Origin: an uncultured Bacilli bacterium
Lineage (GTDB): Bacteria; Bacillota_I; Bacilli_A; RFN20; CAG-826
Assembly (NCBI GenBank): GCA_944363565.1
Contig: CALVUI010000001.1
Span: forward strand, 408,075-472,074
Direction: 5' to 3'
Length of the DNA stretch: 64,000 bases
In this document: positions 1-64,000 of the stretch, piece after piece
How the letters are laid out: every line of letters begins with the position of its first letter
How positions within the stretch are numbered: the stretch's first letter is position 1
Notes under the pieces: generated by a model
Databases searched by the model: none
What the model saw: only the letters and a program-made list of their open reading frames with translations
Told to the model about the DNA's origin: nothing
Position numbers and translations under genes: made by a program

Positions 1-631
1 TCTCTCCCGAGCCGGAATAGCCGACGATCAAGCCGTCGACGTTGTTCTTGTAGCTTTTCAAGACCGAAAGGACGTAACGCCCATCCCGGTATAGGGGCTC
101 CTTGGCCGACAGATAGCCTTGGTATTTGAGGGCGGCATCCCGGGCCGAGGACAAAAGGGCGCTTCCGAGATTGCCCAAAGCCTTGCGGATCCCACTCAAC
201 GTACTTGAAGCGGCGTCCCTGACCTTGCCCCCTTCGTCGAAGGTCCTCTCGCAGGCCTTTTCGAGGATCCGGAGGTCGCTGACGTAAGAGAGGCGCGTCG
301 CCAAGAGGGAAGAAGGTTCGGCTTCCTTTAGTTTTTCCCGGAAGGGATAGAAATAACGGCAGTCCCCAAGGAAATTAGAGGCGAATTCCCCATCCAAGAC
401 CAAGCCCTTGTGGAAGCCCTTGAAATAGGGTCTGAGATCCAAACTTTCGGTCGGCCCGGTGAAACCTCCTTGGAGGAAGAGGCTTAAGGCCACATTGGAA
501 TTCGAAAGCTCTTCCCTAAGATCCCCGACCTCCTTGAAGGGGGCGAGATCCAGGCAATGGGCCTGCCCGCGCTCGGAAGAGCAGAGGGAGGCGAGGGAAG
601 ATAGTTGTTCTCCGTAACCCAATTCGTCCAT
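1..631 (-). CDS. mutS2: Endonuclease MutS2, N-terminal part (gene continues past the window edge)
   Basis: Minus-strand reading frame starts with ATG at 631 and stays open to position 1. It is absent from the ORF track only because it is truncated. The translation (MDELGYGEQLSSLASL...YRDGRYVLSVLKSYKNNVDGLIVGYSGSG) matches the conserved MutS2 N-terminal region, including the R-x-GRYV-PVK...G-VH-SSSG-type block. Confidence 0.6.
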   Translation of the reverse strand, partial: MDELGYGEQLSSLASLCSSERGQAHCLDLAPFKEVGDLREELSNSNVALSLFLQGGFTGPTESLDLRPYFKGFHKGLVLDGEFASNFLGDCRYFYPFREKLKEAEPSSLLATRLSYVSDLRILEKACERTFDEGGKVRDAASSTLSGIRKALGNLGSALLSSARDAALKYQGYLSAKEPLYRDGRYVLSVLKSYKNNVDGLIVGYSGSGE

Positions 632-657
632 AGGGGCCCTTAATTATAGGGTGTATT

Positions 658-666
658 TGCTATAAT
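658..666 (+). promoter_or_regulatory. Extended -10 element TGcTATAAT 6 nt upstream of the rnhC GTG start. The rnhC transcript may be leaderless.
   Basis: TATAAT at 661-666 is preceded by TGc at 658-660. The rnhC GTG start is at 673 with no Shine-Dalgarno (SD) sequence in between. Confidence 0.3.
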
Positions 667-672
667 GTCGCG

Positions 673-1566
673 GTGCCAACCATCGATCTTCCCCTTTCGC
701 GCCTCCAAGAAGTCGAGGGTTTTTACGAGGGAGAAAAAATCGACCTCGTCCCGCCCTACGCCCTGGCTTTTTATAAGGGCGAGGGCTTTACCCTCACCAT
801 CTATCTGAAGAAAGAGGCGGTCCGCCTCTACTTCCAGGGCCCGAAGGCCGATCAGGAAGCCGCCATCTGGGGTGAAGTAAAAGAAACCCCCGGCAAGAAG
901 TCGGCCAAGGCCTTCCGCCTCCTTTACCCGATGGAGGGTAGCGACGAAGTCGGGACCGGCTCCTTCTTCGGGGGCATCGCCGTCGCAGCGGCCCTCGTTA
1001 AGAAAGAAGACCTCCCCTATTTGAAGGAACTCGGGATCACCGATAGCAAGGAAATGGGGGACGAGGCCATCCTCCAGAGGGTCCCGCTTCTGGTCAAAAG
1101 GCTTCCCTATGCCTACTCTTATCTAACTCCCGAAAAGTACAACGAGGTCCACGACAAGTACAACATGAACGCCATCAAGGCCAAGATGCACAATGCCGTC
1201 TTGCTTTCTTTGCTCAAGGACCATCCGGGTGCCCACCTCTACATCGACCAGTTCATCCCCGAGGATTCTTATTACCGTTATCTAAATAACGAAAAGGAAG
1301 TGGCGAGGGACATCGTTTTCTCGATCAAGGGCGAAAAGGCCTTCCCGGCCGTGGCGGCCGCTTCCTGCATCGCCCGTTATTGCTTCTTGAAGAAAATGGA
1401 AAAAATGGACGCCCTCTATGGCGTCCACTTCCCCCAGGGGGCCGGTTCCGAGGTCCTTGATTTCGCCAGGACCTTCTTGGCCTCTCGTCCCGAGGCGGCC
1501 AAACTGACCTGCAAGCTGAACTTCAAGACCTACGAACAGGCCTTAATGAATCCAATACTTCCTTGA
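673..1566 (+). CDS. rnhC: Ribonuclease HIII
   Basis: 297 aa with GSDEVGTGSFFGGIAVAAA...ITDSKEM, the RNase HII/HIII catalytic block, and an N-terminal extension typical of RNase HIII. GTG start. Confidence 0.75.
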   Translation: MPTIDLPLSRLQEVEGFYEGEKIDLVPPYALAFYKGEGFTLTIYLKKEAVRLYFQGPKADQEAAIWGEVKETPGKKSAKAFRLLYPMEGSDEVGTGSFFGGIAVAAALVKKEDLPYLKELGITDSKEMGDEAILQRVPLLVKRLPYAYSYLTPEKYNEVHDKYNMNAIKAKMHNAVLLSLLKDHPGAHLYIDQFIPEDSYYRYLNNEKEVARDIVFSIKGEKAFPAVAAASCIARYCFLKKMEKMDALYGVHFPQGAGSEVLDFARTFLASRPEAAKLTCKLNFKTYEQALMNPILP

Positions 1567-2434
1567 AATAGTCCGGCAAAGGGGCCTCGAATTCCATCTC
1601 CCGCCCGTCGCGGGGATGTTTGAAGACCAGCTTTCCGGCGTGGAGCAACTGGCCATTTTGATAGAGTTTCCGATTGCCTTTCCCGTACAAGGGATCCCCT
1701 TCGACCGGATGGCCGATGTATTCGAGGTGGGCCCGGATCTGGTGGGTCCGGCCCGTGAGGAGCCTTAGTTCCAGGAAGGAATAGTCCTCGAACCGTTCCA
1801 AGACCTTGAAATAAGTGATGGCCTCCTTGCCGTCCTTGCCGACCACCTTGTATTTCAAGGGGTGGCTCGGGTCCCTGGCCAAGGGGGCGTCGATCTTGGC
1901 CTCGTCTTCGGCGATGCTCCCCAAAACGATCGCATAGTAGATCCGGTGCATCGAATGGTCTTCGAGTTGCTTCTTGAGTCCGTCGTAGGCCACCTTGGTC
2001 TTGGCGACGGCGAGTAGCCCTGAGGTGTCCTTGTCGATCCGATGGACGATCCCGGGTCTCGTGGCTTCGCCATAGAGGCTTTGCTCGCGGTAAAGGAGGG
2101 CGTTGGCCAAGGTCCCGGAGGGATGGCCGTTCCCCGGATGGACCAAAAGCCCCTGGGGCTTGTCGATGACCATGAGGTCCTCGTCTTCGTAGACGATCCT
2201 CAGCGGGATTTCCTCCGGAATGAGGGCGGAGACCTTTGCCTCCGGCTCCTCGTAGTCGATGAGGTCGCCTTCCTTGTAACTGGTGGAAGGCTTGGCCAAG
2301 ACCTTGCCGTTGAGGCTCACGAGGCCCTTCTTGATGGCCTCCTTGGCCTTTTCCCGAGGCCAAGTAAGGGACTTGGCCAGGACCTCGTCGAGGCGACGTC
2401 CCACCAAGGAAGAATCAGGCTTTAGGCGCGGCAT
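1523..2434 (-). CDS. rluD: RluA/RluD-family 23S rRNA pseudouridine synthase
   Basis: N-terminal S4 domain, HRIDKDTSGLLAVAKT catalytic-Asp motif and GRTHQIRAHL motif. Confidence 0.85.
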   Translation of the reverse strand: MPRLKPDSSLVGRRLDEVLAKSLTWPREKAKEAIKKGLVSLNGKVLAKPSTSYKEGDLIDYEEPEAKVSALIPEEIPLRIVYEDEDLMVIDKPQGLLVHPGNGHPSGTLANALLYREQSLYGEATRPGIVHRIDKDTSGLLAVAKTKVAYDGLKKQLEDHSMHRIYYAIVLGSIAEDEAKIDAPLARDPSHPLKYKVVGKDGKEAITYFKVLERFEDYSFLELRLLTGRTHQIRAHLEYIGHPVEGDPLYGKGNRKLYQNGQLLHAGKLVFKHPRDGREMEFEAPLPDYFKEVLDSLRPVRRS

Positions 2435-3023
2435 CTTCTTTCTTGCCTTCCTTCCTCTCCTTGATGTAGGCGATGACCAGATAGACGAGGAAGAGGATGA
2501 CCCCGATGGTCAGGCACATGTCGGCGACGTTGAAGACCGGGAAGGGGGAAAGCCAGTTGATGGTCGGACCGTTCGGCCCCCCTTGGAAATAGAACATCAG
2601 AAAGTCGATGACCCCGGAAAAGCCGACCGTCTCAGGCCAATAGAAGGTCCGGTCGATGAGGTTCCCGATGGCCCCGCCCAAACAGAGGGAAATGATGAGG
2701 TTAAGGAAAACGTCATGCTTTTTCCGGTAATGCCAGATGGCAAAGCCAAAGGCGATCGACATGGCCCAGGAAATCAGGATGTAGATGATCCGCATGGCCG
2801 GGACCTCGCCCCCGGCCCCGCCGGCGGCGCCGGTATTGTAGACCAGGGTGATGTAGAAGAAATTCTCGATGACCGGGACCGCTTCCCCGGGCCTTAGGCT
2901 ATTTTGGACCGCCCACTTGGTGGCCTGGTCAAGGACGACAAGCAAAGGGACGAGCCAAACGAAGGTCAGGAAGAAGGGACTGATCTTCTCCCAAAAGGCC
3001 TTCAGCCTTGGCAGCGTTTGCAT
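2415..3023 (-). CDS. lspA: Lipoprotein signal peptidase (signal peptidase II)
   Basis: Four-TM protein with NTGAAGG and FNVADMCLTIG motifs. It overlaps the rluD start by 20 nt. Confidence 0.85.
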   Translation of the reverse strand: MQTLPRLKAFWEKISPFFLTFVWLVPLLVVLDQATKWAVQNSLRPGEAVPVIENFFYITLVYNTGAAGGAGGEVPAMRIIYILISWAMSIAFGFAIWHYRKKHDVFLNLIISLCLGGAIGNLIDRTFYWPETVGFSGVIDFLMFYFQGGPNGPTINWLSPFPVFNVADMCLTIGVILFLVYLVIAYIKERKEGKKEDAAPKA

Positions 3024-5686
3024 AGTTTCCCTTCCTTCAGACCCTCGTAGTGGCGGCGGCAGCGCGGGCAGACCGTGCCCTGGGAGGGCATGACCTTGGC
3101 TTCCTCTTCGACCAATTCGAGCTTGGCGACCCCATATAGGCGCGCCCCTTCCTCGCTTCCGGCCTCCTTGAGGGCGGCCTTGAGCTTTTCGTCAGCGACC
3201 TTCAGATAGAGGTCGGCGTCGGCGAAGGAACCATAAAGCCCCTTGGCCCGTCCTTCTTCCAAAAGCCGGTTGGCTTCCTCGCGGCTCTTCTTGAAGGCCT
3301 CGTAGAGGGACAATACTTCTTCACTTGGCTTCTCGGGTTTTGGCATCCTCTCGAGTTGGAGGGAGCCCTTGTGTTCCTTGAGAGGCAAATTGGCGTAGAC
3401 CTCTTCCATCGTGAAGGGCAGGATCGGATTGAGTAACCGGGCCAGGTCGTAGGCCGCCTGGAAAAGGACGTCCTGGATGGCCTTGCGCCTTGGACTGCTC
3501 GGAGCATCGCAATAGAGGATGTCCTTGCTGATGTCGAGGTAGAAGCCCGAGAGGTCGCTGACCAGGAAGGACATGGCCTTCGAGAGGACCCCGGAGAAGT
3601 CGAAGCGTTCATAGCGTTCGAGGATCTCGCTTTCGCATTCCTTTAGTTTTTCGTAGATGAAGGAATCGGCCAGGGAATATTCGTATTTCCCCTCCTCGTG
3701 GACATAGGCCTGCCCCCCGTCTTGGAGGTTACCCAACAAAAAGCGGAAGGTGTTGCGGAGCTTGCGGTAGGTCTCGCTCACGGCCTTCATGGCCGTCTCC
3801 CCCATTTTGACGTCGCTTCTGAAGTCGACGCTCGAGGAGTAGAGGCGCAGGAGGTCGGCCCCCATTTCGTTGGCGACTTTGCTGGGATCGACGCCGTTGC
3901 CCTTGCTCTTGCTCATCTTCTGCCAGTTCTCGTCCATGACCCAGCCATGGGTCAGGCAGACCTTGAAGGGAGCCTTCCCGGTCAGGGCGACCGAAAGGGT
4001 CAGCGAGGCGTTGAACCAACCGCGGTACTGGTCGTTGCCCTCCAAATAGAGGTCGCTGGGGAAAGGCAAGCCGCGTTTCCTGAGGACCGCGTTCCAGGAG
4101 GAACCGGAGTCGAACCAAACGTCCATGATGTCGGTTTCCTTCCGGAAGTTCCCGTTCGGCGATAAGGCGTTCTTGTAGCCCGGCGGCAAAAGCTCGGCGG
4201 CTGAGAGTTCGTACCAGGCATCGCTTCCCTTTTCTTTGATAAGGTCGGCGATATGGGCGAAGACTTCCTTCTCCAGAATGGGCGAACCGTCTTCGTTGTA
4301 GATGATGGGGATGGGAACGCCCCAGGCCCGTTGGCGGCTGATGCACCAGTCGGTCCGATCCTTGACCATGTTGGCCATCTTCATCTCGCCCCAGGAAGGA
4401 TCCCATTTGACCTTCTTGATCTCGCCAAGGATCTCGTCCTTGATCGGAGCGATCGAGCAGAACCACTGGGGGGTGGCCCTGAAGATCAGGGGGCAGCCGG
4501 TCCGCCAATCGTGGGGGTAGCTATGGACCAGGTCCTCTTCCTTGAGAAGAGCCCCGGCTTCCCTTAGCTCCTCGATGACCTCATCGTTGGCCTTTTCGTA
4601 GAAGAGTCCGTCGATCCGCTTGTCCTCGGGCATGTGGACGATGCCGCGCGAATCGACCGGGCAGAAGGGCTTGATCCCATAACGGAAGCTGACGTTGAAG
4701 TCGTCGACCCCGTGGTCGGGGGCGGTGTGGACGAGGCCGGTGCCGCTATCGTCGGTCACGAAGTCGGCGAGCAAAAACGGCGATTCCCGTTCGTACAAAG
4801 GATGGTGGGCCTTGACCCCTTCGAGCTCGGCCCCCTTGTAGGTGGCGATGAGGCGGCAGTTCGTTAGCCCTAAAGTTTCCTTTAATTTCTCCTCGAGGTT
4901 CTTGAGGAAGACCAAGGTCCCCTTGTCGGTTTCATAGACCCCGTATTCGAAACGGGGATTGAGGGTAATGGCGAGGTTGCTAGGAATGGTCCAGGGGGTC
5001 GTGGTCCAGATCAAAGCCTTGGAGCCTTCCGGCAGCAATCCCTTCCCGTCCTTGATCGGGAAGGCGACGTAGAGGGTCTTGACCGGGACGTCCTTGTAGT
5101 CGATCTCGGCTTCGGCCAAGGCCGATTCGCTGACCGGGGACCAATAGACGGGCTTGACGCCCTTGTAGATGAGGCCCTTGAGGGCCATCTCCCCGAAGAC
5201 CTCGATCTCGGCCGCTTCGAATTCCTTGTCCAAAGTCAGATAGGGATGTTCGTAGTTCCCGAGGACCCCGAGGCGGTGGATCTGATTGAGTTGTCTCTGA
5301 ACCTGGGTAAGGGCGTATTCCCGGCATTTCTTTCGGAATTCGACGATCCCCATCTTCTTGCGGTCGATGCCGCTTTTGGAAAGCTGGACCTCGATCGGGA
5401 GACCGTGGGTGTCGAAACCGAAGATGAAGGGCGTCTCGTAGCCCATCATGTTCTTGTAGCGGACCACGAAGTCCTTCAAGAGGCGGTTCAGCATATGGCC
5501 GCAGTGGATGTCGCCGTTGGCGTAGGGCGGCCCGTCGTGGAGGGTGTAGCGTTCCGGCCCCCGGCCTTCGTTCATCGATTCATACAAATCGAGTTTGTCC
5601 CATTTTTCCAGCAAGGCCGGCTCTTTCTTCGGGAGATTGCCCCGCATCTCGAAAGCGGTCTTGGGTAGTAAAAGTTCCTTTTCCAT
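3002..5686 (-). CDS. ileS: Isoleucine--tRNA ligase
   Basis: 894 aa with HIGH-type (HCGHMLN) and KMSKS (KMSKSKGN) class I signatures, the CP1 editing region and a C-terminal Zn finger (CPRCRRHY...CKRCQG). Confidence 0.95.
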   Translation of the reverse strand: MEKELLLPKTAFEMRGNLPKKEPALLEKWDKLDLYESMNEGRGPERYTLHDGPPYANGDIHCGHMLNRLLKDFVVRYKNMMGYETPFIFGFDTHGLPIEVQLSKSGIDRKKMGIVEFRKKCREYALTQVQRQLNQIHRLGVLGNYEHPYLTLDKEFEAAEIEVFGEMALKGLIYKGVKPVYWSPVSESALAEAEIDYKDVPVKTLYVAFPIKDGKGLLPEGSKALIWTTTPWTIPSNLAITLNPRFEYGVYETDKGTLVFLKNLEEKLKETLGLTNCRLIATYKGAELEGVKAHHPLYERESPFLLADFVTDDSGTGLVHTAPDHGVDDFNVSFRYGIKPFCPVDSRGIVHMPEDKRIDGLFYEKANDEVIEELREAGALLKEEDLVHSYPHDWRTGCPLIFRATPQWFCSIAPIKDEILGEIKKVKWDPSWGEMKMANMVKDRTDWCISRQRAWGVPIPIIYNEDGSPILEKEVFAHIADLIKEKGSDAWYELSAAELLPPGYKNALSPNGNFRKETDIMDVWFDSGSSWNAVLRKRGLPFPSDLYLEGNDQYRGWFNASLTLSVALTGKAPFKVCLTHGWVMDENWQKMSKSKGNGVDPSKVANEMGADLLRLYSSSVDFRSDVKMGETAMKAVSETYRKLRNTFRFLLGNLQDGGQAYVHEEGKYEYSLADSFIYEKLKECESEILERYERFDFSGVLSKAMSFLVSDLSGFYLDISKDILYCDAPSSPRRKAIQDVLFQAAYDLARLLNPILPFTMEEVYANLPLKEHKGSLQLERMPKPEKPSEEVLSLYEAFKKSREEANRLLEEGRAKGLYGSFADADLYLKVADEKLKAALKEAGSEEGARLYGVAKLELVEEEAKVMPSQGTVCPRCRRHYEGLKEGKLCKRCQG

Positions 5687-5695
5687 GACTTCCTC

Positions 5696-6787
5696 CTAGT
5701 CTTCGCTCAGGAAATCGGGCAAGACGTCCTCGACGATTTCCTCGGCCCCACTATGGGAGGCCTCCGGGAGGGGCGTCTCCTCCTCGACCCGGGGCCTGAG
5801 GCCCGGTTCGATCGGCTGCAAGATCCCCTTGCCCCCGTTTTCGAAGTGGGAGGCGATGACGGAAACGATGATGGTGTCTTCGAGTTGGGAATTGATGGAG
5901 ACCCCGAACTTCATGTCCAGTTCCCCGCCGGCCATGTCCTTGATCCGCCCGACGCAGTCCTGGGCCTCATAGAGGGTGACCCCGGTCCCGCAGGTGACGG
6001 CGCAGATGGCCTTCTTGGCCCCCGTGATCTTGGCTTCGAGCAAAGGATTGTTGATGGCATTGTCGGCGGCCTGGTCGGCCTTCTTGGGCCCGCGGCCCAT
6101 CCCAAAGCCGATGAGGGAGATGCCGCTCCCCTTGAGGGTATTGCGGACGTCGGCGAAATCGAGGTTGATGAGGGCCGGGACCAGAATCAAATCGGTGACG
6201 GTCCTCACGCTTTGGGCCAAGACGGCGTCGCTTTGGCTGAAGGCCTCGCTGATGGGGGCGTTGCCGCTGGAAATAAGCAAATTGTCGTTGCTCACCACGA
6301 TGATGGAGTCGGCGGCGTCCATGAGGTTGGAGAGCCCCTCGACGCTATGGGCGATCCGCTTTTCCCCTTCGAAACCGAAGGGCCGGGTCACGATGGCAAC
6401 GGTCAGGGCCCCGCATTCGCGGGCGATCGAGGCAATGACCGGGGCGGCCCCGGTTCCGGTCCCCCCGCCCATCCCGGCGGCGATGAAGACCATGTCGGCC
6501 CCCGAGACGATTTCCTTGAGGTCGTCGGCCGAGGCTTCGGCCGCTTGCTTGCCGACGGCCGGATCGCCCCCGGCGCCCAAACCCCGGGTGATCTTTTCGC
6601 CGAGGACCAGGCGGTTGGGGGCCTTGGAGGTCGAAAGGGCTTGCTTGTCGGTATTGGCGACCCAGAAGTCGACGTTTTGGATTTCCTCGTCGATCATGCG
6701 GTTGACGGCGTTGTTGCCGGCCCCGCCGACCCCGATGACCACGATGCGGGCCACCGCTTCGAAATTGTCTAAATCCTGATCAATCAT
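5696..6787 (-). CDS. ftsZ: Cell division protein FtsZ
   Basis: Tubulin signature GGGTGTGAAPVIA and an acidic C-terminal tail. Confidence 0.95.
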   Translation of the reverse strand: MIDQDLDNFEAVARIVVIGVGGAGNNAVNRMIDEEIQNVDFWVANTDKQALSTSKAPNRLVLGEKITRGLGAGGDPAVGKQAAEASADDLKEIVSGADMVFIAAGMGGGTGTGAAPVIASIARECGALTVAIVTRPFGFEGEKRIAHSVEGLSNLMDAADSIIVVSNDNLLISSGNAPISEAFSQSDAVLAQSVRTVTDLILVPALINLDFADVRNTLKGSGISLIGFGMGRGPKKADQAADNAINNPLLEAKITGAKKAICAVTCGTGVTLYEAQDCVGRIKDMAGGELDMKFGVSINSQLEDTIIVSVIASHFENGGKGILQPIEPGLRPRVEEETPLPEASHSGAEEIVEDVLPDFLSED

Positions 6788-6810
6788 GTTGGTTCCTTCT
6801 TTCTAAGACC

Positions 6811-8010
6811 CTATTCGCCCCGGGTCAAGGTCGAGAGGCGGTGCCCGTCGTCCCAGAGGGATCCCCGGTAGGTCGATGAGATGGAGAGCATGCCGAGCAA
6901 GGAAGCCATCGAAGGATCGACGGCCCCGACGGCGCGCGGTATGTAACGGATGAGGGGGTGGCTGCCCCGCGAGGTATCGAGGAGCTTTTCGATGCCGTAG
7001 AGGAGGCTTCCTCCTCCCCCGAGGACGATCGGGACTCCCAGCAGTTCCCTCGAGGCCTCGGTCCCTTGGGCCTGGCTGAGGGTCAGGATGGCATTGCTCA
7101 GATAGGTCGAGAAATCACGGAAGTATTCCTCGATGACGGCATTGAGGTCCTTTTGCCTGACCTTGAGGTTCCCTTCTTCACCCCGGCAAAGGATCGGCTG
7201 GTAAAGGGTGTTCCTGGTGTCGTAGCCGAAGTCTTCCTTGAGGTTCTTGGCTTCTAAGGGCGAAAGGCCGAGCAAGGAAACCAGACGGTCGTTCAGGTCG
7301 TCGCCCCCGTAATGGAAGACGCAGCTCGAATAAGGGCTGCCTTCGCTAAGGAGGCTGACCGAGGTCAGACGGGCCCCGATGTCGACGTAGAAGGAGGTCT
7401 TCGGCATCCTAGGATCGGCCTCGAGCAAGGTGGCGAAGAGAAAGGAATCGATGGCGGTCCTATTGACCCGGAAGCCGGCCTTGGCCACCGTCCGCTTGTA
7501 GGAGGAGACCAGTTTCTCCGGCAGGGTATGGACCTTGGCCTGGACCGAAAGGGAGACGGCCTTTTCCCCGATCGGGGGGTTCTTGTAATGGTCCTTGCCG
7601 TCAAGAGTGAAGAAATCGGGGACGATGTCGACGGTGGCGTTCCCGCCCGGGACGGCCTCGCGGTTGACGAGGGCCAGGACATTGCTGACGTCGAGGGTCG
7701 AGACGCTATCGGAGACGGTCTGGCTGGTCTTGACGTTTTGGTAAATCTCCATCCCGATGCAGGGCAAGACCAGGGACAGGGAATCGGCGTTGACCTTGAG
7801 GGAAAGGCCTTCGTCCTTGATCGAGGAAAAAGAGGCGATGACGCGGGCCACTTCCCCTTCGTCCTTGATTTCCCCGGCTTCGACCAGGCCAGGGGGAAGG
7901 GGACGTTCGTCGTAATACAAAACGGCCGGATCCTTGGAAGAGAGGCCGATCATGAACTTCACTTTGTCGTCGGCTATTTCCAGCACGGCGGAAGGGCGTT
8001 TGGCATCCAT
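6811..8010 (-). CDS. ftsA: Cell division protein FtsA (actin-like ATPase), divergent
   Basis: 399 aa, immediately upstream of ftsZ, with an actin-fold C-terminal GGGGSLL.GI motif. The N-terminal phosphate loop is diverged. Confidence 0.65.
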   Translation of the reverse strand: MDAKRPSAVLEIADDKVKFMIGLSSKDPAVLYYDERPLPPGLVEAGEIKDEGEVARVIASFSSIKDEGLSLKVNADSLSLVLPCIGMEIYQNVKTSQTVSDSVSTLDVSNVLALVNREAVPGGNATVDIVPDFFTLDGKDHYKNPPIGEKAVSLSVQAKVHTLPEKLVSSYKRTVAKAGFRVNRTAIDSFLFATLLEADPRMPKTSFYVDIGARLTSVSLLSEGSPYSSCVFHYGGDDLNDRLVSLLGLSPLEAKNLKEDFGYDTRNTLYQPILCRGEEGNLKVRQKDLNAVIEEYFRDFSTYLSNAILTLSQAQGTEASRELLGVPIVLGGGGSLLYGIEKLLDTSRGSHPLIRYIPRAVGAVDPSMASLLGMLSISSTYRGSLWDDGHRLSTLTRGE

Positions 8011-8081
8011 GGCGAAATTTTAATCTAGGCTATGCCTAAAGGGAAAGGAAATCGGTGGTTTTTGGTAATTTTCCGGTAAAG

Positions 8082-8109
8082 AAAACCCGCCGGGAGGCAT
8101 ACCGGCGGG
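8082..8109 (-). terminator. Rho-independent terminator or attenuator between the small membrane ORF and ftsA
   Basis: Minus-strand hairpin CCCGCCGG-tatgcctc-CCGGCGGG followed by TTTT. Confidence 0.45.
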
Positions 8110-8129
8110 GAAAGGAGGATGGAAACGGT

Positions 8130-8366
8130 CTAAAGTGGCAATTCGAGACGGTAGTCCTGACTGGTCGACGAACTGGTTTCCTCGTCCTTTGGGGCGGAAG
8201 TGAGCTGGGCGGCCGCCGCTTCCTCGGCCATCCGGTAGGAAATGCCGACCGGGATGGCGCTGACGCCTAGCAATGCCACGCCCAATAGACCGAAGAGGGC
8301 GAGGCGGCGGAACATGAAGTAACCGCGGCGGTGTCCGGTTTTTTCGAGTTTGTCTTTCATGGTCAT
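8130..8366 (-). CDS. Small single-TM membrane protein, possibly an FtsL-like division protein
   Basis: 78 aa with one predicted TM helix. Its start overlaps the rsmH stop (ATGA). It sits where ftsL occurs in mraZ-rsmH-ftsL clusters. Confidence 0.4.
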   Translation of the reverse strand: MTMKDKLEKTGHRRGYFMFRRLALFGLLGVALLGVSAIPVGISYRMAEEAAAAQLTSAPKDEETSSSTSQDYRLELPL

Positions 8367-9274
8367 TTCCTTTCTATCGCCCTGAGTTTCGCGCTTTTGG
8401 CGCGGGGATTGGCGATCATCTCTTCTTCGCTGGGAAGGATCGGTTTCTTGGTGAGGAGACGATAGGGGGCTTCTTCGGGCAATGGTCCGTCGATGCGGCT
8501 CCCCTCGATGACGGAGAGACTCTTGAAGGCATCCTTGACGAGGCGGTCCTCGAGGGAATGGAAGGAAATGACGGCCATGACGCCGCCTTCCCTGAGGAAG
8601 GAGGGCATTTCCTTCAGCATGGTTTCGAGGCTATCGAGTTCCCCGTTCACTTCGATGCGGATGGCCTGGAAGGTCTGTTTGGCCGGGTGGCCCTTTTTGA
8701 GGAGGCTTTTCTTGCTCTTCCCCTCCTTGATGGCCTCGACGAGGTCGAAGGTCGTCTTGAGGGGGCGGTGCTTGACGATGGAATGGGCGATGGAACGGGC
8801 TTCCCGTTCTTCGCCATAGAGGTAGATGAGGCGCGAGAGGGCGGCTTCCTCGTACTCGTTGACGACCTTTTCGGCCGTGAGGGGACTGGAAGTATCCATC
8901 CGCATGTCGAGGGGACCGTCGTAGCGGTAGCTGAAGCCCCGCTCCCCCTCGTCGAACTGGGGCGAGGAAACGCCGAGGTCGGCGATGATGCCATCGACGC
9001 CGTCGATTCCCATTTCCATGAGGATACTGGGGGCTTCGGCGAAGTTGGCGTGGATGAGGTCGAAGTTCTGGTAGCCGTTTTCGAGAAGGCGTTCCCGGCT
9101 TTCCCTGAGGGCTTCTTCGTCGAGGTCGAAGGCGATCAGGCGGCTGCCCTTGGCTTTTTCGAGGATGGCTAGCGAGTGCCCGGCCCGTCCGAGGGTCAGA
9201 TCGACGTAGGTTCCCTCTCTAGAAGGAAGGAGGCCGATGGTTTCCTCTAAGAGGACCGACTTATGCCCGGACAT
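8363..9274 (-). CDS. rsmH: 16S rRNA (cytosine1402-N4)-methyltransferase RsmH (MraW)
   Basis: 303 aa SAM-dependent methyltransferase with the conserved MraW fold. Directly follows mraZ. Confidence 0.9.
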   Translation of the reverse strand: MSGHKSVLLEETIGLLPSREGTYVDLTLGRAGHSLAILEKAKGSRLIAFDLDEEALRESRERLLENGYQNFDLIHANFAEAPSILMEMGIDGVDGIIADLGVSSPQFDEGERGFSYRYDGPLDMRMDTSSPLTAEKVVNEYEEAALSRLIYLYGEEREARSIAHSIVKHRPLKTTFDLVEAIKEGKSKKSLLKKGHPAKQTFQAIRIEVNGELDSLETMLKEMPSFLREGGVMAVISFHSLEDRLVKDAFKSLSVIEGSRIDGPLPEEAPYRLLTKKPILPSEEEMIANPRAKSAKLRAIERK

Positions 9275-9276
9275 CC

Positions 9277-9741
9277 CTATTCCCCTTTCGCGAGAGAGGA
9301 GGCCAGTTCCTCGAAGTCTTCGCCTTCACTAACGTAGGCTTCGTAGGTTTCCTTCTTCCAGATCTCGAAGTGGTCGAGGGCCCCGAGCAAGAGGGCTTCC
9401 TTTTCGAGTCCGAGCTTTTCGAGCAGTTCCTTCCGGATGGCCAGGCGTCCGTGTCCGTCGACCTCGAGCTTTTCGGCGCTCCCGAAGGATAAACGCAAGA
9501 GCTTCCGGGCTTTGGGATCGAGGAAGTCGTAGGCTTCGAACTTTTCGACGAGGGCGTCGAAGGCGGCAGCGGGATAGACGGAGAGGCAACCTTCGTAACC
9601 ACGCATGAGATAGTAGGGCCCCTTCTCCTCGCCGACTAGGCGCGGCGGGAGCTGGAGGCGTCCCTTCTCATCGAGGGTCCGGTTGTAGGTTCCGATGAAT
9701 TTTCCCACTTTTTCCCACCTGACGCATAGAGGATAAACCAT
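9277..9741 (-). CDS. mraZ: Transcriptional regulator MraZ. The ORF-track start at 9741 is probably too long; the likely true start is GTG at about 9708.
   Basis: Duplicated MraZ-type motif (LDEKGRLQLP ... VDGHGRLAIR). The first 11 codons overlap two perfect GTGGGAAAA direct repeats, the MraZ box. Confidence 0.8.
   Translation of the reverse strand: MVYPLCVRWEKVGKFIGTYNRTLDEKGRLQLPPRLVGEEKGPYYLMRGYEGCLSVYPAAAFDALVEKFEAYDFLDPKARKLLRLSFGSAEKLEVDGHGRLAIRKELLEKLGLEKEALLLGALDHFEIWKKETYEAYVSEGEDFEELASSLAKGE
9700..9718 (-). promoter_or_regulatory. Two direct repeats GTGGGAAAA with 10-bp phasing, a candidate MraZ operator
   Basis: Minus strand GGTGGGAAAAAGTGGGAAAATTC. This matches the GTGGG-type MraZ-binding repeats found upstream of mraZ in other bacteria. 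Confidence 0.45.
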
Positions 9742-9898
9742 CGTAGGGGCTTTGGGTAGGGGCTAGTTGGGGAAAAATCAACTCTTTTCGACAAAATTAA
9801 CGAGCAACGTGAAAAATTACATATTAGTAGTTATTTGGTAGTTTTCCGTTATATATAAATACTTTGTATTTAAAATCATCAATCGAACTGGGTCACCA

Positions 9899-9926
9899 AA
9901 AGAAAAGCGACCGCTTCGACGGTCGC
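9899..9926 (-). terminator. Rho-independent terminator downstream of the DUF177-like gene, upstream of the mraZ promoter region
   Basis: Minus strand GCGACCG-tcgaag-CGGTCGC followed by TTTTCTTTT. Confidence 0.55.
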
Positions 9927-9948
9927 CTGTCCTCTTTTTGGTACGCTT

Positions 9949-10416
9949 TCAGATCTTGTCCTCGAGAATGTCGAAGGGCGAAGGACCAGCTTCCCCTTCT
10001 TCCCCGGCATCGACCTGTTCGACCCCTTCGGGCAACTGGCTCCCGGGTCTAAGGATCTTCATCGGTAGGAGGCTATGGAGCATCCGTAAAGCCAGGTCAT
10101 CGAGGTCGATGGTCGGCCCGGGCAAGATATAGCCCTCCCCGATCTCGTCTTCTTCCTCGAGGATGTCGGCCTCATCGAAGAAGGCAATGGTGCTGAGGAA
10201 ACGGACCCCGTCGTAGCTATCCTCCAAGACGACGTCGGCTTCGACGTCCATCTCGACGTGGGGATATTCGTCCCGGCGGTAGGCCTCGCCCTTGTAGGTC
10301 AGACGCTTGACTTCGATGATGGGATAAGGGGTTTTGTATTCCCCGATGTCCCCGCCTTCCCGGCTGAAGGAAAGGCGCCGGCCCTTGGCGAGGGCGCTTT
10401 TGGCGAGTTTGTTCAT
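9949..10416 (-). CDS. Acidic DUF177 (YceD)-like protein lacking the usual Cys cluster
   Basis: 155 aa with a C-terminal pattern (IDLDDLALRMLHSLLPMKIL...SPFDILEDKI) that resembles DUF177 proteins. Its start overlaps the pheT stop by 4 nt. Confidence 0.4.
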   Translation of the reverse strand: MNKLAKSALAKGRRLSFSREGGDIGEYKTPYPIIEVKRLTYKGEAYRRDEYPHVEMDVEADVVLEDSYDGVRFLSTIAFFDEADILEEEDEIGEGYILPGPTIDLDDLALRMLHSLLPMKILRPGSQLPEGVEQVDAGEEGEAGPSPFDILEDKI

Positions 10417-12815
10417 GAACGGACCTCGGCCCCGAGGCGGAGCAAAGCCGCTTCGGCCTTCTGCATGGCTTCGGCCGCTTCCTCTTCCCTTAGGGTCTTG
10501 GTTTCGTCATAGAGGAAGAAGCAAAGGGCGACGCTCTTCTTGCCTTCGGGCAAGCCTTTCCCTTCGTAGACGTCGAAGACCTCGGCCTCCTTGATGAGGG
10601 CGGAAGCCTTCTTGGCGGCCGTTAGGAGCGAGGCCGCACTCACCTTCTCGTCGATGAGGAGGGAGAGGTCGCGCCTGATCTTCGGGAAGCGCGGGGGCAC
10701 GGCGGCCTTCTTGTTCCCGGTCGGGACCTCGAGGAGGGCCTTGAGGTCGAGTTCGAGCAAAGCGGCCGGGGTCTTGCCGAGGCCATAACGGTCCCGGGCC
10801 TTGGGATGGGGTTCCCCGAAGACGCCGACCGTTTTCTTTCCGAGACTCACCTTGACCGAACGGTAGGGATGGAAGTCCTCTCCGGCTTCGTCCTTGCTCA
10901 AAGGAGCGATGGCTAGACGCGAAGGGGTGATTCCGAGTATTCCGAGGATGGCCTCGAAGAGCCCTTTGACGTAGTAGAAGTCATAGGGCCTCCTCTTGAG
11001 GCGTCCCATCAGGTGTTCTTCACCGAGGGCCACGATGGCAAGGTGCTCCCCTTGGTAATTCACCCCATCGATGTCACTGACTTCGAAAAGGGCGAAGTCC
11101 TCGTTTTGGTGGCTGAGGTTGTAGGAAGCGCTGAGCAAGAGGCTCGGCAAAAGGCTTTTCCTTAGGAATTTGCGTTCCGGCGAAAGGGGATTGAGGAGGC
11201 TATAGGACTCCTTGGCCCCGAAATAGGCATAGTCGTCCTTTTCCTTTTCCCCGACGAGACTATAGGTCAAGGCTTCGATCAAACCCCTGGAAGTGAGGAA
11301 GTTCCGGATCGAGCGGCGCTTCTGCTGGTAGGGGGTCAGACCTCCGAGGCTCAGTTCCATCTTCGGGAAGGTCGACTTGATGGCGTCATAACCTAGGAGC
11401 CTGATCACTTCCTCGGAAAGGTCGCAGGCCTCCTTGAGGTCGAGACGGTAGGACGGGACGATGGCCTTGAGGCCCGATCCATCCTTTTCGATCTCCAAAC
11501 CGTCCCTCTTGAGGAGGGCGACGATCTCTTCTTCCAATATATCGGTCCCCAGCCTCTTGTTGATATAGTCGGAAGTGAATGGGATGACGGTCTTTTCTCT
11601 GCCAATTTCGTCGTAAGTGTTGGGCTTCGAGATTTCCTTGGCTTCGCAGAGTTCCTTGAAGAGGGTGGCGACGTAACCCAAGGTCCTTTCGGCCCTCGTC
11701 GGATCGATGCCGCGGACGAAGCGGGTCGAAGAGTCGCTCGAAAGGCCGAGGGTCACGGTTGCCCGCCTGATGGCGACCCCGTCGAAATAGGCGCATTCGA
11801 CGAGGACGTTCTTGGTCTTTTCGTCGACCCTGGCCTCGTCGCTGGTGAGAATGCCGGCCAAACAGGCGAGGTTGTTCTCCTCGTCGTAGATCCCGATTTC
11901 CTTCCCGGAAAGTTCGTAGGTCTTCTCGTCCATTCCCTTCCATGGTCCCGGGGTAGCGAGCTTGGCAGTCAGACTCTTACCCTTGACCTTGTCGGCGTCG
12001 TACATGTTGAGGGGCCGGCCGGTTAGGAGCATCACGTAGTTACCGATATCGACGATTTTGTCGATGGAGCGGATGCCGCTGCCCTCGAGGCGCCTTCTTA
12101 GCCATAAGGGCGAAGGCCCGTTTTCGAGGCCCCGGACCTCGATGAGGGAGAACTGCGGACAAAGCGGGGTCTCGCTCTTGGGGGCGTAGGCGGTCTCGAA
12201 GGTCCCTTCGAGGGTCTTGGTTTCTTCCTTGAAGGGGCGCTCGAAGAGGACGCTTAATTCCCGGGCAACGTTTTCGACCGAGAGGATGTCGGGGCGGCTC
12301 GGAAGAACCGAGAGTTCGAGGACGGTGTCATCGAGGCCGAGGAAGGAAAGGACCTCTTCGTCCCCGGGTTTCGCCTCTTTAGGCAATTCCTCGATCCCGG
12401 CGATCTGCTTTTCGCTCAGGTATTTGCGGTCGACCCCCAGCTCCAGCAAAGAGCAGCACATGCCGTCGCTTTCGATGCCCTTGATGGTCCCCTTTTCGAT
12501 TTTCTTGTCCTCGGCCAAGACGGCGCCCGGACGGGCGACGATGACCTTGAGGCCGGCTCTGGCATTGGGAGCCCCGCAGACGATCTGGACGATCCCGTAC
12601 TTGTTTCCTTCGTCGACCTGAAGGAGGTGGAGGTGGTCGCTGCCCTCGACCGGGGAGCACTGCAAAATCTCCCCGACCACGAGGTTGGTGCCGGTGGCTA
12701 GATGGGTCAGGCCCTCGCATTCGACCCCGGCGGAAGTGAGTTTTTCGGCCGCTTCCTCGGGGCTGATGCCCGTGAGGTCGACCATGGTCTTGAGCCAATT
12801 GAAAGATACCTTCAT
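10413..12815 (-). CDS. pheT: Phenylalanine--tRNA ligase beta subunit
   Basis: Canonical N-terminus MKVSFNWLK at Met25 of the listed ORF, with AAGGAG 7 nt upstream. Contains tRNA-binding, B3/B4, B5 and anticodon-binding regions. Confidence 0.9.
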   Translation of the reverse strand: MKVSFNWLKTMVDLTGISPEEAAEKLTSAGVECEGLTHLATGTNLVVGEILQCSPVEGSDHLHLLQVDEGNKYGIVQIVCGAPNARAGLKVIVARPGAVLAEDKKIEKGTIKGIESDGMCCSLLELGVDRKYLSEKQIAGIEELPKEAKPGDEEVLSFLGLDDTVLELSVLPSRPDILSVENVARELSVLFERPFKEETKTLEGTFETAYAPKSETPLCPQFSLIEVRGLENGPSPLWLRRRLEGSGIRSIDKIVDIGNYVMLLTGRPLNMYDADKVKGKSLTAKLATPGPWKGMDEKTYELSGKEIGIYDEENNLACLAGILTSDEARVDEKTKNVLVECAYFDGVAIRRATVTLGLSSDSSTRFVRGIDPTRAERTLGYVATLFKELCEAKEISKPNTYDEIGREKTVIPFTSDYINKRLGTDILEEEIVALLKRDGLEIEKDGSGLKAIVPSYRLDLKEACDLSEEVIRLLGYDAIKSTFPKMELSLGGLTPYQQKRRSIRNFLTSRGLIEALTYSLVGEKEKDDYAYFGAKESYSLLNPLSPERKFLRKSLLPSLLLSASYNLSHQNEDFALFEVSDIDGVNYQGEHLAIVALGEEHLMGRLKRRPYDFYYVKGLFEAILGILGITPSRLAIAPLSKDEAGEDFHPYRSVKVSLGKKTVGVFGEPHPKARDRYGLGKTPAALLELDLKALLEVPTGNKKAAVPPRFPKIRRDLSLLIDEKVSAASLLTAAKKASALIKEAEVFDVYEGKGLPEGKKSVALCFFLYDETKTLREEEAAEAMQKAEAALLRLGAEVRS

Positions 12816-12825
12816 CGTAGTTCTC

Positions 12826-13848
12826 CTAGAACGATTTGAGGAAGCGGACGTCGTTTTGGTAGAAACGCCTGATGTCGTCGATGCCATAACGGAGCATCGC
12901 GACCCTCTCGATCCCGACCCCGAAGGCGAAGCCGCTATAGACGTCGGGGTCGTAGCCCCCGTGCCTTAGGACCGCGGGATGGACCTCCCCGGCCCCGAGG
13001 ATCTCGATGTAGCCGGTCCCCTTGCACATCTGGCAGCCCTTGCCACCGCACTTGGCGCAGCTGACGTCGACTTCGACGCTCGGCTCCGTGAAGGGGAAGT
13101 AGGAACTGCGGAAGCGGATGCTCCGCTTCTCCCCGAACATCCGTTTCACGAAGAGCTCGAGGGTCCCCTTGAGGTCGGCCATCGAGATGTCCTTCCCGAT
13201 CAAAAGGCCTTCGATCTGGCCGAACTGGTGGCTATGGGTCGGATCGTCGTCGTCTCGACGATAGGTCTTGCCCGGGCAGATCATCTTGATCGGGCCCTTG
13301 TCAAACTTTTCCTGCATCGCGTGGGCCTGCTCGGCGCTGGTTTGGGTCCGTAGCAAGAGACCCCCCTGTTCCAGATAGAAGGTGTCCTGCATTTCCCGGG
13401 CCGGATGGTCCTTGGGGACGTTAAGATAAGTGAAATTGTAGTCCTCGGTCTCGACGTCCCGCCCTTCCTTGACCTCGAAGCCGAGGTCGGCGAAGATGGC
13501 GGTCACCTCGTCGATGATGAGGTGGTAGGGATGGCGGTACCCTTGACGGAACTCATAACCCGGCAAACTGAGGTCGATGGCCTCTTCCTTTAATTTTTGC
13601 TCCAGGGCTTCCTTTTCAAGTTCGGTCTTCTTCTGGTTATAGGCCCCCTCGACTTCGTTGCGTAGCCCATTTATTTTGGCCCCGTAGGCCCCTCTTTCGG
13701 CGGGATCGAGGTCCTTGATGCGGGCCATGAGGGCGGCCACGCTGCCCTTTTTCCCCAGATACGAGATCCTCACCTCCTCGAGGCTTTTGAGATCCTTGCT
13801 ATCTCCGATGGCCTTCAAGGCCGCTTCTCTGATTTCCTTTTCTTCCAT
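12826..13848 (-). CDS. pheS: Phenylalanine--tRNA ligase alpha subunit
   Basis: 340 aa class II aaRS core (FRPSYFPFTEPS, GFAFGVGIERVAMLRYGI). Confidence 0.9.
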   Translation of the reverse strand: MEEKEIREAALKAIGDSKDLKSLEEVRISYLGKKGSVAALMARIKDLDPAERGAYGAKINGLRNEVEGAYNQKKTELEKEALEQKLKEEAIDLSLPGYEFRQGYRHPYHLIIDEVTAIFADLGFEVKEGRDVETEDYNFTYLNVPKDHPAREMQDTFYLEQGGLLLRTQTSAEQAHAMQEKFDKGPIKMICPGKTYRRDDDDPTHSHQFGQIEGLLIGKDISMADLKGTLELFVKRMFGEKRSIRFRSSYFPFTEPSVEVDVSCAKCGGKGCQMCKGTGYIEILGAGEVHPAVLRHGGYDPDVYSGFAFGVGIERVAMLRYGIDDIRRFYQNDVRFLKSF

Positions 13849-14100
13849 AGCGCTCCCAATAAAAAAGACGGCCCAGGAACGGATTGATCCGCGGTGCCAT
13901 CCTGCTTCCCCGCCTTATTGGCGGGACTCTCTAGGGCCTTAACGGGGCCGGCGCCCGTCTCTCGGCGGGACCCTCCGGGGCGAACTTTCGCCGGCTTCTT
14001 CGGGGGCGGTTCCACTCTCTGCCCCTCCCTAGGACCGAAGACACGGTTACTCTTCCCTTTCAACGGGTAAACCAATGTTAGGACAATTGAGAAGAAAAGG
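13849..14100 (-). promoter_or_regulatory. T-box riboswitch leader of pheST (cis-regulatory RNA)
   Basis: On the minus strand: AGAGAG (stem I AG-box), UUC specifier candidate (AAAGUUCG), T-box core GGAUGGCACCGCGG (plus 13889-13902), then a U-tract GUCUUUUUU, the SD GGGAG and the ATG. Confidence 0.6.
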
Positions 14101-14106
14101 CTAGAA

Positions 14107-14133
14107 AAAGGGGCCCATAGGCCCCTCTATCAA
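14107..14133 (-). terminator. Rho-independent terminator downstream of the TrmH-family gene
   Basis: Minus strand GGGGCC-tat-GGCCCC followed by TTTTTCT. Confidence 0.5.
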
Positions 14134-14167
14134 GAATATCCGGAACAAGAAACTCCTAAGAACGAAC

Positions 14168-14893
14168 TTACTTCCCCTCCGCGTAGTGGTGCATGGCGAT
14201 GCCCCCGGCCACCGCGACGTTGAGGGAGTCGATGTCCTTCATGGCGATGAAGCTACGGTAATCGGCCCGCTTGAGGAAGGCTTCGTCGACCCCCCGGCCT
14301 TCGTTCCCGAGGACCAAGGCCAGTTTCCGTTCCCCTTGGTAGACGTGTCCTTCCATCGGCTGGCCCCTGAGGTCGGTCGCCACCACGTAATAGGGTTTCA
14401 GGATCTCGAGGGCTTCTTCCCTGCTCGCCTTTTCCTTGAGGTTGAGTTGGAACAAGGCCCCTTGGCTGGCCAAGAGGACCTTGGAGCCATAGGCGGAGGC
14501 GCTTCCCTGAACCGAAAGGACGTCGCGGAAGCCAAAGGCCAGGGCGGTCCTCAGAAGCGTCCCGACGTTCCCGGGGTCCTGGACCCCGTCGATGATTAGA
14601 AGCCGATTGGAAGTGAGGGGCCCGAAGGGCTTCTTCCGGCAAAGGGCGACGATCCCTTCCGGGGTCACCGAGGAGGAAAGGCGCTTGAGGACCGCTTCGG
14701 AAATGAGGGTGACGGGAACCTCCTTCACCGGATAGGGCTTGGTGGCGTAAATCGCCTCGGCGTACCCGTGTTTATAGGCTTCCTCGACCAGATGGAAACC
14801 TTCGACTAGATAAAGCTCGCCCTTCCCGTCCTTGAGGCGGACGAGGTCCTTGATCTTCTGATTGCTGGGGCTATTGATCGTTTCCATAGGCAT
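14168..14893 (-). CDS. TrmH/SpoU-family RNA 2'-O-methyltransferase (YsgA-like)
   Basis: SpoU methylase motifs (LVLGNEGRGV). It occupies the ysgA position of the Bacillus ysgA-pheS-pheT cluster. Confidence 0.8.
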   Translation of the reverse strand: MPMETINSPSNQKIKDLVRLKDGKGELYLVEGFHLVEEAYKHGYAEAIYATKPYPVKEVPVTLISEAVLKRLSSSVTPEGIVALCRKKPFGPLTSNRLLIIDGVQDPGNVGTLLRTALAFGFRDVLSVQGSASAYGSKVLLASQGALFQLNLKEKASREEALEILKPYYVVATDLRGQPMEGHVYQGERKLALVLGNEGRGVDEAFLKRADYRSFIAMKDIDSLNVAVAGGIAMHHYAEGK

Positions 14894-15452
14894 ATTCGTG
14901 TTTGATGAGGGCCTTCCGGCACCTTTGGTAATCTGGGCAGAGGGCGTAGAGGCGCTTGTAGAAGTCCTCCCCGTGGTTTTGGACGTAGAAGTGGGTCAAT
15001 TCGTGAAGGATGACCGAATCGATGACGTGGGGGCTATAGGAAGAGAGGGAGAGGGCGAAGGTCAGTTTTCTCTTCCGGAAGTCGTTGACCCCGTAACGGG
15101 TCTTCATGTCGCGGATCTTGACTTCGATCGGCCCGTAGAGGCGGGCGTACCTCGCTAATTCCTTGACCCGGCCCTGGAGGTAGCCACTTAGGACTTCGCG
15201 CCTGACCCCTTCCTCGTCCTCGGGTCTTTCCTTCATCTTCCCCAAGAGGTAAAAGGGTTCTTCACTTACCCTCTTCCCCTTTTCGATGAGGTTGTGGATG
15301 GCCCTATCGTGGGCTCTTATGACCCCACGGACCTCGGCCTCGCTGCTAGTATAGGGAACCCGGGCCACCAAGACGCCGCGCTTATGGTCGTAGGCAAAGG
15401 AGTAGTTCTTCTTGCCGCGCAGGCGATGGATTTCTAATACGGGGGCGTCCAC
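14871..15452 (-). CDS. SprT-like zinc metalloprotease-family protein
   Basis: HELTHF (HExxH) motif followed by a Cys-rich C-terminus (CPDYQRCRK). Confidence 0.7.
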   Translation of the reverse strand: MDAPVLEIHRLRGKKNYSFAYDHKRGVLVARVPYTSSEAEVRGVIRAHDRAIHNLIEKGKRVSEEPFYLLGKMKERPEDEEGVRREVLSGYLQGRVKELARYARLYGPIEVKIRDMKTRYGVNDFRKRKLTFALSLSSYSPHVIDSVILHELTHFYVQNHGEDFYKRLYALCPDYQRCRKALIKHEYAYGNDQ

Positions 15453-15503
15453 CCCGCCATTATGATAGAAAAAGCCCCTCTACGATAGTAATATTGGGCC
15501 GTT

Positions 15504-16076
15504 ATGGAAAAAATCCTCGTCTCGGCTTGCCTTTACGGAACCAAATGCCGCTACGACGGGAAGGACAACACCTCTCCCTTCCTCGTCGACGTCCTTTCGA
15601 AGCACTATGACCTCGTGGCCTATTGCCCGGAGGTCGAAGGGGGCCTCCCCATTCCCCGCCACCCGGCCGAAATCCAAAAAGACGGCCATGTCGTGAACGA
15701 CATCGGCGAGGACGTGACGAAAAACTACGAGGAAGGGGCCAAGAAGGCCCTGACCCTCTGCCGCTACTACGGCATCAAGATCGCCATCCTCAAGGACGGC
15801 TCCCCGGCCTGCGGACCCCGGAAGATCCACGACGGGAGCTTCAAGGGCAACAAGATCGACGGGCTGGGCGTGACTGCACGGTTACTGATCGCCAACGGGA
15901 TCAAGGTCTATGCCGAAACCGATGCCCTCAACTTCCTGATTCCCGAGGACAAGGAAGGGAAGAAACATGAAGAAGGGGTCTACGTCAGTGCCGCCGAACC
16001 CAAGAAGAAACCGCGTTATGGCTTCAAGAAAAGAAGGTCCTTCGACAAGAAACGTTCCTTCAAGGGGAAGAGATAG
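15504..16076 (+). CDS. DUF523 (TudS-like, putative Fe-S thiouracil desulfidase family) protein with a Lys/Arg-rich C-terminal tail
   Basis: N-terminal ACLYGTKCRYDG and a later GSPACG Cys triad typical of DUF523. The 30-residue basic tail (KKKPRYGFKKRRSFDKKRSFKGKR) is unusual. Confidence 0.65.
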   Translation: MEKILVSACLYGTKCRYDGKDNTSPFLVDVLSKHYDLVAYCPEVEGGLPIPRHPAEIQKDGHVVNDIGEDVTKNYEEGAKKALTLCRYYGIKIAILKDGSPACGPRKIHDGSFKGNKIDGLGVTARLLIANGIKVYAETDALNFLIPEDKEGKKHEEGVYVSAAEPKKKPRYGFKKRRSFDKKRSFKGKR

Positions 16077-16632
16077 GATCCTAAAGCTGACCCTGGCGGC
16101 CGTCCTGGCCGCTTTTTCCTATGTCGTCAGCGCCTTCCTCCCCATCCCCTATCCCGGCGGGGCCGGCTACTTCTCCTTCGGGGACGCGGTCAACATCCTT
16201 TCCGCCATGCTCCTTGGCCCCTACCTCGGGGCGGCGGTCGGGGCCCTGGCCGGTCTTTTCTCAGATTTGACGGCCGGCTACCTGGTTTTCATCCCCTTCA
16301 CCTTGGGCGCCAAGGCGGCCATGGGCCTTCTCGTCGGCTTTCTCTGGAAGCAAAGGAAGACCTGGCTCAGGTTCTTGGGTCTGGGCTTAGGACCCCTAGC
16401 CATGGTCTTGGTCTACGCGCACTCCTATTACGTCTACTATGGACTCCCCGGCCTCTGGTCTTGTCTATTTGATTTGGCCCAGGGCTATGGCGGCGCGGTC
16501 ATCGCCTATTTCGCCTATTTGATCCTAAAGAAAACCGGCCTCGCGGGCCGGCTTATCGACCTAGAAGACCCCGTTGGCCTCCAGGAAGTAGATGACGACG
16601 ATGGCCAGGACGAACATCAGGACGTAACCTAG
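16018..16632 (+). CDS. ECF-transporter substrate-specific (S) component-like membrane protein
   Basis: About six TM helices, Gly-rich, consistent with a small vitamin/precursor S-component. The start is uncertain: the ATG at 16018 overlaps the DUF523 tail in another frame. Confidence 0.5.
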   Translation: MASRKEGPSTRNVPSRGRDRILKLTLAAVLAAFSYVVSAFLPIPYPGGAGYFSFGDAVNILSAMLLGPYLGAAVGALAGLFSDLTAGYLVFIPFTLGAKAAMGLLVGFLWKQRKTWLRFLGLGLGPLAMVLVYAHSYYVYYGLPGLWSCLFDLAQGYGGAVIAYFAYLILKKTGLAGRLIDLEDPVGLQEVDDDDGQDEHQDVT

Positions 16633-16791
16633 GATCATCAGGACCTTTTCGTAGGGCTTGAGGCGGAAGCGCTTCTCGCTTTCCTCCTTCCTCAACTGCC
16701 CTTCCTTGCTATAGGCCGAGACGATGGGGCTTTCGTCCCTTTTGGCTTCCTCTTCCTTCTTCCCGACCTTCTTACCGCCGAGGCGCGCCAT
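16561..16791 (-). CDS. Small membrane protein with a basic N-terminus and one TM helix
   Basis: 76 aa. Its start is tightly coupled to the stop of the upstream 82-aa ORF. The 3' end overlaps the ECF gene end convergently. Confidence 0.3.
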   Translation of the reverse strand: MARLGGKKVGKKEEEAKRDESPIVSAYSKEGQLRKEESEKRFRLKPYEKVLMILGYVLMFVLAIVVIYFLEANGVF

Positions 16792-17040
16792 CTAGTGGGG
16801 ATGGTGGGTCGGGCCTTGGTCGTAGCTTTTCTTCTCGCTCCAAAGGAGGAAGAAGACGAGCCAGAGGACCAGGCAGAGGGCCCAGACCGGGATCAGGCAG
16901 GCCCCGGGGACGCTGAGGTCCGGCCGCCCGTAAAGGGGACCGCAGAGGAGGGCGGTCGAAATGGTGAGACTCACCAAGAAGAGGTAGAAGAAGATGTTGC
17001 CGAGCAACGATTTCTTGAAATTCTTCGGATTATTTTCCAT
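16792..17040 (-). CDS. Small two-TM membrane protein
   Basis: 82 aa, directly downstream of the amylase gene on the same strand. Confidence 0.35.
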   Translation of the reverse strand: MENNPKNFKKSLLGNIFFYLFLVSLTISTALLCGPLYGRPDLSVPGACLIPVWALCLVLWLVFFLLWSEKKSYDQGPTHHPH

Positions 17041-17078
17041 AAACCTATGGTAGAGGATTGTTGTCTCCTTGCCTAGAC

Positions 17079-19706
17079 CTAGTCACGGACCAAGAGGGCC
17101 GAGTGGGAAGGAAGGTCATAGAGGCCGTCGCTTCTCTTCACGCCCGCCCCGTTATAGGAGGCCAGGATCTCGGTCCCGATCCCCTCCCCGTACTTGGCAT
17201 CTTGGTTCGAGAAGTTGACCAAGACATGGAAGACGTCGTCGCCGAGGATCCGTTGGAAGTTGAGGATGTAGGGGTTGCCGTCCCAGCCGAAGGGAACGAA
17301 GTTCCCGCGGATGAGGGCCGGTTCGCTCCCCTTGGCCTTGGCGAAGGCGGCGAGGGCGTTGTAATGGCTATTGGGGTCTTCCATCTGGGCATAGGCCGGG
17401 GTCACGAGGTCGGAGGCGTTGATTTCGTCGAGCTCCACCCCGACTTCGGCCCCGTTGATCCCATAGTGGGGCCTGGTGGCCTCTTCGTCCCACTTCATCG
17501 GCTGACGGTAATAGAGGTCGGCGTAGTCGCTGTCCTCGTTCTTCCCCTCCGGGAAGTTGCCGCTCATGCCGAGTTCGTCGCCGTAGTAGATCCAGGTCAG
17601 GCCCGGGAGCATCAGCTGGGAAATCTGGACGCAGGTCGCTAATTCGTCGAGACTTTGGTAATTGCTGGCCGTGACCGTCCCCTGGGCCGCGATTCCGTCC
17701 CCGTTGAAGGCATTGGCCGCCACCCGGTTGATGGAACGGGCGATGTCGTGGTTGGAGGTGAAGCTCCCGACGATGGCCGAGTATTCGGCCGAACCGGTCT
17801 TCGGCATCGCCTCCCCGCCCCGGTAGCGGTTGTAGGCGCTCATGGCCTCGCGGAGGTTCCAGTGGCCCCCGTAGGGAACCGAGTGGGTCTTGTTGCCGCC
17901 CAAAGCGGCATCGCTAGAGGCACTATAGGGGGTCCCGCTCACGGTGCTCCCCAGATAGGTGGCAGCCGAGCCCTGGTAGGGGCCGGAAACCCCGTTCCGG
18001 TAGGCTTTGGCGGCCAGACTGGTGAGGTTGAAATAACTATAGAAGTCAAAGAGGGAGTCGAAGCCCTCGTAATAGGGGGCCACGTGGTAGGCATGGCCGT
18101 CGAAGTTCTCCCCGACGATGAAGGCGTTGGGGTACTTGTCCTTGATGGCGGCGTTTAATTCCCGCCAGAAATGGAGGTTCTTGGTCAGGTCGCTGCTGTA
18201 GTTCTCACCAGTGGCCGGGGTATCGATGACGTAGGTGTCGTTTTCGTCATAAGCCACCTCGTCTTCCATGTAGATGTGCTTGACGGCGTCCATCCTGAAG
18301 CCGTCGACCCCGATCTCGCACCAATTGAGGGCGATGGCCTCGACCGCCGCCCTGGTCCCGGTGTAGCTGAAATTGAGTTCGGGCATCGAGGAACCGAACT
18401 TGGCGTAGTAGCTATAGACCCGGTCCCCATAGGGATACCAGCAGTTTTCGATCGTGATGTCTTCCCCGGTCTCGTGGTTGGCCCAGCGGTAATAGCCCCG
18501 CATCGTCTCGTCCAACTGGGCCGAATCGACGAACCACTTGTTCCCGGTCGAGGTGTGGTTGATGACGAGGTCCATGATGACGGCCATGCCCCGGCTATGG
18601 GATTCGTCGAGCAAGAGCTTGTAGTCGGCCATCGCCGTCTTCTCGCTGACCTTGCCGCCGTTCTCGGTCCCGGCCGGCGAGACCTTGCTACCGAACTTCG
18701 GGTCGACGGTCAGGTAGTCGGTGATGTCGTAGCCGTGGTAGGAGTCGCTCAATTGAATCGGGGTAAGCCAGATGACGTCGACCCCGAGGTTCTTGATGTA
18801 GTCGAGATGCTGCACGATCCCGTAGATGTCGCCGAAACCGTCGGCGTCGCTATCGGCGAAGGAGGAAACCATGATCTGGTAACCGGTCCCGGCCCCGTTT
18901 TCGAAGAGCTGGTCGCCCTTTAGGAATTCCGGTGAGGTTTCCTTGATCGGAGCGGTCGTCGAGAAATCGACGTCGTTGTACTTGGCGTTGTTGTAGGTTT
19001 CGTTCTTGCCATCGTCCCCTTCGAAGGGATCCTCGGGTTCGGCGACCGGGGTCTTGGTGACGCTTTGGACCAGGTCCTGGGTCACGAAGGCGTGGTAGGA
19101 GGTGACGCCCCTTTCCTCGTCGACGAGGGCAAAGTCGTCGACGGTGACGTAGAGGTTGCTCCCGTCGTTGGTCCAAAAGCCCGAGCCGGTCCTAGTTTCG
19201 CTTTTGACGATCTGGAGGCCGATCTTTTCTTCCTTGGAGCCGAGTTCGTGGTTGGCCGCGAAGTCGATGCGGTCCCCGCCGATCTTCTTGTCGGCCTCGT
19301 TCCAGCCGCCGTCGTAGTCGCTCTTGGTGAGGTCGATGTCGACATAGACGTAACCGAACTCGTCGATGACGGGATTGCCGGAAGCGGTCTTGAGGTCGTC
19401 GGTCCCCTGGCTCCTCCCCTTCCAGTCGAACTTGACGCCCTGGCCTTCGTTGGGCCGATAAGGCCAGCACCAGACGTCCCAGTCGTTGTAGGACTCGGCG
19501 CTGGCGTCAAAACGCAGGTAATGGTAATAGAAATGGCCTTCCTCGCTGGTCTTGGCGAGGTTTTCCATATAGGCGTCGACCTCGTCCTGGGTATGGGGGC
19601 CGGTATCGACGGAAGTGCTCGATCCCGTCGGCCCGCAGGCCGTGAGGCCCATAGTCAGGACGAAACCCCCGAGCAAGAGGGGCAAACTGGCTTTCGATAT
19701 TTTCAT
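17079..19706 (-). CDS. GH13 alpha-amylase-family glycoside hydrolase, extracellular lipoprotein
   Basis: Signal peptide with lipobox LTAC (MKISKASLPLLLGGFVLTMGLTAC). GH13 regions (LTPIQLSDSYHGYDITDY, GVDGFRMDAVKHI, FIVGENF, FTSNHD). Start chosen at ATG 19706 with AAGGAGG 6 nt upstream. Confidence 0.85.
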   Translation of the reverse strand: MKISKASLPLLLGGFVLTMGLTACGPTGSSTSVDTGPHTQDEVDAYMENLAKTSEEGHFYYHYLRFDASAESYNDWDVWCWPYRPNEGQGVKFDWKGRSQGTDDLKTASGNPVIDEFGYVYVDIDLTKSDYDGGWNEADKKIGGDRIDFAANHELGSKEEKIGLQIVKSETRTGSGFWTNDGSNLYVTVDDFALVDEERGVTSYHAFVTQDLVQSVTKTPVAEPEDPFEGDDGKNETYNNAKYNDVDFSTTAPIKETSPEFLKGDQLFENGAGTGYQIMVSSFADSDADGFGDIYGIVQHLDYIKNLGVDVIWLTPIQLSDSYHGYDITDYLTVDPKFGSKVSPAGTENGGKVSEKTAMADYKLLLDESHSRGMAVIMDLVINHTSTGNKWFVDSAQLDETMRGYYRWANHETGEDITIENCWYPYGDRVYSYYAKFGSSMPELNFSYTGTRAAVEAIALNWCEIGVDGFRMDAVKHIYMEDEVAYDENDTYVIDTPATGENYSSDLTKNLHFWRELNAAIKDKYPNAFIVGENFDGHAYHVAPYYEGFDSLFDFYSYFNLTSLAAKAYRNGVSGPYQGSAATYLGSTVSGTPYSASSDAALGGNKTHSVPYGGHWNLREAMSAYNRYRGGEAMPKTGSAEYSAIVGSFTSNHDIARSINRVAANAFNGDGIAAQGTVTASNYQSLDELATCVQISQLMLPGLTWIYYGDELGMSGNFPEGKNEDSDYADLYYRQPMKWDEEATRPHYGINGAEVGVELDEINASDLVTPAYAQMEDPNSHYNALAAFAKAKGSEPALIRGNFVPFGWDGNPYILNFQRILGDDVFHVLVNFSNQDAKYGEGIGTEILASYNGAGVKRSDGLYDLPSHSALLVRD

Positions 19707-19732
19707 TTTCATCCTCCTTGAAGGCAAAAGAA

Positions 19733-19765
19733 AGGGGGCCGCTAGAAAATCAGCGGACCCCCCTA
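19733..19765 (-). terminator. Hairpin plus U-tract downstream of the surface-protein gene
   Basis: Minus strand GGGGGTCCGCT-gattttct-AGCGGCCCCC followed by TTTCTTTTG. Confidence 0.4.
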
Positions 19766-19775
19766 GAGAACATGG

Positions 19776-21047
19776 TTAGTCCCGGGCTCCGGCCCGACGG
19801 CGTTTGTAGACGGCGGCCACCCCGGCTCCGATGCCGGCGAGGCCGATGAAGAGGCTCCCGGCCAAAACAGCCTTGTCCTGGTCCTCGGTTAGTCCGAGGA
19901 AAGCAGCCGAAGAAGAGGCGAAGTTGCTCTCTTCGACCTTCATGGCGTTGATCTTGTCAAAAGCCGAAACGGTCGCGACCTTGCCTCCGTCATGGTCGGT
20001 ATCCATCGAGGCATAGTCCTTGATCATGGTGTTCCGCAAGACGGATTCGTCGACGTTCTTGAACCAATAATCGTAGAGTTCCTGGGCATTGCCGCTCCCG
20101 TTATCGAGGGACGGCGAGCAGGTGTCGCGGACTTCTAGAACGGCTTCGATCACTCCCCCGTCGGTCTTCAACGAGTTGTCGATGGCACCGGTGGCCACGG
20201 TCTTGCCATTGTCATAGACGTAGTGGATGCCGAGGTTGTCGCCGCTTTGGTAGACGGCACTATCGGTAGCGTTTTCGAAAGCCCCGCTATACTCATCGTA
20301 GGTTTTGATTTGCCAATCTTTCCCAACGGCTTCAACCGGCACGTCGAAAGCGGCCAACCAGTTATTACCGGCCATATCGGAATCGGTGTATTGAGGCCAT
20401 AGACTTGCCCCGATTTCGACATCGGTTCCGGAATCATCCCAATAATGGAAGGTGTGGAACTTTCCCGAGGTCTCGGAATTGCGGCGTTTGACGAAGAAGC
20501 GGAACGTTTCCTCGTCGGCGTTGCGGTCCACGATCGTATATTTCCAAGTGATGTTCGTACCCCAGCCTTGGCAATCGTAACTAGCGACGACCGAGAGGTT
20601 TTCAATTGGAGAAACCACGTAATTAGGCAGGGAAATATCCGCTGATTGGCCATTCCAGCCGTCAACCTTATTGGTAATGATTATATGGTCTGGGAATACG
20701 CCGTCCTTTTTTTCGATTTTGACATCGACGTACGATCCTTCGTCATCGGTTTGGATCGGGAAAGCCGCTAAATTTTCGCCCGTGCTTCCCCAATTGGTCA
20801 GGGAACCTGCGCCATTCTGCCACATATGGATACCGACTCGGCCGTTGAACCAACTAGGTTCCGAAACATAGAGCTTGAATTCAACGTATTGGGAATCCGA
20901 GGCCTCAGCCCCGACGTAGTCGGTGTCCATGTATTCCTGGGCCGCGATCCCGGCCCCGGTGACGGCGGCGCAGGCCATGACCCCCCCGAACAAAGTCAAC
21001 ATCAGTGATTTGTTCATAGTGGCGATCCTCCTTTCCGAAGTGTCCAT
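19776..21047 (-). CDS. Cell-surface protein with a signal peptide, two internal aromatic-rich repeats (putative starch/carbohydrate-binding) and a C-terminal TM anchor
   Basis: N-terminal signal (MNKSLMLTLFGGVMACAAVTG). Repeated W/Y-rich beta-type modules (HMWQNGAGSLTNWGS... / HYWDDSGTDVEIGASLWPQ...). C-terminal hydrophobic helix followed by KRRRAGARD. Confidence 0.5.
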   Translation of the reverse strand: MDTSERRIATMNKSLMLTLFGGVMACAAVTGAGIAAQEYMDTDYVGAEASDSQYVEFKLYVSEPSWFNGRVGIHMWQNGAGSLTNWGSTGENLAAFPIQTDDEGSYVDVKIEKKDGVFPDHIIITNKVDGWNGQSADISLPNYVVSPIENLSVVASYDCQGWGTNITWKYTIVDRNADEETFRFFVKRRNSETSGKFHTFHYWDDSGTDVEIGASLWPQYTDSDMAGNNWLAAFDVPVEAVGKDWQIKTYDEYSGAFENATDSAVYQSGDNLGIHYVYDNGKTVATGAIDNSLKTDGGVIEAVLEVRDTCSPSLDNGSGNAQELYDYWFKNVDESVLRNTMIKDYASMDTDHDGGKVATVSAFDKINAMKVEESNFASSSAAFLGLTEDQDKAVLAGSLFIGLAGIGAGVAAVYKRRRAGARD

Positions 21048-21066
21048 ATGCGGATATACAAAAACG

Positions 21067-21080
21067 TGTAACCGCTTACA
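21067..21080. promoter_or_regulatory. Catabolite-responsive element (cre)-like palindrome TGTAACCGCTTACA
   Basis: Perfect fit to the cre consensus TGWAANCGNTNWCA. It lies 20-50 nt upstream of the surface-protein gene start. Confidence 0.5.
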
Positions 21081-21138
21081 GATGGCAGTATTTTAACCCT
21101 CCGGAAACTTTAATCAAGAGAAGCGCTGGGAAAAGACG

Positions 21139-21164
21139 AAAAAAGAGGGGGCTATAGCCCCCTC
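21139..21164 (-). terminator. Rho-independent terminator after the pullulanase gene
   Basis: Palindrome GAGGGGGC-tata-GCCCCCTC with a minus-strand TTTTTT. Confidence 0.6.
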
Positions 21165-21180
21165 CTTCTTTTTGGAGCAA

Positions 21181-24100
21181 TCAGGAAACGCGCTTGAGGA
21201 GCAGAAGTTCGCTTCTGGCGATCCCGATGATGCCGTTATCGATGTTGAAGGTGGTGTCGGCGGTATGTTTGTCGTTCGAGCTATAGATGACCTCGAGGGT
21301 CCCGTTTCCGATCCCGAGATTCGTCCATGGATTGAGGGTCCGGCCGCCGAGCATCACGTAGTACTCCTCCCCTTCGGGGGCGAAGACGGCCCCGGTCGAG
21401 GTCCGCATGTTGACCCCTTCGCAGAGGTTGCCCCAGACCCAGGCGTGCTGGTCGTCCTTGATGTCGGTCTCGTAGTCCATCCCGAAGACGTGGCCCATCA
21501 TCTCGTTCCTGAGGTGGAAGGCCTCGATGGTCTTGAGGTAGGCCTCGTGATAGGTGACCTTGCGGTCCCACTTGAAGGAGTTGCACTCGTCACCGTAGTT
21601 GTAGGAGTTGCGGACTAACATCGTCCCATCCTCGAGCTTGAAGGCATCGGTATTGCTGGGATCGGTGGACTGGAGGTTTTCGATGACGGCGTAATAGGGA
21701 TCATCGGGCGAAAGGAGCTTCTGGCGGAAGATCTCGTCGCCCCCGTTGAGGAAGGCGATCCCTTGGCTGAGGGCCATGGCGGCGTTGAGGGCCACGGTTC
21801 CCCAGATGGCGTCCTCATTGTCTTCGGCCGAGGCCATCCCCGAGCCCATGCAGAAGTTCATCTGGTCGTAGAGGGTGTAGTTGTCGTGGCAGGCCACGTA
21901 GTTGACGGTCTGGGCCGGGTTGGCGCCCGGGGCCCGTTCGTTGATGCCGAGGAACTGGGCGGCCGCTTCCTTGGCCTTGTCGCCGACGTGCTCGGCCCCC
22001 TGGGTCAGGAAGCCGTAGTCGGGCTTGCCCCCTTCCCACTGGGTATTGCCCTTGAGGGCGTCGCGGCCCCCGTCGTTGAAGCAGCCGACGCTCCCCTTGC
22101 CGTTATCGTAGAGCTTGCTGTAGACGTGGGAGTTGCTGGCCTCTTCTTCGGCCGGTAAACCGGTCCCGTCGGGATTCCCGAAGGCCCCGTTCCAGCCCTC
22201 GCCATAGACGACGATCTGGGGATCGATGTCATAGAGGGCGTCCTTGACCGCCCGCATGGTGGTGACGTCGAGGCAGCCCATGAGGTCGAAGCGGAAGCCC
22301 TTGATGCCGTATTGCTCGGCCCAGAAGCACACCGAATCGACGATGTACTTGCGGACCATGGGACGCTCGGAGGCCGTGACGTTGCCGGTCCCGGAACCGT
22401 CGATGTAGGCCCCTTCGGCGTTCTTGCGGAAGAAGTAGTCGGGAATGACCTTGTTGAAGCAGTTGTTGCCGACGCTGGCCAGGTGGTTGTAGACCACGTC
22501 CATGATGATGCGGATGCCCTTGTCGGCGAAGGCCTTGATGAGGGTCTTGTATTCGAGGATGCGGGCCAAGGGATCGAAGGGATCGCTGCTGTAGCTGCCT
22601 TCCACCACGTTGTAGTTGAGGGGGTTGTAGCCCCAGTTGAAGGTCGGCTCCAAAATGACGTTGCCCTCTTCGTCCTCCACCGTCCTTTCGTCGTTGTCCT
22701 GGTCGAAGACCGGGAGCAACTGGACGGCGTTGACCCCGGTTTCCACGATGTGGTCGAAGCCGGTCTTGACGGTCAATGTCTTCCCTTCTTCCGTGGTCCC
22801 GGTATAGGTGGTGCCACTTTCGGCGAAGGCCAGGTAGGTCCCGGGCTTATTTTCCCCGACCCAGGTTTCGTCCATCGTCAGGTCGCGGATGTGGGCTTCG
22901 TAGACGCTTAGTTCGTTGGGGGCGGAAATCGCGTATTCAGTTTCCAGCGTTTCGATGGCCTCGTCGAAGCCGGCGGGTTCGGCATCCTCGGCCGCCCAGG
23001 CCGCCTCGTCCATGACGTAGCCCCTAAGGCCGTTGATGCCGGCGGCGTGGGCGTAGGGATCGATGGTTTCCTGGCTCCCGGAGGCCGTCGTCACGTAGTA
23101 GGTGTAGTAACGCCTGGTCGGCATGGCCCCGTCGGAGACGTAGGTCCAAACCCCGTTGTCCCCCGGGGTCATTTCCCGGGTCACATGGTTGTTGTAGCCG
23201 TTGACCACCTTCCCGTCCCGGTTGATTTCGGCCGTGGCGCCCACGACGTAGAGGAAGAGCTGGACCCGGCTGGCGGTCGGGGCCCAAAGCTTGTACTGGG
23301 CCTTGCCTTCCTCGTTGATGGTAAAGCCGAGGTCATCGCCCTCGTAGACGTATTCGGTTTGGAACTTCTCGGTGTCGTAGAGGTAGTTGAAGGAAGCCGA
23401 GGCCGACTTGACCTTCGAGGTGTCCTGGGCGAAGGTACATTCGAGGACGTAGTTGACCATCGGGTCGGCGTCTTCCTCAAGGGTAATCGTCAGTTCCTTG
23501 GCGTTCGGGGTACCGCTGGTGATGAGGTAGTCCTCCTTTTCCAAAGGGAAGGCCCCGTCAAGGGAGACGTAGTAGGCATTGTCATAGCCGTAGAGGCGAT
23601 AGGAGGCGATCTTCCCGATGTCTTCTTCCTCGCGCCCTTCTTCCGCCGTCCCGGTCCCGCGGACCGTCAAGGTGTTCCAGGAGGAGAAGTAGGCATCCCC
23701 CACCCGGTCGCCGAGGGCATCATTGCGGGCACTATAGGTATCGATGTTCCCGCCGGTTCCCTGGACGGCGTAGACGGTGATCATTTCCCGTCCCTGCCCG
23801 TCGGTCGTCTTGTTGGAGACGAACTTGTTGAAGGGGACGGCGATGTCCTTGCTTTGCCCGGCCCAGCTCCCGGCTTCCTTGACGATGAAGCTGATGGAAG
23901 CCAGTTCCATCCCCCCGAAGGGGACGGCGGACAGCTCGAGGTCGTAGTAGACCCCGTAGTCGTCGGGCGTCAGCTGGTTGGTGAAGCCGACTTCCCCGAG
24001 GGCGTTGCCGTCGACCCCGGCCGCCCAAATCCAAAGGCGCTTGGTGGCATAGTCGTTTTGGTCGTTGTGGTAGTAGATGCGGACGATCCCACCGAAGGCC

Positions 24101-24264
24101 ACGGGATCGCCGTAGTCGGTGGTCTCGCCGCTCCCTCCGGTCCCGCCTCCCTCGCTAGCCGAGGTGGTTTCCGAGCCGTTTGGATCGTTGGACTGGCTCG
24201 GCCCGCAGCCCGCCATTAGGGGCAAAACGAACAACAAGGGCAACAGCAGTTTCGAAAATTTCAT
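21181..24264 (-). CDS. pulA: Type I pullulanase (GH13), lipoprotein
   Basis: 1027 aa. Lipobox LMAGC. YNWGYNP pullulanase signature, VVYNH, GFRFDLMG, and N-terminal CBM41/48-like regions. AGGAG 6 nt upstream of the start. Confidence 0.85.
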   Translation of the reverse strand: MKFSKLLLPLLFVLPLMAGCGPSQSNDPNGSETTSASEGGGTGGSGETTDYGDPVAFGGIVRIYYHNDQNDYATKRLWIWAAGVDGNALGEVGFTNQLTPDDYGVYYDLELSAVPFGGMELASISFIVKEAGSWAGQSKDIAVPFNKFVSNKTTDGQGREMITVYAVQGTGGNIDTYSARNDALGDRVGDAYFSSWNTLTVRGTGTAEEGREEEDIGKIASYRLYGYDNAYYVSLDGAFPLEKEDYLITSGTPNAKELTITLEEDADPMVNYVLECTFAQDTSKVKSASASFNYLYDTEKFQTEYVYEGDDLGFTINEEGKAQYKLWAPTASRVQLFLYVVGATAEINRDGKVVNGYNNHVTREMTPGDNGVWTYVSDGAMPTRRYYTYYVTTASGSQETIDPYAHAAGINGLRGYVMDEAAWAAEDAEPAGFDEAIETLETEYAISAPNELSVYEAHIRDLTMDETWVGENKPGTYLAFAESGTTYTGTTEEGKTLTVKTGFDHIVETGVNAVQLLPVFDQDNDERTVEDEEGNVILEPTFNWGYNPLNYNVVEGSYSSDPFDPLARILEYKTLIKAFADKGIRIIMDVVYNHLASVGNNCFNKVIPDYFFRKNAEGAYIDGSGTGNVTASERPMVRKYIVDSVCFWAEQYGIKGFRFDLMGCLDVTTMRAVKDALYDIDPQIVVYGEGWNGAFGNPDGTGLPAEEEASNSHVYSKLYDNGKGSVGCFNDGGRDALKGNTQWEGGKPDYGFLTQGAEHVGDKAKEAAAQFLGINERAPGANPAQTVNYVACHDNYTLYDQMNFCMGSGMASAEDNEDAIWGTVALNAAMALSQGIAFLNGGDEIFRQKLLSPDDPYYAVIENLQSTDPSNTDAFKLEDGTMLVRNSYNYGDECNSFKWDRKVTYHEAYLKTIEAFHLRNEMMGHVFGMDYETDIKDDQHAWVWGNLCEGVNMRTSTGAVFAPEGEEYYVMLGGRTLNPWTNLGIGNGTLEVIYSSNDKHTADTTFNIDNGIIGIARSELLLLKRVS

Positions 24265-24286
24265 GTTTTTCTCCTCTAAAAAAGGC

Positions 24287-25909
24287 CTAGGCTTCCAGCA
24301 AAACGGTTGAATAGGCCGGTATTGAAAGGGAAGGCCCGCTTAGCGAGGCCCCTTGGCGCGAGGTTTGGATCTCGGCGGCGATGGAAGAAGGGCCCGGGAG
24401 GGTCACGTCCGAGGTTTCTTCCTTCACGTTGTGGATGAGGTAATAGTCCTTCCCCTCGGCCTCGATCTCAAAGGCCGGGCAATAAAGTCCAAGGGGGAGG
24501 ACCGACCACTCGGAAGACATGGCAAAGGCCTCGGGATGGCTGTTTCGGAGGCTAATGACCATCCGGTAATGGTTGAGAAGGCTATAGGGCTCGGCCAACT
24601 GGTCGTAGGCCCCTTTTGTAACCTGGGTCGAGGAATCGTCGTAGCCCTCGGGATTCTCCGCCCTTTGATGGCCTCTTCCCCAAACCATGGCCAAGCGTCT
24701 AGGAACGTCGTTTCCGTGGCCTCCCTTGCTCCCCCACATGTCGATTTCCTCCCCGTAATACATCCACGGGGTCCCGGGGGTAAGGAGGTACAAAGAAGCC
24801 AGCATCTTCTTGAGGCAGCCTTGGGTTTCGGCCCCTTTGGCGGCGAAGTAACCGTTGCTACGGTCGGTATCGTGGTTGGCGACGAAGAAGGAAAGGCAGG
24901 TTTCGGGACTGGCTTTCTGGCTCCTTTCGACGGCATCGACGACGACGTCGGGTAGATACGAAAGCTGCCCGGTGCTGTTGAGGGCCCCGGCCGGGCCGTT
25001 GCCCTTCATCTCGCTGGTCGGGAAATTGAAGAAATTGAGGCCGCTTGCTTGGTAGGCGGAAATGGTGCTTTGGCCGGTGACCCAAGCTTCCCCGATGACG
25101 TAGCACTCCGGCTTGATGCCCTCGCAAACCCCCTTGAACCAAGTGAGGAACTCGACGTTTCTCGGGGCGCTGCCGTAATAATAATAGATGGCAGCGTCGA
25201 GGCGGAAGCCGTCAACGTCGTGGTCTTCCAGCCAGAATCGGGCGATGTTCGAAAACTCTTCCCGTACCTCGGGGTTGTCGCAGTTGAATTCGGGCATCGA
25301 AACGTCGAAGTTGGCCTCGTAATAAGCACCGGCCGTGGCATTGTAGGCAAAGCCGTTTCCGGAATTTTCGCTCCAGACGTACCAGTCCTTCTTGCTATCT
25401 TCCCCCTCGTTACCGTCCCGGTAGTCCTCGGCGCTTTGGAGGAACCAGGGATTGGTGGACGAAGAATGGTTGAGGACGAGGTCGATGATGATTTCGATGC
25501 CGGCTTCGTGGAGGGTGTCTACGAGGGCATCGAAGTCCTCGAGGGTCCCGTATTCTTGACGGACGCCGTAATAATCGCTGACGTCATAGCCGTGGTAGGA
25601 ATTGGTTGGATAAAAGGGGGTAAGCCATACCCGGCGGATACCGAGGGCCTCCAGGTAGGGGACCTTGTCCTTGATGCCTATGAGGTCGCCTTGTCCGTCG
25701 CTGTTGCCGTCGGCGAAGCTACCGGTGAAGATCTCGTAGCCGACCCCTTCGTAGGGGGCATCGGCTTCTAAAAGGTCGTAGCCGGGGCTGTCGACGATGG
25801 GCTGGGGGCCGCAGGAAGAAAGGGAAGCCGCCAAAAAAACCAAAAGAGCGAGGCAGGTTGCCCTGCCCGCCCCTCTTTTGACGGTCTTCGCGATGTGACC
25901 GAAAACCAT
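24287..25909 (-). CDS. GH13 alpha-amylase-family hydrolase, lipoprotein
   Basis: Lipobox LSSC. GH13 regions (RVWLTPFYPTNSYHGYDVSDYY, GIEIIIDLVLNHSS, GFRLDAAIYY, YVIGEAW). Confidence 0.8.
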   Translation of the reverse strand: MVFGHIAKTVKRGAGRATCLALLVFLAASLSSCGPQPIVDSPGYDLLEADAPYEGVGYEIFTGSFADGNSDGQGDLIGIKDKVPYLEALGIRRVWLTPFYPTNSYHGYDVSDYYGVRQEYGTLEDFDALVDTLHEAGIEIIIDLVLNHSSSTNPWFLQSAEDYRDGNEGEDSKKDWYVWSENSGNGFAYNATAGAYYEANFDVSMPEFNCDNPEVREEFSNIARFWLEDHDVDGFRLDAAIYYYYGSAPRNVEFLTWFKGVCEGIKPECYVIGEAWVTGQSTISAYQASGLNFFNFPTSEMKGNGPAGALNSTGQLSYLPDVVVDAVERSQKASPETCLSFFVANHDTDRSNGYFAAKGAETQGCLKKMLASLYLLTPGTPWMYYGEEIDMWGSKGGHGNDVPRRLAMVWGRGHQRAENPEGYDDSSTQVTKGAYDQLAEPYSLLNHYRMVISLRNSHPEAFAMSSEWSVLPLGLYCPAFEIEAEGKDYYLIHNVKEETSDVTLPGPSSIAAEIQTSRQGASLSGPSLSIPAYSTVLLEA

Positions 25910-25912
25910 TGA

Positions 25913-26830
25913 CTAACCCTTGACGGCGCCGCCGGTAACCCCGGAGACGTAGTAACGCTGCATGCAAAGGAAGACGATGGCGACCGGAATGGCGACGATG
26001 ACGGCTCCGGCGCAGAACTGGCCCCAGTATTTGCCACGCCGTCCGTCCTCGACCGCCAGCATGTTGTTGAGCAAGATGGCGACGGTCCAGTTGGTCTTCT
26101 CGACGTTGGCGCTGCCTAGGACGTAGGAGGCCGTGATGTATTCTCCCCAAGGCGACATGAAGGCCGTGAGGGCGGTATAGACGACGATTGGTTTGCTCAG
26201 CGGCATGATGATCTTATAGAAGATCTGGAACCTCGTTGCCCCGTCGATCATGGCCGCTTCGTCGATCTGCTTGCTGATGGTATCGAAGAAGCCCTTCGAA
26301 ATGTAATAGCCCATGCCGGCCCCGCCGCTATAGATGATGATGAGGGACCAGATGGTCTGGCGGATTCCGATGGTATCCATGAACCAGTACATGATGATGA
26401 GGGAGAGGAAGCCCGGGAACATCCCGAGAATCAGGATGACCCGCATGAACCCGGTCCTCGCCTTGAAGCGGAGACGGCTGAAGGCATAGGCGGTGGCAAG
26501 GGTCATGATGGTCGCGATGACCATGCAGAACAAGGCGATGAGGAGGGTGTTGACGAAAGCTCCGAGGTAGAGCGTCCCGTTTTCCACGTAACCGAAGAAG
26601 TTGTACATGGACGAAGCCGTGCTCCCGTTGATGGAAACGACCGCGTTGGTGGCCAGCCCCGCGTAATTGCCGAACCAAAATTCGGTGGGAATGAAGGAAG
26701 AGGCACCGCCATAGCCCCTGGCCGAGAAGCTTTGGAGGACGAGCCAAACGATGGGCAGCACCCAGATGACGGCCAGGATGGTCAGGATTATGTAGACGAC
26801 GATGTCGCCGATTATTCTTCTTGCTTTCAT
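25913..26830 (-). CDS. Carbohydrate ABC transporter permease (MalG-like)
   Basis: Six TM helices and the EAA loop (AAMIDGATRFQIFYKIIMP). Confidence 0.85.
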   Translation of the reverse strand: MKARRIIGDIVVYIILTILAVIWVLPIVWLVLQSFSARGYGGASSFIPTEFWFGNYAGLATNAVVSINGSTASSMYNFFGYVENGTLYLGAFVNTLLIALFCMVIATIMTLATAYAFSRLRFKARTGFMRVILILGMFPGFLSLIIMYWFMDTIGIRQTIWSLIIIYSGGAGMGYYISKGFFDTISKQIDEAAMIDGATRFQIFYKIIMPLSKPIVVYTALTAFMSPWGEYITASYVLGSANVEKTNWTVAILLNNMLAVEDGRRGKYWGQFCAGAVIVAIPVAIVFLCMQRYYVSGVTGGAVKG

Positions 26831-29511
26831 TATTGGAAGGCCTCCTCATTCTTGACGCTTCCCATCCGGTTGTAGACCACGAGGGAGAGGAAGGCACAGA
26901 CGGCGAAGATGGCAAGACCGATGACCGAGGCGATGTTGTAGTTCTTCTCGACCCCGGTGCAAAGGTTGTAAAGCCAGTTGACCAAGAGGTCAGTATCGGC
27001 CGCCGTCGAAACCAACGGGGCCATTCCTTTGTTCGGACCCCTCGTCCCGACGAGGAAGTAGATGACGTTGAAGTTGTTGATGTTCCCCACGAAGGTCGTG
27101 ATGAGGCTAGGCCCGGTCACGAAGACGACGTAGGGCATGGTGATGGAAACCAATTGGCGGAAGGCCCCGGCCCCGTCGATCTTCGCCGATTCGTAGAGAT
27201 CTTCGGGGATGTTCATGAGGATGCCGGAGACCGATAGCATGGTGTAGGGGACGCCGATCCACATGTTGACGATGATACACATGACCTTCGGTATGAGGGC
27301 CATGTTGGCGGTATCGGTGAAAAACTTGACGTTAAAGCCGAAAGTCGTCATCAGGAACGAATTGACGGGGCCTTCGCTGGAGAGAAGGAGGTTCATCGCC
27401 AACAAGGTGATGAACTGCGGGATGGCAATGGAGAGGACGAACATCGTCCGGTAGATGGCCTTTCCCTTGATGGTCTTGCGGTTGATGAGCAGGGCCAGCA
27501 GAATGCCGGCGATGTAGTTGGTGAAGGTCGCGAAGATGGCCCAGACGATGGTCCAGCCCAAGAGCCTCACGAAGGTGCCACCGTAACTCGAGGCTCCGGA
27601 AGTCGACCCGAAGACGTTGAAGACCTGGGAGAAGCCCGAGAGGTCCCATGTAAAGAGGTTGGCCGTATGATCGGCATCCCAGTTGGTGAATCCGACGATG
27701 ATGGAGCAAATGAGCGGAAGGATGGTAACGATGATGGCCCCGAGGGTCGGAATGGTCATTACGGAAATCGCGAACTTCTCGTCGGCGAATTCTTTGACCC
27801 GCTTCAATGAGCCGGTCGGCTTGCCGTGATGTGGGGTCTTTTTGATCGATTCGGTGTAGGAATCATAGAAACCGGCCCGGGTCTCGAGGAACTTGATGGA
27901 TTCCATTTCGTCGTCCTTGGTCCCGGCGATCGTGAATTTATAGTCACGGTAAACCCGTTTGGCGTTTTCGGGGCTAAGCCCGTAGGCATTGACGAGGGCC
28001 GAGGTGAAGACCCTATCCCCTTCATCGTAGAAACGCCTAAGCTCCAAATACGAACGATAGGCTTTGGCCATGGCCTCGGATTGCCGTATCGGGGTTTCGC
28101 CGTACTTTTCGACGAAGTCCTCGACGCGGGCTTCGTGGACCCCGCGGATTTTCTCGAAATCGGCGAGGACGGCCTCTCTAGCTTCCTCTTCCGCACTCCC
28201 CGTCTTGAGGGCGGCTGAAAGGCTCCGCAAGGCCACTTTCGTCACCTTCTTGGCCATGTCGAGGGGGATTTCGAAGGCGCCGACGACGCGGGTCACCGTC
28301 ATCCCGTAACGTAGCTTGCTTCCGAAGGGCAAGGGTTTTATTCCGTTGCTTTGGGAGACGGGATCGCGGGCGAAGAGGGCATCGTAGAGCTTTTCGCCCT
28401 GGTCGAAAACCCGGATGATGGTCTTTTCGTCGCGCAAGAAGCTATGGTAGTCGTTGTACTTGTCGAATTTATGGTGGAAAACGGTATTTTCCTGTTTCTG
28501 TTTTTCGGCTAGATAGGCGATTCCGCCCTTGATGACCAACTTAGGCTCCTTCGGGAAAAGGAACCTCTCAAGGGGCGAGCACCAAGTCCGGGCCCGCATC
28601 CAGACGGCCTTGTCCTTGTAGAATTCGTAGAAACGCTTCCTGAGGTTGAAACTCAAATTCTCTAGGGCGTTTGGTTCGGTTTTCTTGACCTTCTTCCAAT
28701 AGACGTAGCTGATGTAGGCGGCACTGCGGCGGCTGTAGCCGTACTTCAGCTGCATCAGGTCGAAAACTTCCTTCCGCCCCATGTCGGCCAAGTACTTCCT
28801 ATGGCCATCTACTTCCTTGCTGAATTCGTTGTAGTGGTCGATGACGTAGGCAGCATCGGCCCGGGCCTTACTATATTCGGACTGATGGACGATCTGGTGG
28901 GTGTCGTACATCGCCCTGATGCCGGTAATGAAGAGCAGCGCATAGGCGACGCAGATGATGATCGTCAAAACGCCAAGGAGCAAGACCAATTGGTTGTTGC
29001 CGGGCATCGCCATGGTGCCGCCGCCGGGACGGACGATGATTTCCGGTTCCTCGGAAAGGTTTATGAGGTCGGCAATGAAACCTCCTCCGAAGAGGGCCAT
29101 GTAAAGGACGAAGATGATTTCAACCCCCAGGAAGACGAAGCCGTCGAGCCATTGCTTGGCCCGGAGGTTTCCGGCCCCTTGGACGATGAAGCCGAGGCGG
29201 TACGACCAATCCACGTCGCGCCAGATGCGCACGAACTTGCGGACCAGATAATAGGCCCCGACGAAGATTCCGGCGATGGCTTTGAAAACGAAAGCCACTA
29301 TTTTGCATAGACCGAGAACGACGTCGATGAGGAAGCTCAGGACCCAGATGAGACATTTCAGAACGACGTTCAAGATGCCGCGTCCCAGAGACAGATACCA
29401 CGGTTCGGGTTTGAATTCCTCATTTCCGATTCCCGCGAGGGCTTCGTAGGAAGAAGAAGGCGCTGACTGCTCTTCCGCTTCCTCGAGGCCTTGGTTTTCG
29501 TTTTCAACCAT
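26830..29511 (-). CDS. Carbohydrate ABC transporter permease (MalF-like) with a very long N-terminal extension
   Basis: C-terminal ~300 aa is a MalF-type core with the EAA loop (AKIDGAGAFRQLVSITMP). The N-terminal ~550 aa holds extra TMs and a ~380-aa hydrophilic K/E/Y-rich insert. Start at Met33 (ATG 29511, AAGGAGA 7 nt upstream). Confidence 0.75.
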   Translation of the reverse strand: MVENENQGLEEAEEQSAPSSSYEALAGIGNEEFKPEPWYLSLGRGILNVVLKCLIWVLSFLIDVVLGLCKIVAFVFKAIAGIFVGAYYLVRKFVRIWRDVDWSYRLGFIVQGAGNLRAKQWLDGFVFLGVEIIFVLYMALFGGGFIADLINLSEEPEIIVRPGGGTMAMPGNNQLVLLLGVLTIIICVAYALLFITGIRAMYDTHQIVHQSEYSKARADAAYVIDHYNEFSKEVDGHRKYLADMGRKEVFDLMQLKYGYSRRSAAYISYVYWKKVKKTEPNALENLSFNLRKRFYEFYKDKAVWMRARTWCSPLERFLFPKEPKLVIKGGIAYLAEKQKQENTVFHHKFDKYNDYHSFLRDEKTIIRVFDQGEKLYDALFARDPVSQSNGIKPLPFGSKLRYGMTVTRVVGAFEIPLDMAKKVTKVALRSLSAALKTGSAEEEAREAVLADFEKIRGVHEARVEDFVEKYGETPIRQSEAMAKAYRSYLELRRFYDEGDRVFTSALVNAYGLSPENAKRVYRDYKFTIAGTKDDEMESIKFLETRAGFYDSYTESIKKTPHHGKPTGSLKRVKEFADEKFAISVMTIPTLGAIIVTILPLICSIIVGFTNWDADHTANLFTWDLSGFSQVFNVFGSTSGASSYGGTFVRLLGWTIVWAIFATFTNYIAGILLALLINRKTIKGKAIYRTMFVLSIAIPQFITLLAMNLLLSSEGPVNSFLMTTFGFNVKFFTDTANMALIPKVMCIIVNMWIGVPYTMLSVSGILMNIPEDLYESAKIDGAGAFRQLVSITMPYVVFVTGPSLITTFVGNINNFNVIYFLVGTRGPNKGMAPLVSTAADTDLLVNWLYNLCTGVEKNYNIASVIGLAIFAVCAFLSLVVYNRMGSVKNEEAFQ

Positions 29512-29588
29512 AGCGTTTCTCCTTTTCTTTCTTCCCGATAAAAGGAAACCCGGGGCGGGCGGGCCGCCCCGGGGTTTTGGCGTTTGGC

Positions 29589-30956
29589 TTAGTCGCCGGT
29601 CGCCCAACCGGTGGTGCTGGTAATCATCCCAGCGATGGCCTCGGCGGCGGTGGTGTATTCACTGCCCCAAGGATGATCGGTCCCGGCGTTGTCGCGGATG
29701 AGGGCACCGAAGTTTTCCATCGGGGTCCAGAAGTTCGGGGTGACGTTGGCACCCTGCGGGACGGTGTTCCCGGCGAGTTCCATGGTTTGGAGGGCCATGA
29801 GGAATTCGTTGCTCGTGACCTTTTCGTCATCGCGAAGGCTGATGTCGGCCGGACCGTAGCCACGGACATCGAGGAGGGTCTTCTGCGATTCGGTGGAAGT
29901 CAGGTATTCGGCGAAGTCCCAGGCCAGGTCTTCACGGCTGATGTCCGGGGCTTCCTCGCCTTCTTCGAGCTTCCAATTGATCGTTTCGTTGATGACGTTG
30001 GCGTTCACGGAAACGGCCTTGTAGCCAAGGAAGGTCTTCATCTGCTTGTCCACGCCGTTGATTTTGAGGCTCGGAAGGACGGTGACCTTGATGTCATCGG
30101 CTCTGTCTTCGCCAACGGCGGTACGGATGTTTTCGAGGGCGTTCCAGAGGACACAGGCCCCGACGGTACCATCGGCAAAGCCTTCTTGGATGGAGGCACT
30201 ATCATCGCTGGCCACGATCCCGTCGCCGCCATCGCTGGTCTCGATGCCGTATTCGCCGAAGAGTTCGCTCATGGCTTCGGCACCGGCAGCGACTTCGGGG
30301 GTATCGAAGTTCGAGCTGAGGATGACCTTGCCGTCGATGACCTCGGCGGAGAATTCACCGCCGGCTGCCCAAAGGAATGTCGGGGTATACCAGCCATTGG
30401 CTAGGGGATAAAAGAAGTCGACATGGTTGGTAACGCAGGCTTCGGCGATGCCTTCCATGGTCTTGACCTGCTCGTCCGTGATCTTCTTGGAGTCGTAGAT
30501 GAGGGCGTACCCGTTGTCGTTCCTGAAGGGAATGCCGTAAGCCTGCATCTCGGCGGTGGCGGTTTCAAGGCTAACGGCGTCTAGCCCGGCTTGGCCGGCC
30601 TGCTCCAAAACGGCGGCTTCGCGATCGTCCCCGATCGGAAGGATGGCGCTGGCTTCCGCGGCGGTCCTGAGGTTGTCGTCGGCAATCATGACGACGTCGG
30701 GCTGGCTCTTGTAGTCGGTCTGGAGGGCGTTGCCGATATCGCCTTCGCCGCCGTTGGCGGTCACGGCGATATTGAGGTCAGCATACTCAGGATGGGCTTC
30801 CTTGAACTTCTCGATGATGGTGGCCATGACCTCGTTGTCCTGCTCCGGGCAATAGATGGTCAGGTCGTAGACGGGGCCGGTCGGACCGCAGCCGGCAAGG
30901 GCCATGAGCCCGGTACCGGCGACGAGGGCCAGCATCCCCACTTTCTTGTTGAACAT
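29589..30956 (-). CDS. Carbohydrate ABC transporter substrate-binding lipoprotein (MalE-like)
   Basis: Lipobox LAGC (MFNKKVGMLALVAGTGLMALAGC) and family 1 solute-binding fold. AAGGAG 9 nt upstream of ATG 30956. Confidence 0.85.
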   Translation of the reverse strand: MFNKKVGMLALVAGTGLMALAGCGPTGPVYDLTIYCPEQDNEVMATIIEKFKEAHPEYADLNIAVTANGGEGDIGNALQTDYKSQPDVVMIADDNLRTAAEASAILPIGDDREAAVLEQAGQAGLDAVSLETATAEMQAYGIPFRNDNGYALIYDSKKITDEQVKTMEGIAEACVTNHVDFFYPLANGWYTPTFLWAAGGEFSAEVIDGKVILSSNFDTPEVAAGAEAMSELFGEYGIETSDGGDGIVASDDSASIQEGFADGTVGACVLWNALENIRTAVGEDRADDIKVTVLPSLKINGVDKQMKTFLGYKAVSVNANVINETINWKLEEGEEAPDISREDLAWDFAEYLTSTESQKTLLDVRGYGPADISLRDDEKVTSNEFLMALQTMELAGNTVPQGANVTPNFWTPMENFGALIRDNAGTDHPWGSEYTTAAEAIAGMITSTTGWATGD

Positions 30957-31087
30957 TAAATTAGCTCCTTTCCAAATTGTTTGGCGACACGCTCGGCAAA
31001 GAGCCGCGTCGCTTTGCAATTTAATCTCAACATGGCTATATATTAAGCGAGGACGGACGAGTTGCAAGAGGAAAAGTAAGCGGTTTC

Positions 31088-31101
31088 AGAAAGCGCTATC
31101 A
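31088..31101. promoter_or_regulatory. cre-like element AGAAAGCGCTATCA (13/14 match) in the MalE-like gene upstream region
   Basis: Near-consensus TGWAANCGNTNWCA about 135 nt upstream of the transporter operon start. Confidence 0.35.
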
Positions 31102-31239
31102 TGATTCGGGATAAAACATTCCCGATGCCAAAAAAACTAGGTTAGGCCTCAACTAATGTTTTGGGTCGCTTCCAAAAGGAAGAAGGCTCCTAAAGAGAGC
31201 GGGGAAAAGTTAAGAAAGAGGGCTGCTGAAAAGGAAAAC

Positions 31240-31260
31240 CGCCCGGGATCGGGCGGTATG
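31240..31260 (-). terminator. Rho-independent terminator of rpsU
   Basis: Minus strand CCGCCCG-atc-CGGGCGG followed by TTTTCC. Confidence 0.6.
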
Positions 31261-31282
31261 TTCCACTAAGTACGAGGAAGGC

Positions 31283-31459
31283 TTAGAACTTCTTCCGGCG
31301 GGCCAGTTCGCTCTTCATCTTCCGCCGAAGGGCGGTCTTGAGGTAGAACTCGCGCTTACGGGTTTCGAGAAGCACCCCGGACTTGTTGACGGAGCGTTTC
31401 CAGCGGCGGAGGGCTTCGTCGAGGCTCTCCCCTTCCCTGACGGTCGTTTTGACGGTCAT
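31283..31459 (-). CDS. rpsU: 30S ribosomal protein S21
   Basis: 58-aa ORF below the track's length cut-off. [58 protein letters not shown] is a classic S21 sequence. Confidence 0.85.
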
Positions 31460-31611
31460 TTCCTATTCTTCACCTAACCTTTGCTAACGGCGGCCCCACG
31501 AGGTGGGCGCCGGACCTGCGTGATTATACACCAAGAACGGCCTTGGAGGAGAAAATTTTTGTCAAGTCCCTCCTTCCCCTCCTTCTTGCTAGAATTAGGG
31601 CGGAGGAAATT

Positions 31612-32262
31612 ATGGACAAGATCGCCCGTTACATCGACCACACCCTTTTGAAGGCCACCGCCAAAAAGGAAGACATCACCAAACTCTGCGAGGAAGCCAA
31701 AACCTACGGCTTCGCCTCGGTCTGCGTCAATCCCGTAAACGTCCCCCTGGCCAAAAGCTGCCTCGAGGGCTCTAGTGTCAAGGTCTGCACCGTCATCGGC
31801 TTCCCCTTGGGGGCCAATACGACCGCGACCAAGGTCTACGAGACCAAGGAAGCCATCAAGGACGGGGCCACCGAAATCGACATGGTCATCAATGTCGGTA
31901 AGGCCAAGGAAGGGGGCTTTGCCTACGTCGAAAAGGAAATCAGGGCCATCAAGGAAGCCTGCGGTAGCATCCTCCTCAAGGTCATCATCGAGACCTGCTA
32001 TCTGGATCAAGAAGAAATCGTCGAAGCCTGCAAGGCCGCGAAAAACGCCGGGGCCGACTTCGTCAAGACCTCGACCGGCTTTGGGACCGCAGGGGCCAAG
32101 GTCGAAGACGTGGCCCTGATGCGGAAGACCGTCGGACCCAACATGGGGGTCAAGGCCAGCGGCGGCATCCATAGCGAGGAAGAAGCCATGGCCATGCTCA
32201 AGGCCGGTGCCAACCGCCTCGGGACTTCCGCTTCCCTAAGGATCATCGGGGCGGAAAAGTAA
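31612..32262 (+). CDS. deoC: Deoxyribose-phosphate aldolase
   Basis: Start at [14 protein letters not shown] with GGAGG 5 nt upstream. DeoC motifs (VCVNP, VKTSTGF, catalytic Lys in [10 protein letters not shown]). Confidence 0.85.
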
Positions 32263-33190
32263 GCAAGACGTCCTTTAGATCCTTCCCCTCATAGAGGCCC
32301 CCTTCGGAGAAGGGGCCTCTTTCTTCGTAGGCCGCTAATTCCTTCTTGAGACGCCGGCGGTAGCTCTTGTAGGTCCTGAGTCCAGCCAGGCGGTCCCGTT
32401 GGACGTCCTGGTAAAGGGTCAACTTGTAACGTTCGATGGTGTCCATCAAGTACTGATATACGGAAGGCTCTTCCTTTTGGAGGTAGGCCCCGATGTATTC
32501 ATAGCAAAGCAAACGCCCCTCGGCCCGATCGGTCAAACCGGGGGCCTTGCTCAACCCATCGTGGTTATGGCGGTGGTGGTAGTAATGGTCGGTGACGCAA
32601 AGGACCTTCTTGGCCCGTAGCATCGGGGCAAGGAGGAAGAGGAGGTTTTCTCCGCTTGGGGGAAAGCGGCCCGGGGGAAGGACCAAAATGTCCCCCTCGA
32701 ACAAGGAACGTTTGAAGAGCTTGTCCCAGAGGACCGGCCGCATCTCATAATCGGCCAGTAGCTTCCGGGTGGCGGAGATGCCGTCCAATTCCCCGGCCAG
32801 GGGGTTCTTCGAAGGGAGGCTCCTTCCGCCCCGGTACTTGTAGTGGCCATAGACCAAGACGTCGGCCTCCCCGATCTGGCTTTCCATCTCCGAGAAGGCG
32901 TTGAGGTCGAGGTGGTCGTCGGCGTCGACGAACAAGACATGTTCTTTATTGGCCCTAGCTAGGCCGATGTAGCGGCTCATCGATAGGCCTTGCCTGGTTT
33001 TGTTTTCGATAAGAGAAAAACGCCGGTCGTTGCTCACGAACTCGGCGGCGATTTGGGCCGTCTGATCCTCGGAGGGATCGACGACGACGATGACTTCGAA
33101 ATCCTTGTGCAGTTGCTTTTGGAGGGAAAGCAGGGCGATCCGCATGAATTTGGCGGCATTCCTGGCCGCGACGATGGCGGAAATCCCCAT
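32243..33190 (-). CDS. Family 2 glycosyltransferase
   Basis: GT-A fold with [11 protein letters not shown] and a DxD (VDADD) motif. 315 aa. Confidence 0.75.
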
Positions 33191-33835
33191 TTAGCCTTCG
33201 AGCAAGACGGCGGCCCTGGCGGTCGCCACCCGGCTGGCCCCGGCGGACAACAAAACCCTGACTTGGCTGAGGTCGCGGATGCCCCCGCTGGCCTTGATGA
33301 AGAAGTTGGGTCCTAGGATCTTTCTAAGCAAACGGACGTCGCTTTCCTTGACCCCGCTCTTCCCATAGGCGGTCCCGGTCACGATGCCGTTGGCCCCGCC
33401 TTCCTTCAAAGCCAAGGCGGCGTGGGCGATTTCGGTCGGGGTCAGCAAGGAGGTCTCGAGGACGAAACGGAGGTCGGTCATGTTGGGAAGGCGCGACCTG
33501 ATGAGAAGGGCTTCGCGCTTCAGATATTCGAAGTCCTTTTCCTTGATCATCACGAGATTGGCCATCACTTCGACCCCATCGGCCCCGTTGCGGATGGCAT
33601 CGGCGGCGGCAAAAGCCTTGGCCGGGGGCGTGAGGAGCCCGAGCGGAACGTCGATGGCCGCGTAGTTCAGGGTGTGGCCCTTTTTCAAAAGAAGCCGGGC
33701 CATCCGGCTATAGAAGGCCGGGACGGTGACGGCGGCGGCATGGTACTTGGCGGCTTCCAAAAGGAAGTTCCGCATCTCGGCGATCCCGGCGTCGTTATAG
33801 AGGTAGGTGGCCTCGACGTAGCGTTCAAGCTTCAT
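33191..33835 (-). CDS. DeoC/LacD-family class I aldolase paralog
   Basis: 214 aa TIM-barrel-like protein with the Schiff-base lysine context FIKASGGIRDL. Clearly distinct from the canonical deoC 1.5 kb away. Confidence 0.55.
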   Translation of the reverse strand: MKLERYVEATYLYNDAGIAEMRNFLLEAAKYHAAAVTVPAFYSRMARLLLKKGHTLNYAAIDVPLGLLTPPAKAFAAADAIRNGADGVEVMANLVMIKEKDFEYLKREALLIRSRLPNMTDLRFVLETSLLTPTEIAHAALALKEGGANGIVTGTAYGKSGVKESDVRLLRKILGPNFFIKASGGIRDLSQVRVLLSAGASRVATARAAVLLEG

Positions 33836-33865
33836 GCCCTATATCCTAAACCATTTCGTATAAAT

Positions 33866-33886
33866 GAAAAAGGGGCCACGCCCCTT
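33866..33886 (-). terminator. Rho-independent terminator of rpmF
   Basis: GGGGC-cac-GCCCC hairpin 9 nt after the rpmF stop, with a minus-strand TTTTTCATTT. Confidence 0.55.
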
Positions 33887-33892
33887 CTTCTT

Positions 33893-34078
33893 TTAGCCTT
33901 CCTTCTTGAGCCCGAGGACGTCCTTGCCGTCGTAGTAGCCGCATTCCGGGCACACCCGGTGGCTTTGGACATAGGCCCCGCAGTGCGGGCACTTGACGAT
34001 TCCTTCGACTTCGAGTTTGAAGTGGCTCCGGCGCATCCGCTTCGCGGTTTTGCCGGTCCTTCTGAACGGTACTGCCAT
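33893..34078 (-). CDS. rpmF: 50S ribosomal protein L32
   Basis: [22 protein letters not shown]...[22 protein letters not shown], canonical L32 with a zinc ribbon. Start at Met12 of the listed ORF. Confidence 0.85.
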
Positions 34079-34112
34079 GGTTCTTCCTTTCTTGCCGCCA
34101 TATTCCACCAAA

Positions 34113-34152
34113 GAAAAAGGACATCGTCAACGCCAAGCGTTAGACAATGTCC
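34113..34152 (-). terminator. Compound hairpin plus U-tract downstream of the membrane-protein gene
   Basis: Minus strand GGACAT...ATGTCC with an inner AACGC/GCGTT stem, then TTTTTCTTT. Confidence 0.4.
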
Positions 34153-34177
34153 TAATTTAGACGGATTTAAGCGATGC

Positions 34178-34993
34178 TCACTCGCGGCGGCGTCCGACCC
34201 AGATGACCTTCTTCCGCGGAGCCGGAGTGGGGGCGTAGCCTTCGGGGGCCACGACCTGCTGGACCACTTCGACCTTCTTGAGGCTATCGACGTTGGTATT
34301 GCGGTCGAGGAGCCGGAGGGCGAGGGCGATGATGAAGAGCACCCCGAAGAGGAGTCCCAAGATGACGGTAGCGCCCTGGAAGATCGGCTGGAGCTCGAAG
34401 GTCCCGCCGAGGATGTCATGAACGATGCGCGGGAAGACGGCGATATGTTCGGCCGAGAAGTAGGCATAGGCCGGTAAGAAGGCGATGAGGCCGAGGAAGA
34501 GACGGCCGGTCGCGACGTTCAGGCTCTTCGACTTGCTAAAGGACATGAAGAAGGCGATGAGGCCGAAGACGGCGGCGAGGGCCAAGCCGAGGCCCTCGAT
34601 GATGATCGGGGTGAACTTCGTGAACTCCTCGAGATTGGGGATGATGCACTGGAGGGCAGCGCCGACGACCATAAGGAGGATGAGAAGGTAATAAAGGACA
34701 TGGACGCCACGCCGACGGCCGGCCGCCCCGACGATCAAGACGATGAGGGAGAGGAGGGCGAAGATGGCATAGGCCCCAAAGGACCCCCAGTTGTAGAGGT
34801 TGAAGCGCGAGAAATCGAACTCAACGATGAAGAGGAACTGCATCAATCCGGCGACCGCGAACAGGAAGCCGAAGAGACCGGTGACGACGTCAAGGGCCTT
34901 GACCTTCTTGCGGGCCTGCGCCTTGTCGGCGACCAAAAACTCGATGGGGGCTTCCGGGGTTTCCGGGGTTACAACGGTGTTTTCCATTTCCAT
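34178..34993 (-). CDS. Integral membrane protein of unknown function (7-8 TM helices)
   Basis: Hydrophobic throughout. Start chosen at MEMENTVV (ATG 34993) with an AAGAGG SD-like sequence upstream. C-terminal Pro-rich tail. Confidence 0.5.
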   Translation of the reverse strand: MEMENTVVTPETPEAPIEFLVADKAQARKKVKALDVVTGLFGFLFAVAGLMQFLFIVEFDFSRFNLYNWGSFGAYAIFALLSLIVLIVGAAGRRRGVHVLYYLLILLMVVGAALQCIIPNLEEFTKFTPIIIEGLGLALAAVFGLIAFFMSFSKSKSLNVATGRLFLGLIAFLPAYAYFSAEHIAVFPRIVHDILGGTFELQPIFQGATVILGLLFGVLFIIALALRLLDRNTNVDSLKKVEVVQQVVAPEGYAPTPAPRKKVIWVGRRRE

Positions 34994-35061
34994 ATTGTTT
35001 GCCTCTTTTCCTAGATTATCGGGAAAGCGCTTCCAAAAATAAAGGGGAAACGCGCATTTTT

Positions 35062-36330
35062 TCACGAAATTTGAAGAGATTGGCCGTAAACCCCCTTCAC
35101 GAGGCCCTTCCTTTGGGCCTTGGGAGCGTAGATCGTGCAATCGATGTAGCGGCCGCTCTTGCCCCTCACATAGCCATCTTCGAGGACTTCCTCGACCACG
35201 ATTTCGTCTTCGAGGCCAAGTAGGGAAGCCTCGTACTCCCCTTGCAGTTTCTTGCCGAGGGCAATGGCTTCCTTGGTCCTTTCCTTCTTGATCGAGGGAG
35301 CGACCTGGGGATAGAGGGCCCCCCTCGTCCCCGGGCGCGAGGAATAAGGGAAGGCGTGGAGGAAGTCGATGTGGGCCTTTTCGACGAAGGCCAGGGATTC
35401 TTGAAAGTCCTCTTCGGTCTCGCCCGGGAAGCCGCAGATGAAGTCGGCGGCGATGGCGACACCCGGATAAGCTTGTCTAATTGCCCCGACCGTCCTCAGG
35501 TAATCGGACGTATCGTAGGGACGGCCCATCTTCGATAGGGTCTTCTGGCATCCCGATTGGAGGGGCAGGTGGAAATGGGGGCAAAGCCGCCCCTGGCTGT
35601 CCTTCAAAAGCGATAGCAATTCCCCATCGACCTCACTGCTTTCCAAAGAACCGAGGCGGATCCGGACGTCACTAGGAAGGATGTGGAGCAAATGGGCGCA
35701 GAGGCGTGAGAGGTTAACTCCTTCCACCCCGTACTTCCCCAGATGGATCCCGGTCAGGACGATCTCGTGGTAGCCCATGTTCGAAAGGGTCAAAGCTTCC
35801 TGGTAGACGGCTTCGGGAGCCCGGCTTCTGACCGGACCCCGGAGATAGGGAATCAGACAATAGGCGCAGAAGGAGTCGCAGCCGTCCTCGATCTTGAGGA
35901 AGGCCCGGGCCCTTTCTTCGTAGAGGGCTTTCCCTCCTTCCTCGTAATCCCAGCGGGTTTTGCGGGGGATTTCGACGAAACTCTTAGCCACCTCCGGCCT
36001 TTTCCCGGTCAGGAGAGGAACGAAGGAAAACTTCGGATGGGTCCCGTAGACCAAATCGGCCCCGGCCTTCAGGAAGGACTCCCCGTCTTTTTGGGAGGCG
36101 CAGCCCAAGACCACGAGGGTGGCCTCGGGGGACGAGCGCCTGAGCTGGCGCGCCCTTTGGTGGGACTTCCGCTCCCCTTCGGCCGTGACCGCGCAGGAAT
36201 TGAGGACGAGGACGTCGGCTTCTTCCTTCTTGTCGGTCGGGGTATGGCCCCTCTCTTCCAACAAGGAGGCGATGGCGGCACTTTCGTAGGCATTAACCTT
36301 GCAGCCTAGGGTTTCGATAAAGAACTTCAT
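35062..36330 (-). CDS. mtaB: tRNA methylthiotransferase, MiaB-like family (MtaB/YqeV type)
   Basis: N-terminal MTTase Cys triad (LGC...NSCAV...VLGCA) and radical-SAM CAYCLIPYLRG motif. No C-terminal TRAM extension, as in MtaB. Confidence 0.8.
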   Translation of the reverse strand: MKFFIETLGCKVNAYESAAIASLLEERGHTPTDKKEEADVLVLNSCAVTAEGERKSHQRARQLRRSSPEATLVVLGCASQKDGESFLKAGADLVYGTHPKFSFVPLLTGKRPEVAKSFVEIPRKTRWDYEEGGKALYEERARAFLKIEDGCDSFCAYCLIPYLRGPVRSRAPEAVYQEALTLSNMGYHEIVLTGIHLGKYGVEGVNLSRLCAHLLHILPSDVRIRLGSLESSEVDGELLSLLKDSQGRLCPHFHLPLQSGCQKTLSKMGRPYDTSDYLRTVGAIRQAYPGVAIAADFICGFPGETEEDFQESLAFVEKAHIDFLHAFPYSSRPGTRGALYPQVAPSIKKERTKEAIALGKKLQGEYEASLLGLEDEIVVEEVLEDGYVRGKSGRYIDCTIYAPKAQRKGLVKGVYGQSLQIS

Positions 36331-37085
36331 TTCCGGCGGTCCTCCTCGGCCATGTGGAGCAAACGGGCGCTAAGCAAACGTCCTTCGAGGAGGGCGGAAA
36401 GGAAGCACTGCCGATCCCCTTCGTAGAAGGCGGCCGAAACCGGGATGCTCCGGGCGATGACCTTGACCTTCGATACGCTTGGCAAGAAGCGGTCGTAGTA
36501 ATAAAGGGCGGCGTCGAGCCTTCCCTGGTCGTTGAGCAAATAGAGGGCCTCGGCGTCGAAATCGTAGAAACTCATCCCGTTTTTGCCGCGATAAACGGGG
36601 ACGAGGCGGGTAAAGAGGGAGGCATACAGCTCGGGCCCGTAGGTCTCGAAGGGGTCGAGCAGGAGGCCTTCGTAGTTTTTGAGCAGTCCGTCATAGGGCG
36701 GCTCGTCGAGCCGTCCCATCTCCTCGCGGTAGAGGCGGTTGACCGAACGGCTGAAGAAGGGGATGAAGATCTTCTCCTCCCCCTTTTGGAAGTAAGGCAA
36801 GGTCTTCTTGGTCTTTTCCAAATGGGCATAGAGGTCGAAGGAAGGATCCTTCTTCAGTTCGGAAAGGCCTTCCCGGTAGGAAGCCTCGAGCCTTCTTTTG
36901 GAAAAATAGGAACGGATGACGAGGTTGGCCCTCACCACCTCGAAGGTATTTTCCGGGGAAAGAAGGGCCTCGAAAGGTGGAAGGGATGCCAAAACCGCCG
37001 AATTGCTCCGGTAATAGCTCCACTCCTCCGAATCGTAGTAGTTGGTGGGCAGCTGGTAGCGGCGGCTGTACTCGTAGATGTTCAT
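36327..37085 (-). CDS. Hypothetical Tyr/Phe-rich cytoplasmic protein
   Basis: 252 aa, translationally coupled on both sides (4-nt overlaps), inserted between rsmE and mtaB. No recognisable motif. Confidence 0.45.
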   Translation of the reverse strand: MNIYEYSRRYQLPTNYYDSEEWSYYRSNSAVLASLPPFEALLSPENTFEVVRANLVIRSYFSKRRLEASYREGLSELKKDPSFDLYAHLEKTKKTLPYFQKGEEKIFIPFFSRSVNRLYREEMGRLDEPPYDGLLKNYEGLLLDPFETYGPELYASLFTRLVPVYRGKNGMSFYDFDAEALYLLNDQGRLDAALYYYDRFLPSVSKVKVIARSIPVSAAFYEGDRQCFLSALLEGRLLSARLLHMAEEDRRK

Positions 37086-37825
37086 CTTCCTTCGTAGAGG
37101 GCACTGAAGAGGGCCGCCCCGTATAAAGCGGCCGTCTCGGCCCTTAGTATCGAGGGTCCAAGCGACACCGGTCGGAAGTCTTTTTCAAGGGCTTGCTTGG
37201 CCTCGCTTCTTTCGAAGCCCCCTTCGGGGCCGATAACCAAAATCACCTTCGGATCCGTCTTCTCGACGCTTTCCAAGGCCTTGAGGAGGGTGTCGGGGGA
37301 ACCCAGAAGCCCTTCGTCGGCCAAAAGGCAGAGGTCATATCCTTCCGCCTCATCGAGGAGTTTGGAAAATGGAACCGCTTCCCTCACTTCCGGAACCCGG
37401 GTCCGGTGGCACTGCTCGATCGCCATCTCGACGATCTTTTCCATCCTCTCCTTCTTCTTTTTCTCTTCGCCTTTTTCGATAGAAGCGACGCTTCTTTTCG
37501 AAAAGAAAGGACGGAAGCAAGAAACCCCGAGTTCGGTCCCCTTTTGGAGGATGAGGTCATGATGGGAACCGCGGAGCAGGGAAAACGCCAGGGTCAGTTC
37601 GGCCCTCGGGCCTTCCTGCCCTTTGATTTCCTCCTCGATCAGGGCCACGAAGGGATCGGCCGAAACGATCTTGGATAGATACGCCTTTCCTTCGTAACTC
37701 CCTTCGATCAGGTCCCCGACCTTCCTGCGCCTGACGTCGAAATGGTGATGGGCCTTTTCCTCGTCGAAATAAAGGCGGTCCCCTTCCCTATTTTTGGCCA
37801 GGTACCTTTCCATCAGCGGAGCCAC
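37082..37825 (-). CDS. rsmE: 16S rRNA (uracil1498-N3)-methyltransferase RsmE
   Basis: PUA-like N-terminus and SPOUT knot motif VILVIGPEGGFERSE. Confidence 0.85.
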   Translation of the reverse strand: MAPLMERYLAKNREGDRLYFDEEKAHHHFDVRRRKVGDLIEGSYEGKAYLSKIVSADPFVALIEEEIKGQEGPRAELTLAFSLLRGSHHDLILQKGTELGVSCFRPFFSKRSVASIEKGEEKKKKERMEKIVEMAIEQCHRTRVPEVREAVPFSKLLDEAEGYDLCLLADEGLLGSPDTLLKALESVEKTDPKVILVIGPEGGFERSEAKQALEKDFRPVSLGPSILRAETAALYGAALFSALYEGR

Positions 37826-38247
37826 TCCCCGGAAGCGTCCTTATGGGAATGGGACAAGAGGTAACGGAGGGAACCAAGAGCCCCGATCACGAAGAAGACC
37901 CCCAAGACAATGACATAGCCCCAAAATGAAAGACTGGTCAGAAAATACAAAAGGGTCCCGAGGCCCGCGGTAAAAACAAGGACCGGAATCAGGACCATCA
38001 GGCCCTTCTTCCAAAAGCCGCGGTAGAAGAAATCAATGCCCAAAAATCCGAGGAAGAGGGCAAGGAAAAAGCAAAGGAGGCGCGACTTGCTATGGTAGAG
38101 GTCATAGCCTCCCTCAAGCGGATTGATGGAAGCGGTCATATCCATCGTCACGTAGTTTTCCTCGATCGGGGAGGTACCGCCGCAATAGGGGCAACGGTCC
38201 TTGTCGAAATTCGTGATACGGCGGCCGCAGTGACGGCAATTCGGCAT
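37813..38247 (-). CDS. Zinc-ribbon plus TM2-domain membrane protein
   Basis: N-terminal CxxC...CxxC (CRHCGRR...CPYCGG) and a TM2-type helix pair (LGFLGIDFFYRGFWKKG). Confidence 0.55.
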   Translation of the reverse strand: MPNCRHCGRRITNFDKDRCPYCGGTSPIEENYVTMDMTASINPLEGGYDLYHSKSRLLCFFLALFLGFLGIDFFYRGFWKKGLMVLIPVLVFTAGLGTLLYFLTSLSFWGYVIVLGVFFVIGALGSLRYLLSHSHKDASGEWLR

Positions 38248-38250
38248 GGT

Positions 38251-38712
38251 TTAGTAGGAAGTCCGGCCCTTTTTGCGGAGATAATCGCGATAGAGGACCA
38301 GGCATTCGCTCCGGTCGAGACAGTCCATGAGGGCGGCCTTCTTCTCGGGATCGGAGGACACCTCGTAGAAGCGCTCGTCCCTAAAGCCGATCTCGGCCGT
38401 ATCGACGATGTTGGCCCCGTAATAGACCTTCTCGATGTTGGCCCAGAGGATGGCCCCGAGGCACATCGGGCAGGGCTCCCCGGTCGTGTAGAGGGTGGAA
38501 CCGCTGAGATCGAAGCTCCCGACGTTCTTGCAGGCATCGCGGATGGCCTGCATTTCCCCGTGGCAGGTGGGGTCGGCGTTCTTGACGACCTGGTTATGGC
38601 CGCGGCCGATGATCTCCCCGTTCCTGACGATGACGGAACCGAAGGGTCCCCCTTCCCCGGCGTCGATGCCCTTGTAGGCTTCCTTCAAAGCCTCATACAT
38701 GAATTTGTCCAT
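38251..38712 (-). CDS. Nucleoside/guanine deaminase (CDA-fold, GuaD/TadA-like)
   Basis: GGPFGSVIV, HGEMQAIRDAC and PCPMCLGAI zinc-binding motifs. The C-terminal half resembles Bacillus GuaD rather than TadA. Confidence 0.6.
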   Translation of the reverse strand: MDKFMYEALKEAYKGIDAGEGGPFGSVIVRNGEIIGRGHNQVVKNADPTCHGEMQAIRDACKNVGSFDLSGSTLYTTGEPCPMCLGAILWANIEKVYYGANIVDTAEIGFRDERFYEVSSDPEKKAALMDCLDRSECLVLYRDYLRKKGRTSY

Positions 38713-39223
38713 GGTCGGATTCCTCCTTTTTCTTCAAAGCCAACAAGTGGTTGGCCAACAAGTCGAGATAATAGACGGCGCCCGGGATGAAGGCGGTGGC
38801 GGCCGGGATGATGAAGCCATCCCCCGGGATCAGATAGTAGCCTTCGGAGTTCGGCACTTCGAAGTGCGAGAAGAGAAAGAGCAAGGCCGAGAGGATCCCG
38901 AGCCCCGCGGTCACTTTCATGATGAGGCCGTAACGCTTCTTGGCGTTTTCGTCGACGGCGGCGCTCAAGGCCAGGAAGTAGCCGACGAAGGCCACAAGAT
39001 ACAAGATGACCGCGATCTTCGGGGTCACGAAGCCCGAGGCGGTATAGGGGGCTTCCGACCCGAAGGCCAGGAAAAGGGCCCGGTAGCCGTAGACCGCGCT
39101 TTGCCACTTATAGGCATCGAGGAGCAAGGCCCCGTTCCCGAAGAAAAAGGCAAAGGCCCCTAGGAACAGGCAAAGGGCCCCGAAGGCACTTAAGACGATC
39201 GGGCGGGCTACCTTTTTCTCCAT
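38693..39223 (-). CDS. Integral membrane protein of unknown function
   Basis: 176 aa with 5-6 TM helices. Overlaps the deaminase start by 20 nt. Confidence 0.45.
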   Translation of the reverse strand: MEKKVARPIVLSAFGALCLFLGAFAFFFGNGALLLDAYKWQSAVYGYRALFLAFGSEAPYTASGFVTPKIAVILYLVAFVGYFLALSAAVDENAKKRYGLIMKVTAGLGILSALLFLFSHFEVPNSEGYYLIPGDGFIIPAATAFIPGAVYYLDLLANHLLALKKKEESDHGQIHV

Positions 39224-39308
39224 ACATGGAATTATCCCCCAAAGGGGGAAAAGAAGGTAGATGGGAACTTCAAGGGAAAATTAACCTCGAATTCGCCCTT
39301 ACGGATAT

Positions 39309-39333
39309 GAAAAATGCCGGCATAACGCCGGCA
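39309..39333 (-). terminator. Rho-independent terminator of the dnaK operon
   Basis: TGCCGGC-ataac-GCCGGCA with a minus-strand TTTTTCAT, 22 nt after the dnaJ stop. Confidence 0.6.
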
Positions 39334-39354
39334 TCAAGCCTACCAAACGGTCGG

Positions 39355-40485
39355 TTATCGCTTGAAGAAACTCCCAAAGCCCTTCTTCTTGCTCCCTTCC
39401 TGGACCTGGAATTCCCTTAGAAGGGACTTCTGGGTCTCCGAGAGCTTGGTCGGGGTCCTGACCTTGACGTGGACGTAATGGTCCCCGGGTTTGTGGGTCC
39501 TGAGGTCGCTGACCCCCTGGCCCTTGAGCTTCAAGATGGCATCGGGCTGGGTCCCGGCCGGGACTTCGACGCTCATGACCCCGTTGACGGTCTCGCAGTC
39601 GGCCTTGCAGCCGAGGGCGCAGTCGACGAAGCTCAGTTCGATGGTGCTATGGATGTCGTTGCCTTCGCGGGTGAACTTGTCGCTAGAGGCGACGACGATC
39701 TCGACGTAGAGGTCGCCGTTGGGTCCGCCATTGCGGCCCCGTTCGCCCTTGCCGGAGATCCTCACCTGCTGACCGCTATTGATGCCTTGGGGAATCTTGA
39801 CCTCCAGGGTCTTGCGGATCCTTGTATAGCCCTTGCCCCCGCAGGCCGAGCAGGCCTTGCGGACGATCTTGCCGCTCCCCCCGCAGCGCGGGCAGGCGGC
39901 CTGGCTTTCCATGGTCCCGAAGATGGTCTGGGTCCTGGTCCTGACGGTCCCGGTCCCCCCGCATTCGGGACAGGTGACGTAGTCGTCCGGGGTCTCGGCC
40001 CCGGTCCCGTGGCAGCGGCTGCAGGGTTCCTCGTAGTCGACCGGGACATTGACGGTCGTCCCCTTGACGGCGTCCATGAAGGAGATGCGGACCCGGTAGA
40101 GGGTATCGTTGCCCTTTCTAGGCCCGGTGCTGGTTTGTCTCCGACGGCCCCCGGTTCCGAAGAAGGAATCGAAGATGTCGCCGAGGTCGACGTCCCCGAA
40201 GCCCTGGCCTCCGAAGTTGAAGCCCCCGGCGAAGGGATTGCCGGCCCCGCCCATCGAGGCTCCCTGTTCGAAGGCGGCCTGGCCGTACTGGTCGTAGATC
40301 TTCCGCTTGTTGTCGTCGTATAAGACGTCATAGGCTTCCTGGATCTCCTCGAATTTCTTCGCGGCGTCCGGGGCCTTGTTGAGGTCGGGATGGTATTGTT
40401 TGGCGAGCTTCCGATAAGCCGCCTTGATGTCGTCCTTCGTCGCCCCTTTGGAGAGGCCGAGGACTTCGTAGTAATCGCGTTTCAT
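39355..40485 (-). CDS. dnaJ: Chaperone DnaJ
   Basis: J-domain with HPD (YHPDLN), G/F-rich linker and four CxxCxGxG zinc-finger repeats. Confidence 0.95.
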
Positions 40486-40531
40486 ATTCGCCTCCCCTTA
40501 ACCAAGGAGAGGGGGCTAGAGCCCCCTGTCC

Positions 40532-42367
40532 TTACTTTTTGTCGGTGAAGTCGGCGTCGACGACGTTGTCGTCTTGGCTATTCGAACCGGCATTGCTGGT
40601 CGGTCCTTCGGAAGCGGCTCCCGGATTGGCCTGGGCCTGCCGGGCCTTGGCTGCCATCGCGGCCGCGTCTTCGAGACGCCCGACGATCTCCCGGAGCTTT
40701 TCGATGTCTTCGCTAGCCAAAGCCGCATTGGCTTCGTCGCGGATCTTGGTGGCTTCCTCCTTGGCGGCAGGATCCATCTTGTCCCCGTTTTCGTTCAGGG
40801 TCCGGGTGATCTCGTCGACGTAGGTCTGGGCCTTGTTCTTGACTTCGATGTCGCCCTTGCGCTTCTCGTCGGCCACCTTGTTTTCCTCGGCTTCCCTGAT
40901 CATCCGGTCGATGTCGGTCTTGCTGAGGCCGTTGCTACCCGAGATGGTGATGTTTTGTTCCTTCTGGGTGTCGAGGTCCTTGGCCGAGACCTTGACGATG
41001 CCGTTGACGTCGATCGAGAAGGTGACCTCGATCCGGGGCTGGCCCTTGGGGGCCGGACGGATCCCGTCGAGGTTGAAGTGGCCAAGAAGCTTATTGTCGT
41101 GGGCCATCGGACGTTCGCCTTGGTAGACCGAGATGTCGACGGCCGGCTGGTTGTCGGCCGCGGTCGAGAAGACCTGGCTCTTGGTGGTCGGGATGGTGGT
41201 GTTGCGCGGGATGAGGACGGTCATGACGCCACCGAGGGTTTCGATCCCTAAGCTTAACGGGGTGACGTCGAGGAGCAAGACGTCCTTGACGTCGCCGGCG
41301 ATGACGGCGCCCTGGATGGCGGCCCCGATCGAGACGGCCTCGTCGGGGTTGACCGAGAGGTTGATCTCGTGGCCGCTGATCTTCTTGACGAATTCCTGGA
41401 CGGCCGGCATCCGGATGGAGCCGCCGATCATGAGGATGTCGCTGAGGTCATTGTAGCTGAGCTTGGCATCGCGCATGGCCGCTTCCATCGGGGCGCGGCA
41501 GCGTTCCAAGAGGTGTTTGGTCATGTCCTGGAACTTGGCGCGGGTCAACTTCCCTTCCCAGTTGATGGGGCCGTTGCTCCCCATCCCGATGAAGGGCAAA
41601 GAGATGGTGGTTTCAAGCGAGCTCGAGAGCTCGATCTTGGCCTTTTCGGCCGCGTCGAGGAAGCGTTGCTGGGCCATCTTGTCGGTGAGGCTGACCCCGG
41701 TCTCGGCCTTGATTTGGGCCGCGATCCAGTCGGCCAACACCTTGTCCCAGTCGTCGCCGCCGAGCTTGGTATCGCCGGAGGTCGAGAGGACTTCGAAGGT
41801 CCCGTCCCCGATATCGAGGATCGAGACGTCGAAGGTCCCGCCGCCGAGGTCGAAGACCAAGACCTTGCCGGCCTTCTTGCTTTCAAGCCCATAGGCCAAG
41901 CAGGAAGCGGTCGGTTCGTTGATGATCCGGACCACGTCGAGGCCGGCGATGGTGCCGGCGTCCTTGGTGGCCTGACGCTGGGCATCGTTGAAGTAGGCCG
42001 GGACGGTGATGACGGCCTTGTTGATCTTCTGCCCGAGGTTCTTCTCGGCGTAGTCCTTCATGTAGGCCAGGACCTTGGAACTGATTTCCTGGGGGGTGAA
42101 GTCCTTGTTCAGGCAATTGATGTGGAACTTGTCCCCGGTCCCGATGTGGCGCTTGGCGCTACGGACGGTGTCGGGGTTGGTGAGGGCCTGACGCTTGGCG
42201 GCATTGCCGACGATGGTTTCCCCGTCGGCCTTGAAGGCCACCACCGAGGGGGTGGTGTTGGTGCCTTCGGGGTTGGGGATGACCTTGACCTTGCCGTCGG
42301 CCTGCATGTATGAGATGACGGAGTTGGTGGTACCGAGGTCGATACCGACGATGATTTCCTTTGCCAT
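40532..42367 (-). CDS. dnaK: Chaperone DnaK (Hsp70)
   Basis: [16 protein letters not shown] and IVLVGGSTR-type Hsp70 signatures. 611 aa. Confidence 0.97.
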
Positions 42368-42382
42368 AGTGATTTATTCTCC

Positions 42383-42982
42383 TTAAGCCTTGTGGGCTTG
42401 TTCGTCTTTGTTTTCTTGTTGGTGATCTTCTTTGGTTTCCGCCTTGAGGACGGTGGCGGTGACCATGACGGGTTTGACCAGGCGGTCCTTGAGTTGGTAC
42501 CCCTTGGCGTGGACCTTGGCGACCTTCCCCGGCGTCTCGCTCTCTTCTGTATCGAGGGCGTGCATGAAGCGGGGATCGAAGGGATCGCCGACCTTGGGCT
42601 CGATTTCCTTGAAGCCCTCGCTCTCTAGGGCCGAGACGATCTGGCGGTAGATGTAGGAGAAGCCGATCTTGTAGTTCTCGACTTCCGGCGAGGTGCTATT
42701 GGCCTGGAGGGCGCTATAGAAGGCATCGAGGGCCGGAATCAGTTCCTCAAGGAAGCCCTCGGCCCGGTATTTGATGGCGTTTTTCCCATCTTCCTCCAAG
42801 GATTTGCGGAGGTTTTGGGTATCGGCGTAAACCCGGTAGTACTCGTTCTTCCAATGGGCAACCGCGGCTTCGAGCTCTTCGATCTTGCGGAGGAGCTTTT
42901 CTTCCTTCCGCGATTTCTTTTCCTTTTTGTCTTCTACTTCGGCTCCGTTTTCTTGGAGCCCTTCTTTCTTTTCTTCTTCCAT
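42383..42982 (-). CDS. grpE: Nucleotide exchange factor GrpE
   Basis: Coiled-coil N-terminus and GrpE C-terminal beta domain (FDPRFMHAL...KGYQLKDRLVKPVMV). Confidence 0.9.
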   Translation of the reverse strand: MEEEKKEGLQENGAEVEDKKEKKSRKEEKLLRKIEELEAAVAHWKNEYYRVYADTQNLRKSLEEDGKNAIKYRAEGFLEELIPALDAFYSALQANSTSPEVENYKIGFSYIYRQIVSALESEGFKEIEPKVGDPFDPRFMHALDTEESETPGKVAKVHAKGYQLKDRLVKPVMVTATVLKAETKEDHQQENKDEQAHKA

Positions 42983-43998
42983 CAGTTACCTCCTTTGCCG
43001 AAGTATTCGTCGATGGCCTGGGCCATGTATTTGAGGATGGCGCTGATCCTCGCGTAATCCATCCGTTTGGGTCCGAGGACCGAGATCGAGGCCCCGGAGT
43101 TCCCGGGGATGTTGACCTCCTTGGAGACGATGGCGAGGTCTTCGAGGCCCTCCTTTTCGTCCCCGAGGCTCACCTGGACCCCATCGACGTCGGTCCCCTT
43201 CTCGAGGACGCCCCTGAGGGCTTCCGGATCATCGAGGAAGGAGATCAGACGCTTCATCTTGTCGGCGTCATGGCTGAATTCGGGCTGGTCGATGAGGGCC
43301 TTCTTGCCGTAGAGGGACATCCTCTCGCCCGCGAACTTCACGAAGGCCTCGAGGACGGCGCTGTAGATGGCGTCGTTTCCGATGAGGTAGTTCTGAAGGA
43401 CGGGGCGGAGGGCCTCCATCTTCTCGGGGATCTCCCCGACGGGAGTCCCGGAGAGGCGGGAGCTAAGGAGCGAGACCCCTTTGACGAGGTCCTCGGCCTT
43501 GACTCCTTCCGGCAAAACGAAGGTCTTGTTTTCGACATAGCCCGTATCGGTGACGAAGAGGCAGGTCGCGGTCTTGGAGGCGATGGGGACGGCTTGGACC
43601 GAGACCAGGCGCTCTTCCTCGGCTTTGCTGCCGAGGACGGCGGAGGCTAGGTTGGTGAGGTCGCTGAGGATCTCGCAGCTTCTTTCCATCACTTCCTCGA
43701 CCGACTTCGTCTTCTCGTCGAGGATCTTGGCCACGGCGAAGCGCACTTCCTCTTCGACCGAGGAGGTCTTGAGGTTTTCCATGTAATAGCGGTAGCCCTT
43801 GGCCGTCGGTACCCTACCGGCCGCCGTATGCGGCTTTTCGATGTAACCGGCCTTTTCCAGATCGGCCATGCAGTTTCTCACCGTGGCCGAAGAACAGTCG
43901 AGGCCGTTCTCCTCGACCAGGACCTTGCTACCGACCGGAACCCCGGTCGCGACGTAGCGTTCCACTATCATTTTCAATATCGTGTCTTCGCGGGTCAT
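42982..43998 (-). CDS. hrcA: Heat-inducible transcription repressor HrcA
   Basis: MTREDTILKMIVERYVATGVPVGSKVL winged-helix N-terminus. The ORF track starts 5 codons earlier at GTG 44013. Confidence 0.9.
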   Translation of the reverse strand: MTREDTILKMIVERYVATGVPVGSKVLVEENGLDCSSATVRNCMADLEKAGYIEKPHTAAGRVPTAKGYRYYMENLKTSSVEEEVRFAVAKILDEKTKSVEEVMERSCEILSDLTNLASAVLGSKAEEERLVSVQAVPIASKTATCLFVTDTGYVENKTFVLPEGVKAEDLVKGVSLLSSRLSGTPVGEIPEKMEALRPVLQNYLIGNDAIYSAVLEAFVKFAGERMSLYGKKALIDQPEFSHDADKMKRLISFLDDPEALRGVLEKGTDVDGVQVSLGDEKEGLEDLAIVSKEVNIPGNSGASISVLGPKRMDYARISAILKYMAQAIDEYFGKGGN

Positions 43999-44043
43999 AG
44001 GCTTAATTGGCACTCGGTCTTCCCAAATGCCAAGCGTATTATG

Positions 44044-44070
44044 GGCATCCTCTTTAGCACTGTCAATATC
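44044..44070. promoter_or_regulatory. CIRCE operator (HrcA binding site)
   Basis: TTAGCACTG-tcaatatca-GAGTGCTAA, versus the consensus TTAGCACTC-N9-GAGTGCTAA. Confidence 0.85.
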
Positions 44071-44084
44071 AGAGTGCTAATAAT

Positions 44085-44113
44085 TCGAAAGAAAACTATA
44101 TCCGCGCTATTTT
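44085..44113 (-). promoter_or_regulatory. Sigma-A-type promoter of the hrcA-grpE-dnaK-dnaJ operon
   Basis: Minus strand TTAACG (-35), 17 nt spacer, TATAGT (-10). CIRCE begins about 14 nt downstream. Confidence 0.45.
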
Positions 44114-44173
44114 CTTCCGTTAATGGGGGCGAAAACGGATCCCCTATCCCTCTTTCACGAAGGTCCGGGCATC

Positions 44174-44198
44174 AAAAAGCCCGGCCAATTTGCCGGGC
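44174..44198 (-). terminator. Rho-independent terminator downstream of the RDD-family gene
   Basis: GCCCGGC-caattt-GCCGGGC with a minus-strand TTTTTGAT. Confidence 0.55.
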
Positions 44199-44228
44199 TA
44201 TTAATCGCTGTAGACTGGGTCTTCTGCC

Positions 44229-44645
44229 CTATCTCCGGCGCTTGTCGATGACCAGGGTGTCGCTCAGGCGGTCGAAGATCGAGCGTTGGCTATGGACGGC
44301 CAGCATGTAGACGGCATTGGCGAGGACCGCCGGGAGGAGGCCCTTGGTCACGGCCCTGATGAAGGCGTCGCGGAGGGTGAAGGGCGAACCGTCGCTATGG
44401 ATGGCCTTGATGCCGGCCACCATGAAACCGAAGGTCATGCCGCCGCTGAGGGCGCTCACGAGCGTACATAGGAAGACATAAACCAAATAGGCGAAGACGC
44501 AGGAAAGGACGGCGATGAGGAAGATCGATTCGCCGAGGACTTCGAAGTGGTACATCAAAATGGCGATCCCGACCCCGAAGAGGCAAGCCAAAACCTCATC
44601 GAAGAGGTAGGCCAGTAGACGTTTTTCGTAGCGTGCGATTCCCAT
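44229..44645 (-). CDS. RDD-family membrane protein
   Basis: 138 aa with three TM helices. N-terminal R...LAYLFD and C-terminal SIFDRLSDTLVI match the RDD pattern. Confidence 0.55.
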   Translation of the reverse strand: MGIARYEKRLLAYLFDEVLACLFGVGIAILMYHFEVLGESIFLIAVLSCVFAYLVYVFLCTLVSALSGGMTFGFMVAGIKAIHSDGSPFTLRDAFIRAVTKGLLPAVLANAVYMLAVHSQRSIFDRLSDTLVIDKRRR

Positions 44646-44650
44646 CTTTT

Positions 44651-45745
44651 TCAGTATAGCGCAACTAGGACCCTATCAAGGAGCATTATTCCGCGGTCGG
44701 TGCAAGAAACCCGGCCATTCTCCCCCACCTCCAAAAGCCCCTCCTCCACGAGCTTGGGATACTTTTCCTTATATCGGTCAAGGAAGGAAAAGCCAAAACG
44801 GGTGGCGAAGTCCCCGAGGGCAAAGCCTTTGGCCAAACGGAGGTTGGTGAGGAAGTAGTATTCGAGTTTGTCTTGTAGGCTCGGTTCTTCCTCATAGACC
44901 GGCTCGGGGCCATGGGAAAGATAGGAGGTCAGGCTCTTGGTGTTCTGATAATGCCTTCCCCCGAGGTAGCCGGCCGCCCCGATCCCGACCCCGACGTAGG
45001 GTAGGTCCTGCCAATAGACGAGGTTGTGCCGGCTCTCAAAACCGGGCCAGGCGAAATTGCTGACCTCGTACCTTTGATAACCGGCTTGTCGAAGGGTTGA
45101 AAGGAGTTCTTCGTAAAAGGCCGCCGAGGCATCGCCGGAGGGCTCCTCATATCCTTTGTTATAAAAAGAGGTATGGGGAGAGACGGTGAGGGAATAACTC
45201 GATAGATGGGGGACCTTGAAGGAAAGAAGGGTCTTGATGTCGGATTGTAGTTCCTCCATCGTCTCCCCCGGGAGGCCGTAAATTATGTCCAAATTCAAAT
45301 TATCGATCCCGGCTTTCCTCAGGGCCGAGACGGCTTTGAAGACGTCGTCTCCGGTGTGGTGTCTGCCCATCAACTTCAATAGACGCGGGCTGAAGGACTC
45401 GACCCCGAGGGAGACGCGGTTGACCCCATAAGCGGCATAAAAGTGGGCCTTTTCCTCATCGATCGACTCGGGATTGCCTTCGAAGGTGAACTCCCCACCC
45501 TTCTCGAGCATTGGGGCGAGGACGTCCAAAAGGGTCTTCGTTTGTCGAAGATTCAAAACGCTCGGGGTTCCACCCCCGACGTAGATGGTCTTGTAGGGAC
45601 CCTTTCCATAGGAGGCGATTTCGTTAAAAAGAACCGCGAGGTAGCGGTCCGCATAATCCTCGCGGTAATAGCCCTTCACGAAGTCGCAGTAGCCGCAGAG
45701 GGTCTGGCAGAAGGGGATATGGACGTAGAGGGACGAGGAGCCGAT
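44651..45745 (-). CDS. hemW: Radical-SAM heme chaperone HemW (HemN-like). 5' end extended beyond the listed GTG to include the Cys motif.
   Basis: The listed ORF (from GTG 45679) lacks the radical-SAM motif. The same frame continues upstream as SLYVHIPFCQTLCGYCDF, with no canonical start. The candidate start is ATC at 45745 with GAGGAG 7 nt upstream. Confidence 0.7.
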   Translation of the reverse strand: MGSSSLYVHIPFCQTLCGYCDFVKGYYREDYADRYLAVLFNEIASYGKGPYKTIYVGGGTPSVLNLRQTKTLLDVLAPMLEKGGEFTFEGNPESIDEEKAHFYAAYGVNRVSLGVESFSPRLLKLMGRHHTGDDVFKAVSALRKAGIDNLNLDIIYGLPGETMEELQSDIKTLLSFKVPHLSSYSLTVSPHTSFYNKGYEEPSGDASAAFYEELLSTLRQAGYQRYEVSNFAWPGFESRHNLVYWQDLPYVGVGIGAAGYLGGRHYQNTKSLTSYLSHGPEPVYEEEPSLQDKLEYYFLTNLRLAKGFALGDFATRFGFSFLDRYKEKYPKLVEEGLLEVGENGRVSCTDRGIMLLDRVLVALY

Positions 45746-45746
45746 C

Positions 45747-46139
45747 TCACTTCTCCTCTTCTTTATGGCTTTCGTCGTATTCTTCCATGGCCTGGATCGT
45801 CTTTTCGTCCTCGACGGGTTCGAGGATCCGCGCCATGTTTTCGGCCGCCGCCTCTTCCGGGGTCGGCGGGACTTCCTTCTTGCTTTGCTTGTTCATCTCC
45901 TTGGCGTAGGTTTCCATTTCCTTCTTGGTCCCCTCGTCATCGACGTCGACCAGGAGGCGGTTGAGTTCTTCCTCGGCGATTTCCTTGTCGCTTTTGGGCT
46001 TTTCGGTGTTCTGGAAGGGCTTGACGTACTTCTTGACCAGGATGACGGCGGCGACGATGACGCCGAAGATGAGCAAGAGTCCGACGATGATGACGGCCGG
46101 GTTGCTCCAGAAGGCGGCGGAAAGGGTGAAGATGTTCAT
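45747..46139 (-). CDS. Small N-terminally membrane-anchored acidic protein
   Basis: 130 aa with one N-terminal TM helix, then a K/E-rich coiled region. Coupled to both neighbours by 4-nt overlaps. Confidence 0.45.
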   Translation of the reverse strand: MNIFTLSAAFWSNPAVIIVGLLLIFGVIVAAVILVKKYVKPFQNTEKPKSDKEIAEEELNRLLVDVDDEGTKKEMETYAKEMNKQSKKEVPPTPEEAAAENMARILEPVEDEKTIQAMEEYDESHKEEEK

Positions 46140-47689
46140 TTGTTTTCTCCTCTTTGACTCGGGGTATAGACGAATTTGTTCTTGACCTGCATCTTGGAAT
46201 AATAGCCCTCGCTGGCCAGTTTATCCATGGAGGTGCGGGCCGTTTCATAGGCGCAGCGGTTGAATTTCTTGTATTGCTGGATGACGTAGTAACGCCCCAT
46301 CGTGCAATGGAAGGCGTAGAAGCGGGCCTGCCCCTTGCTGAGAGCCGGGTTGGTCTCAAGGAGGTAACGGGCGTAGTCCCTCGCCTCCTTTTCGCTTAGG
46401 GCCTCGGGCTCATTTTGGTAGCCTCTAGGCAAAGCCGCCTTCCCGACGTCCTTGGGCGAAAGGCGCGGCAGGACCGTCTTTGGTTCTTCCTTCTTCGGGG
46501 TTTCGGCCGGGACGGGTTCTTCTTCCTCTTCCAACATGACCTCTTCCCTAGGAAGGGGTTCTTCGACTTTGGTTTCGGAGACCGTTTCTTCTTTGGCGAT
46601 CGCGGGTTCTTCCCTGACTTCCGGGACCGGCTGTTCTTCCGGCTTGGTCTCGATCTCCTTCAGGATCCCGCGGAGGGCCGCTTCGTTTTGTTCTTGCGGG
46701 TCCAACCGCCGATATTCCGGACGATAGACCTCGACCTTTTCCTTCTGCCCTTCCTGGAAGAGGGACTCGGCTAGAGGGGTCAAAATCTGGCAGGCCAGTA
46801 AAACCATGTAGGTCAGGTCGCCGGTCTTCTGGGTCTCGGCCCCGGCTTCCTGGTAACGGGAGTCCTTCTTGAGGAATTGCGATAAGGGCAAATAGTAGGC
46901 CGCCTTTCCGAAACCCTCGGACTCGAGGTAGCGGAGTCCCAAGAGGACGGCACACTCGAAGGAGTGACGCGCGAATGGCATGACGTTGTCGGCGAAGAAG
47001 GAGGCGGCCACGGCCTTGACCAGAGGCGAGGCCCCCGAGGCTTCGAGGCCCTTGTACATGTCCTCCATCAAAACCTCGATCGAGCCGAAGGGGGCGAAGC
47101 CGTAGACGGAGTCGAGACCCCCGATGTTGTAGAGGCGCTTCGGATCTTCGTGACGGTAGAAGGAGGTCAATTCGGGAGTCAGTTCCATCCTAGCCAAGGC
47201 ATCGGGCAAAAAGTCCTCGCCGCTAGGGCCCCCGAGGGCGAAGTAGGCATCGACTGCCTTGAGGTAGGCGTAGATCCCGCGGCCCGTCGGATCCTCGTCT
47301 TCGTAGCGGCCGCTTAACATGGCCTTGAGGGCGGAGTCGCTGACGCTGACCCCTTCCCCGGCTCTAATTCCTTGGAGGGCCGGGAACATGTAGGTCCGCC
47401 TCAGGGCGTTTCTACTAGCCCCTTCGGTCGAGCCGAGCGAAGCGGTCAGGGCCTCTAGGGCCTTTTCGGCCTCGTCGATCTTCTTCTTGATGGCGGGCGT
47501 GAGGGTCAGGTGGAAGGGATGGCCCCCGATGGTCTTGAAGGGGCTGAAACCGATCGAATTGGCATTGCGGTAACTCACCACCTCCTGCCAGATGTAGTCG
47601 ACGCCGCCCATCCCCATGACGCGCCTAAGCGCCTTGCGGCTCAAATAGGACTCGTCGGTGAACTTCACGGCCTGGGTGGAAACTTCCAT
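46136..47689 (-). CDS. Fic/Doc-fold-like protein with a degenerate active-site motif, an E/P-rich linker and a C-terminal winged-helix-like domain
   Basis: The segment VMPFARHSFECAVLLG is colinear with the Fic motif HPFxDGNGRxxRLL, but the catalytic His and the DGNGR residues are replaced. A central acidic Pro/Glu-rich low-complexity segment of ~90 aa is present. The C-terminal region is basic and wHTH-like. Confidence 0.4.
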   Translation of the reverse strand: MEVSTQAVKFTDESYLSRKALRRVMGMGGVDYIWQEVVSYRNANSIGFSPFKTIGGHPFHLTLTPAIKKKIDEAEKALEALTASLGSTEGASRNALRRTYMFPALQGIRAGEGVSVSDSALKAMLSGRYEDEDPTGRGIYAYLKAVDAYFALGGPSGEDFLPDALARMELTPELTSFYRHEDPKRLYNIGGLDSVYGFAPFGSIEVLMEDMYKGLEASGASPLVKAVAASFFADNVMPFARHSFECAVLLGLRYLESEGFGKAAYYLPLSQFLKKDSRYQEAGAETQKTGDLTYMVLLACQILTPLAESLFQEGQKEKVEVYRPEYRRLDPQEQNEAALRGILKEIETKPEEQPVPEVREEPAIAKEETVSETKVEEPLPREEVMLEEEEEPVPAETPKKEEPKTVLPRLSPKDVGKAALPRGYQNEPEALSEKEARDYARYLLETNPALSKGQARFYAFHCTMGRYYVIQQYKKFNRCAYETARTSMDKLASEGYYSKMQVKNKFVYTPSQRGENK

Positions 47690-47735
47690 GGCACAAGTAT
47701 ATAGCCGAACTACCGAAAAACTACCAAATTCGCAT

Positions 47736-47764
47736 CGAAAAAGGCCGAATCACCTAGGATCGGC
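47736..47764 (-). terminator. Rho-independent terminator of lepA
   Basis: GGCCGA-atcacctagga-TCGGCC with a minus-strand TTTTTCGAT just after the lepA stop. Confidence 0.5.
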
Positions 47765-47766
47765 CT

Positions 47767-49584
47767 TCATTCTTCTTCCGAGGAGAGGACGCTCATGAAG
47801 GCTTCCTGCGGGACCTCGACGCTCCCGACCGCCTTCATCCGCTTCTTCCCTTCCTTTTGCTTCTCGAGGAGTTTCTTCTTCCTGGAGATGTCGCCACCAT
47901 AGCACTTGGCCAGGACGTCTTTCCGGACGGCCTTGATGTCGGCCCTGGCGATGACCTTGCCGTTGATGGCGGCCTGGACCGGGACCTCGAAGAGCTGGCG
48001 CGGGATGATTTCCTTTAACTTGCTGACGGTCTTGAGGCCCCTTCTATAGGCATCGGGACGGTAGACGATGCTCGAGAGGGCGTCGATGGTGTCCCCATTG
48101 AGGAGGATATCCATTTTGGCCAGATCGCTTTCGCGGTAACCGTCGAACTCGTAGTCCAAGGAGGCATAGCCCTTGGTCGAGGACTTGAGGCGGTCGAAGA
48201 AGGAATAGATGATCTCGCTTAGGGGCAAGAGGTATTTGACTTCCTGGCGGTAGTCGTCGAAATAGACGAGGTCCTGGTAGATGCCGCGCCGCTTTTCGCA
48301 GAGCTCCATCACCGCCCCGACGTATTCCTTCGGGGTCATGAGGGAGGCCCTAACGTAAGGTTCTTCGATCTTCGAAACCTTACTCGGATCCGGGAGGTCG
48401 CTCGGGTTGGAGATGTACTTGGAGGTCCCGTCGGTCAGGTGGACCAAATAGACGACGCTCGGGGCGGTCAGGATGAGGTCGAGGCCGTATTCCCTTTCGA
48501 GCCGCTCCTGGATGACATCCATGTGGAGGAGGCCGAGGAAGCCACAACGGAAGCCAAAGCCGAGGGCCTTGCTATTTTCCGGGGTAAAGGAAAGGGAGGC
48601 GTCGTTCAAGGAAAGCTTTTCGAGGGCTTCCTTGAGGTTTTCGTAATCCTTGGAGTCACTCGGATATAGGCCCGAATAGACCATCGGGGAAACCTTCCTG
48701 AAACCGGGCAGGGGTTCCTTGGCCCGGTTGGCATCCAAGGTGATGGTCTCGCCCGGGAAAAGGTCATGGATGTCCTTGATCGAGGCGGCCAGATAGCCCA
48801 CTTCCCCGACGCCGAGTTCCCCGGTCCGCACTTCGTCCGGGGTCCTGACCCCGACCTCGGTCACGAGGTAGGACTTCTTGCTTTCCATCAGATAGATGGT
48901 GTCCCCTTCCTTGACCTTGCCGTCCTTGACCCGGATGTTGGCCACGACCCCGCGGTAGGAATCGTAATGGCTATCGAAGACGAGGGCCCTAAGGGGATCC
49001 TCGTCCTTCCCCGATGGCGGGGGTACCAGTTCGACGATCTTTTCCAAAACCCCGTCGACCCCCTGGCCGGTTTTGGCACTGACCAGACACGCGTCGGCAC
49101 AGCCGATCCCGATCCGTTCCTCGATTTCCTTCTTGCAGGCGTTGATGTCGGCGCTTGGCAAATCGATCTTGTTGATGACCGGGATGACCATGAGGTCGGC
49201 CTCGACCGCCAAATAGACGTTGGCCAGGGTCTGGGCCTCGACACCTTGGGTGGCATCGACGACCAGCAAGGCCCCCTCGCAGGCCGAAAGGCTCCGCGAG
49301 ACCTCGTAGGAGAAGTCGACGTGCCCGGGGGTGTCGATGAGGTTGAAGAGATAGGTTTCGCCGTTTTTGGCCTTGTAGGTAAGCGAGACGGCGTTGAGCT
49401 TGATGGTAATGCCCCTCTCCCGTTCGAGGTCCATCGAATCGAGCATCTGGGGCTTCAGAAGCCTAGCCTCGACCGTGCCGGTCCGTTCCAAAATCCGATC
49501 GGCCAAGGTCGACTTCCCGTGGTCGATGTGGGCGATGATGCAGAAGTTCCGGATCTTGTCTTTGCTGAAGGCCATGCGAGGCAT
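47767..49584 (-). CDS. lepA: Elongation factor 4 (LepA)
   Basis: GTPase G1 motif [17 protein letters not shown] and the LepA-specific C-terminal domain. 605 aa. Confidence 0.95.
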
Positions 49585-49647
49585 TATACGCGTAGAGGCG
49601 CGTGGGCGCTAGGAAGGGAGTGGGTCTAGGCCTGAAAATCGGACCCT

Positions 49648-52023
49648 TCATTGGCCCTTTTGGTAAAAATCACCTAAGAGGGCCCTCAGTTCTTCCGTCG
49701 AGTGAACATAGATGGCCTTCCCGTAATGCTCTTGGAGGAGGACGAGGTTGCGACCCCGGTAACGGTCGTCGATGAGGAGGACCGCCCCGCGGTCGTCCTC
49801 GCTTCTGATGAGGCGTCCGACGGCCTGGAAGACCTTGTTGAGGCCGGGGGCCAGATAGGCCGAGTAATAACCGCTGCCGTCCTTTTCCTCGTAATGCTCG
49901 CGGATCGCTTCCCTTTCCTTCGAAACGCCAGGGAGGCCGAGGCCGACGACCGCGACCCCGATCAGGCGGTCGCTGACCAGATCGACCCCTTCCGAGAAGG
50001 AGCCGCCGAGGACCGAAAGGCCGACCGTCGTTTCCTTGGGGGAGGGTTTGAAGGCCCTAAGGAAGGCGGCCTTTTCCCTTTCTTCCATTCCCCGGTGGTG
50101 GACCAGGACTTTCCCATTGATTTCCAAGGCCTCCTCGGCCTTTTCCAGGTATTCGAAACTCGGGAAGAAGATCAGGTAATTCCCGGTCTTTTGACTGACG
50201 AAGGTCTCGAGCATTTCGATGACCTGGTCAAAACTTTCTTCCCTTTGGCGGTACCTTAGGCCCAAGGGGGCGATGTAAAGGGCCATGTGGGATTTGTCGA
50301 AGGGCGAAGGCAAGGAGATGGCCTTGGCCTTTTCCCCGACGATGGCCGCACTATAGAAGTCCATCGGGGTCAAGGTGGCGGAAAAGAGGGCCGCCCCCTT
50401 GAGGAGGCCGAGGCTTTCCTCGAGGAAGACCGAGGGATCGGGGCAAAGGCGGGTCAGATGGAGATGACCCTTATCGCCTTCAAGGAGGAGCTTCGAGCCT
50501 TCGGAATATTCCTCGGCGATGACGGCGTAGCGGTGGAGGTCGCGTCCCACTTCCTTGGCGGTTCTCGGGAAGGGGGCGAGATGGGTCTCCTTTTCTTCTT
50601 CGCCTTCCATCGAAAGGAGGGAGGCCTCGCGCCCCTTCTTCTTTTCCTCGGCCCGTCGCTTTTCCTCGTAGGCCAAGATGGCATTGACCAGTTCCTTGTC
50701 GTTGACCTCTTCCTCCCCTCCGAGGGCCTCGAAGGCCTTCTCGACCTTGCCGAGGGCCCTCGCCGAGGAACGGTAACCGGCTTTGTTCAGGTCTTTCTTG
50801 GCCCCCTTGATCGGAAAGAGGGAAAGGGTGGCCCCATAGCATTCCCGTCCCCTTTCCACCAGGTTATGGGCTTCATCGAACAAGCCAAAACAGGTGGCGG
50901 AAGAATCACTTTCGACGAAATAACGGGCCAAGCGGGCCAAGGGATCGATGAGGTAGTTGTAGTCGGCCACCACGACGTCGCTATAAAGGCTGAGGTCGAG
51001 GGAAAGCTCGAAGGGGCACATCCCCTTTTCCTCTCCGTATTCCTTCACAAATTTGGCCGAGAAATCCTCGCGTTTCCCATAGAGTTCCTTGACCGCCGCC
51101 CTCATCTTCGGATAGTAGTCCTTGGCGTAGGGGCATTCGTCGGGATTGCAGGAGGCCCCGGGGGTGAGGCACATCCTTTCCTTCCCGATCAAACTCGAAT
51201 GGGAAAGGCGGGCCCCTTCTTCCCTTAATAAGTCGAGGGTGTCCTCGGCCGCCTTGGCCCCGGTCGTCTTGGCCGTGAAGTAAAAGAGGCGTTCGTACTC
51301 CCCGAGTGATAGGGATTTCAGGGCGGCATAGAGGGCGCTGACCGTCTTCCCGACCCCGGTCGGGGCCTCGATCAGGGTGTAGGCCCCATCCCTCGCCGTC
51401 CGATAGACGGCCTTCATCATCTCCCGCTGGCCCAGGCGATAGGAAGGAAAGGGGAAGGTCAGTCTTTGAAGGCTTTTGTTCCTTTCTTCCTTGAGGGCGG
51501 CGGCCCCGGCGAAGAAGTCGAGGTAGTCGTCGAGGTAGCCCCCGACTTTCTCCTCGAGTTCTTTTAGGCTGAGGTGCTCGCTTCGATTGGCCTTTTTCTT
51601 GGAATCGGTCTGGCTTAGGTAAATGAGGCGGATGTGGGCTTTTTGGACCTCGGGATGGGCATGGAGGTACATGAGGGCGTAGCACTCGGCCTGGGCGAAG
51701 TGCCACTTGGCCTGGACCGAGGCGAAGTGGTCGAGGTCATCGACCGTCGACTTGATTTCCTCGATGACCGGGGTCCCCGAAAGGTCGAAGTCCAAACCGT
51801 CGGCCTTGCCGGAGAGCTCGATCGTCCCCCTTTCCCGGACGAAGGTTTCCTTGAGGGGCAATTCGGCGGTGTAACTACCGGGCCTTGTCCTTTGGTATTC
51901 CTCGTGGAGGCGGGTCCCCTCCTCCATTGATGAGAGGTTGTAGATCCTATTGTCGATGTCCCCTTCCCGTAACAAAAAGTCGACCAACTGGTGGACGCTT
52001 AGACGGAAAAAAGGGAGATCCAT
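49648..52023 (-). CDS. DinG/Rad3-family ATP-dependent DNA helicase with an N-terminal PD-(D/E)xK (RecB/Cas4-like) nuclease domain
   Basis: N-terminal ~170 aa carry nuclease motifs II (IELSGKADGL), III (VIEEIKS) and QhxxY (AQAECYALMY). They are followed by a Walker A motif (APTGVGKT), a four-Cys Fe-S insertion (CLTPGASCNPDECPY...MCPF), a DEAH-like motif (FDEAHNL) and helicase-C motifs. Confidence 0.8.
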   Translation of the reverse strand: MDLPFFRLSVHQLVDFLLREGDIDNRIYNLSSMEEGTRLHEEYQRTRPGSYTAELPLKETFVRERGTIELSGKADGLDFDLSGTPVIEEIKSTVDDLDHFASVQAKWHFAQAECYALMYLHAHPEVQKAHIRLIYLSQTDSKKKANRSEHLSLKELEEKVGGYLDDYLDFFAGAAALKEERNKSLQRLTFPFPSYRLGQREMMKAVYRTARDGAYTLIEAPTGVGKTVSALYAALKSLSLGEYERLFYFTAKTTGAKAAEDTLDLLREEGARLSHSSLIGKERMCLTPGASCNPDECPYAKDYYPKMRAAVKELYGKREDFSAKFVKEYGEEKGMCPFELSLDLSLYSDVVVADYNYLIDPLARLARYFVESDSSATCFGLFDEAHNLVERGRECYGATLSLFPIKGAKKDLNKAGYRSSARALGKVEKAFEALGGEEEVNDKELVNAILAYEEKRRAEEKKKGREASLLSMEGEEEKETHLAPFPRTAKEVGRDLHRYAVIAEEYSEGSKLLLEGDKGHLHLTRLCPDPSVFLEESLGLLKGAALFSATLTPMDFYSAAIVGEKAKAISLPSPFDKSHMALYIAPLGLRYRQREESFDQVIEMLETFVSQKTGNYLIFFPSFEYLEKAEEALEINGKVLVHHRGMEEREKAAFLRAFKPSPKETTVGLSVLGGSFSEGVDLVSDRLIGVAVVGLGLPGVSKEREAIREHYEEKDGSGYYSAYLAPGLNKVFQAVGRLIRSEDDRGAVLLIDDRYRGRNLVLLQEHYGKAIYVHSTEELRALLGDFYQKGQ

Positions 52024-52029
52024 CTTGTC

Positions 52030-52965
52030 TTAAAGGAAGAGGGCCCGGTGGCCGTTGACGAAGGCTGAGGCCGCCATCTTCTTGCTACCGGAAAGCTGGA
52101 CTTCCAAGAGTTCCAAACTTCCTTCCCGTAAACCCAAAAGAAGGCGCCCATTCTGATATTTCAGACTACCAAACGGTAGGCTAGCCGTACTAGGCTTGGA
52201 CTTGAAAATCTTGAGGTTTCCGCCCTCGAAGGGGACGTAGGCCCCGGGGGTCGGGGACAGGGCCCGGACGTAATTGAAGGCTTCAAGGCCGTTGAGTCTA
52301 TCGATGGGCAAAGCCTCGTCTTCCTTCTTGATCTTCTTGGCGATGGTGACGAGGCTCTCGTCCTGGGGTTTGCCCCCAAGGGTTCCGGAAGCGACCTCGA
52401 GCAAGGGGCCGGCCGCCAGCTTGATGCTGGCAAGGGCCATCTTCTCGCAGATGGTCCCGTAGTCGTCGTCTTCTAGGATCTTTATTTCCTCGATGGCGTA
52501 GACCTCGCCGGCATCCATCTTCTCGACCATCTTCATGAGGGAGACCCCGGTCTTCCCTTCCCCGGCCATCAGGGCCCTTTGGATCGGCGCGGCACCCCGA
52601 TAACGGGGCAGGATCGAGCCGTGGAAGTTGTAGGCCCCGATTTTGGCGTAATCCAAGAAGGGTCCGGGGACGATCTGGCCGTAGGCAAAGGTCAGGATGA
52701 GGTCGATGTCGAGGTCCTTGAAAAGGGGATATTCCTCCTTCATCCTCGCCGGGGTATAGACCGGGAGGTTATGGCGAAGGGCCACTTCCTTGACCGGCGA
52801 GGGGGTCAATATTTTCTTCCGCCCCACCGGGGCGTCTTCCTGGGTCACGACCCCAATGACGTCGTAACCGAGTTCCAAAAGACCCTCGAGGAGGGTCGCG
52901 CTCATCTTCGGGGTTCCGAGATATAAGACCTTCAGGCGGTCAGCCGTACATTCATTCAAAGCCAT
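52030..52965 (-). CDS. fmt: Methionyl-tRNA formyltransferase
   Basis: N-terminal formyltransferase domain (LYLGTPKMSATLLEGLLE...NFHGSILPRYRGAAPIQ) and a C-terminal domain. Confidence 0.9.
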   Translation of the reverse strand: MALNECTADRLKVLYLGTPKMSATLLEGLLELGYDVIGVVTQEDAPVGRKKILTPSPVKEVALRHNLPVYTPARMKEEYPLFKDLDIDLILTFAYGQIVPGPFLDYAKIGAYNFHGSILPRYRGAAPIQRALMAGEGKTGVSLMKMVEKMDAGEVYAIEEIKILEDDDYGTICEKMALASIKLAAGPLLEVASGTLGGKPQDESLVTIAKKIKKEDEALPIDRLNGLEAFNYVRALSPTPGAYVPFEGGNLKIFKSKPSTASLPFGSLKYQNGRLLLGLREGSLELLEVQLSGSKKMAASAFVNGHRALFL

Positions 52966-53013
52966 CGTGTTTCTTTTGCCGTTAGATTATATAATGCCGC
53001 CGGAAGAAACCCC

Positions 53014-55005
53014 ATGAGTGAAGTTAACGGCAAACACGATGCCCTCGTGTCATTCGTCGAAAGAAGCGGCGATCTTTTCAAGGGCGAGGGTCCGACCCTC
53101 AAGCATATCTATGAGATGTGCGTCGACGAGCCCAACAAGCGGGCGGTCACCTATTTCGACGAAGACGGTCGAATCAGGCATTACGACTACAAGAAATACA
53201 ACGAGTACGCCCTCCTTTACGGGTCCTATCTATCGGCCCTCTTCAAGGACATCCCCTACGATGAGCCGATCGGCCTCAAGATCAAGAACCTCCCGGCCTG
53301 GCCCTATCTGTTCTTCGGGATTTTGATGTCGGGCCACCGTCCCCTCTTGCTTGATTACCGGCAGGAAAGGGAAAAGACCGCGGTCCTCCTTGGGGAAGCC
53401 GGGGCCAAGGCCATCATCGTCAACGAAGAAGAAGACTACGAGGTGGCGACCTACCGCCTCCGCGACCTCAAGAAAGCCGGGAAGGGGGAAATCGGCAAAT
53501 GGGCCGACCACGTCTACCTCTGCACCTCCGGGACCACCGGAGCCTCCCGCATCATGGTCTATAACGGCGAAGATTTCTGCCACCAGATCAGGGCCGCCCT
53601 CGTCGTCCCGGGCCGTAACCGCGAGTTGATGAAGCTAGGGAAGATCAACATCTTGGCCATGATCCCCTTCCACCACATCTTCGGCCTCGTCGCCGTCTTG
53701 CTGTGGTTCACCTTCTACCACAAGAACCTCGTCTATCCGACCTCGATCTCGAGCAAGGACCTCCTCGACGCCGTCAAAAAGGGCAAGTGCACCCACGTCT
53801 TCTCGGTCCCGATGCTCTTCGACCAGATCTCGACCTTGGTCGAACGGAGCATGAAGAAGCAAAGCGAGAAGCTCCAAGCCTATTACGCCGCCATGGCCGC
53901 CTACAACCGCCGGGAGATCAGCAAGAAGGAGGCAGGCTTTATTCCGACCACCAAGTTCTTCAACCGCCTCCTCAAGAAACGGGTCCTCGGCCCCTCTCCC
54001 TACTTCCTGATTTCCGGGGGCGGCTATTTGAGCGAAGAAACGCACAAGACCTTGGAAGGCCTCGGCTATCCCCTCCATAACGGGATCGGGATGACGGAAG
54101 TCGGGATCACCTCGGTCGAACTGAGTACCGATCCGGTCGTCCGTCTCAAGGACTCGGTCGGTCTCCCCTTCTACGGGGTGACCTACAAGAGGGACGAAAA
54201 CGGGGAACTTTTGATCAAGAGCCCCTACGTCCATAAAGAAGAGATCATCGGCGGGAAGCTTTCCAAGACCCCCCTCGACGAGGAGGGCTTCTTCCATAGC
54301 GGCGACCTCGTCGACATCGACGAAGACGGACGGGTCTACATCCGGGGCCGTCTCAAGGAGACGATCATCAACGGGAACGGGGAAAACGTCTATCCCGACG
54401 AACTCGAGGAACACTTCCGGGGCCTCAAGGGGACCTTGCGCCTCAGCGTCCTCGGGGTCAAGAACGGGAACGGCAAGGACGAGGACATCTGCCTCGTCTA
54501 CGAAAAGGATCCCTCTTCCTACGACGTCGAAGCCCTCAAGGCCGACTTCAAGGAAAGAAACGCCAAGCTCAACCCCTTCTCCAGGGTCAATCGGCTTTAT
54601 ATGTCTTTGACACCCTTGCCTCTAGCCAACGGCATCAAGGTCAAGCGCCTGGCGGTGGCCAAGGCCATCGAAGAAGGGAGCAAGGACTACGTCGACATCT
54701 TCAGTACGGTGGTCGAGAACAAGAAGGACGACACTTCCGAAAAACTCAAGGCCTATCCGAAGGAAAAAGTCGAAAGCCTGCTCAAGGAAATCGAAGGCTT
54801 CTTCGCCTCAACCCTGGCTCTTTCCCCCGAGGAGGTCAAGGCCCAAAGCGACTTCGGAGCCGACCTCGGTGGGGATTCGATGAGCTACGTCGCCATGGTG
54901 GCGGAAATCAACTCCCGTTATGGCATTGAACTGGAAGAGGAAAACTACGGCAAGCTCCTCACCCCCGAGGATTTCGTCCTCTACCTCTTGAAGAAAAGAA
55001 AATAG
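53014..55005 (+). CDS. AMP-dependent synthetase/ligase (adenylation domain) fused to a C-terminal acyl/peptidyl carrier protein domain
   Basis: P-loop-like LCTSGTTGASRI, adenylation core motifs (YGMTE-like GIGMTEVG, FHSGDLV, LKETII) and a terminal ~80-aa PP-binding domain with DLGGDSMSYVAMVAEIN. Confidence 0.75.
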   Translation: MSEVNGKHDALVSFVERSGDLFKGEGPTLKHIYEMCVDEPNKRAVTYFDEDGRIRHYDYKKYNEYALLYGSYLSALFKDIPYDEPIGLKIKNLPAWPYLFFGILMSGHRPLLLDYRQEREKTAVLLGEAGAKAIIVNEEEDYEVATYRLRDLKKAGKGEIGKWADHVYLCTSGTTGASRIMVYNGEDFCHQIRAALVVPGRNRELMKLGKINILAMIPFHHIFGLVAVLLWFTFYHKNLVYPTSISSKDLLDAVKKGKCTHVFSVPMLFDQISTLVERSMKKQSEKLQAYYAAMAAYNRREISKKEAGFIPTTKFFNRLLKKRVLGPSPYFLISGGGYLSEETHKTLEGLGYPLHNGIGMTEVGITSVELSTDPVVRLKDSVGLPFYGVTYKRDENGELLIKSPYVHKEEIIGGKLSKTPLDEEGFFHSGDLVDIDEDGRVYIRGRLKETIINGNGENVYPDELEEHFRGLKGTLRLSVLGVKNGNGKDEDICLVYEKDPSSYDVEALKADFKERNAKLNPFSRVNRLYMSLTPLPLANGIKVKRLAVAKAIEEGSKDYVDIFSTVVENKKDDTSEKLKAYPKEKVESLLKEIEGFFASTLALSPEEVKAQSDFGADLGGDSMSYVAMVAEINSRYGIELEEENYGKLLTPEDFVLYLLKKRK

Positions 55006-55022
55006 TTGGGGTCCCCTTTTAG

Positions 55023-55051
55023 TTGCTTTATGGCGCGATATTCTTTAGAAT
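55023..55051 (+). promoter_or_regulatory. Sigma-A-type promoter of rpsT
   Basis: TTGCTT (-35), 17 nt spacer, TAGAAT (-10), about 50 nt upstream of the rpsT ATG. Confidence 0.45.
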
Positions 55052-55100
55052 ACGTCCGCGAAAGAAAAGCATTATTTTTTAAGTAAGGAAAGAGCATAAC

Positions 55101-55364
55101 ATGGCAAACATCAAATCGCAGATCAAGCGCAACAAGACCAACGAGAAGAAAAACCTCGCCAACTCCAGCAAGAAGGCCGCCTGCCACACCTACGTCCGCA
55201 AGGTCGAGGAAGCCGTCAAGGCCGGGAACAAGGAGGAAGCCCTCAAGGCCCTCCCCGCTGCCTTCAAGCATCTCGACAAGCTCGCCGGCGACAAGATCAT
55301 CTCCAAGAACAACGCCGCCCGCCACAAGAGCAGCCTCCAGGTCCTCGTCAACGGCCTGAAGTAA
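55101..55364 (+). CDS. rpsT: 30S ribosomal protein S20
   Basis: MANIKSQIKRNKTNEKKN..., a typical S20 sequence. Confidence 0.9.
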   Translation: MANIKSQIKRNKTNEKKNLANSSKKAACHTYVRKVEEAVKAGNKEEALKALPAAFKHLDKLAGDKIISKNNAARHKSSLQVLVNGLK

Positions 55365-55384
55365 GTTTCGGCATCTAAAAAAGT

Positions 55385-55406
55385 AAGGCGCTTCGGCGCC
55401 TTTTTT
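55385..55406. terminator. Bidirectional rho-independent terminator between convergent rpsT and yfcE-holA
   Basis: AAGGCGC-TTCG-GCGCCTT followed by TTTTTT on the plus strand. An A-run on the other side gives the minus strand a U-tract too. Confidence 0.7.
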
Positions 55407-55408
55407 GC

Positions 55409-55843
55409 TTATATGTCCTTGAAGACGGCTTCGACTTTGCCGTCCTCGATGACGAGGACGCAATAGGAAGGTGCTAGGCCGTCGCGCGGCAATAAGGCCG
55501 ACCCCGGATTGATGAGCCAAAGGTTCCCGACCTTCTTGAACATCCTCACATGGGTATGGCCAAAGGCATAAATGGCGATGTCTTTTTCCTTTGAAAGCAA
55601 GGAGGGTTCGGGGGGCCGATGGGTGGCTTTTAGAAAACCCAAGGGGGTCTTGATCTTCCTTTCTAAGGGGTAACCGCCAAAATGGTCGCAGTTGCCCTTG
55701 ACCCCGACGAAGGGGGCGATTTCACTCGGGGGAAGTTCCGAATCCCCCAAGTGGAGATAGCAATCGGCCCCTTGTTCCCTTAGATAGACGGCTTCTGCTA
55801 GATGCTCGTCCCCATGGGTATCGGAAAGGAGGACGATCTTCAA
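55409..55843 (-). CDS. YfcE-like metallophosphoesterase (MPP superfamily)
   Basis: MKIVLLSDTHGDEH, GDSELP and GHTHV motifs of calcineurin-like phosphoesterases. Confidence 0.75.
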   Translation of the reverse strand: MKIVLLSDTHGDEHLAEAVYLREQGADCYLHLGDSELPPSEIAPFVGVKGNCDHFGGYPLERKIKTPLGFLKATHRPPEPSLLSKEKDIAIYAFGHTHVRMFKKVGNLWLINPGSALLPRDGLAPSYCVLVIEDGKVEAVFKDI

Positions 55844-56796
55844 GCGAGGGCCTCCTCGATGAAGAGGAAGAGGGCGTCGCTGCCCTTTTTGCTCCCTTCG
55901 AAGATGGCCTTTTCGGCCTTATAGAGGTCATGGAGGATCTTCGAGACCGCCTTTTCGTCATAACCCCTCCCCTTCCTGAGGCTCATCTTGACCCGGTATG
56001 GATGGGAACGCAGCTGGCTGGCGATCAGGGACTCGGATAGCCCTTCACGCGACAAGGACAGGCAACGGAGAAGGAACTCGAACTGGGCCGAAAGGGTATG
56101 GATGAGGGTCACTTCCTGGCCCGGCTTCCTGGTCAAGTTGGCCAGGAGGCCATAGGCCCCGGCCTTGTCCTTGGCCAAGATGGCGTCGAAGAGGTGGAAG
56201 GCATCCTCGTCGAGGGGCTCGTGGACCAGTTCCTCGACGTTATTGAGGGTGATGGTTTCGCCATTGGCGTACGCCAAGAGTTTCTCCGCTTCGTTTAGGA
56301 AGAGGGCGTAGTCCCCGCCCGTCCTTTCGTAAAGGAGTTCGGCCGCGGCCGCTTCGATGTCGGAACCACGCTTGCTGAGGTAAGAGGGGATGTAGCTTAG
56401 CCACGCAGAACGGTCGAAGTCCTTGACCTGGTGGAACTTGGCCCCGCCTTTCTTGAGGGCGACCCCGAACTTGCTTTTGGGATTGGGCTCTTCTTCGAAT
56501 AAAAGGATATAGAGGTCACAATCCTCTATCGGGTTGCTTAGATAATCATAGAAAGCCTCGGCGTCATCGCCTTTTACCGCCAAAGTCACCCGGGCCTTGT
56601 CGAGGAAGGAAAGGTCGCCGGTGACGACGACTTTCTTGCTTCCGTCAAGGGGGACGGCCTCGAGCTCGGCCACTAAGTCCAAAAGACGTTCTTCCCGGGG
56701 ATCGAAGGAAATGGCGTTCTCCTTCGAAGGGCCAAGGAGCTTCTCGAGCCCCTTTTCCGCCATCTTGGGCTGGGGCGAATAGACGACGTGGATCAT
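55840..56796 (-). CDS. holA: DNA polymerase III delta subunit
   Basis: ~320 aa clamp-loader delta fold, in the conserved comEC-holA-rpsT neighbourhood. The start is uncertain (TTG 56817, ATG 56805 or ATG 56796). Confidence 0.7.
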   Translation of the reverse strand: MIHVVYSPQPKMAEKGLEKLLGPSKENAISFDPREERLLDLVAELEAVPLDGSKKVVVTGDLSFLDKARVTLAVKGDDAEAFYDYLSNPIEDCDLYILLFEEEPNPKSKFGVALKKGGAKFHQVKDFDRSAWLSYIPSYLSKRGSDIEAAAAELLYERTGGDYALFLNEAEKLLAYANGETITLNNVEELVHEPLDEDAFHLFDAILAKDKAGAYGLLANLTRKPGQEVTLIHTLSAQFEFLLRCLSLSREGLSESLIASQLRSHPYRVKMSLRKGRGYDEKAVSKILHDLYKAEKAIFEGSKKGSDALFLFIEEALA

Positions 56797-58849
56797 CGGG
56801 GGCATTATAGGCCCCAAAGCCGCCTCTAACTAGGACGAAAGGCAGGGGAAGACGACCGAAGAGATAACGGAAGACGATGGTCCCTTCCTCGTCGGTCCGG
56901 CGGATTTCCGCCCCGATCTTCCGCAACCGCCTCAGGACCTTGTCGGTCGGATGGCCGTAACGGTTCCCCTTACCGACCGAGATGACCGCGGTCCTTGGGG
57001 CCACGGCTTCGAGGAAGGCCGGGCTCGAAGAGGTGTCGCTTCCGTGATGGCCGACCTTGAGGACGTCGTGTTTCAATTCAACCCCGGACTTCAGCATCGC
57101 CGCCTCGGCCCTCTCCCCGGCATCCCCGGTCAAAAGATAGGAATCGCCCCCAAGGGTCAAACTCAGAACCAGGCTATCCTCGTTGGAATCACCGTACCCT
57201 CCGGGATTGAGGGAAGTAAGGGTGACGCCCGCGAAGGAAAAGGGGAAATCCCGATGCTCATCGAGGACCCGTTCCACTTTGAAGGATGAAAGAAGCGAGT
57301 CCTTGGCCCCCGCGTGGTCATAGTCGTCATGTGTAATGACCAAGGCCTTGAGCCGGCTGATCCTTTCCTTCCGGAAATAGGGGATCAGGACCTCCTCCGC
57401 CATATCGAAGGAGAGGTTCCCGCCCGTATCGACGAGGACGGCCTCGTAGCCTTTGACGATCAAGGTCGAATCCCCCTGGCCGACGTCGATGAAGGAGATG
57501 GAAGAAGAAAGCCCGTTCCCGATCGGAACTAAGGCCACCACCATCCCAAGCAAGAAAATTAAAGTTACTTGTTTGGCGATATTTTGAAATCCGGCTTCTA
57601 CCAAATAGAAGAGGATGTAGACCACCGAAAAATAAAGTCCTTGTAAACCCTGTAGCGAAATAAAGGGTACGACCGCGTCGATCTTCGACAAAAAGGCCAT
57701 CAGGGAAAGCAACAAGCTGGTGTAGCCATTGAGGACGCTGACAAAGGGGACGGTGAGGAACGAGAGGAGACCGAGAAAAAGAAAAGGGAAATAGGCCGGG
57801 ACCAGGATGAAGGAAAATAGGAATGAGAGGAGATGGAGTTCCCCACCGTCCGAGAAAGAAGGAAGGAGGAGCAAGAAGAGGAGGAGGCGTCCGAAGATCC
57901 GTCGTCTGGACTTCGTATTCCTGAGGAGGGGACCCGCCAAAGCCATGAAATAGGAGATGGCGAAACCCATCAGAAACGACGAAGACAGAGCATTGAAGCG
58001 ATCGACTGCCAATAAGACGGAAGCCGCGTATTCCCTCGCCCTTCCCGTCTTCCTTTTGTCGAGGAGCCAGAAGAGGCGGATGAGGTAGACCCGGTAGATC
58101 GAGACCTTGCCGAAGGCAAAGGGGAGGTAGAGGGTGGCGACCAAGAGGGTCAGGGCCTTGGACTGCTTCTCGAGACGGAAGGAAAATAGCTTCTCGAAGA
58201 GACGTATGAAGGCCGCGTAGTAGAACCCAGACGAAGAGAGAAAATAAAGTGCGCCCAACCTCTCTCCAATCTGGATGATCTGGCTGTCATAGTCCTTGAT
58301 TCCGAAAAGGAGGGAATCAAGGAGGGCAGCCGTCTCACCCTCAAAGGAAGCGAGGAAGCCTTCCCGGGCCTTAGAAAGGCGGAGGGGAAAGGAGAAGAGG
58401 ACCTCCTCCCCATAGGCCACGTACTCGCCCCTCACTCCCCTTAGGCCGAGATACTCCCCGAAATCGAAACGTCCCTCGTAATGGGTGAAGCTAAGGGGTT
58501 CGAAATGGCCCTCTAGAGACAGAAGGTCACCGATCTCGTAGGCGTTCTTGGGGAGATAGACGTAATAACGGGCCAAGCCGTTATCGAGGAGGACGTAGTT
58601 TTCACGGCTGAGGATCACGAGCCCCGTCACCCGGTCACCCGCAACCGGGAAGAGAAGGGGCAAAAGGGAGATGAGGAATCCGCCGACGAAGGAGAGGAAA
58701 AAGGGAAGGAAGCCCTTCTTCCGGTAGGAGATGAAAAGGATCAGAAGGAGGGGCCCGAGATAAGAAAGGAGCCAATCGGCCTTGAGATAGGGCACCCAAA
58801 AGCCGAGGACGAGGCCCGAAAGGATGAGGAAAAGGACGTTCTTCTTCAA
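56645..58849 (-). CDS. comEC: DNA internalisation competence protein ComEC/Rec2
   Basis: Polytopic membrane domain and a C-terminal metallo-beta-lactamase domain (VITHDDYDHAGA, VGHHGS). The last ~55 codons read through the holA 5' end and look out-of-frame. Confidence 0.8.
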   Translation of the reverse strand: MKKNVLFLILSGLVLGFWVPYLKADWLLSYLGPLLLILFISYRKKGFLPFFLSFVGGFLISLLPLLFPVAGDRVTGLVILSRENYVLLDNGLARYYVYLPKNAYEIGDLLSLEGHFEPLSFTHYEGRFDFGEYLGLRGVRGEYVAYGEEVLFSFPLRLSKAREGFLASFEGETAALLDSLLFGIKDYDSQIIQIGERLGALYFLSSSGFYYAAFIRLFEKLFSFRLEKQSKALTLLVATLYLPFAFGKVSIYRVYLIRLFWLLDKRKTGRAREYAASVLLAVDRFNALSSSFLMGFAISYFMALAGPLLRNTKSRRRIFGRLLLFLLLLPSFSDGGELHLLSFLFSFILVPAYFPFLFLGLLSFLTVPFVSVLNGYTSLLLSLMAFLSKIDAVVPFISLQGLQGLYFSVVYILFYLVEAGFQNIAKQVTLIFLLGMVVALVPIGNGLSSSISFIDVGQGDSTLIVKGYEAVLVDTGGNLSFDMAEEVLIPYFRKERISRLKALVITHDDYDHAGAKDSLLSSFKVERVLDEHRDFPFSFAGVTLTSLNPGGYGDSNEDSLVLSLTLGGDSYLLTGDAGERAEAAMLKSGVELKHDVLKVGHHGSDTSSSPAFLEAVAPRTAVISVGKGNRYGHPTDKVLRRLRKIGAEIRRTDEEGTIVFRYLFGRLPLPFVLVRGGFGAYNAPDDPRRLFAPAQDGGKGAREAPWPFEGERHFLRSPGRTSFGLSGRARGRPP

Positions 58850-59382
58850 TCCTTGAGGGTGATGTAGTCCTTGACCTTCTCATAGGTGGCGGGACCGATG
58901 CCGTCGACGTTTTTGATTTCCTCGAGGCTTCGGAAACTCGCCGTTTCCCGGTACTCCAAGATGGCCGAGGCCAGGGTCGTGCCGATCGAGGAGATGTCCA
59001 TGAGGCCGTTTTTGTCGGCCGAGTTGACGTTGACCTTCTTGATGGGGGTGACCGCGCAGATGTCGCTATTGTCGTAGATGGGGGCGATGTAGAAACTCAT
59101 CCCGTCCTCGAGGACGTAGTCGGTGTAGTAACACCTGGCGTCGGCATTGCCCGTGATGCCGCTGGCGGCCTCCAAGAGATCTTCCAAGAGGCTATCCTCG
59201 GTCAGGACGTAGGTGCCGGGGCGCACCACTTCCCCGGAGACGGTGACGGTCAAGGTCCCTTCTTGTTCGCTATTGAGCCCGCTGGTGACCTCGGTCCCGC
59301 CGACCGAGGCGTTTTCGATAAGAGAGAACCCGCCGATGACCACGACCGTGACGATGATGGCAATGATGATGATCTTGAACAT
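58846..59382 (-). CDS. comEA: Competence protein ComEA (membrane-anchored DNA receptor)
   Basis: N-terminal TM helix, SLBB domain and C-terminal helix-hairpin-helix (VNVNSADKNGLMDISSIGTTLASAILEYRE...VDGIGPATYEKVKDY). Start at Met33 with AAGGAGG 8 nt upstream. Confidence 0.8.
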   Translation of the reverse strand: MFKIIIIAIIVTVVVIGGFSLIENASVGGTEVTSGLNSEQEGTLTVTVSGEVVRPGTYVLTEDSLLEDLLEAASGITGNADARCYYTDYVLEDGMSFYIAPIYDNSDICAVTPIKKVNVNSADKNGLMDISSIGTTLASAILEYRETASFRSLEEIKNVDGIGPATYEKVKDYITLKD

Positions 59383-59517
59383 GGCTTTGACCTCCTTTAC
59401 CCGCAGGAAGCAAAAGCTCCCCCCATTAATAGGCATAGGAAAAAGGTTTGGACCCAAAATATGGCGAAATTCCGACAAAAAAAGACCGGGGTCTCCGGTC
59501 CTTTGGTTGGTTTTGGC

Positions 59518-60021
59518 TTAGGCCGGGTTCTCGGCCTTGACGATCATGATCTCGTAAGGCTCGTCGCTTTCGACGGTGATCCTTTCGCCGTTCCCGGGTT
59601 CGCGGTCCATGAGGGCCCGCCCGAGGGCGCATTCATTACTGATGCTGGGAATCGGTTCGGCCAGGGGGTTGGCTTCGACCGAGCCGACCAGCTTGACGGT
59701 CATGAGGTCGCCGGTCCGCAGTTCCTGGTAGGTGACGACGTTCCCGAGCATGATACGGCGGACTTCGGTCCCCGGGACCGGGGACTCGACGATGTAGTAG
59801 TTGTTGAGGATGTGTTCGAGTTCGGCGACCTTGGCGTTGACTTCGGCCTGGCGGTTCCGCGCGGCGTCGTAGTCGGCGTTTTCGCTTAGGTCACCCTGGG
59901 CCCTGGCGGCCGCGAGCTGTTCGACGATTTCCGGTTGGACGACGTCGATGAGGTGGCGGTACTCTTCTTTGGTTTTCTTAAGCCCTTCTTCGGTGAGGGC
60001 GATCTTGTTCTCTATTGGCAT
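59518..60021 (-). CDS. greA: Transcription elongation factor GreA
   Basis: Coiled-coil N-terminus with the acidic-tip DxxE context and an FKBP-like C-terminal domain (GDLMTVKL...GNGERITV). Confidence 0.9.
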   Translation of the reverse strand: MPIENKIALTEEGLKKTKEEYRHLIDVVQPEIVEQLAAARAQGDLSENADYDAARNRQAEVNAKVAELEHILNNYYIVESPVPGTEVRRIMLGNVVTYQELRTGDLMTVKLVGSVEANPLAEPIPSISNECALGRALMDREPGNGERITVESDEPYEIMIVKAENPA

Positions 60022-60069
60022 TTCCTTACCTTTCTTTCAAGCATGAGAATTTTAGGCGTTTTGGCGCCC

Positions 60070-60336
60070 TTACTCAATCTTCCTTTTCTCGTCGAGCCCT
60101 TCCTCGTAGGCGGCGAGGACCTCTTCGCATTCGGCGAATTCCTCCTCGTCGACGTTTAATAGGCTCTCCCCGTCTTCCGAGGCCATGACGATGAGGGAAT
60201 CGGGATCCTCTTCCTGATAGAGGAAGTAATAGTCGCGGCCCCTCTCCTCGTTATGGTAGTAAAAGAGGATCTTGTAGGTGTCTTCGGTCCCGTCGTCGCG
60301 GGTGATGACCATGGTATTGTCGGATATTTCCATCAT
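60070..60336 (-). CDS. DUF1292-family protein
   Basis: 88-aa acidic protein (ITRDDGTEDTYKILFYYHNEERGRDYYFLYQE). It sits in the usual position next to ruvX and alaS. Confidence 0.65.
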   Translation of the reverse strand: MMEISDNTMVITRDDGTEDTYKILFYYHNEERGRDYYFLYQEEDPDSLIVMASEDGESLLNVDEEEFAECEEVLAAYEEGLDEKRKIE

Positions 60337-60761
60337 AGTCCTTGTTCCTTTCTCCTGAGGTAGGTCTCGAGGATGACCTCGGCTGCCTGCTGGTCGATGA
60401 CCTTGTGCCTCTTCTTACGGCTAAGATCGGCCTCGAGGAGGCGCTTGGTGGCCATGACCGTGGTCAGGCGTTCGTCGACCAGTTCGACCTTGGCCTCCGG
60501 CATCAGCTCGAGGATCTGCTCCTTGAAGCGCTCGGCACTGAGGGCCCTTTCCCCGGCACTCCCGTCCATGTTGAGGGGGTAGCCCAGGGCAATCTCCTTG
60601 ATGTTTTCGGCCTCGCAGACTTCCTTCACCCGTCTCAAGGCCTGGCGGTAGGCCCCTTCCTGGAAGCGGAAGTTCTCGCGTCCGTGGGCGATCCCGAGGA
60701 CGTCGCTGACGGCGATACCCAGGGTCTTGGTCCCGAGATCTAGGCCCAGGACCTTGTTCAC
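60333..60761 (-). CDS. ruvX: Putative pre-16S rRNA nuclease / Holliday-junction resolvase-like YqgF (RuvX)
   Basis: True start is GTG 60761 (VNKVLGLDLGTKTLGIAVSD), overlapping the alaS TGA stop (GTGA). The listed 76-aa N-terminal extension is out-of-frame alaS sequence. Confidence 0.85.
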   Translation of the reverse strand: MNKVLGLDLGTKTLGIAVSDVLGIAHGRENFRFQEGAYRQALRRVKEVCEAENIKEIALGYPLNMDGSAGERALSAERFKEQILELMPEAKVELVDERLTTVMATKRLLEADLSRKKRHKVIDQQAAEVILETYLRRKEQGL

Positions 60762-63358
60762 CCTAGCTTCCCCCGGATAAGGGCGAGGGCTTCCTCGAGA
60801 CGGCTGAGGTCGGAGGCGCTGCCGCCGGCGAATTCCGGCTTGCCGCCCCCACGGCCACTTAATAAGGGCATCACGGCCTTGAGGGCTTCCCCGGCCCCGA
60901 GTTTTTTGAGGGCCTTCCCCGAAGAAGAGACGAGGACGTCGTACTTCGGGGCCTTCCCCCCGATCAGGAAGGCGAAGGAGTCGGGGCACTTGGCCTTGAT
61001 GGCGTCGCTATAGCGGCCTAATTCCTCCCTTCCCTTCCCTTCTTCGTAGAGGTGGACGAAGCGGATCCCATCAATATCTTCGGCTTGTTCGATTAGTTCG
61101 TTGGCCTTGGCCCCGGCCCCCTTCTCCTTGAGGGAGGAGAGTTCCTTTTCGAGGGTCTTGAGTTGCTCGTCCCTCAGGGTCAGGCGATAGAGCAAATCGG
61201 CGTCGGTGGCGTCCAAGTGTTTCTCGACTTTCGCCAAAAGGAGGCTCTTTTTGCGAAGATATAGGTAGGCGGCGCTGCCGGTTAAGGCACCGATCCGCCT
61301 GACGCCGCTGGAGATGGCCTCGTCGGAAGCAATGACGAATAAGCCGATGTCGCGGCTGTTGGAAACGTGGGTCCCGCCGCAGAGTTCCTTGCTGTAGTCC
61401 CCGAAGCTCACGACCCGGACGCGGCTACCGTACTTCTCCCCGAACTCGGCTTCGGCCCCGCTCTTCTTGGCTTCCTCGAGGCCCATGATTTCGGTCACGC
61501 AGTCGAGGCCTTCGCCGATCTTCTCGTTGACCTCGCCTTCGACGGCCGAAAGGTCTTCTTCGCTCGGTTTCCTATCGATCGAATAGTCGAAACGGAGGTA
61601 GTCGGGCCCAACGAAGCTCCCTTCCTGCCTGACGTGGCCGAAGCGGTTGCTGAGGGCGGCGTGGAGCAAGTGGGTGGCCGAGTGGTTCCCCTCGACCTTC
61701 CTTCTTCTCACGGTATCGATTTCCAAGAGGTATTTCTTGCCCGCTTCCATCTTCCCTTCGAGGACTTCGATGGTATGGAGGTGCTGGCCGCGCGGAGCCT
61801 TGGTCACGGACTTGACCTTAGCCATGAAGCCTTCTCCGGAAATGGTGCCTTCGTCATAGGTCTGGCCCCCCATCTCGGCGTAGAACGGGGTCTTGTCGAA
61901 GCAGGCCTCGCCTTCATGGTCGATGTACTCGACGGCCTTCCCGTCCTTGAAGAGACCGATGCACTTGGCCTCGGCCTTGTCTCCATGGTAGAGGAAGTCG
62001 CTGGGCTCGGTGAAGGAGAGCAAATCGGCGGATTGGGAAGCAAAGGAAGTGACCGCACTTTGCTTTTCGCGGCTCTTTTCCCTCGCTTCCTCGAGGCACT
62101 TCGTAAAGCCTTCCATGTCGCAGTCCTTCCCGGCTTCCCTGGCGATTTCCAAGGTCAGGTCGCTGGGGAACCCATAGGTATCATAGAGGCGGAAGACCTC
62201 TTCCCCGCTCAGATTCCCTTCCTGCTTGAGGCGCTTGGAAAGCATTTCCTCCCCGGCGTTCAAAGTATGGATGAACTTCTCTTCCTCGGCCTTGATGAGG
62301 GCGATGTCCTCGGCCTCATGGTCCTTGAGGTCGGGATAGAAGTCGCTGAAGGCCTTGGTCACGACCGGGACCAAGGTATGGATGAAGGGATCGGTGATCC
62401 CGATCTTCCTAGCGTAACGCATGGCCCGCCGGATGATCCGGCGCAAGACGTAGCCGCGGCCTTCGTTGGAGAAGCGGGCCCCGTCACTCAAGGCAAAAGT
62501 CAAGCAACGGGCGTGGTCGGCGATGACCCGGAAGGAAAGTTCGTTCCCCTCGTACTTGAGGCCGCTTTCCTTTTCGGCTTCTTCGATGATCGGCATGAAG
62601 AGGTCGGTCTCGAAGTTGGTCGGGGTCCCCTGGAGGATGCAGGCGATCCTTTCTAGGCCCGCCCCGGTATCGATGTTCTTGCTCGGGAGTTCGGCGTATT
62701 CGCTCCGCTTCTGCCCGGCTTTGGCGTTGAACTGGCTGAAGACGATGCCCCAAAGCTCGATGTAACGGTCGTTCTCCATGTCGTCCTCTAGAAGCTTGAT
62801 CCCGAGGTGCTCGGGGTCATAGGCCTCGCCGCGGTCATAGAAGACCTCGGTGTTCGGCCCGCAGGGCCCTTCCCCGATTTCCCAGTAGTTGCTCTCCAAG
62901 GGAATGAGGTGGTCCTTGGCCAGCCCATGTTCCTGCCAGAGGCGGTAACTATCGAGGTCGGAGGGATTGTAGGTGACGTAGAGCTTATCGATCGGCAGGC
63001 CGAAGCCCTTATCGGGATCGGTCAAAATCTCGACGGCCCAGGGTATGACTTCCTTCCGGAAGTAGTCGCCGATCGAAAAGTTCCCCAGCATCTCGAAGAA
63101 GGTGTGGTGGCGGGCCGTATGGCCGACGTTTTCGATGTCGTTGGTCCTGATCGACTTCTGGACGTTGACGAGCCGCCGGCAGGGCGGGACTTCCCGGCCG
63201 TCGAAGTATTTCTTGAGCCCGGTGACCCCGGCATTGACGAAAAGCAAAGACTTGTCGTCCTTGGGTAGCAAAGGGACCCCGGGGACGTAAAGATGGCCCT
63301 TCGATTCGAAGAAGGCGATCCAACGGCGTCTGATCTCATGGCCGCTAAGTGGTTTCAT
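60758..63358 (-). CDS. alaS: Alanine--tRNA ligase
   Basis: 866 aa with class II core, editing domain (HSATHLLHAAL, CGGTHV) and C-terminal DHHA1-like domain. Confidence 0.95.
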   Translation of the reverse strand: MKPLSGHEIRRRWIAFFESKGHLYVPGVPLLPKDDKSLLFVNAGVTGLKKYFDGREVPPCRRLVNVQKSIRTNDIENVGHTARHHTFFEMLGNFSIGDYFRKEVIPWAVEILTDPDKGFGLPIDKLYVTYNPSDLDSYRLWQEHGLAKDHLIPLESNYWEIGEGPCGPNTEVFYDRGEAYDPEHLGIKLLEDDMENDRYIELWGIVFSQFNAKAGQKRSEYAELPSKNIDTGAGLERIACILQGTPTNFETDLFMPIIEEAEKESGLKYEGNELSFRVIADHARCLTFALSDGARFSNEGRGYVLRRIIRRAMRYARKIGITDPFIHTLVPVVTKAFSDFYPDLKDHEAEDIALIKAEEEKFIHTLNAGEEMLSKRLKQEGNLSGEEVFRLYDTYGFPSDLTLEIAREAGKDCDMEGFTKCLEEAREKSREKQSAVTSFASQSADLLSFTEPSDFLYHGDKAEAKCIGLFKDGKAVEYIDHEGEACFDKTPFYAEMGGQTYDEGTISGEGFMAKVKSVTKAPRGQHLHTIEVLEGKMEAGKKYLLEIDTVRRRKVEGNHSATHLLHAALSNRFGHVRQEGSFVGPDYLRFDYSIDRKPSEEDLSAVEGEVNEKIGEGLDCVTEIMGLEEAKKSGAEAEFGEKYGSRVRVVSFGDYSKELCGGTHVSNSRDIGLFVIASDEAISSGVRRIGALTGSAAYLYLRKKSLLLAKVEKHLDATDADLLYRLTLRDEQLKTLEKELSSLKEKGAGAKANELIEQAEDIDGIRFVHLYEEGKGREELGRYSDAIKAKCPDSFAFLIGGKAPKYDVLVSSSGKALKKLGAGEALKAVMPLLSGRGGGKPEFAGGSASDLSRLEEALALIRGKLG

Positions 63359-63600
63359 AACTATACACTCCTCTTGCTTGAAGGAACGGCCTAGGGCCGC
63401 GGTACCATCCTTCTTCGTCTTGAATGCAAGACGCCCTTATTTCTGACCGCTTAACGGGCGGGGCGGCGGCTCTTGACCGCAAGCAAGGGAAGCGGCGCGC
63501 CCCTGGGCCTTTCCACTCCGCGGCCTTCTCTATGAGGGGCTTTTCTTCCAAGGCGGATTATACTCGGAGAAAGCGTTCTTGAAAGGGGGTTTCTCTATTA
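63359..63600 (-). promoter_or_regulatory. Putative T-box riboswitch leader of alaS
   Basis: Minus-strand T-box core GGAUGGUACCGCGGC (plus 63397-63410), a following GCGGCC/GGCCGU hairpin, and SD AAGAGGAG before the ATG. The upstream stem I region has an AGAGAAGG box. Confidence 0.5.
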
Positions 63601-64000
63601 GAGAAAGGCCACCATCTTTTCGTAGAAGGCCGTTTGGTAGAAGGGAAGGTCCTTTTCGACCTCGGGGTCGACGAGGTTCCCGTGGATGTCGTAATAGTCG
63701 CAGGCCTTGCGTCCGGCTCCCGAAATCTGGACTTCGGGATTGACCCCATCGAAGAGGAAGGTCAGGTCCCCGGCCGTCCCGTTGAAATAGAGGCGGTTCT
63801 CGGCTTCTTCCCGGGTTTCGAAATCCCCCGAGCTGAAGATCCCGGAGACGATGCGGTCGGTGGCCTGGAGGTAGGGATGCTGGTTCGAATAGGGATCCGT
63901 CCCCTGGTTCTTCGGTTCGATGGCCGCGCTCACGTAGGAATAGTCGGGGGCGATGAAGCGGATGAAGTCGAGGGAGTTGCCCCCGTGGGTCCTAGAGCCA
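63598..64000 (-). CDS. Hypothetical protein, C-terminal part (frame open to the window edge)
   Basis: Frame stays open from 64000 to the stop at 63598. No confident family assignment. Confidence 0.3.
   Translation of the reverse strand, partial: GSRTHGGNSLDFIRFIAPDYSYVSAAIEPKNQGTDPYSNQHPYLQATDRIVSGIFSSGDFETREEAENRLYFNGTAGDLTFLFDGVNPEVQISGAGRKACDYYDIHGNLVDPEVEKDLPFYQTAFYEKMVAFL

Follow-up and report, generated by a model that had tools for sequence, protein, structure and literature searches.

Organization of the division gene cluster

We analysed a 64-kb stretch of DNA (the window), which has a GC content of 58.1%. Its minus strand carries, in this order, mraZ, rsmH, an ORF for a single-pass membrane protein of 76-78 aa, ftsA and ftsZ, with ileS-lspA-rluD immediately downstream. 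A minimal dcw cluster of the form mraZ-rsmH-small TM-ftsA-ftsZ had been reported in the first-pass annotation, and all five ORFs were recovered at their coordinates on this strand. Between mraZ and ileS, the genes ftsL, pbp, mur, mraY, ftsW and divIB are all missing.

The downstream genes ileS-lspA-rluD (1523-5686, minus strand; ileS at 3002-5686) were assigned with Pfam and are separated from ftsZ by a 10-nt gap. They represent the ancestral Bacillus-type neighbourhood downstream of ftsZ, from which the intervening genes have gone. No T-box leader ahead of ileS was matched by Rfam in the window, whereas loci L003 and L004 carry a T-box between ftsZ and ileS. The upstream boundary (9905-10416, minus strand) is formed by a 155-aa acidic ORF coupled to pheT and then a terminator-like hairpin at 9905-9928. 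A relative's version of this ORF gave a faint YceD/DUF177 match, and the order pheS-pheT-ORF-mraZ is conserved among related loci. The whole order pheST-mraZ-rsmH-(TM)-ftsA-ftsZ-ileS-lspA-rluD is common to about 28 species, whose GC content ranges from 23 to 59%. These relatives are uncultured Bacilli from guts, assigned to the GTDB order RFN20, and among them Candidatus Enteromonas (family CAG-826) is the nearest that has a name.

mraZ, its predicted operator boxes and rsmH

The mraZ gene (9277-9741, minus strand) encodes the transcriptional regulator of the cluster and matched PF02381 in two stretches (8.5e-27). Its longest ORF begins at 9741, and a GTG at 9708 gives a product of 143 aa. This shorter form scored 115.3 bits against TIGR00242 (cut-off 98.35), with residues 4-138 aligned to positions 2-138 of 144. 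Because the 143-aa form passes this cut-off and relatives start right after their boxes, GTG 9708 is probably the true start.

A pattern scan placed two predicted MraZ operator boxes at 9703-9718 (minus strand), reading GTGGGA-AAAA-GTGGGA with a 10-nt period and overlapping both the GTG start codon of mraZ and its ribosome-binding site. The pattern GTGGDAN4GTGGDA has this single match in the 64 kb, against 0.03 expected. At least two MraZ-type boxes were present at the same place in 23 of 29 related loci, 17 of which have three. The window boxes agree with the published MraZ box form, GTG(G/T) with a 6-nt spacer (PMC12957436). The next gene, rsmH (mraW; 8363-9274, minus strand), encodes the 16S rRNA m4C1402 methyltransferase and matched PF01795 over its full length (6.4e-105).

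A divergent FtsA and a conserved FtsZ

The ftsA gene (6811-8010, minus strand) gave weak HMM matches. Its product scored 64.5 bits against TIGR01174, under the cut-off of 175.85, and matched the SHS2_FTSA Pfam family at 2e-6; the best PDB sequence match was FtsA 3wt0 (3e-9). A Foldseek comparison of its AF2 model, whose pLDDT is 84.8, with the PDB gave FtsA structures as all of the 19 best matches (TM 0.71-0.85), with TM 0.80-0.85 for S. aureus FtsA. As judged from this model, the product is a divergent FtsA with an actin-like fold and a 1C (SHS2) subdomain.

Comparison of the C-termini revealed no amphipathic membrane helix at the end of this FtsA. The tail (residues 381-399) is disordered, with at most three large hydrophobic residues per 11-mer, and in the FtsA of this clade a conserved disordered tail, YRGSLxD..h..LxR, replaces the helix. 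Erysipelotrichaceae FtsA, in contrast, ends in ...KAIENFFSEEE. The ftsZ gene (5696-6787, minus strand) encodes tubulin and FtsZ_C domains and scored 363.3 bits against TIGR00065 (cut-off 295.2); its translation retains the C-terminal FtsA-binding peptide, EDVLPDFLSED.

A small membrane protein and a hairpin precede ftsA

The ORF after rsmH (8130-8366, minus strand) translates into a small bitopic protein with one TM segment. Gene callers place its start at 8360 (76 aa), where the conserved start MKDKL lies. Across an alignment of 23 orthologues, the N-terminus MKDKLxKxxHKxxYY and the TM segment are conserved, as is an (A)(I/V)P motif; the acidic tail varies. The basic N-terminus ahead of the single TM segment suggests a cytoplasmic N-terminus, that is, an N-in bitopic topology like that of FtsL. 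The ORF is present in 27 of the 28 loci of the clade and was absent from the related loci compared outside it. At 90% identity its family falls into at least 334 clusters, and at 50% it has 315 representatives; all members measure 53-105 aa, and no cluster or representative carries any annotation; searches of Pfam and NCBIfam with the ORF gave no match. It is thus an unannotated family specific to the clade of the window.

Could this ORF be what remains of an FtsL of the ancestral cluster, decayed and without a function of its own? It sits directly behind rsmH, where FtsL would be encoded, and its single TM segment and basic N-terminus would fit an FtsL-like N-in topology. However, none of the 23 members matched the FtsL/DivIC profile even at E<=10. 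The external part of FtsL holds a coiled coil, whereas conservation here lies in the cytoplasmic N-terminus and TM segment, and the external tail is short, acidic and variable or missing, without the extracellular coiled coil of FtsL/DivIC. Moreover, UBA1709, the other RFN20 family with a minimal cluster, does not have the ORF. The retention of the ORF in 27 of the 28 loci and among 315 diverged representatives argues that it is under selection. We therefore consider decay from FtsL unlikely.

The small membrane protein probably has a role in division. A more specific proposal, that this 53-105-aa bitopic protein belongs to the divisome of wall-less RFN20 bacteria as a component not described before, is put forward tentatively and at rather low odds. 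It may, for example, dock FtsA or FtsZ through the invariant MKDKLxKxxHKxxYY N-terminus and so act as a membrane tether or regulator. SepF or another anchor may also be encoded elsewhere in the genome.

Such a component would fit the features of the clade, in which the FtsA amphipathic helix is swapped for another conserved tail and the locus has no sepF.

Between the small ORF and ftsA, a terminator scan detected a terminator-like GC hairpin (8086-8109, minus strand) with 8 G-C pairs and TTTTCTTT behind it. Of 26 related loci, 18 have a hairpin with a T-rich tail in the same place, at -8 kcal/mol or lower. The hairpin of the window is a predicted terminator.

Wall genes are absent from the window and its flanks

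We searched the window by tblastn with Pfam-verified PBP2B, MurE, MurF, MraY, FtsW, MurG, FtsQ and FtsL and obtained no match, and Pfam scans of all its approximately 54 genes revealed no peptidoglycan gene. The 10-kb flanks on each side likewise contained no wall gene. These results bear out the earlier statement that the window lacks peptidoglycan genes; they cover about 84 kb out of roughly 1.2-1.5 Mb, the estimated genome size, and absence across the whole genome is inferred from the literature. Other features previously read as signs of a wall-less cell were also present: four lipoproteins with lipoboxes, one surface protein with a C-terminal TM anchor, and no LPXTG motif in the window. 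None of these features is specific to wall-less cells, and lipoproteins and a missing LPXTG constitute weak evidence.

Probable placement of the host in the order RFN20

To place the host, we compared its proteins with those of other loci; the nearest species-level relatives among the loci compared showed 57-73% identity on housekeeping proteins. In a six-protein NJ tree, the window joined its sister species L086 (73% identical) at 100% bootstrap, inside a 94% subclade. In a separate FtsZ+FtsA tree, and in that tree alone, the Candidatus Enteromonas locus L008 grouped with the window among the loci of this subclade. Candidatus Enteromonas belongs to RFN20, family CAG-826, and Ca. Enteromonas pullicola, with 57.4% GC and 1.2 Mb, was described in 2021 (PMC8035907). 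By these sequence comparisons the host is probably an uncultured high-GC gut bacterium of the GTDB order RFN20, related to mycoplasmas and near Candidatus Enteromonas. Its family is most likely CAG-826, an assignment made by proxy from NJ trees of 2-6 proteins rather than a full marker set, with L008 at 62-70% identity.

TGA is a stop codon in the window, as is known for RFN20 (PMC7301438): it ends 26 of 52 genes, and translation with table 11 leaves long ORFs intact. A classical Mollicute (Mycoplasmatales/Entomoplasmatales) was ruled out, as UGA is not read as tryptophan.

Proposed reduction of the cluster in a probably wall-less lineage

CAG-826 and CAG-288 have been predicted to be peptidoglycan-deficient, with most species encoding none of the wall genes, and the wall loss of RFN20 was described as an independent loss (PMC10868615, 2024). 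Among RFN20 genomes, mraY was found in 14.3% and murG in 5.2% (PMC7301438). Statements on a wall-less phenotype in RFN20 are genomic predictions throughout this literature. The first-pass annotation had inferred a wall-less, Mollicutes-type descendant of Firmicutes with high GC, which the lineage, the literature and a walled relative (L016) support. Its claim to novelty went too far, as the prediction of a wall-less lineage was already in print, and so was a member with 57.4% GC. The finding is correct but for the most part known. PMC10868615 mentions neither ftsZ nor ftsA, and the dcw locus is described neither there nor in PMC8035907. The new details are the MraZ boxes over the mraZ start, the hairpin before ftsA, the divergent FtsA without an amphipathic helix and the unannotated small-ORF family.

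We interpret the locus, with a probability of about 0.8, as the reduced Mollicutes-type division cluster of a high-GC gut RFN20 bacterium, most likely of CAG-826, in a lineage without peptidoglycan. An ancestral Bacillus-type cluster, mraZ-rsmH-ftsL-pbp-murE-mraY-murD-ftsW-murG-murB-divIB-ftsA-ftsZ-spoIIGA-sigE...ileS, would have been cut to mraZ-rsmH-(small membrane ORF)-ftsA-ftsZ-ileS. MraZ would set transcription of mraZ, rsmH and the small ORF by binding the pair of GTGGGA boxes over the mraZ start, while the hairpin would partly insulate ftsA-ftsZ(-ileS). FtsZ would polymerise, held by FtsA through the retained C-terminal peptide, and division would proceed as membrane constriction without septal wall synthesis.

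Alternatively, the organism could be walled, with its peptidoglycan genes elsewhere, so that the locus would reflect rearrangement and not loss. Gram-positive cocci have wall genes away from ftsAZ, and local absence alone is therefore no proof. In such split clusters, rsmH remains with ftsL-pbp-mraY and ftsAZ with murG-divIB, unlike the window, where rsmH and ftsA lie close together. RFN20 does include walled families, only about 84 kb of the genome was inspected, and the published figures leave room for wall genes in some members ('most species', not all, lack them, PMC10868615; mraY in 14.3% of genomes, PMC7301438). Against this, the window groups with families predicted to be wall-less, all of the approximately 28 species with the same order have no wall genes locally, and the walled RFN20 relative L016 has an intact cluster. 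These observations make a walled host improbable. An artefact of assembly or binning, for instance a chimeric join or collapsed deletion, is hardly credible, although the source is a metagenome assembly and several related MAGs are misnamed in NCBI, since identical FtsZ and neighbours occur on 18 independent contigs of the same species from several samples (ENA, Logan, NCBI; up to 591,731 bp), the order recurs in the sister species L086 and in the approximately 28 species, and GC is uniform across the window.

Under the reading of reduction by wall loss, the locus indicates that a lineage can lose its wall without low GC or UGA recoding. These points and the locus picture back the published genome-content predictions for RFN20 and overturn nothing. 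The unannotated small membrane family in the division operon and the FtsA without the usual membrane helix are modest leads, and both could inform how the FtsZ ring is anchored in wall-less cells.

Comparison with known division clusters

The dcw cluster of mycoplasmas is mraZ-mraW-ftsA*-ftsZ (PMC8475190). This four-gene cluster of Mycoplasma and Spiroplasma (ftsA* = MG_223; mraZ-rsmH-ftsA-ftsZ at the Spiroplasma ixodetis locus L054) has the same gene set and order as the window, with no wall genes between rsmH and ftsA and a highly divergent FtsA. It also has GTG(G/T) boxes with 6-nt spacers just upstream of mraZ, three or four there and two here. Between rsmH and ftsA, the window differs by an additional membrane ORF, conserved and 76 aa long, and by a terminator-like hairpin. 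It also differs in TGA as stop and not Trp, in its GC of 58%, and in having ileS-lspA-rluD fused behind ftsZ.

The gut MAGs of CAG-826/CAG-288 and Candidatus Enteromonas resemble the window in using the standard code and in having no wall or sporulation genes at this locus, and the high GC of the window is like that of Ca. Enteromonas pullicola; CAG-826 and CAG-288 are also predicted non-sporulators (PMC10868615). Loci of the RFN20 family UBA1709 (L061, L032) share the order mraZ-rsmH-ftsA-ftsZ...ileS-lspA-rluD without mur genes. They have no small membrane ORF, their FtsA stops right after the actin fold, and L032 has sepF after ftsZ.

Erysipelotrichaceae loci retain mraY, ftsW and murG. The Clostridia locus L074, whose mraZ lies outside the retrieved DNA, shares the mraZ-rsmH start with the window and carries ftsL-pbp-murE-murF-mraY-ftsW-murG-ftsQ, which the window lacks. 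In the nearest walled relative, UBA7581 of RFN20 (L016; FtsZ 69% identical), ftsA is preceded by pbp-murE-mraY-murD-ftsW-murG-murB-divIB and ftsZ is followed by spoIIGA-sigE, all missing in the window; both L074 and L016 share its ftsA-ftsZ end. Because L016 keeps the full cluster, the window reads as a clean reductive deletion. It thus offers a locus-level view of how a cluster of the Bacillus type, with its division and wall genes, collapses on wall loss, with the walled relative of the same order as the 'before' state.

Organization of the division locus

We identified the genes of the division locus by ORF listing and HMM scans, which gave mraZ (9277-9741), rsmH (8363-9274), a small ORF of 78 aa with one transmembrane (TM) segment (8130-8366), ftsA (6811-8010) and ftsZ (5696-6787), all on the minus strand. 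On the same strand, ileS starts 10 nt past ftsZ (gap 5687-5695) and is followed by lspA and rluD, while pheS, pheT and a 155-aa acidic ORF, which in a relative has a faint YceD match, lie upstream of mraZ. FtsZ and MraZ cleared their NCBIfam equivalog cut-offs. These results uphold the gene calls of the first-pass annotation, which had described a minimal dcw cluster of the order mraZ-rsmH-small TM ORF-ftsA-ftsZ.

One FtsZ was found, identical, across 18 contigs from ENA, Logan and NCBI, the longest being 591,731 bp. Moreover, the order pheS-pheT-mraZ-rsmH-(small ORF)-ftsA-ftsZ-ileS-lspA-rluD was common to at least about 28 species among the matches listed (GTDB, one genome per species), with GC contents of 23 to 56%. 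The locus L086, from a sister species of 59% GC, had the same gene order over 21 kb and 73% identity over six proteins. The reduced gene order is no artefact and is lineage-wide.

FtsA scored 64.5 bits against its NCBIfam equivalog, below the cut-off of 175.85, and its AlphaFold model (pLDDT 84.8) gave TM-scores of 0.71-0.85 to the FtsA proteins of S. aureus, Vibrio, E. coli and Thermotoga. Its C-terminus has no amphipathic helix and carries instead a conserved disordered tail, YRGSLxD...LxR. FtsZ retains its C-terminal docking peptide.

Local absence of cell wall genes and lineage placement

We searched the whole 64-kb window by tblastn with eight Pfam-verified proteins from a Clostridia locus (FtsL, PBP2B, MurE, MurF, MraY, FtsW, MurG and FtsQ) and obtained zero matches. 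No wall genes emerged from Pfam scans of the remaining genes of the window, nor were any present among the called genes in the 10 kb past either window end, in agreement with the earlier claim that the dcw cluster lacks them. The protein encoded at 53014-55005 (plus strand), an adenylate-forming enzyme of 663 aa with a fused phosphopantetheine carrier domain, is fatty-acid-ligase-like with no DltA match; its gene is the sole sizeable plus-strand gene of its region.

The top FtsZ relatives among the matches listed, all gut-derived and none above 79% FtsZ identity, bore titles such as "uncultured Mollicutes bacterium", "Candidatus Enteromonas sp." and "Bacilli bacterium". In neighbor-joining trees, the window paired with L086 (100% bootstrap) inside a subclade of moderately high GC (94% bootstrap), which a Ca. 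Enteromonas locus joined in the FtsZ+FtsA tree. Ca. Enteromonas (GTDB UBA733) belongs to family CAG-826 of the order RFN20, and Ca. E. pullicola has a GC content of 57.43% and a genome of 1.2 Mb (PMC8035907). The commonest stop codon in the window is TGA (26 of 52 genes), with a GC3 of 77%; the use of TGA as a stop resembles RFN20 and differs from Mycoplasmatales (PMC7301438). Four related MAGs (L005, L021, L022 and L031) bear clearly wrong NCBI organism names, namely Oscillospiraceae, Slackia isoflavoniconvertens, Alistipes shahii and Acutalibacteraceae; they have an RFN20-type locus and 29-43% GC.

Within RFN20, CAG-826 and CAG-288 have been predicted to be peptidoglycan-deficient non-sporulators, most species being without any wall genes, and CAG-449 and CAG-631 to be walled and spore-forming (PMC10868615). 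Only 14.3% of RFN20 genomes have mraY and 5.2% murG (PMC7301438). The proposal that the window comes from a wall-less, Mollicutes-type descendant with high GC is thus supported, as it agrees with these family-level predictions. The main uncertainty is the genome-wide lack of wall genes, which rests on the same predictions. Division would then proceed by membrane constriction alone. Novelty is low, since earlier papers already cover the lineage, the prediction that it is wall-less and members with high GC; the papers cited here for RFN20 contain no description of the dcw locus itself.

A clade-specific small membrane protein

The small ORF (76-78 aa) occurs in 27 of 28 clade loci and in none outside the clade. 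Conservation covers its cytoplasmic N-terminus (MKDKLxKxxHKxxYY), its TM segment and an (A)(I/V)P motif; the short, acidic external tail varies. Profile searches gave at least 334 clusters at 90% identity and, at 50%, 315 representatives, all of 53-105 aa, all matching from residue 1-4 and none annotated. The idea that the ORF is an FtsL remnant found no support and seems unlikely: neither a Pfam search with 23 members (E<=10), nor NCBIfam, nor word-indexed and exhaustive profile searches yielded an FtsL/DivIC signal. We conclude that the ORF represents an undescribed family of small proteins, specific to the clade and encoded inside the division operon; a role as anchor or regulator is speculation.

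Putative regulation of the cluster

At 9703-9718 there is a pair of GTGGGA boxes with a 10-nt period, which agree with published MraZ boxes (PMC12957436). This is the sole such site in 64 kb (0.03 expected), and two or three boxes occupy the equivalent place in 23 of 29 related loci. The boxes overlap with a potential start codon, GTG at 9708, and translation from there gives a protein with an end-to-end alignment to the MraZ model; mraZ therefore probably does not begin at the ATG at 9741. A consensus scan of the window's minus strand found no convincing mraZ promoter; in relatives, clear -35/-10 elements precede the boxes.

The start of the small ORF overlaps or adjoins the rsmH stop codon, and the two are therefore probably translationally coupled. 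Downstream of the small ORF lies a hairpin of eight GC pairs with a T tract (8086-8109), and 18 of 26 relatives have a similar one; transcription may therefore be split into two units, mraZ-rsmH-small ORF and ftsA-ftsZ(-ileS). The cluster may be regulated through the MraZ boxes and the hairpin.

At the ftsZ-ileS junction, the 10-nt gap holds neither sepF nor divIVA. No T-box was found ahead of ileS in the window or L086; two related loci have one between ftsZ and ileS (L003:11185-11383 and L004:11164-11364, 64-76 bits). It seems that the ileS leader was lost by deletion in the high-GC lineage, with ileS becoming joined to the ftsAZ unit. T-box leaders were present in the window upstream of pheS (13872-14072, minus strand; 73.4 bits, E 4e-16) and alaS (63379-63560, minus strand; 37.4 bits, E 1e-6); both score below the Rfam gathering score of 93, and the default window scan therefore reported zero RNA families. 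Several low-GC relatives with a larger ftsZ-ileS gap carry there a large secreted protein of 554-1036 aa with an Endonuclease I domain (L010:11136-12872, L011:11149-12813, L025:11155-14265, L026:5195-7447 and L027:11106-12905).

Other genes of the window

A starch or pullulan utilisation cluster (17079-31067, minus strand) comprises three GH13 enzymes (882, 1027 and 540 aa) and a solute-binding protein, all with lipoprotein signal peptides (LTAC, MAGC, LSSC, LAGC), and two ABC permeases, one unusually long (925 aa). In a 423-aa protein (19776-21047, minus strand) without any Pfam or NCBIfam match, a hydrophobic segment lies at the N-terminus and a TM anchor at the C-terminus, with KRRRAGARD behind the anchor; the latter end resembles a sortase sorting signal without LPXTG. 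Genes for ComEC-like (734 aa, metallo-beta-lactamase domain) and ComEA-like (SLBB and HhH) proteins at 56645-59478 (minus strand) suggest a DNA-uptake capacity. A 517-aa ORF (46136-47689, minus strand) matched neither Pfam nor NCBIfam, and Pfam matches were also lacking for a 232-aa ORF (31474-32172) and for membrane ORFs (33191-35140) adjoining a family-2 glycosyltransferase (32243-33190).

Comparison with walled and other minimal loci

L016, a UBA7581 locus and close FtsZ relative (69% identity), keeps PBP-MurE-MraY-MurD-FtsW-MurG-MurB-DivIB-FtsA-FtsZ-SpoIIGA-SigE (48-12627). This is the complete ancestral Bacillus-type cluster, and UBA7581 is probably a walled, spore-forming member of RFN20. 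Erysipelotrichaceae loci retain mraY, ftsW and murG. The window arrangement is the ancestral Bacillus-type cluster minus two inner blocks: upstream of ftsA the wall genes, and downstream of ftsZ the sporulation genes together with ylm/sepF/divIVA, leaving ftsZ fused to ileS. Mycoplasmas have a dcw cluster of the order mraZ-mraW-MG_223(ftsA*)-ftsZ (PMC8475190). A second RFN20 family, UBA1709 (L061 and L032), is likewise minimal; unlike the window, its loci are without the small ORF, and L032 retains sepF, the only locus compared in which this gene follows ftsZ.

Follow-up and report, generated by a model that had tools for sequence, protein, structure and literature searches.

A probable alpha-glucan utilisation operon with lipid-anchored enzymes and an enlarged MalF-type permease in RFN20/CAG-826-like Bacilli

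The described systems closest to the locus reported here are the starch system of Eubacterium rectale together with the Gram-positive PUL (gpPUL) concept (Sheridan et al. 2016, PMC5320581), the Ruminococcus bromii amylosome, Bacteroides Sus, the importers MalEFGK2 of E. coli and MdxEFG-MsmX of Firmicutes and, with respect to its control, the amyO operator of Bacillus subtilis amyE. Here, we analysed a window of 64 kb, i.e. the entire stretch of DNA, and found nine co-oriented genes at positions 16561-30956 of the minus strand, on which all features of the cluster described below are located. The nine open reading frames of the initial annotation are all present, and its overall picture of gene content, lipoboxes, terminators and cre sites held up almost in full. 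Pfam and NCBIfam searches returned a domain or family match for seven of the nine products, and the closest solved relatives of the products are starch-active enzymes and maltodextrin binders from gut Firmicutes and Bacteroides. We consider it quite likely that the cluster represents a chromosomal, vertically inherited operon for the utilisation of alpha-glucan (starch, glycogen or pullulan) in a reduced-genome, probably wall-less host of the RFN20/CAG-826-like Bacilli.

Like the E. rectale system and gpPULs, the locus combines GH13 enzymes held at the surface or membrane and furnished with CBMs with a CUT1 importer that relies on lipoprotein binding proteins, and the closest solved homologues of its 540-aa amylase include 7JJN, an E. 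rectale GH13_36 amylase. Unlike these systems, it contains no LPXTG cell-wall-anchored enzyme, its hydrolases are encoded in a single co-oriented cluster with at least two transcription units, and its MalF carries a 580-residue N-terminal extension. Among the elements of a gpPUL, degrading enzymes (three GH13) and transport (malE, malF, malG) are represented; there is no regulator gene in or near the locus, which therefore falls outside the gpPUL definition. The R. bromii amylosome is called to mind by the pullulanase, nearest to Amy12 and Amy10 among solved structures, and by the (here putative) non-catalytic starch-binding protein that accompanies the enzymes in the manner of the Sas proteins. 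Unlike in R. bromii, however, Pfam detected neither dockerin nor cohesin modules in the cluster, and anchoring proceeds via lipid or a transmembrane helix instead of scaffoldins. As in Bacteroides Sus, surface binding protein(s), a lipoprotein amylase and a dedicated importer are united in one locus, and the 540-aa enzyme possesses a SusG_C domain, with SusG itself being a member of GH13_36. In contrast to Sus, there is no outer membrane here, import is of the ABC type, and Pfam found no SusC or SusD homologues in the cluster.

The cluster is real but fairly ordinary, belongs to a kind of system that is already known, and leaves the accepted view of how starch is utilised unchanged. Bacteria of the RFN20/CAG-826 type, which are common in metagenomes from rumen and hindgut, have yet to be cultured, and only tables of gene presence inform on their metabolism. 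For these organisms, the locus illustrates in concrete and testable terms how a reduced and probably wall-less cell can subsist on alpha-glucans, with lipid or helix anchoring throughout, one ABC importer, conserved cre-type control sites and no local regulator gene.

Membrane-anchored enzymes and a CBM26-like protein

Three genes of the cluster encode GH13 enzymes. The first product (24287-25909) is a lipoprotein amylase of 540 aa with the lipobox LSSC and matches to Pfam Alpha-amylase and SusG_C, which over its full length is closest, among solved structures, to 7JJN, 7JJT, 9FZ2, 1WZA and SusG. By proxy of these relatives, as 7JJN, 7JJT, 1WZA and SusG (3K8K) have been placed in GH13_36 (PMC11940188), we regard this amylase as GH13_36-like. 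The second is a type-I-like pullulanase lipoprotein of 1027 aa (21181-24264; lipobox LMAGC) that comprises PUD, CBM48 and GH13 modules, with the FNWGYNP motif inside the GH13 domain and CBM48 preceding the latter. Its best NCBIfam match is pulA_typeI (TIGR02104; 467.1 bits against a cut-off of 504.5), and the solved structures closest to it are those of type I pullulanases, R. bromii Amy12 and Amy10 among them. The third, a GH13 lipoprotein of 875 aa (17079-19706; lipobox LTAC; Pfam Alpha-amylase), is classed only generically as GH13; a 270-aa N-terminal region, for which we obtained neither a Pfam match nor BLASTP similarity to the N-terminus of the pullulanase, precedes its catalytic domain with regions I-IV intact. 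These regions read DLVLNH, GFRLDAA, GEAW and FVANHD in the 540-aa enzyme, DVVYNH, GFRFDLM, GEGW and VACHDN in the pullulanase, and DLVINH, GFRMDAVKH, GENF and TSNHD in the 875-aa enzyme, and the catalytic Asp/Glu/Asp is visible in all three translations.

The lipoboxes that had been ascribed to the hydrolases (LSSC, LMAGC, LTAC) are present, and a further one (LAGC) is found in the MalE-like protein. All four follow a PROSITE-like pattern and are kept in the relatives L001, L002, L006 and L003, while lspA (Pfam Peptidase_A8) is encoded in the same window (2415-3023). The initial annotation had also considered that the GH13 proteins might turn out to lack functional signal peptides; instead, each of the three begins with a signal peptide that terminates in a lipobox, and these features are retained in orthologues down to ∼38% MalF identity.

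Between the pullulanase and the second amylase gene lies the gene for a membrane-anchored protein of 413 aa (19776-21017), which represents a previously unnamed family. The protein starts with a signal sequence, followed by a CBM26-like module (about residues 45-130), then a second beta-rich domain and a small one that carries an invariant TC...DNG motif; at its C-terminus, a transmembrane helix is followed by a KRRR tail. No Pfam or NCBIfam family was assigned to it, and in 12 family members Pfam, CBM26 (PF16738) included, gave no match even at E up to 10. In a profile-profile comparison (hhalign), residues 59-130 aligned to Pfam-defined CBM26 modules (95.9% probability, E 6e-9), such that the first Trp (HMW) fell onto the aromatic residue of the CBM26 YAW/YAY motif, the second (TNW) onto the Trp of WPG, and QSADI was paired with QTADL. 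This alignment backs the earlier label of a putative starch-binding protein, and we refer to the protein as CBM26-like; an AF2 model of it was unusable (pLDDT 41). Across 24 family members, no LPXTG or other conserved motif precedes the C-terminal helix. Of the 150 best matches of the exhaustive search, ∼40 represent the family at full length (about 400 aa). The family also occurs in the starch locus L087, where its gene adjoins a pullulanase gene and a GH13 gene, but in an arrangement unrelated to the present one. This unnamed family of membrane-anchored CBM26-like proteins merits follow-up.

The cluster closes with two small membrane proteins. One (82 aa; 16792-17040) has two transmembrane segments and a motif, LLCGPLYGR, that is shared with L002. 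The other (76 aa; 16561-16791) combines a charged N-terminus with a single transmembrane segment and is less certain to be a real gene, as it was otherwise seen only in a conspecific genome; the 3' end of this open reading frame overlaps the convergent gene of an ECF-S component by 72 nt.

Taken together, these features would fit a scheme in which the membrane-anchored CBM26-like protein, together with PUD and CBM48 of the pullulanase, holds the polymer at the cell surface, and the three enzymes, lipid-anchored on the outer face of the membrane, cut it. The large GH13 and the GH13_36-like amylase would cleave alpha-1,4 bonds, and the type-I-like pullulanase would remove alpha-1,6 branches. As every enzyme carries export and lipidation signals, the substrate should be extracellular. 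This also bears on whether the enzymes, instead of acting on dietary starch, serve to degrade glycogen, be it that of the bacterium itself, of other microbes or of the host, or else pullulan-like glucans. Modules of the GH13, pullulanase and CBM48 types act on glycogen just as well, and environmental Tenericutes commonly have both glgABP and pulA (PMC7301438), yet CBM26 modules are starch binders by Pfam definition and the relatives stem from rumen and hindgut MAG collections. We therefore deem these other glucans unlikely as the target, although the machinery would be identical for glycogen and for starch.

An importer with an enlarged MalF

The import genes code for a MalE-like solute-binding lipoprotein of 455 aa (29589-30956; Pfam SBP_bac_8/1, with SBP_bac_8 at E 1.4e-22), a MalF-type permease of 893 aa (26830-29511) and a MalG-type permease of 305 aa (25913-26830), with the start of malG overlapping the stop of malF. 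The LAGC lipobox of the binding protein is kept in relatives, and its best solved relatives are MalE1 and, closest of all, the CUT1 sugar-binding protein 4UA8, an E. rectale binding protein. Both permeases match BPD_transp_1 and have MalF and MalG, respectively, as their best NCBIfam matches, at scores below the equivalog cut-offs (156 bits vs 392 for MalF, 144 bits vs 261 for MalG). Although no other family scored higher, the two permeases are not equivalogs of their E. coli counterparts. A binding protein, two permeases with EAA loops (YESAKIDGAG in MalF, DEAAMIDGAT in MalG) and a fold match place the system among CUT1 importers.

The length of MalF follows from its true start, an ATG behind a good RBS. 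At its N-terminal end, the protein has four additional transmembrane helices (about residues 42-203), followed by a K/R-rich, all-helical domain of 375 aa (residues 204-578), predicted to be cytoplasmic, and then by the canonical six-helix CUT1 core (residues 579-893) that contains the EAA loop. This surplus distinguishes the protein from its counterparts in MalEFGK2 and MdxEFG-MsmX, since a periplasmic P2 loop does not account for the additional mass (behind the first core helix, there is a loop of only ∼40 residues), which instead consists of the four helices and the 375-aa domain; besides, the binding protein is lipid-anchored here. The extension of ∼580 residues was found solely inside the malF gene of RFN20-like Bacilli. 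Its 375-aa domain, which contains the invariant motifs H-x3-DKYN, RD, D-x-VS-xx-N and G-x-F and for which neither Pfam nor the PDB provided a match, is the sole really unfamiliar part of the cluster. We tentatively put forward, as a guess with rather more against it than for it, that the extension adds a new functional module to a CUT1 ABC importer, such as a regulatory or docking platform for a cytoplasmic partner. Candidate partners may include the ATPase, a maltodextrin-processing enzyme, or signalling via HPr or CcpA. If this was true, the extension would couple maltodextrin import to such a partner in cells from which other layers of control have been lost. The clade-specific, putatively cytoplasmic domain fused to MalF merits follow-up.

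In the proposed scheme, the MalE-like lipoprotein would capture maltodextrins and pass them to the MalF-MalG permease, driven by an MsmK/MalK-type ATPase encoded elsewhere in the genome. The absence of an ABC ATPase and of a LacI/MalR regulator, already remarked upon for this DNA, was borne out by Pfam and by tblastn with probe sequences, neither of which detected such genes in the 64 kb. An MsmK-like ATPase gene is linked to the locus in some distant relatives (L016, L037, L048, L056, L065, L083).

Promoters, operators and terminators

Two promoters appear to serve the cluster. Upstream of malE, a putative promoter P1 (31040-31067; TTGCAA, 16-nt spacer, TAATAT) agrees with the consensus at 8 of 12 positions; it was not called by the promoter scan and was read from the sequence. 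Its TTGCA and TA..AT are kept in four genomes, and it is followed by a conserved leader (30957-31035) with a hairpin supported by three compensatory pairs. Just upstream of the putative -35 element, two cre-like operators, TGATAGCGCTTTCT and TGAAACCGCTTACT, adjoin each other with an overlap of one base (31075-31101). The one at 31088-31101 was known from the initial annotation as a 13/14 match and proved correct as such; its neighbour at 31075-31088, the third site of the cluster, likewise matches at 13 of 14 positions. When the window was compared with L001, L002 and L006, this tandem pair stood out as an invariant block amid diverged flanks.

The second promoter, P2 (TTGATT, 16-nt spacer, TAAAAT; 21117-21090), is combined with an exact cre, TGTAAGCGGTTACA (21080-21067), that begins ∼10 nt downstream of the -10 hexamer, so that the entire element spans 21067-21117. 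This perfect site (TGTAACCGCTTACA, 21067-21080), too, had been noticed before and is real: it would be expected 0.05 times per window, and none of 100 shuffles reached this count. In this respect P2 resembles the CcpA-cre amyO of B. subtilis amyE, as in both cases a cre is located just downstream of the -10 element in an amylase locus; amyO (TGTAAGCGTTAACA) differs from the P2 cre at two positions. Unlike amyE, P1 has its tandem pair upstream of -35, a placement that, in Bacillus, is more typical of activation than of repression.

A lack of conservation in relatives would have spoken against the cre sites. Instead, a cre-like site near P2 is kept in the window, L001, L002 and L006, with shifts in exact position and sequence, and in 7 of 12 distant loci with a giant MalF a site occurs 80-155 nt upstream of the ATG of the binding protein (P about 5e-9). 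In the 64 kb, there are only four strong cre-like sites, three of which lie at the operon's two promoters. The fourth (35022-35035), upstream of an unrelated multi-pass membrane protein gene and found in the same place in L002, suggests a wider regulon.

Which protein reads these operators is a matter of weighing. Neither the cluster nor the rest of the 64-kb window contains a regulator gene, and ccpA, ptsH (HPr) and hprK are likewise absent from the window; we also found no LacI-family gene in the 64-kb window or within 10 kb of any giant-MalF locus. The sites would fit any LacI-family operator with a central CG, and the core TGnAAnCGnTTnCA is common to the operators of this family, so sequence alone does not discriminate between CcpA and an unlinked repressor of the MalR/MdxR type sensing maltose or maltodextrin. 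The latter is a possibility of limited yet appreciable weight: the position of the tandem sites upstream of the P1 -35 is atypical for CcpA repression, and Clostridia loci with a normal-size MalF do have an adjacent LacI-family gene (L025, L034, L040, L068, L080). Against it stand the absence of such a gene around the giant-MalF loci, the hint at a wider regulon from the fourth site, and the exact or 13/14 matches to the classical cre consensus. A CcpA-like global regulator thus seems the most likely reader. Transcription would start from two sigma-70-type promoters, each equipped with LacI-family (cre-type) operators.

Four terminator-like hairpins are found in the cluster. Internal terminators had been proposed after the pullulanase gene and after the surface-protein gene, and both were recovered, as a strong intrinsic terminator with a 14-bp stem and a U-run after pulA (21139-21170; -23.1 kcal/mol, z -3.8) and a terminator-like hairpin that separates the 413-aa gene from the second GH13 gene (19732-19764; -22.8 kcal/mol, z -3.7). 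Two further hairpins had been missed, namely a GC-rich hairpin with U-run between malE and malF (29549-29573), a weak call at z -1.6, and a predicted terminator-like hairpin with U-run at the cluster end (16527-16554). The malE-malF hairpin likely acts as a partial terminator or attenuator that raises the ratio of binding protein to permease. In the overall scheme, the product ratios would be set by leaky termination downstream of malE and of the CBM26-like gene.

The host and the inheritance of the locus

The initial annotation had pictured the locus as a membrane-tethered analogue of the starch-degrading systems of walled bacteria, which presupposes a host without a wall. In walled bacteria, too, amylases, pullulanases and binding proteins are commonly lipoproteins or anchored in the membrane, as exemplified by Klebsiella PulA and by the E. 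rectale and R. bromii proteins that are the closest solved homologues; lipoprotein tethering is therefore not in itself an adaptation to wall-lessness. If the host were walled, lipoprotein anchoring would amount to ordinary Firmicute practice and the analogy would add nothing. Four modelled RFN20/RF39 genomes indeed have complete peptidoglycan pathways, two of them without the genes for UDP-GlcNAc synthesis, yet among RFN20 genomes mraY was present in 14% and murG in 5% (PMC7301438). In our window, mraZ, rsmH, a 78-aa open reading frame, ftsA and ftsZ are contiguous (5696-9741), a minimal dcw cluster that leaves no room for pbp, mur or ftsW. Besides, none of the surface proteins has an LPXTG motif, and the only one that is not a lipoprotein is anchored by a C-terminal transmembrane helix. 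A walled host hence appears improbable to us. The minimal dcw cluster and the affiliation of the named relatives with giant MalF to RFN20/CAG-826 indirectly support the premise of the initial annotation and suggest that the host is probably wall-less.

The designation of the locus as an island is justified in the sense of a gene cluster and not in that of an acquired element. Its GC content equals that of the rest of the 64-kb window, and gene order and neighbours are identical in L001, L002 and L006, with rpsU/deoC on one side and the ECF-S gene, a 2-thiouracil desulfurase gene and pheST on the other; the cluster genes keep these housekeeping neighbours in relatives with 62-79% MalF identity. 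Integrase, tRNA and flanking repeats were looked for and none were found. What could be taken for horizontal acquisition as a genomic island is the comparison with a conspecific genome, in which the flanks are ∼97% identical, while identity is only 65-90% from about 31100 to 22400 and 38-87% (300-nt windows) at positions 21138-20274, the core of which (20841-20574) is barely alignable; in the conspecific, rpsU and malE are moreover separated by an additional Fur-family gene. We nevertheless consider such an acquisition very unlikely, since this pattern of divergence is that of allelic replacement by homologous recombination within an orthologous locus and not that of an insertion. The conspecific carries a ∼80%-identical allele from malE through most of pulA, plus a replaced CBM26-like domain. 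Strain-level allelic replacement thus affects surface-exposed parts of the system, which would be worth following up.

Gene content and conservation of the cluster

The interval 16561-31110 carries nine co-oriented open reading frames (ORFs) on the minus strand, with a third-position GC of 0.68-0.86. ORFs on the opposite strand are the usual by-product of 58% GC. With families assigned by Pfam and NCBIfam and start codons refined by ribosome-binding sites, the nine comprise a CUT1 solute-binding protein (malE, 29589-30956; SBP_bac_8), an 893-aa MalF-type permease (26830-29511) whose match to MalF is limited to residues ~680-910, a MalG-type permease (25913-26830; BPD_transp_1, top match MalG), a 540-aa GH13 enzyme (24287-25909; Alpha-amylase and SusG_C), a 1027-aa pullulanase (pulA, 21181-24264; PUD, CBM48 and GH13), a 413-aa protein without a Pfam or NCBIfam family (19776-21017), an 875-aa GH13 enzyme (17079-19706; Alpha-amylase) and two small membrane proteins recognised by hydropathy (16792-17040 and 16561-16791). 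All genes listed in the initial annotation, namely MalE-, MalF- and MalG-like proteins, three GH13 hydrolases, a surface protein and two small membrane proteins, were hence recovered. The 3' end of the last, 76-aa ORF overlaps that of a convergent gene for an ECF-type S component (15967-16632, plus strand) by 72 nt (16561-16632).

All three hydrolases retain intact GH13 regions I-IV with their catalytic residues. In the pullulanase, the FNWGYNP motif is present, pulA_typeI is the top NCBIfam model (467 bits vs a cut-off of 504.5) and the nearest characterised relatives are type I pullulanases, R. bromii Amy12 and Amy10 among them. Over its entire length, the 540-aa enzyme could be aligned with 7JJN, 7JJT, 9FZ2, 1WZA and SusG; GH13 subfamily 36 includes 7JJN, 7JJT, 1WZA and SusG (3K8K) (PMC11940188). 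The 875-aa enzyme matched GH13 only generically, and its 270-residue N-terminal region had no Pfam match at E up to 1; a PUD-like nature of this region was dropped, as BLASTP detected no similarity to the N-terminus of the pullulanase either. MalE is nearest to the CUT1 sugar binder 4UA8 and to MalE1.

A MalF family search led to three syntenic relatives (L001, L002 and L006), in which the order of the nine genes and the flanking neighbours are the same as in the window. MalF identity to the window is 79% in L001 and 62% in L002; in L006 it amounts to 67% over the best-matching segment and to just 50% over the full length, because this MalF has 1123 aa. The cluster had been described as an island, which stands in the sense of a gene cluster. 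It does not stand as an inserted island, given a GC content uniform with the rest of the window, the same neighbours in relatives, and no tRNA, integrase or flanking repeats found at the cluster (neither an Rfam nor a tRNA scan of the window gave a match, and a repeat search of the region returned only the shared coding similarity of GH13 region I).

Judged from its sequence, the cluster thus appears to be a well-formed, conserved alpha-glucan utilisation operon, with surface parts held by lipid and helix anchors. Its nearest known likeness is to the Gram-positive starch systems of the E. rectale type, yet it falls outside the gpPUL definition, which requires a regulator gene, because it has none. 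In the published literature on RFN20 or CAG-826 together with starch or GH13, we found no description of this operon.

Lipid anchors and the host envelope

The signal peptides of MalE, the 540-aa amylase, the pullulanase and the 875-aa enzyme end in a lipobox (LAGC, LSSC, LMAGC and LTAC, respectively), directly followed by Gly-Pro. These lipoboxes are kept in the orthologues of L001, L002, L006 and the more distant locus L003, and that of the binding protein also in twelve further loci, while no cluster protein contains an LPXTG signal. The proposal that the hydrolases are anchored through lipoboxes (LSSC, LMAGC, LTAC) rather than to a cell wall is thereby supported, and the signal peptides and lipoboxes conserved in orthologues argue against intracellular GH13 enzymes. 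The window that holds this lipoprotein-rich operon also encodes signal peptidase II (lspA, 2415-3023; Pfam Peptidase_A8). The 82-aa membrane protein (16792-17040) and its L002 counterpart (22551-22676) share the motif LLCGPLYGR, whose Cys-Gly-Pro echoes the Cys-Gly-Pro start of all four mature lipoproteins.

The rest of the window consists of housekeeping genes. Among these, a minus-strand division cluster (5696-9741) runs through mraZ, rsmH, a 78-aa ORF, ftsA and ftsZ without interruption; pbp, mur, mraY and ftsW are missing from it, and its genes leave no room for them. Such a minimal arrangement of the mraZ-rsmH-ftsA-ftsZ type is as in Mollicutes and suggests a host that may not synthesise peptidoglycan. 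Carriers of the giant MalF among named GTDB representatives are Ca. Enteromonas and Ca. Alectryobacillus, both placed in the order RFN20, family CAG-826 (PMC8035907), and RFN20 genomes encode mraY in only 14% and murG in 5% of cases (PMC7301438). Taken together, the minimal division cluster, these relatives and the scarcity of mraY and murG make a wall-less host a plausible but indirect reading; pulA, for its part, has been recorded in these lineages (PMC7301438). At 53014-55005, the sole plus-strand gene in its neighbourhood encodes a 663-aa protein with AMP-binding and phosphopantetheine-attachment domains.

Putative catabolite-responsive-type operators

A sequence scan returned minus-strand terminator-like hairpins after malE (29573-29549), after pulA (21170-21139) and after the 413-aa gene (19764-19732), the latter two being the internal terminators anticipated earlier, and a further one after the last ORF (~16554-16527), within the convergent S-component gene. 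Beyond the pulA terminator lies a predicted sigma-70-like promoter (TTGATT, 16-nt spacer, TAAAAT), and ~10 nt downstream of its -10 hexamer begins an exact catabolite-responsive-type operator (cre; TGTAAGCGGTTACA), for which 0.05 consensus matches are expected per window. Upstream of malE, the 13/14 cre already reported is abutted by a second 13/14 site (31101-31075 for the pair), and this tandem directly precedes a weaker, conserved putative promoter (TTGCAA, 16-nt spacer, TAATAT). With a matrix built from the cre-like sites, just four positions in the 64 kb reached at least 12 bits, three of them at this operon.

These sites are kept in relatives, which speaks against the possibility raised earlier that they would not be conserved. 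In the malE upstream alignment the tandem operator block is invariant and the sequence farther upstream is not alignable. At the internal promoter, a cre-like site is retained in all four genomes (window, L001, L002, L006), having moved onto the -35 in L002 and differing in sequence in L006, a pattern that would be expected for a functional site undergoing turnover. In seven of twelve more distant giant-MalF loci (GC 27-65%), a strong site lies 80-155 nt ahead of the ATG of the binding-protein gene (binomial P ~5e-9 given the local site density); one of these seven had contributed to the matrix.

Neither a LacI-family gene nor an ABC ATPase gene was detected in the 64-kb window by Pfam or by tblastn with probe sequences, in agreement with the initial annotation. 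By tblastn with such probes, every LacI-family gene detected stood next to a MalF gene of normal size, mostly in Clostridia metagenome-assembled genomes, and no giant-MalF locus had one within 10 kb. Some distant relatives with a giant MalF have a linked MsmK/MalK-like ATPase gene; the close relatives of the window do not. The fourth strong cre-like site (GGAAAGCGCTTCCA, 35022-35035) precedes an unrelated gene (34178-34993, minus strand) for a multi-pass membrane protein of 271 aa and is kept at the same place in L002 (4432-4445), which hints at a regulon that may be wider than the alpha-glucan genes. An unlinked MalR-type repressor could also read these sites, the sequence alone being compatible with such operators, and we regard this as a possible but less likely alternative. 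Because giant-MalF loci have no LacI-family gene nearby and because of the hint of a wider regulon, we favour a CcpA-like global regulator as the likeliest reader, with about even confidence.

At the predicted start of the transcript, the malE leader (30957-31035) contains the nearly invariant block CCATGTTGA(G/T)ATTA(A/G)ATTG, and after it comes a hairpin in which three pairs are compensatory across four genomes. Block and hairpin could represent another regulatory element or a structure that stabilises the mRNA.

The 413-aa protein, the giant MalF and a divergent allele

The 413-aa protein belongs to a small unnamed family, for which a word-indexed search returned 11 clusters and an exhaustive profile search 1041 matches (E up to 0.001). 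The latter include many that cover only an extra N-terminal module that the window's protein lacks; among the best 150 of the 1041, roughly 40 are ~400-aa proteins sharing its architecture. In several multidomain matches that reach the shared part, Pfam places CBM26 at exactly that part, and a profile-profile comparison of the family with Pfam-defined CBM26 segments gave 95.9% probability (E 6e-9, residues 59-130), aligning two Trp of the 413-aa protein with the YAW/YAY aromatic and the Trp of WPG, and its QSADI with QTADL. Searched directly, 12 family members gave only noise and no CBM26 call in Pfam at E up to 10, and the family profile had no significant match to PDB sequences (best relevant: 2C3V, an alpha-amylase G-6 fragment, E 0.52); the AF2 model (mean pLDDT 41) was too poor for use. 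The gene of a more distant family member, P0041, closes a locus that also has genes for a pullulanase and for an 884-aa GH13 protein. The CBM26 match and this neighbourhood thus lend support, by remote homology and gene context, to the earlier label of a surface-anchored, putative starch-binding protein. As for its anchor, a lipoprotein was downgraded, the Cys being missing in L006 and most family members, and since the C-terminal transmembrane helix and basic tail are kept throughout the family, the protein is best read as a putative type I membrane protein.

The extra N-terminal module of P0041-type relatives (524 aa) spans ~110 aa and explains many of the roughly 1000 matches of that exhaustive search, very large multidomain proteins among them. 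As some of these also carry CBM26, X25 or CBM48, it may be another starch-binding module that has no name yet. In locus L087 (1-11575), ~10 kb separate the 524-aa gene from a pullulanase gene upstream of it, and in between lie an 884-aa GH13 gene and five further ORFs without Pfam matches.

By hydropathy and a positive-inside count, MalF has four additional helices (about residues 42-203), followed by a 375-residue domain with 67 Lys+Arg, predicted to be cytoplasmic, ahead of the first core helix; the external loop next after that helix has only ~40 residues. An enlarged P2 loop like that of E. coli MalF was therefore rejected, on predicted topology, as the source of its size. In the AF2 model, residues ~330-560 form a helical bundle of high confidence (pLDDT 80-92). 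The cytoplasmic domain has invariant motifs across 17 sequences and, in the loci examined, occurs only within malF (11 distinct giant-MalF loci), never as a separate gene. In the 1123-aa MalF of L006 (10001-13372), part of the helical domain aligns with the query two times in succession, an indication of an internal partial duplication.

The flanks of the cluster are 96.7-97.6% identical to those of L001/L086, indicating that the two genomes probably belong to the same species. Between rpsU and malE, L001 has a Fur-family gene (7185-7535) and ~1 kb more, both absent from the window, where an unrelated spacer of just 180 nt takes their place. From ~31100 to 22400, that is, from malE through most of pulA, identity falls to 65-90% in 300-nt windows (overall roughly 80%), it returns to 97% at 22338-21139, and it drops again to 38-87% at 21138-20274, which includes the CBM26-like domain and has a barely alignable core; the remaining cluster sequence is 96% or more identical. 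Protein identities follow exposure: MalE 69%, the 413-aa protein 69% and the 540-aa amylase 73%, then MalF 79%, MalG 88% and the 875-aa enzyme 99%. This pattern reads as allelic replacement by recombination, apparently strongest in the surface-exposed proteins.

What the first reader, a model, noticed from the sequence alone, without database searches (positions are those of the whole stretch)
46136..47689. Fic-fold-like protein with a degenerate active-site motif (candidate pseudoenzyme), an E/P-rich linker and a wHTH-like tail
The residues VMPFARHSFECAVLLG align position for position with the Fic motif HPFxDGNGRxxRLL. The catalytic His is replaced by Met and the DGNGR residues by RHSFE, which predicts no AMPylation activity. 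A ~90-aa acidic Pro/Glu-rich low-complexity segment separates this domain from a basic C-terminal domain resembling a winged helix. The gene is co-oriented with lepA and hemW, and the downstream small membrane protein is coupled to it by a 4-nt overlap. It may be a repurposed Fic scaffold (regulator or antitoxin-like), but the assignment is tentative.
Basis: inference. Interest (0 to 1): 0.5.

Follow-up and report, generated by a model that had tools for sequence, protein, structure and literature searches.

The report
Dead Fic enzyme turned DNA-binding regulator
A gene kept by hundreds of uncultured gut and rumen bacteria encodes a protein with the Fic enzyme fold that has lost its catalytic residues but kept a DNA-binding tail. 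A conserved DNA motif in front of this gene and of the cell-division genes suggests it now works as a gene regulator.

Summary

The architecture has four parts:
- a 62-aa N-terminal extension of unassigned fold
- a dead Fic domain
- a disordered acidic E/P linker of about 100 aa
- a basic, nearly invariant winged-helix tail

The family (about 300 clusters at 50% identity, about 430 species) always lies in the order lepA, this gene, small membrane protein, hemW.

A new finding is an 18-nt motif, TTAGTAGTTTTTTRGTTG. It sits at this gene's promoter in 80 of 83 loci. It recurs upstream of mraZ and ftsA in the window and in related genomes.

Best model (inferred): an autoregulated transcription factor built on a dead Fic scaffold, linked to the cell-division genes. 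The binder of the motif is not proven.

The parts
46136..47689 (-). Gene for the 517-aa Fic-like protein (called FICL in this report)
   Evidence: ORF. 109 homologues, most of them covering 97-100% of the query. 308 clusters at E<=1e-30.
47504..47689 (-). N-terminal extension, residues 1-62: three helices plus a beta-hairpin, fold unassigned. It is not part of canonical Fic proteins.
46709..47503 (-). Fic-fold domain, residues 63-327, catalytically degenerate
47351..47368 (-). Remnant of the class II inhibitory-helix motif, IRAGEG, residues 108-113
   Evidence: Aligned with SLAIEN (4rgl) and TVAIEG (Fic-1). The full [ST]xxxE[GN] motif is present in 1 of 239 family members and E[GN] in 50 of 239.
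46937..46984 (-). Degenerate Fic signature VMPFARHSFECAVLLG, residues 236-251. The residues are M for His, R-H for D-G, S for Asn, F for Gly, E for Arg and V for the second Arg.
46400..46708 (-). Disordered acidic Glu/Pro-rich linker, residues 328-430, variable in length and sequence among homologues
   Evidence: Composition. pLDDT below 50. Alignment gaps.
46139..46399 (-). Basic C-terminal winged helix-turn-helix, residues 431-517. The putative recognition helix YETARTSMDKL and the wing KNKFVYTP are nearly invariant.
47709..47728 (-). Conserved promoter motif. The window version is TTTGGTAGTTTTTCGGTAGT; the family consensus is aaaTTAGTAGTTTTTT(A/G)GTTg.
   Evidence: PWM score 23.5 bits. Present once per locus in 80 of 83 related loci, in each locus examined just upstream of this gene.
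47698..47703 (-). -10-like TATATA, 8 nt before the ATG, with no Shine-Dalgarno sequence (short-leader or leaderless arrangement)
   Evidence: Read. In relatives TATAAT lies 6-9 nt before the ATG in 32 loci.
47738..47765 (-). Hairpin plus T-run directly after the lepA stop codon (terminator-like)
   Evidence: Read: GGCCG-N13-CGGCC-TTTTT. The loop is too long for the scanner used.
45747..46139 (-). Translationally coupled partner: a 130-aa protein with one transmembrane helix, a conserved juxtamembrane stretch KKYxKPFxxxEKPKSDKEIAEEEVNRLL and an acidic tail
   Evidence: ATGA overlap. Homologue present in about 78 of 80 species loci, with a 4-nt overlap in 32. Transmembrane helix and absence of an inhibitory motif.
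44229..45745 (-). Rest of the probable transcription unit: hemW (44651 to about 45745) and an RDD-family membrane protein (44229-44645). A terminator lies at 44178-44199.
   Evidence: Pfam. Terminator scan. Synteny.
9823..9842 (+). Second copy of the motif (ATTAGTAGTTATTTGGTAGT), 115-134 nt upstream of mraZ and antisense to it. A third repeat unit lies 11 nt further on.
   Evidence: 27.7 bits, the best hit in the window. The same position and orientation are seen in L087, L088, L090, L092-L094, L096, L098 and L120.
8061..8080 (+). Weaker copy of the motif (TTTGGTAATTTTCCGGTAAA), 51-70 nt upstream of ftsA and antisense to it
   Evidence: 13.5 bits. Sites in the same place in 13 of 32 related compact dcw loci.

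Best explanation
The gene encodes a catalytically dead member of the class II Fic family (the SoFic/CbFic2 type, a Fic domain followed by a C-terminal winged helix). The Fic fold, the flap region and a vestige of the inhibitory helix are retained. The nucleotide-binding and catalytic loop is destroyed, so the protein cannot AMPylate by the known mechanism.

I propose that the Fic-like body now serves as a scaffold for dimerisation or partner binding. The basic, nearly invariant winged helix, tethered by a flexible acidic linker, would bind the conserved motif TTAGTAG-N4-TTRGTTG, two 7-mers with an 11-bp period. The protein would thereby regulate its own operon (this gene, the small membrane protein, hemW and the RDD protein). 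In many genomes of the lineage it would also regulate the mraZ and ftsA-ftsZ promoters.

Shown:
- Fic homology and fold
- family-wide loss of catalytic residues
- the domain architecture
- strict synteny
- existence, specificity and conservation of the motif at the three promoters

Inferred:
- that this protein is what binds the motif
- the direction of regulation
- the role of the membrane partner

For: Dead site. There is no His in 239 sequences. Neither motif Arg column shows Arg among the residues tallied, while P, F and Asn are kept.

Cis element. The motif has near-maximal information content in 59 unique sites, at a preferred distance of about 38 nt from TATAAT. It occurs once per 13-kb locus in 80 of 83 loci, with no secondary hit above 15 bits in about 1 Mb. 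In each locus examined the hit lies just upstream of this gene.

Window. The window has 4 hits above 13 bits, against 0.08 expected. They lie at this gene, upstream of mraZ (two overlapping hits) and upstream of ftsA.

Related compact dcw loci. In 32 loci there are 24 hits in 14 kb upstream of mraZ or ftsA against 3 hits in 217 kb elsewhere, a 123-fold enrichment. Of the 24 hits, 21 are in the same orientation.

Co-occurrence. In the window, and in one genome held on a single contig (L003/L093), the gene and all three site classes occur together. In three further cases the FICL locus and the dcw locus come from the same assembly, sample or contig length (L021/L090; L002, L012/L088; P0003/L087), and there too the dcw sites accompany the gene.

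Autoregulation pattern. The site at this gene's own promoter is the most widely conserved of the three classes. That is the usual signature of an autoregulated factor.

Not MraZ. MraZ-type boxes (AAAGTGG/GTGGG repeats; consensus AAAGTG[T/G] per PMC8475190) are present separately at the mraZ start.
Against: No experiment links this protein to the motif. Any other factor of the lineage, for example an OmpR/PhoB-type response regulator (these also bind 11-bp-spaced direct repeats), could be the binder, with this gene merely a target.

The CbFic2 tail binds DNA without sequence specificity.

A DNA-binding domain on a 100-aa acidic tether is unusual for a transcription factor.

The dcw sites are found in only 15 of 32 compact dcw loci. 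They are absent in L089, whose MraZ is 59% identical to the window's, the third-closest recovered.

The recognition helix is invariant, so no protein-DNA covariation test is possible.

In the window the motif lies nearer the -10 element (24 nt) than in most relatives (38 nt), so the regulatory logic may differ between species.

The loss of activity is predicted from sequence and was not measured.
Confidence: 0.5

Rival explanations
1. Dead-Fic adaptor. The protein works through protein-protein contacts: the retained flap docks a peptide, and the partner is the membrane protein or HemW. Its winged helix binds DNA only non-specifically, or binds a protein or RNA. The TTAGTAG motif belongs to a different transcription factor that co-regulates this operon with the division genes.
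For: The flap-flanking residues Y178-R179 and P200 are invariant, as in canonical Fic proteins. A tightly coupled, conserved membrane partner exists. That partner reads through in frame into hemW in L029 and L035. The CbFic2 tail binds DNA non-specifically. Precedent from the title and abstract listed plus my own knowledge: BepC, a Bartonella FIC-domain effector with a non-canonical motif, acts by recruiting GEF-H1 (PMC7842960).
Against: This model does not explain why the winged helix is the most conserved part of the protein. It also does not explain why the motif is essentially universal at this gene's promoter. No other candidate factor was identified.
Confidence: 0.3
2. The protein is still an enzyme, using a non-canonical active site (migrated catalytic residues or different chemistry) on the Fic fold.
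For: Fic variants with altered motifs carry out other reactions. Doc is a kinase and AnkX a phosphocholine transferase (own knowledge). PMC4454073 notes that clades lacking key residues may have other functions. The Asn of the GNG triplet is kept in 199 of 239 members.
Against: The position of the catalytic His is not conserved in kind (K, Q, R, M, S, A, V, E, L). Both glycines of the anion hole and both phosphate-binding arginines are gone, and the first Arg is most often Glu. The invariant residues map to structural and flap positions, not to the loop.
Confidence: 0.06
3. A remnant of a Fic toxin-antitoxin or defence module, with the small downstream protein as the cognate antitoxin-like partner.
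For: There is a two-gene arrangement with a 4-nt overlap. Class I Fic toxins are neutralised by small partners (own knowledge; PMC5033356 listed).
Against: The gene is a core gene at one fixed chromosomal position in every species locus examined, with vertical divergence down to 25% identity. The partner is a membrane protein, and only 3 of 79 copies contain [ST]xxxE[GN], at no fixed place. There are no mobile-element features.
Confidence: 0.03
4. The motif resemblance is coincidental and the protein does not have a Fic fold.
For: The window protein on its own gives no Pfam, NCBIfam or PDB sequence hit to Fic.
Against: Profile and structure searches all converge on Fic.
Confidence: 0.01

Closest known systems
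SoFic (Shewanella oneidensis SO_4266; PDB 3EQX, 3ZCN), a class II Fic with a C-terminal winged helix
   Different: SoFic has an intact HPFxxGNGRxxR motif and an inhibitory motif, and it binds ATP. Here all catalytic residues are lost. A 62-aa N-terminal extension and a disordered linker of about 100 aa are added. Sequence identity is about 12-15%.
CbFic2 (Coxiella burnetii; PDB 8CIL)
   Different: CbFic2 is an active AMPylase and deAMPylase of histone H3 with motif HPFDDGNGRIGR and inhibitory TSAIEG. It is a secreted effector and binds DNA non-specifically. Here the protein is a dead, chromosomal core-gene product with a candidate specific operator.
FICD/HYPE and C. elegans Fic-1
   Different: These are eukaryotic, TPR-linked, active on BiP, and have no winged helix. 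The position of the present gene near dnaK reflects the ancestral lepA-hemW-hrcA-grpE-dnaK block, not a demonstrated link to Hsp70.
Non-canonical FIC domains that act by binding, e.g. Bartonella BepC (PMC7842960)
   Same: A Fic fold retained while canonical AMPylation is not the mode of action.
   Different: BepC keeps the His and most of the motif (own knowledge) and is a host-targeted effector. Here the whole loop is lost in a housekeeping-like gene.
BlaI/MecI/CopY winged helix (Pfam Penicillinase_R, PF03965)
   Same: This is the only sequence family that the C-terminal domain resembles. 22 of 25 members hit it weakly, and the alignment places YETARTSMDKL on the recognition helix and FVYTP on the wing.
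   Different: All hits are below the Pfam gathering score (best 16.9 bits for the window protein against 22.6). BlaI-type operators are TACA/TGTA dyads, not TTAGTAG repeats (own knowledge).
OmpR/PhoB-type winged-helix regulators and their direct-repeat boxes
   Same: The motif geometry is the same: two similar half-sites with an 11-bp period overlapping or abutting the -35 element (own knowledge of pho and PhoP boxes; motif).
   Different: There is no receiver domain and no sequence relation. The half-site sequence TTAGTWG is not a box known to me.
MraZ and its boxes
   Same: MraZ is another regulator of the same dcw promoters that binds direct repeats (PMC8475190).
   Different: MraZ-type boxes (GTGGGAAAAAGTGGGAAAA) are present separately at the mraZ start. 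The TTAGTAG motif is distinct and is best conserved at this gene, not at mraZ.

Membership tests
Fic/Fido superfamily (Pfam PF02661 fold) | Alpha-helical Fic core fold with a flap preceding the motif helix | tested here: met
Fic/Fido superfamily (catalytically competent Fic enzymes) | Signature HxFx(D/E)GN(G/K)R with an invariant catalytic His (PMC4454073) | tested here: not met
   The window has MPFARHSFE. There is no His in 239 sequences at that column, and Arg is not among the residues tallied at either motif Arg column.
Class II Fic (intramolecular N-terminal inhibitory helix) | (S/T)xxxE(G/N) motif on a helix N-terminal to the Fic core | tested here: not met
   The helix is present and in register, but the motif is IRAGEG in the window. 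The full motif is present in 1 of 239 members and E[GN] in 50 of 239. It is a vestige only.
Class II Fic-wHTH architecture (SoFic/CbFic2 type) | Fic core followed by a C-terminal winged helix-turn-helix in one polypeptide | tested here: met
Fic enzymes | AMPylation or other nucleotide-derived transfer activity | not testable with these tools
   Needs a biochemical assay. Sequence predicts loss of activity.
Class I FicT/FicA toxin-antitoxin modules | A small adjacent partner supplying the inhibitory (S/T)xxxE(G/N) helix; mobile or variable genomic location | tested here: not met
   The partner is a single-pass membrane protein. The motif occurs in 3 of 79 copies at no fixed position. The locus is fixed in every species locus examined.
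Penicillinase_R (BlaI/MecI/CopY) winged helix, PF03965 | Score at or above the Pfam gathering threshold (22.6 bits) | tested here: not met
   13.2 bits for the whole protein and 16.9 bits for the isolated domain. There are weak hits in 22 of 25 members.
Sequence-specific autoregulated transcription factor (functional class) | A conserved operator at its own promoter across species, plus demonstrated binding | tested here: inconclusive
   The operator-like motif is conserved at the gene's own promoter in 80 of 83 loci, and at mraZ and ftsA. Binding by this protein was not testable.

The most novel reading that the evidence does not exclude
A Fic enzyme scaffold has been converted, in a whole order-level lineage of uncultured gut and rumen Bacilli with genomes of about 1 Mb, into a sequence-specific transcription factor. 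It would recognise TTAGTAG-type direct repeats, autoregulate, and control the minimal cell-division operons (mraZ-rsmH-ftsL-like and ftsA-ftsZ). A co-translated membrane-anchored acidic partner, and the protein's own acidic linker, might modulate DNA binding. If so, this would be the first Fic-derived pseudoenzyme shown to act as a dedicated transcription regulator, and a new division regulator acting beside MraZ.
Probability: 0.35. Interest if true: 0.75.

Novelty: new variant of a known kind. Interest (0 to 1): 0.6.

Why it matters
Fic proteins are studied almost only as enzymes (AMPylases, deAMPylases, kinases, phosphocholine transferases). A large, vertically inherited family in which the fold and the DNA-binding tail are under strong constraint, while the catalytic loop is erased, is a clean natural example of a Fic pseudoenzyme. 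It also bears on an open question in the field: what the winged helix of the abundant SoFic/CbFic2-type proteins is for.

The conserved 18-nt motif gives a directly testable hypothesis (gel shift, footprint, reporter). It also offers an entry point to gene regulation and cell-division control in an abundant but uncultured group of gut and rumen Bacilli. For annotation, the family currently has no model of its own and is mostly unnamed or called 'hypothetical' or 'Fic family protein'.

Tried and rejected
- Single-sequence searches of the window protein (Pfam, NCBIfam, PDB) gave no Fic hit. Only family profiles and structure revealed the homology.
- C-terminal domain in other architectures. The word-limited search returned only short fragments of this family, so no active Fic relative sharing this tail was identified.
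- The motif as an MraZ box. Rejected, because canonical-type MraZ repeats sit elsewhere, at the mraZ start.
- The motif as CIRCE. Rejected, because CIRCE is present separately upstream of hrcA.
- The motif as a promoter for a small antisense RNA at mraZ. Considered because a TATATA box and a hairpin follow it on the + strand. At ftsA the motif abuts the upstream terminator with no -10 element, so this reading is not general. It remains unresolved for mraZ.
- The motif as a generic UP element. Rejected, because it is absent from the other promoters in about 1.5 Mb of related sequence.
- Rfam scan of the window: nothing found.
- I tried to test whether dcw loci without the motif (L101, L102) come from genomes that lack the gene. 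The contigs could not be linked.
- A functional link to DnaK, by analogy with FICD and BiP. No evidence: the hrcA-grpE-dnaK operon has its own promoter and CIRCE, and a terminator separates the two units.
Full report
**1. Observation**

The ORF at 46136..47689 (minus strand) is real: 517 aa with an ATG start. It lies between lepA (47767-49584) and a 130-aa ORF (45747-46139) whose ATG overlaps the stop codon in an ATGA. hemW, an RDD-family gene, hrcA, grpE and dnaK follow on the same strand.

The peptide VMPFARHSFECAVLLG is residues 236-251. Residues 328-430 have 27% Asp+Glu, 15% Pro and pI 4.5. Residues 431-517 have pI 9.6 and net charge +8.

**2. Is it a Fic fold?**

The window protein alone gives nothing. 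Pfam returns only a sub-threshold Penicillinase_R hit, NCBIfam returns nothing, and the PDB search returns only low-complexity noise.

A homologue search found 109 relatives, most of them covering 97-100% of the query and with identities mostly between 25% and 54%. A few carry PF02661 or are named 'Fic family protein' by their source. Scanning 41 aligned members individually gives PF02661 in 21 of them.

A profile of the alignment hits solved Fic proteins:
- CbFic2 (8cil), E 5e-12
- Dde_2494 (4rgl), E 1.7e-11
- M. marinum Fic (7cb8), E 2e-7
- C. elegans Fic-1, SoFic and FICD

In each alignment the family stretch 'vkPFekyneelaallak' lies on 'HPFxDGNGRxxR'.

**3. The active site is dead, family-wide**

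I examined 192 unique sequences (database hits plus genes read from 80 species loci), and then 239 sequences that included the best 150 cluster representatives.

| Canonical position | Residues found in the family |
|---|---|
| Catalytic His | K, Q, R, M, S, A, V, E, L; never His |
| Pro, Phe | kept (237 of 239, 228 of 239) |
| Asn of GNG | mostly kept (199 of 239) |
| Both Gly | lost |
| First Arg | most often Glu |
| Second Arg | hydrophobic or small |

The class II inhibitory helix is present in register. Window IRAGEG aligns with SLAIEN of 4rgl and TVAIEG of Fic-1. The full (S/T)xxxE(G/N) motif survives in 1 of 239 members and E(G/N) in 50.

The invariant residues of the Fic-like body (Y178, R179, P200, P238, F239, D291, T293, Y294) coincide with positions conserved in canonical Fic proteins around the flap and in the C-terminal helix. 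These are structural rather than catalytic features. From established knowledge of the Fic mechanism (His as general base, a GNGR anion hole for the phosphates, PMC4454073), canonical nucleotide transfer is excluded. This is a prediction, not a measurement.

**4. Architecture**

- Residues 63-327 are the Fic-like body.
- Residues 328-430 are disordered (pLDDT below 50 for most of 347-426) and vary in length and sequence between homologues.

This tail is the most conserved part of the protein, at 65% mean column identity against 33% overall.

**5. Distribution and context**

A scan of one genome per species found 429 stretches that encode a relative. The records are metagenome-assembled genomes titled Bacilli, Mollicutes, Erysipelotrichaceae, Bacillales or Candidatus Enteromonas, many of them from rumen and faecal samples. 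One is a 1.06-Mb chromosome.

An exhaustive profile search counts 308 clusters (50% identity) at E<=1e-30. The top 150 listed are nearly all of the same length class (about 430-590 aa) and matched end to end, apart from a few truncated entries.

In nearly all of the 80 species loci, and in long contigs of distant members, the gene order is the same where the contig extends far enough: DinG-like helicase, lepA, this gene, small gene, hemW, (RDD), hrcA, grpE. This is a core, vertically inherited gene, not a mobile toxin or defence gene.

The small downstream protein is itself conserved. It has one transmembrane helix, a juxtamembrane stretch KKYxKPFxxxEKPKSDKEIAEEEVNRLL and an acidic tail. Its gene overlaps this one by 4 nt in 32 loci and otherwise mostly lies within about 20 nt. 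It has no inhibitory-helix motif.

In the window a hairpin plus T-run follows lepA. A terminator follows the RDD gene, and hrcA has its own promoter with CIRCE. The likely transcription unit is therefore this gene, the small gene, hemW and the RDD gene.

**6. A conserved cis element**

Aligning the lepA-proximal intergenic regions of about 70 species revealed a nearly invariant motif, aaaTTAGTAGTTTTTT(A/G)GTTg, in otherwise unconserved sequence. It reads as two 7-mers, TTAGTAG and TTRGTTG, with an 11-bp period.

Its 3' end overlaps a -35-like TTG. TATAAT follows at a preferred 38 nt from the motif start, and the ATG is often only 6-9 nt after the -10 element.

A PWM built from 59 unique sites hits once per locus in 80 of 83 loci. 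There is no secondary hit above 15 bits in about 1 Mb. In each locus examined the hit lies just upstream of this gene.

In the 64-kb window there are 4 hits above 13 bits, against 0.08 expected:
- this gene's promoter (47709-47728, 23.5 bits)
- two overlapping hits 115-134 nt upstream of mraZ (9823-9842, 27.7 bits, plus a third repeat unit 11 nt on)
- one hit 51-70 nt upstream of ftsA (8061-8080, 13.5 bits)

The mraZ and ftsA sites are antisense to those genes.

I then fetched mraZ loci from relatives. In L087, L088 and L090 the motif sits upstream of mraZ and of ftsA in the same position and orientation. The same holds for L093, which is on the same contig as FICL locus L003.

Over 32 metagenomic loci with the compact mraZ-rsmH-small gene-ftsA-ftsZ cluster:
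- There are 24 hits above 15 bits in the 14 kb upstream of mraZ or ftsA, against 3 in the other 217 kb (123-fold).
- Of the 24 hits, 21 are in the same orientation.
- 15 of the 32 loci have at least one site.

The remaining 53 loci, which lack the compact cluster or are too short to show it, have 2 hits in 273 kb.

MraZ-type boxes (GTGGGAAAAAGTGGGAAAA; compare AAAGTG[T/G], PMC8475190) lie separately at the mraZ ribosome-binding site and start. CIRCE lies at hrcA. The motif is therefore neither of these known operators.

**7. Mechanism proposed**

Shown: a dead Fic fold, a conserved basic winged helix on a flexible tether, and a highly specific conserved DNA motif at this gene's promoter and at division-gene promoters.

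Inferred: the winged helix binds the motif, and the protein autoregulates and co-regulates mraZ and ftsA-ftsZ.

The arguments for this protein being the binder are these:
- It follows the comparative-genomics rule that a motif conserved upstream of a DNA-binding protein's own gene across species is usually that protein's operator.
- The site at this gene is the most conserved of the three classes.
- An invariant recognition helix parallels an invariant motif.
- The homologous tail of CbFic2 binds DNA and mediates DNA-induced dimerisation (PMC10628234).

The Fic-like body probably supplies dimerisation, as in class II Fic proteins, which would match two half-sites. It may also supply a docking surface, since the flap is retained.

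If the ATG marks the transcription start, the motif centre lies near -42 at this gene's promoter in most species. It lies nearer the -10 element in the window, and near -60 at ftsA. These positions are compatible with activation or repression, and I cannot decide between them.

It is speculation that the acidic linker, or the acidic tail of the membrane partner, competes with DNA for the basic domain.

My estimates: about 0.9 that this is a catalytically inactive Fic-fold protein with a nucleic-acid-binding winged helix, and about 0.45 that it is the factor binding the motif.

**8. Rivals**

- A dead-Fic adaptor acting through protein contacts, with the motif belonging to another factor such as an OmpR/PhoB-type regulator (0.3).
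- A non-canonical enzyme (0.06).
- A toxin-antitoxin remnant (0.03).
- A coincidental resemblance (refuted).

**9. Comparison and membership**

The protein is a member of the Fic/Fido fold superfamily and shares the SoFic/CbFic2 domain order. It fails the defining catalytic signature and the inhibitory motif, so it should not be filed as a Fic enzyme or AMPylase. It does not reach the threshold of any Pfam winged-helix family. No Pfam or NCBIfam model, and no paper found in two literature searches, describes this family or a Fic-derived transcription factor.

**10. Limits**

No experiment was possible. Whole genomes of the lineage could not be scanned, so the regulon is known only from the window and from loci of about 13 kb. 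The dcw sites are absent in about half of the compact dcw loci, and I could not establish whether those genomes carry the gene.

Noticed in passing
window 45680-45770 (-), 5' end of hemW: The radical-SAM motif SLYVHIPFCQTLCGYC of hemW lies upstream of the first ATG/GTG/TTG of its reading frame. No canonical start codon lies between the preceding in-frame stop and the motif. Candidate starts are ATC (45745-45743, 7 nt after a GAGGAG) or ATA (45766-45764). Homologues use ATG or GTG 5-10 codons before the motif. This is either a rare start codon or a sequence error.
   Followed up: partly
L029 about 7488-8774 and L035 about 3908-5194: In two related genomes the small membrane-protein ORF reads through in frame into hemW, with no stop between them. 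This is a possible fusion and hints that the membrane protein is functionally tied to HemW as much as to the Fic-like protein.
   Followed up: partly
window 9856-9872 (+); L087, L088, L090, L094, L098 upstream of mraZ: A conserved palindrome TAAATAC-N3/4-GTATTTA lies next to the TTAGTAG motif upstream of mraZ. In the four loci measured (window, L087, L088, L090) it lies 21 or 32 nt from the motif start, a difference of one helical turn. Its function is unknown; it could be a second operator or a double -10 element.
   Followed up: partly
upstream of ftsA in L090, L092, L093, L098, L100, L106, L120 and others; window 8011-8040: Relatives carry a palindrome of the type GTATTCTA-N-TAGAATAC just before the ftsA ATG. 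A -10-like hexamer sits only about 6-8 nt before the start codon, with no Shine-Dalgarno sequence. In the window this is TAAAAT followed by 6 nt and then ATG. Both ftsA and the Fic-like gene look leaderless or nearly so.
   Followed up: no
window 9700-9719 (- strand reads GGTGGGAAAAAGTGGGAAAA): Two MraZ-box-like repeats (GTGGGAAAA, 10-bp period) overlap the ribosome-binding site and start of mraZ, and are conserved in all related loci inspected. The true mraZ start is probably the GTG at 9708, not the ATG at 9741 given by the ORF list.
   Followed up: partly
window 44054-44080 (-): A CIRCE element, TTAGCACTC-N9-CAGTGCTAA (one mismatch), overlaps the -35 TTGACA of the hrcA promoter. A strong terminator at 44178-44199 separates this operon from the RDD gene upstream.
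   Followed up: yes
window 6811-9741 (-); L087-L091: The division cluster is reduced to mraZ, rsmH, a small membrane protein (ftsL-like, about 59-79 aa), ftsA and ftsZ. There are no mur or pbp genes in between, as in Mollicutes.
   Followed up: no
window 47516-47524 (-), residues 56-58: An HPF tripeptide (GGHPFHL) occurs in the N-terminal hairpin of the window protein and a few close relatives. It is unrelated to the Fic motif and could mislead a motif search.
   Followed up: yes
record titles of L037, L040, L048, L056, L065, L068, L069, L071: Several 'cleanbin' genome records that carry this Bacilli-type syntenic locus are titled Escherichia coli, Bacteroides uniformis, Roseburia hominis, Prevotella, Sodaliphilus, Hallerella and so on. 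These are almost certainly mislabelled bins.
   Followed up: no
whole window 1-64000: No Rfam family reaches its gathering score anywhere in the 64 kb (no tRNA, rRNA, riboswitch or T-box). GC content is about 54-64% in the 40-54 kb stretch profiled, which is unusually high for this lineage. Related loci range from 26% to 61%.
   Followed up: no
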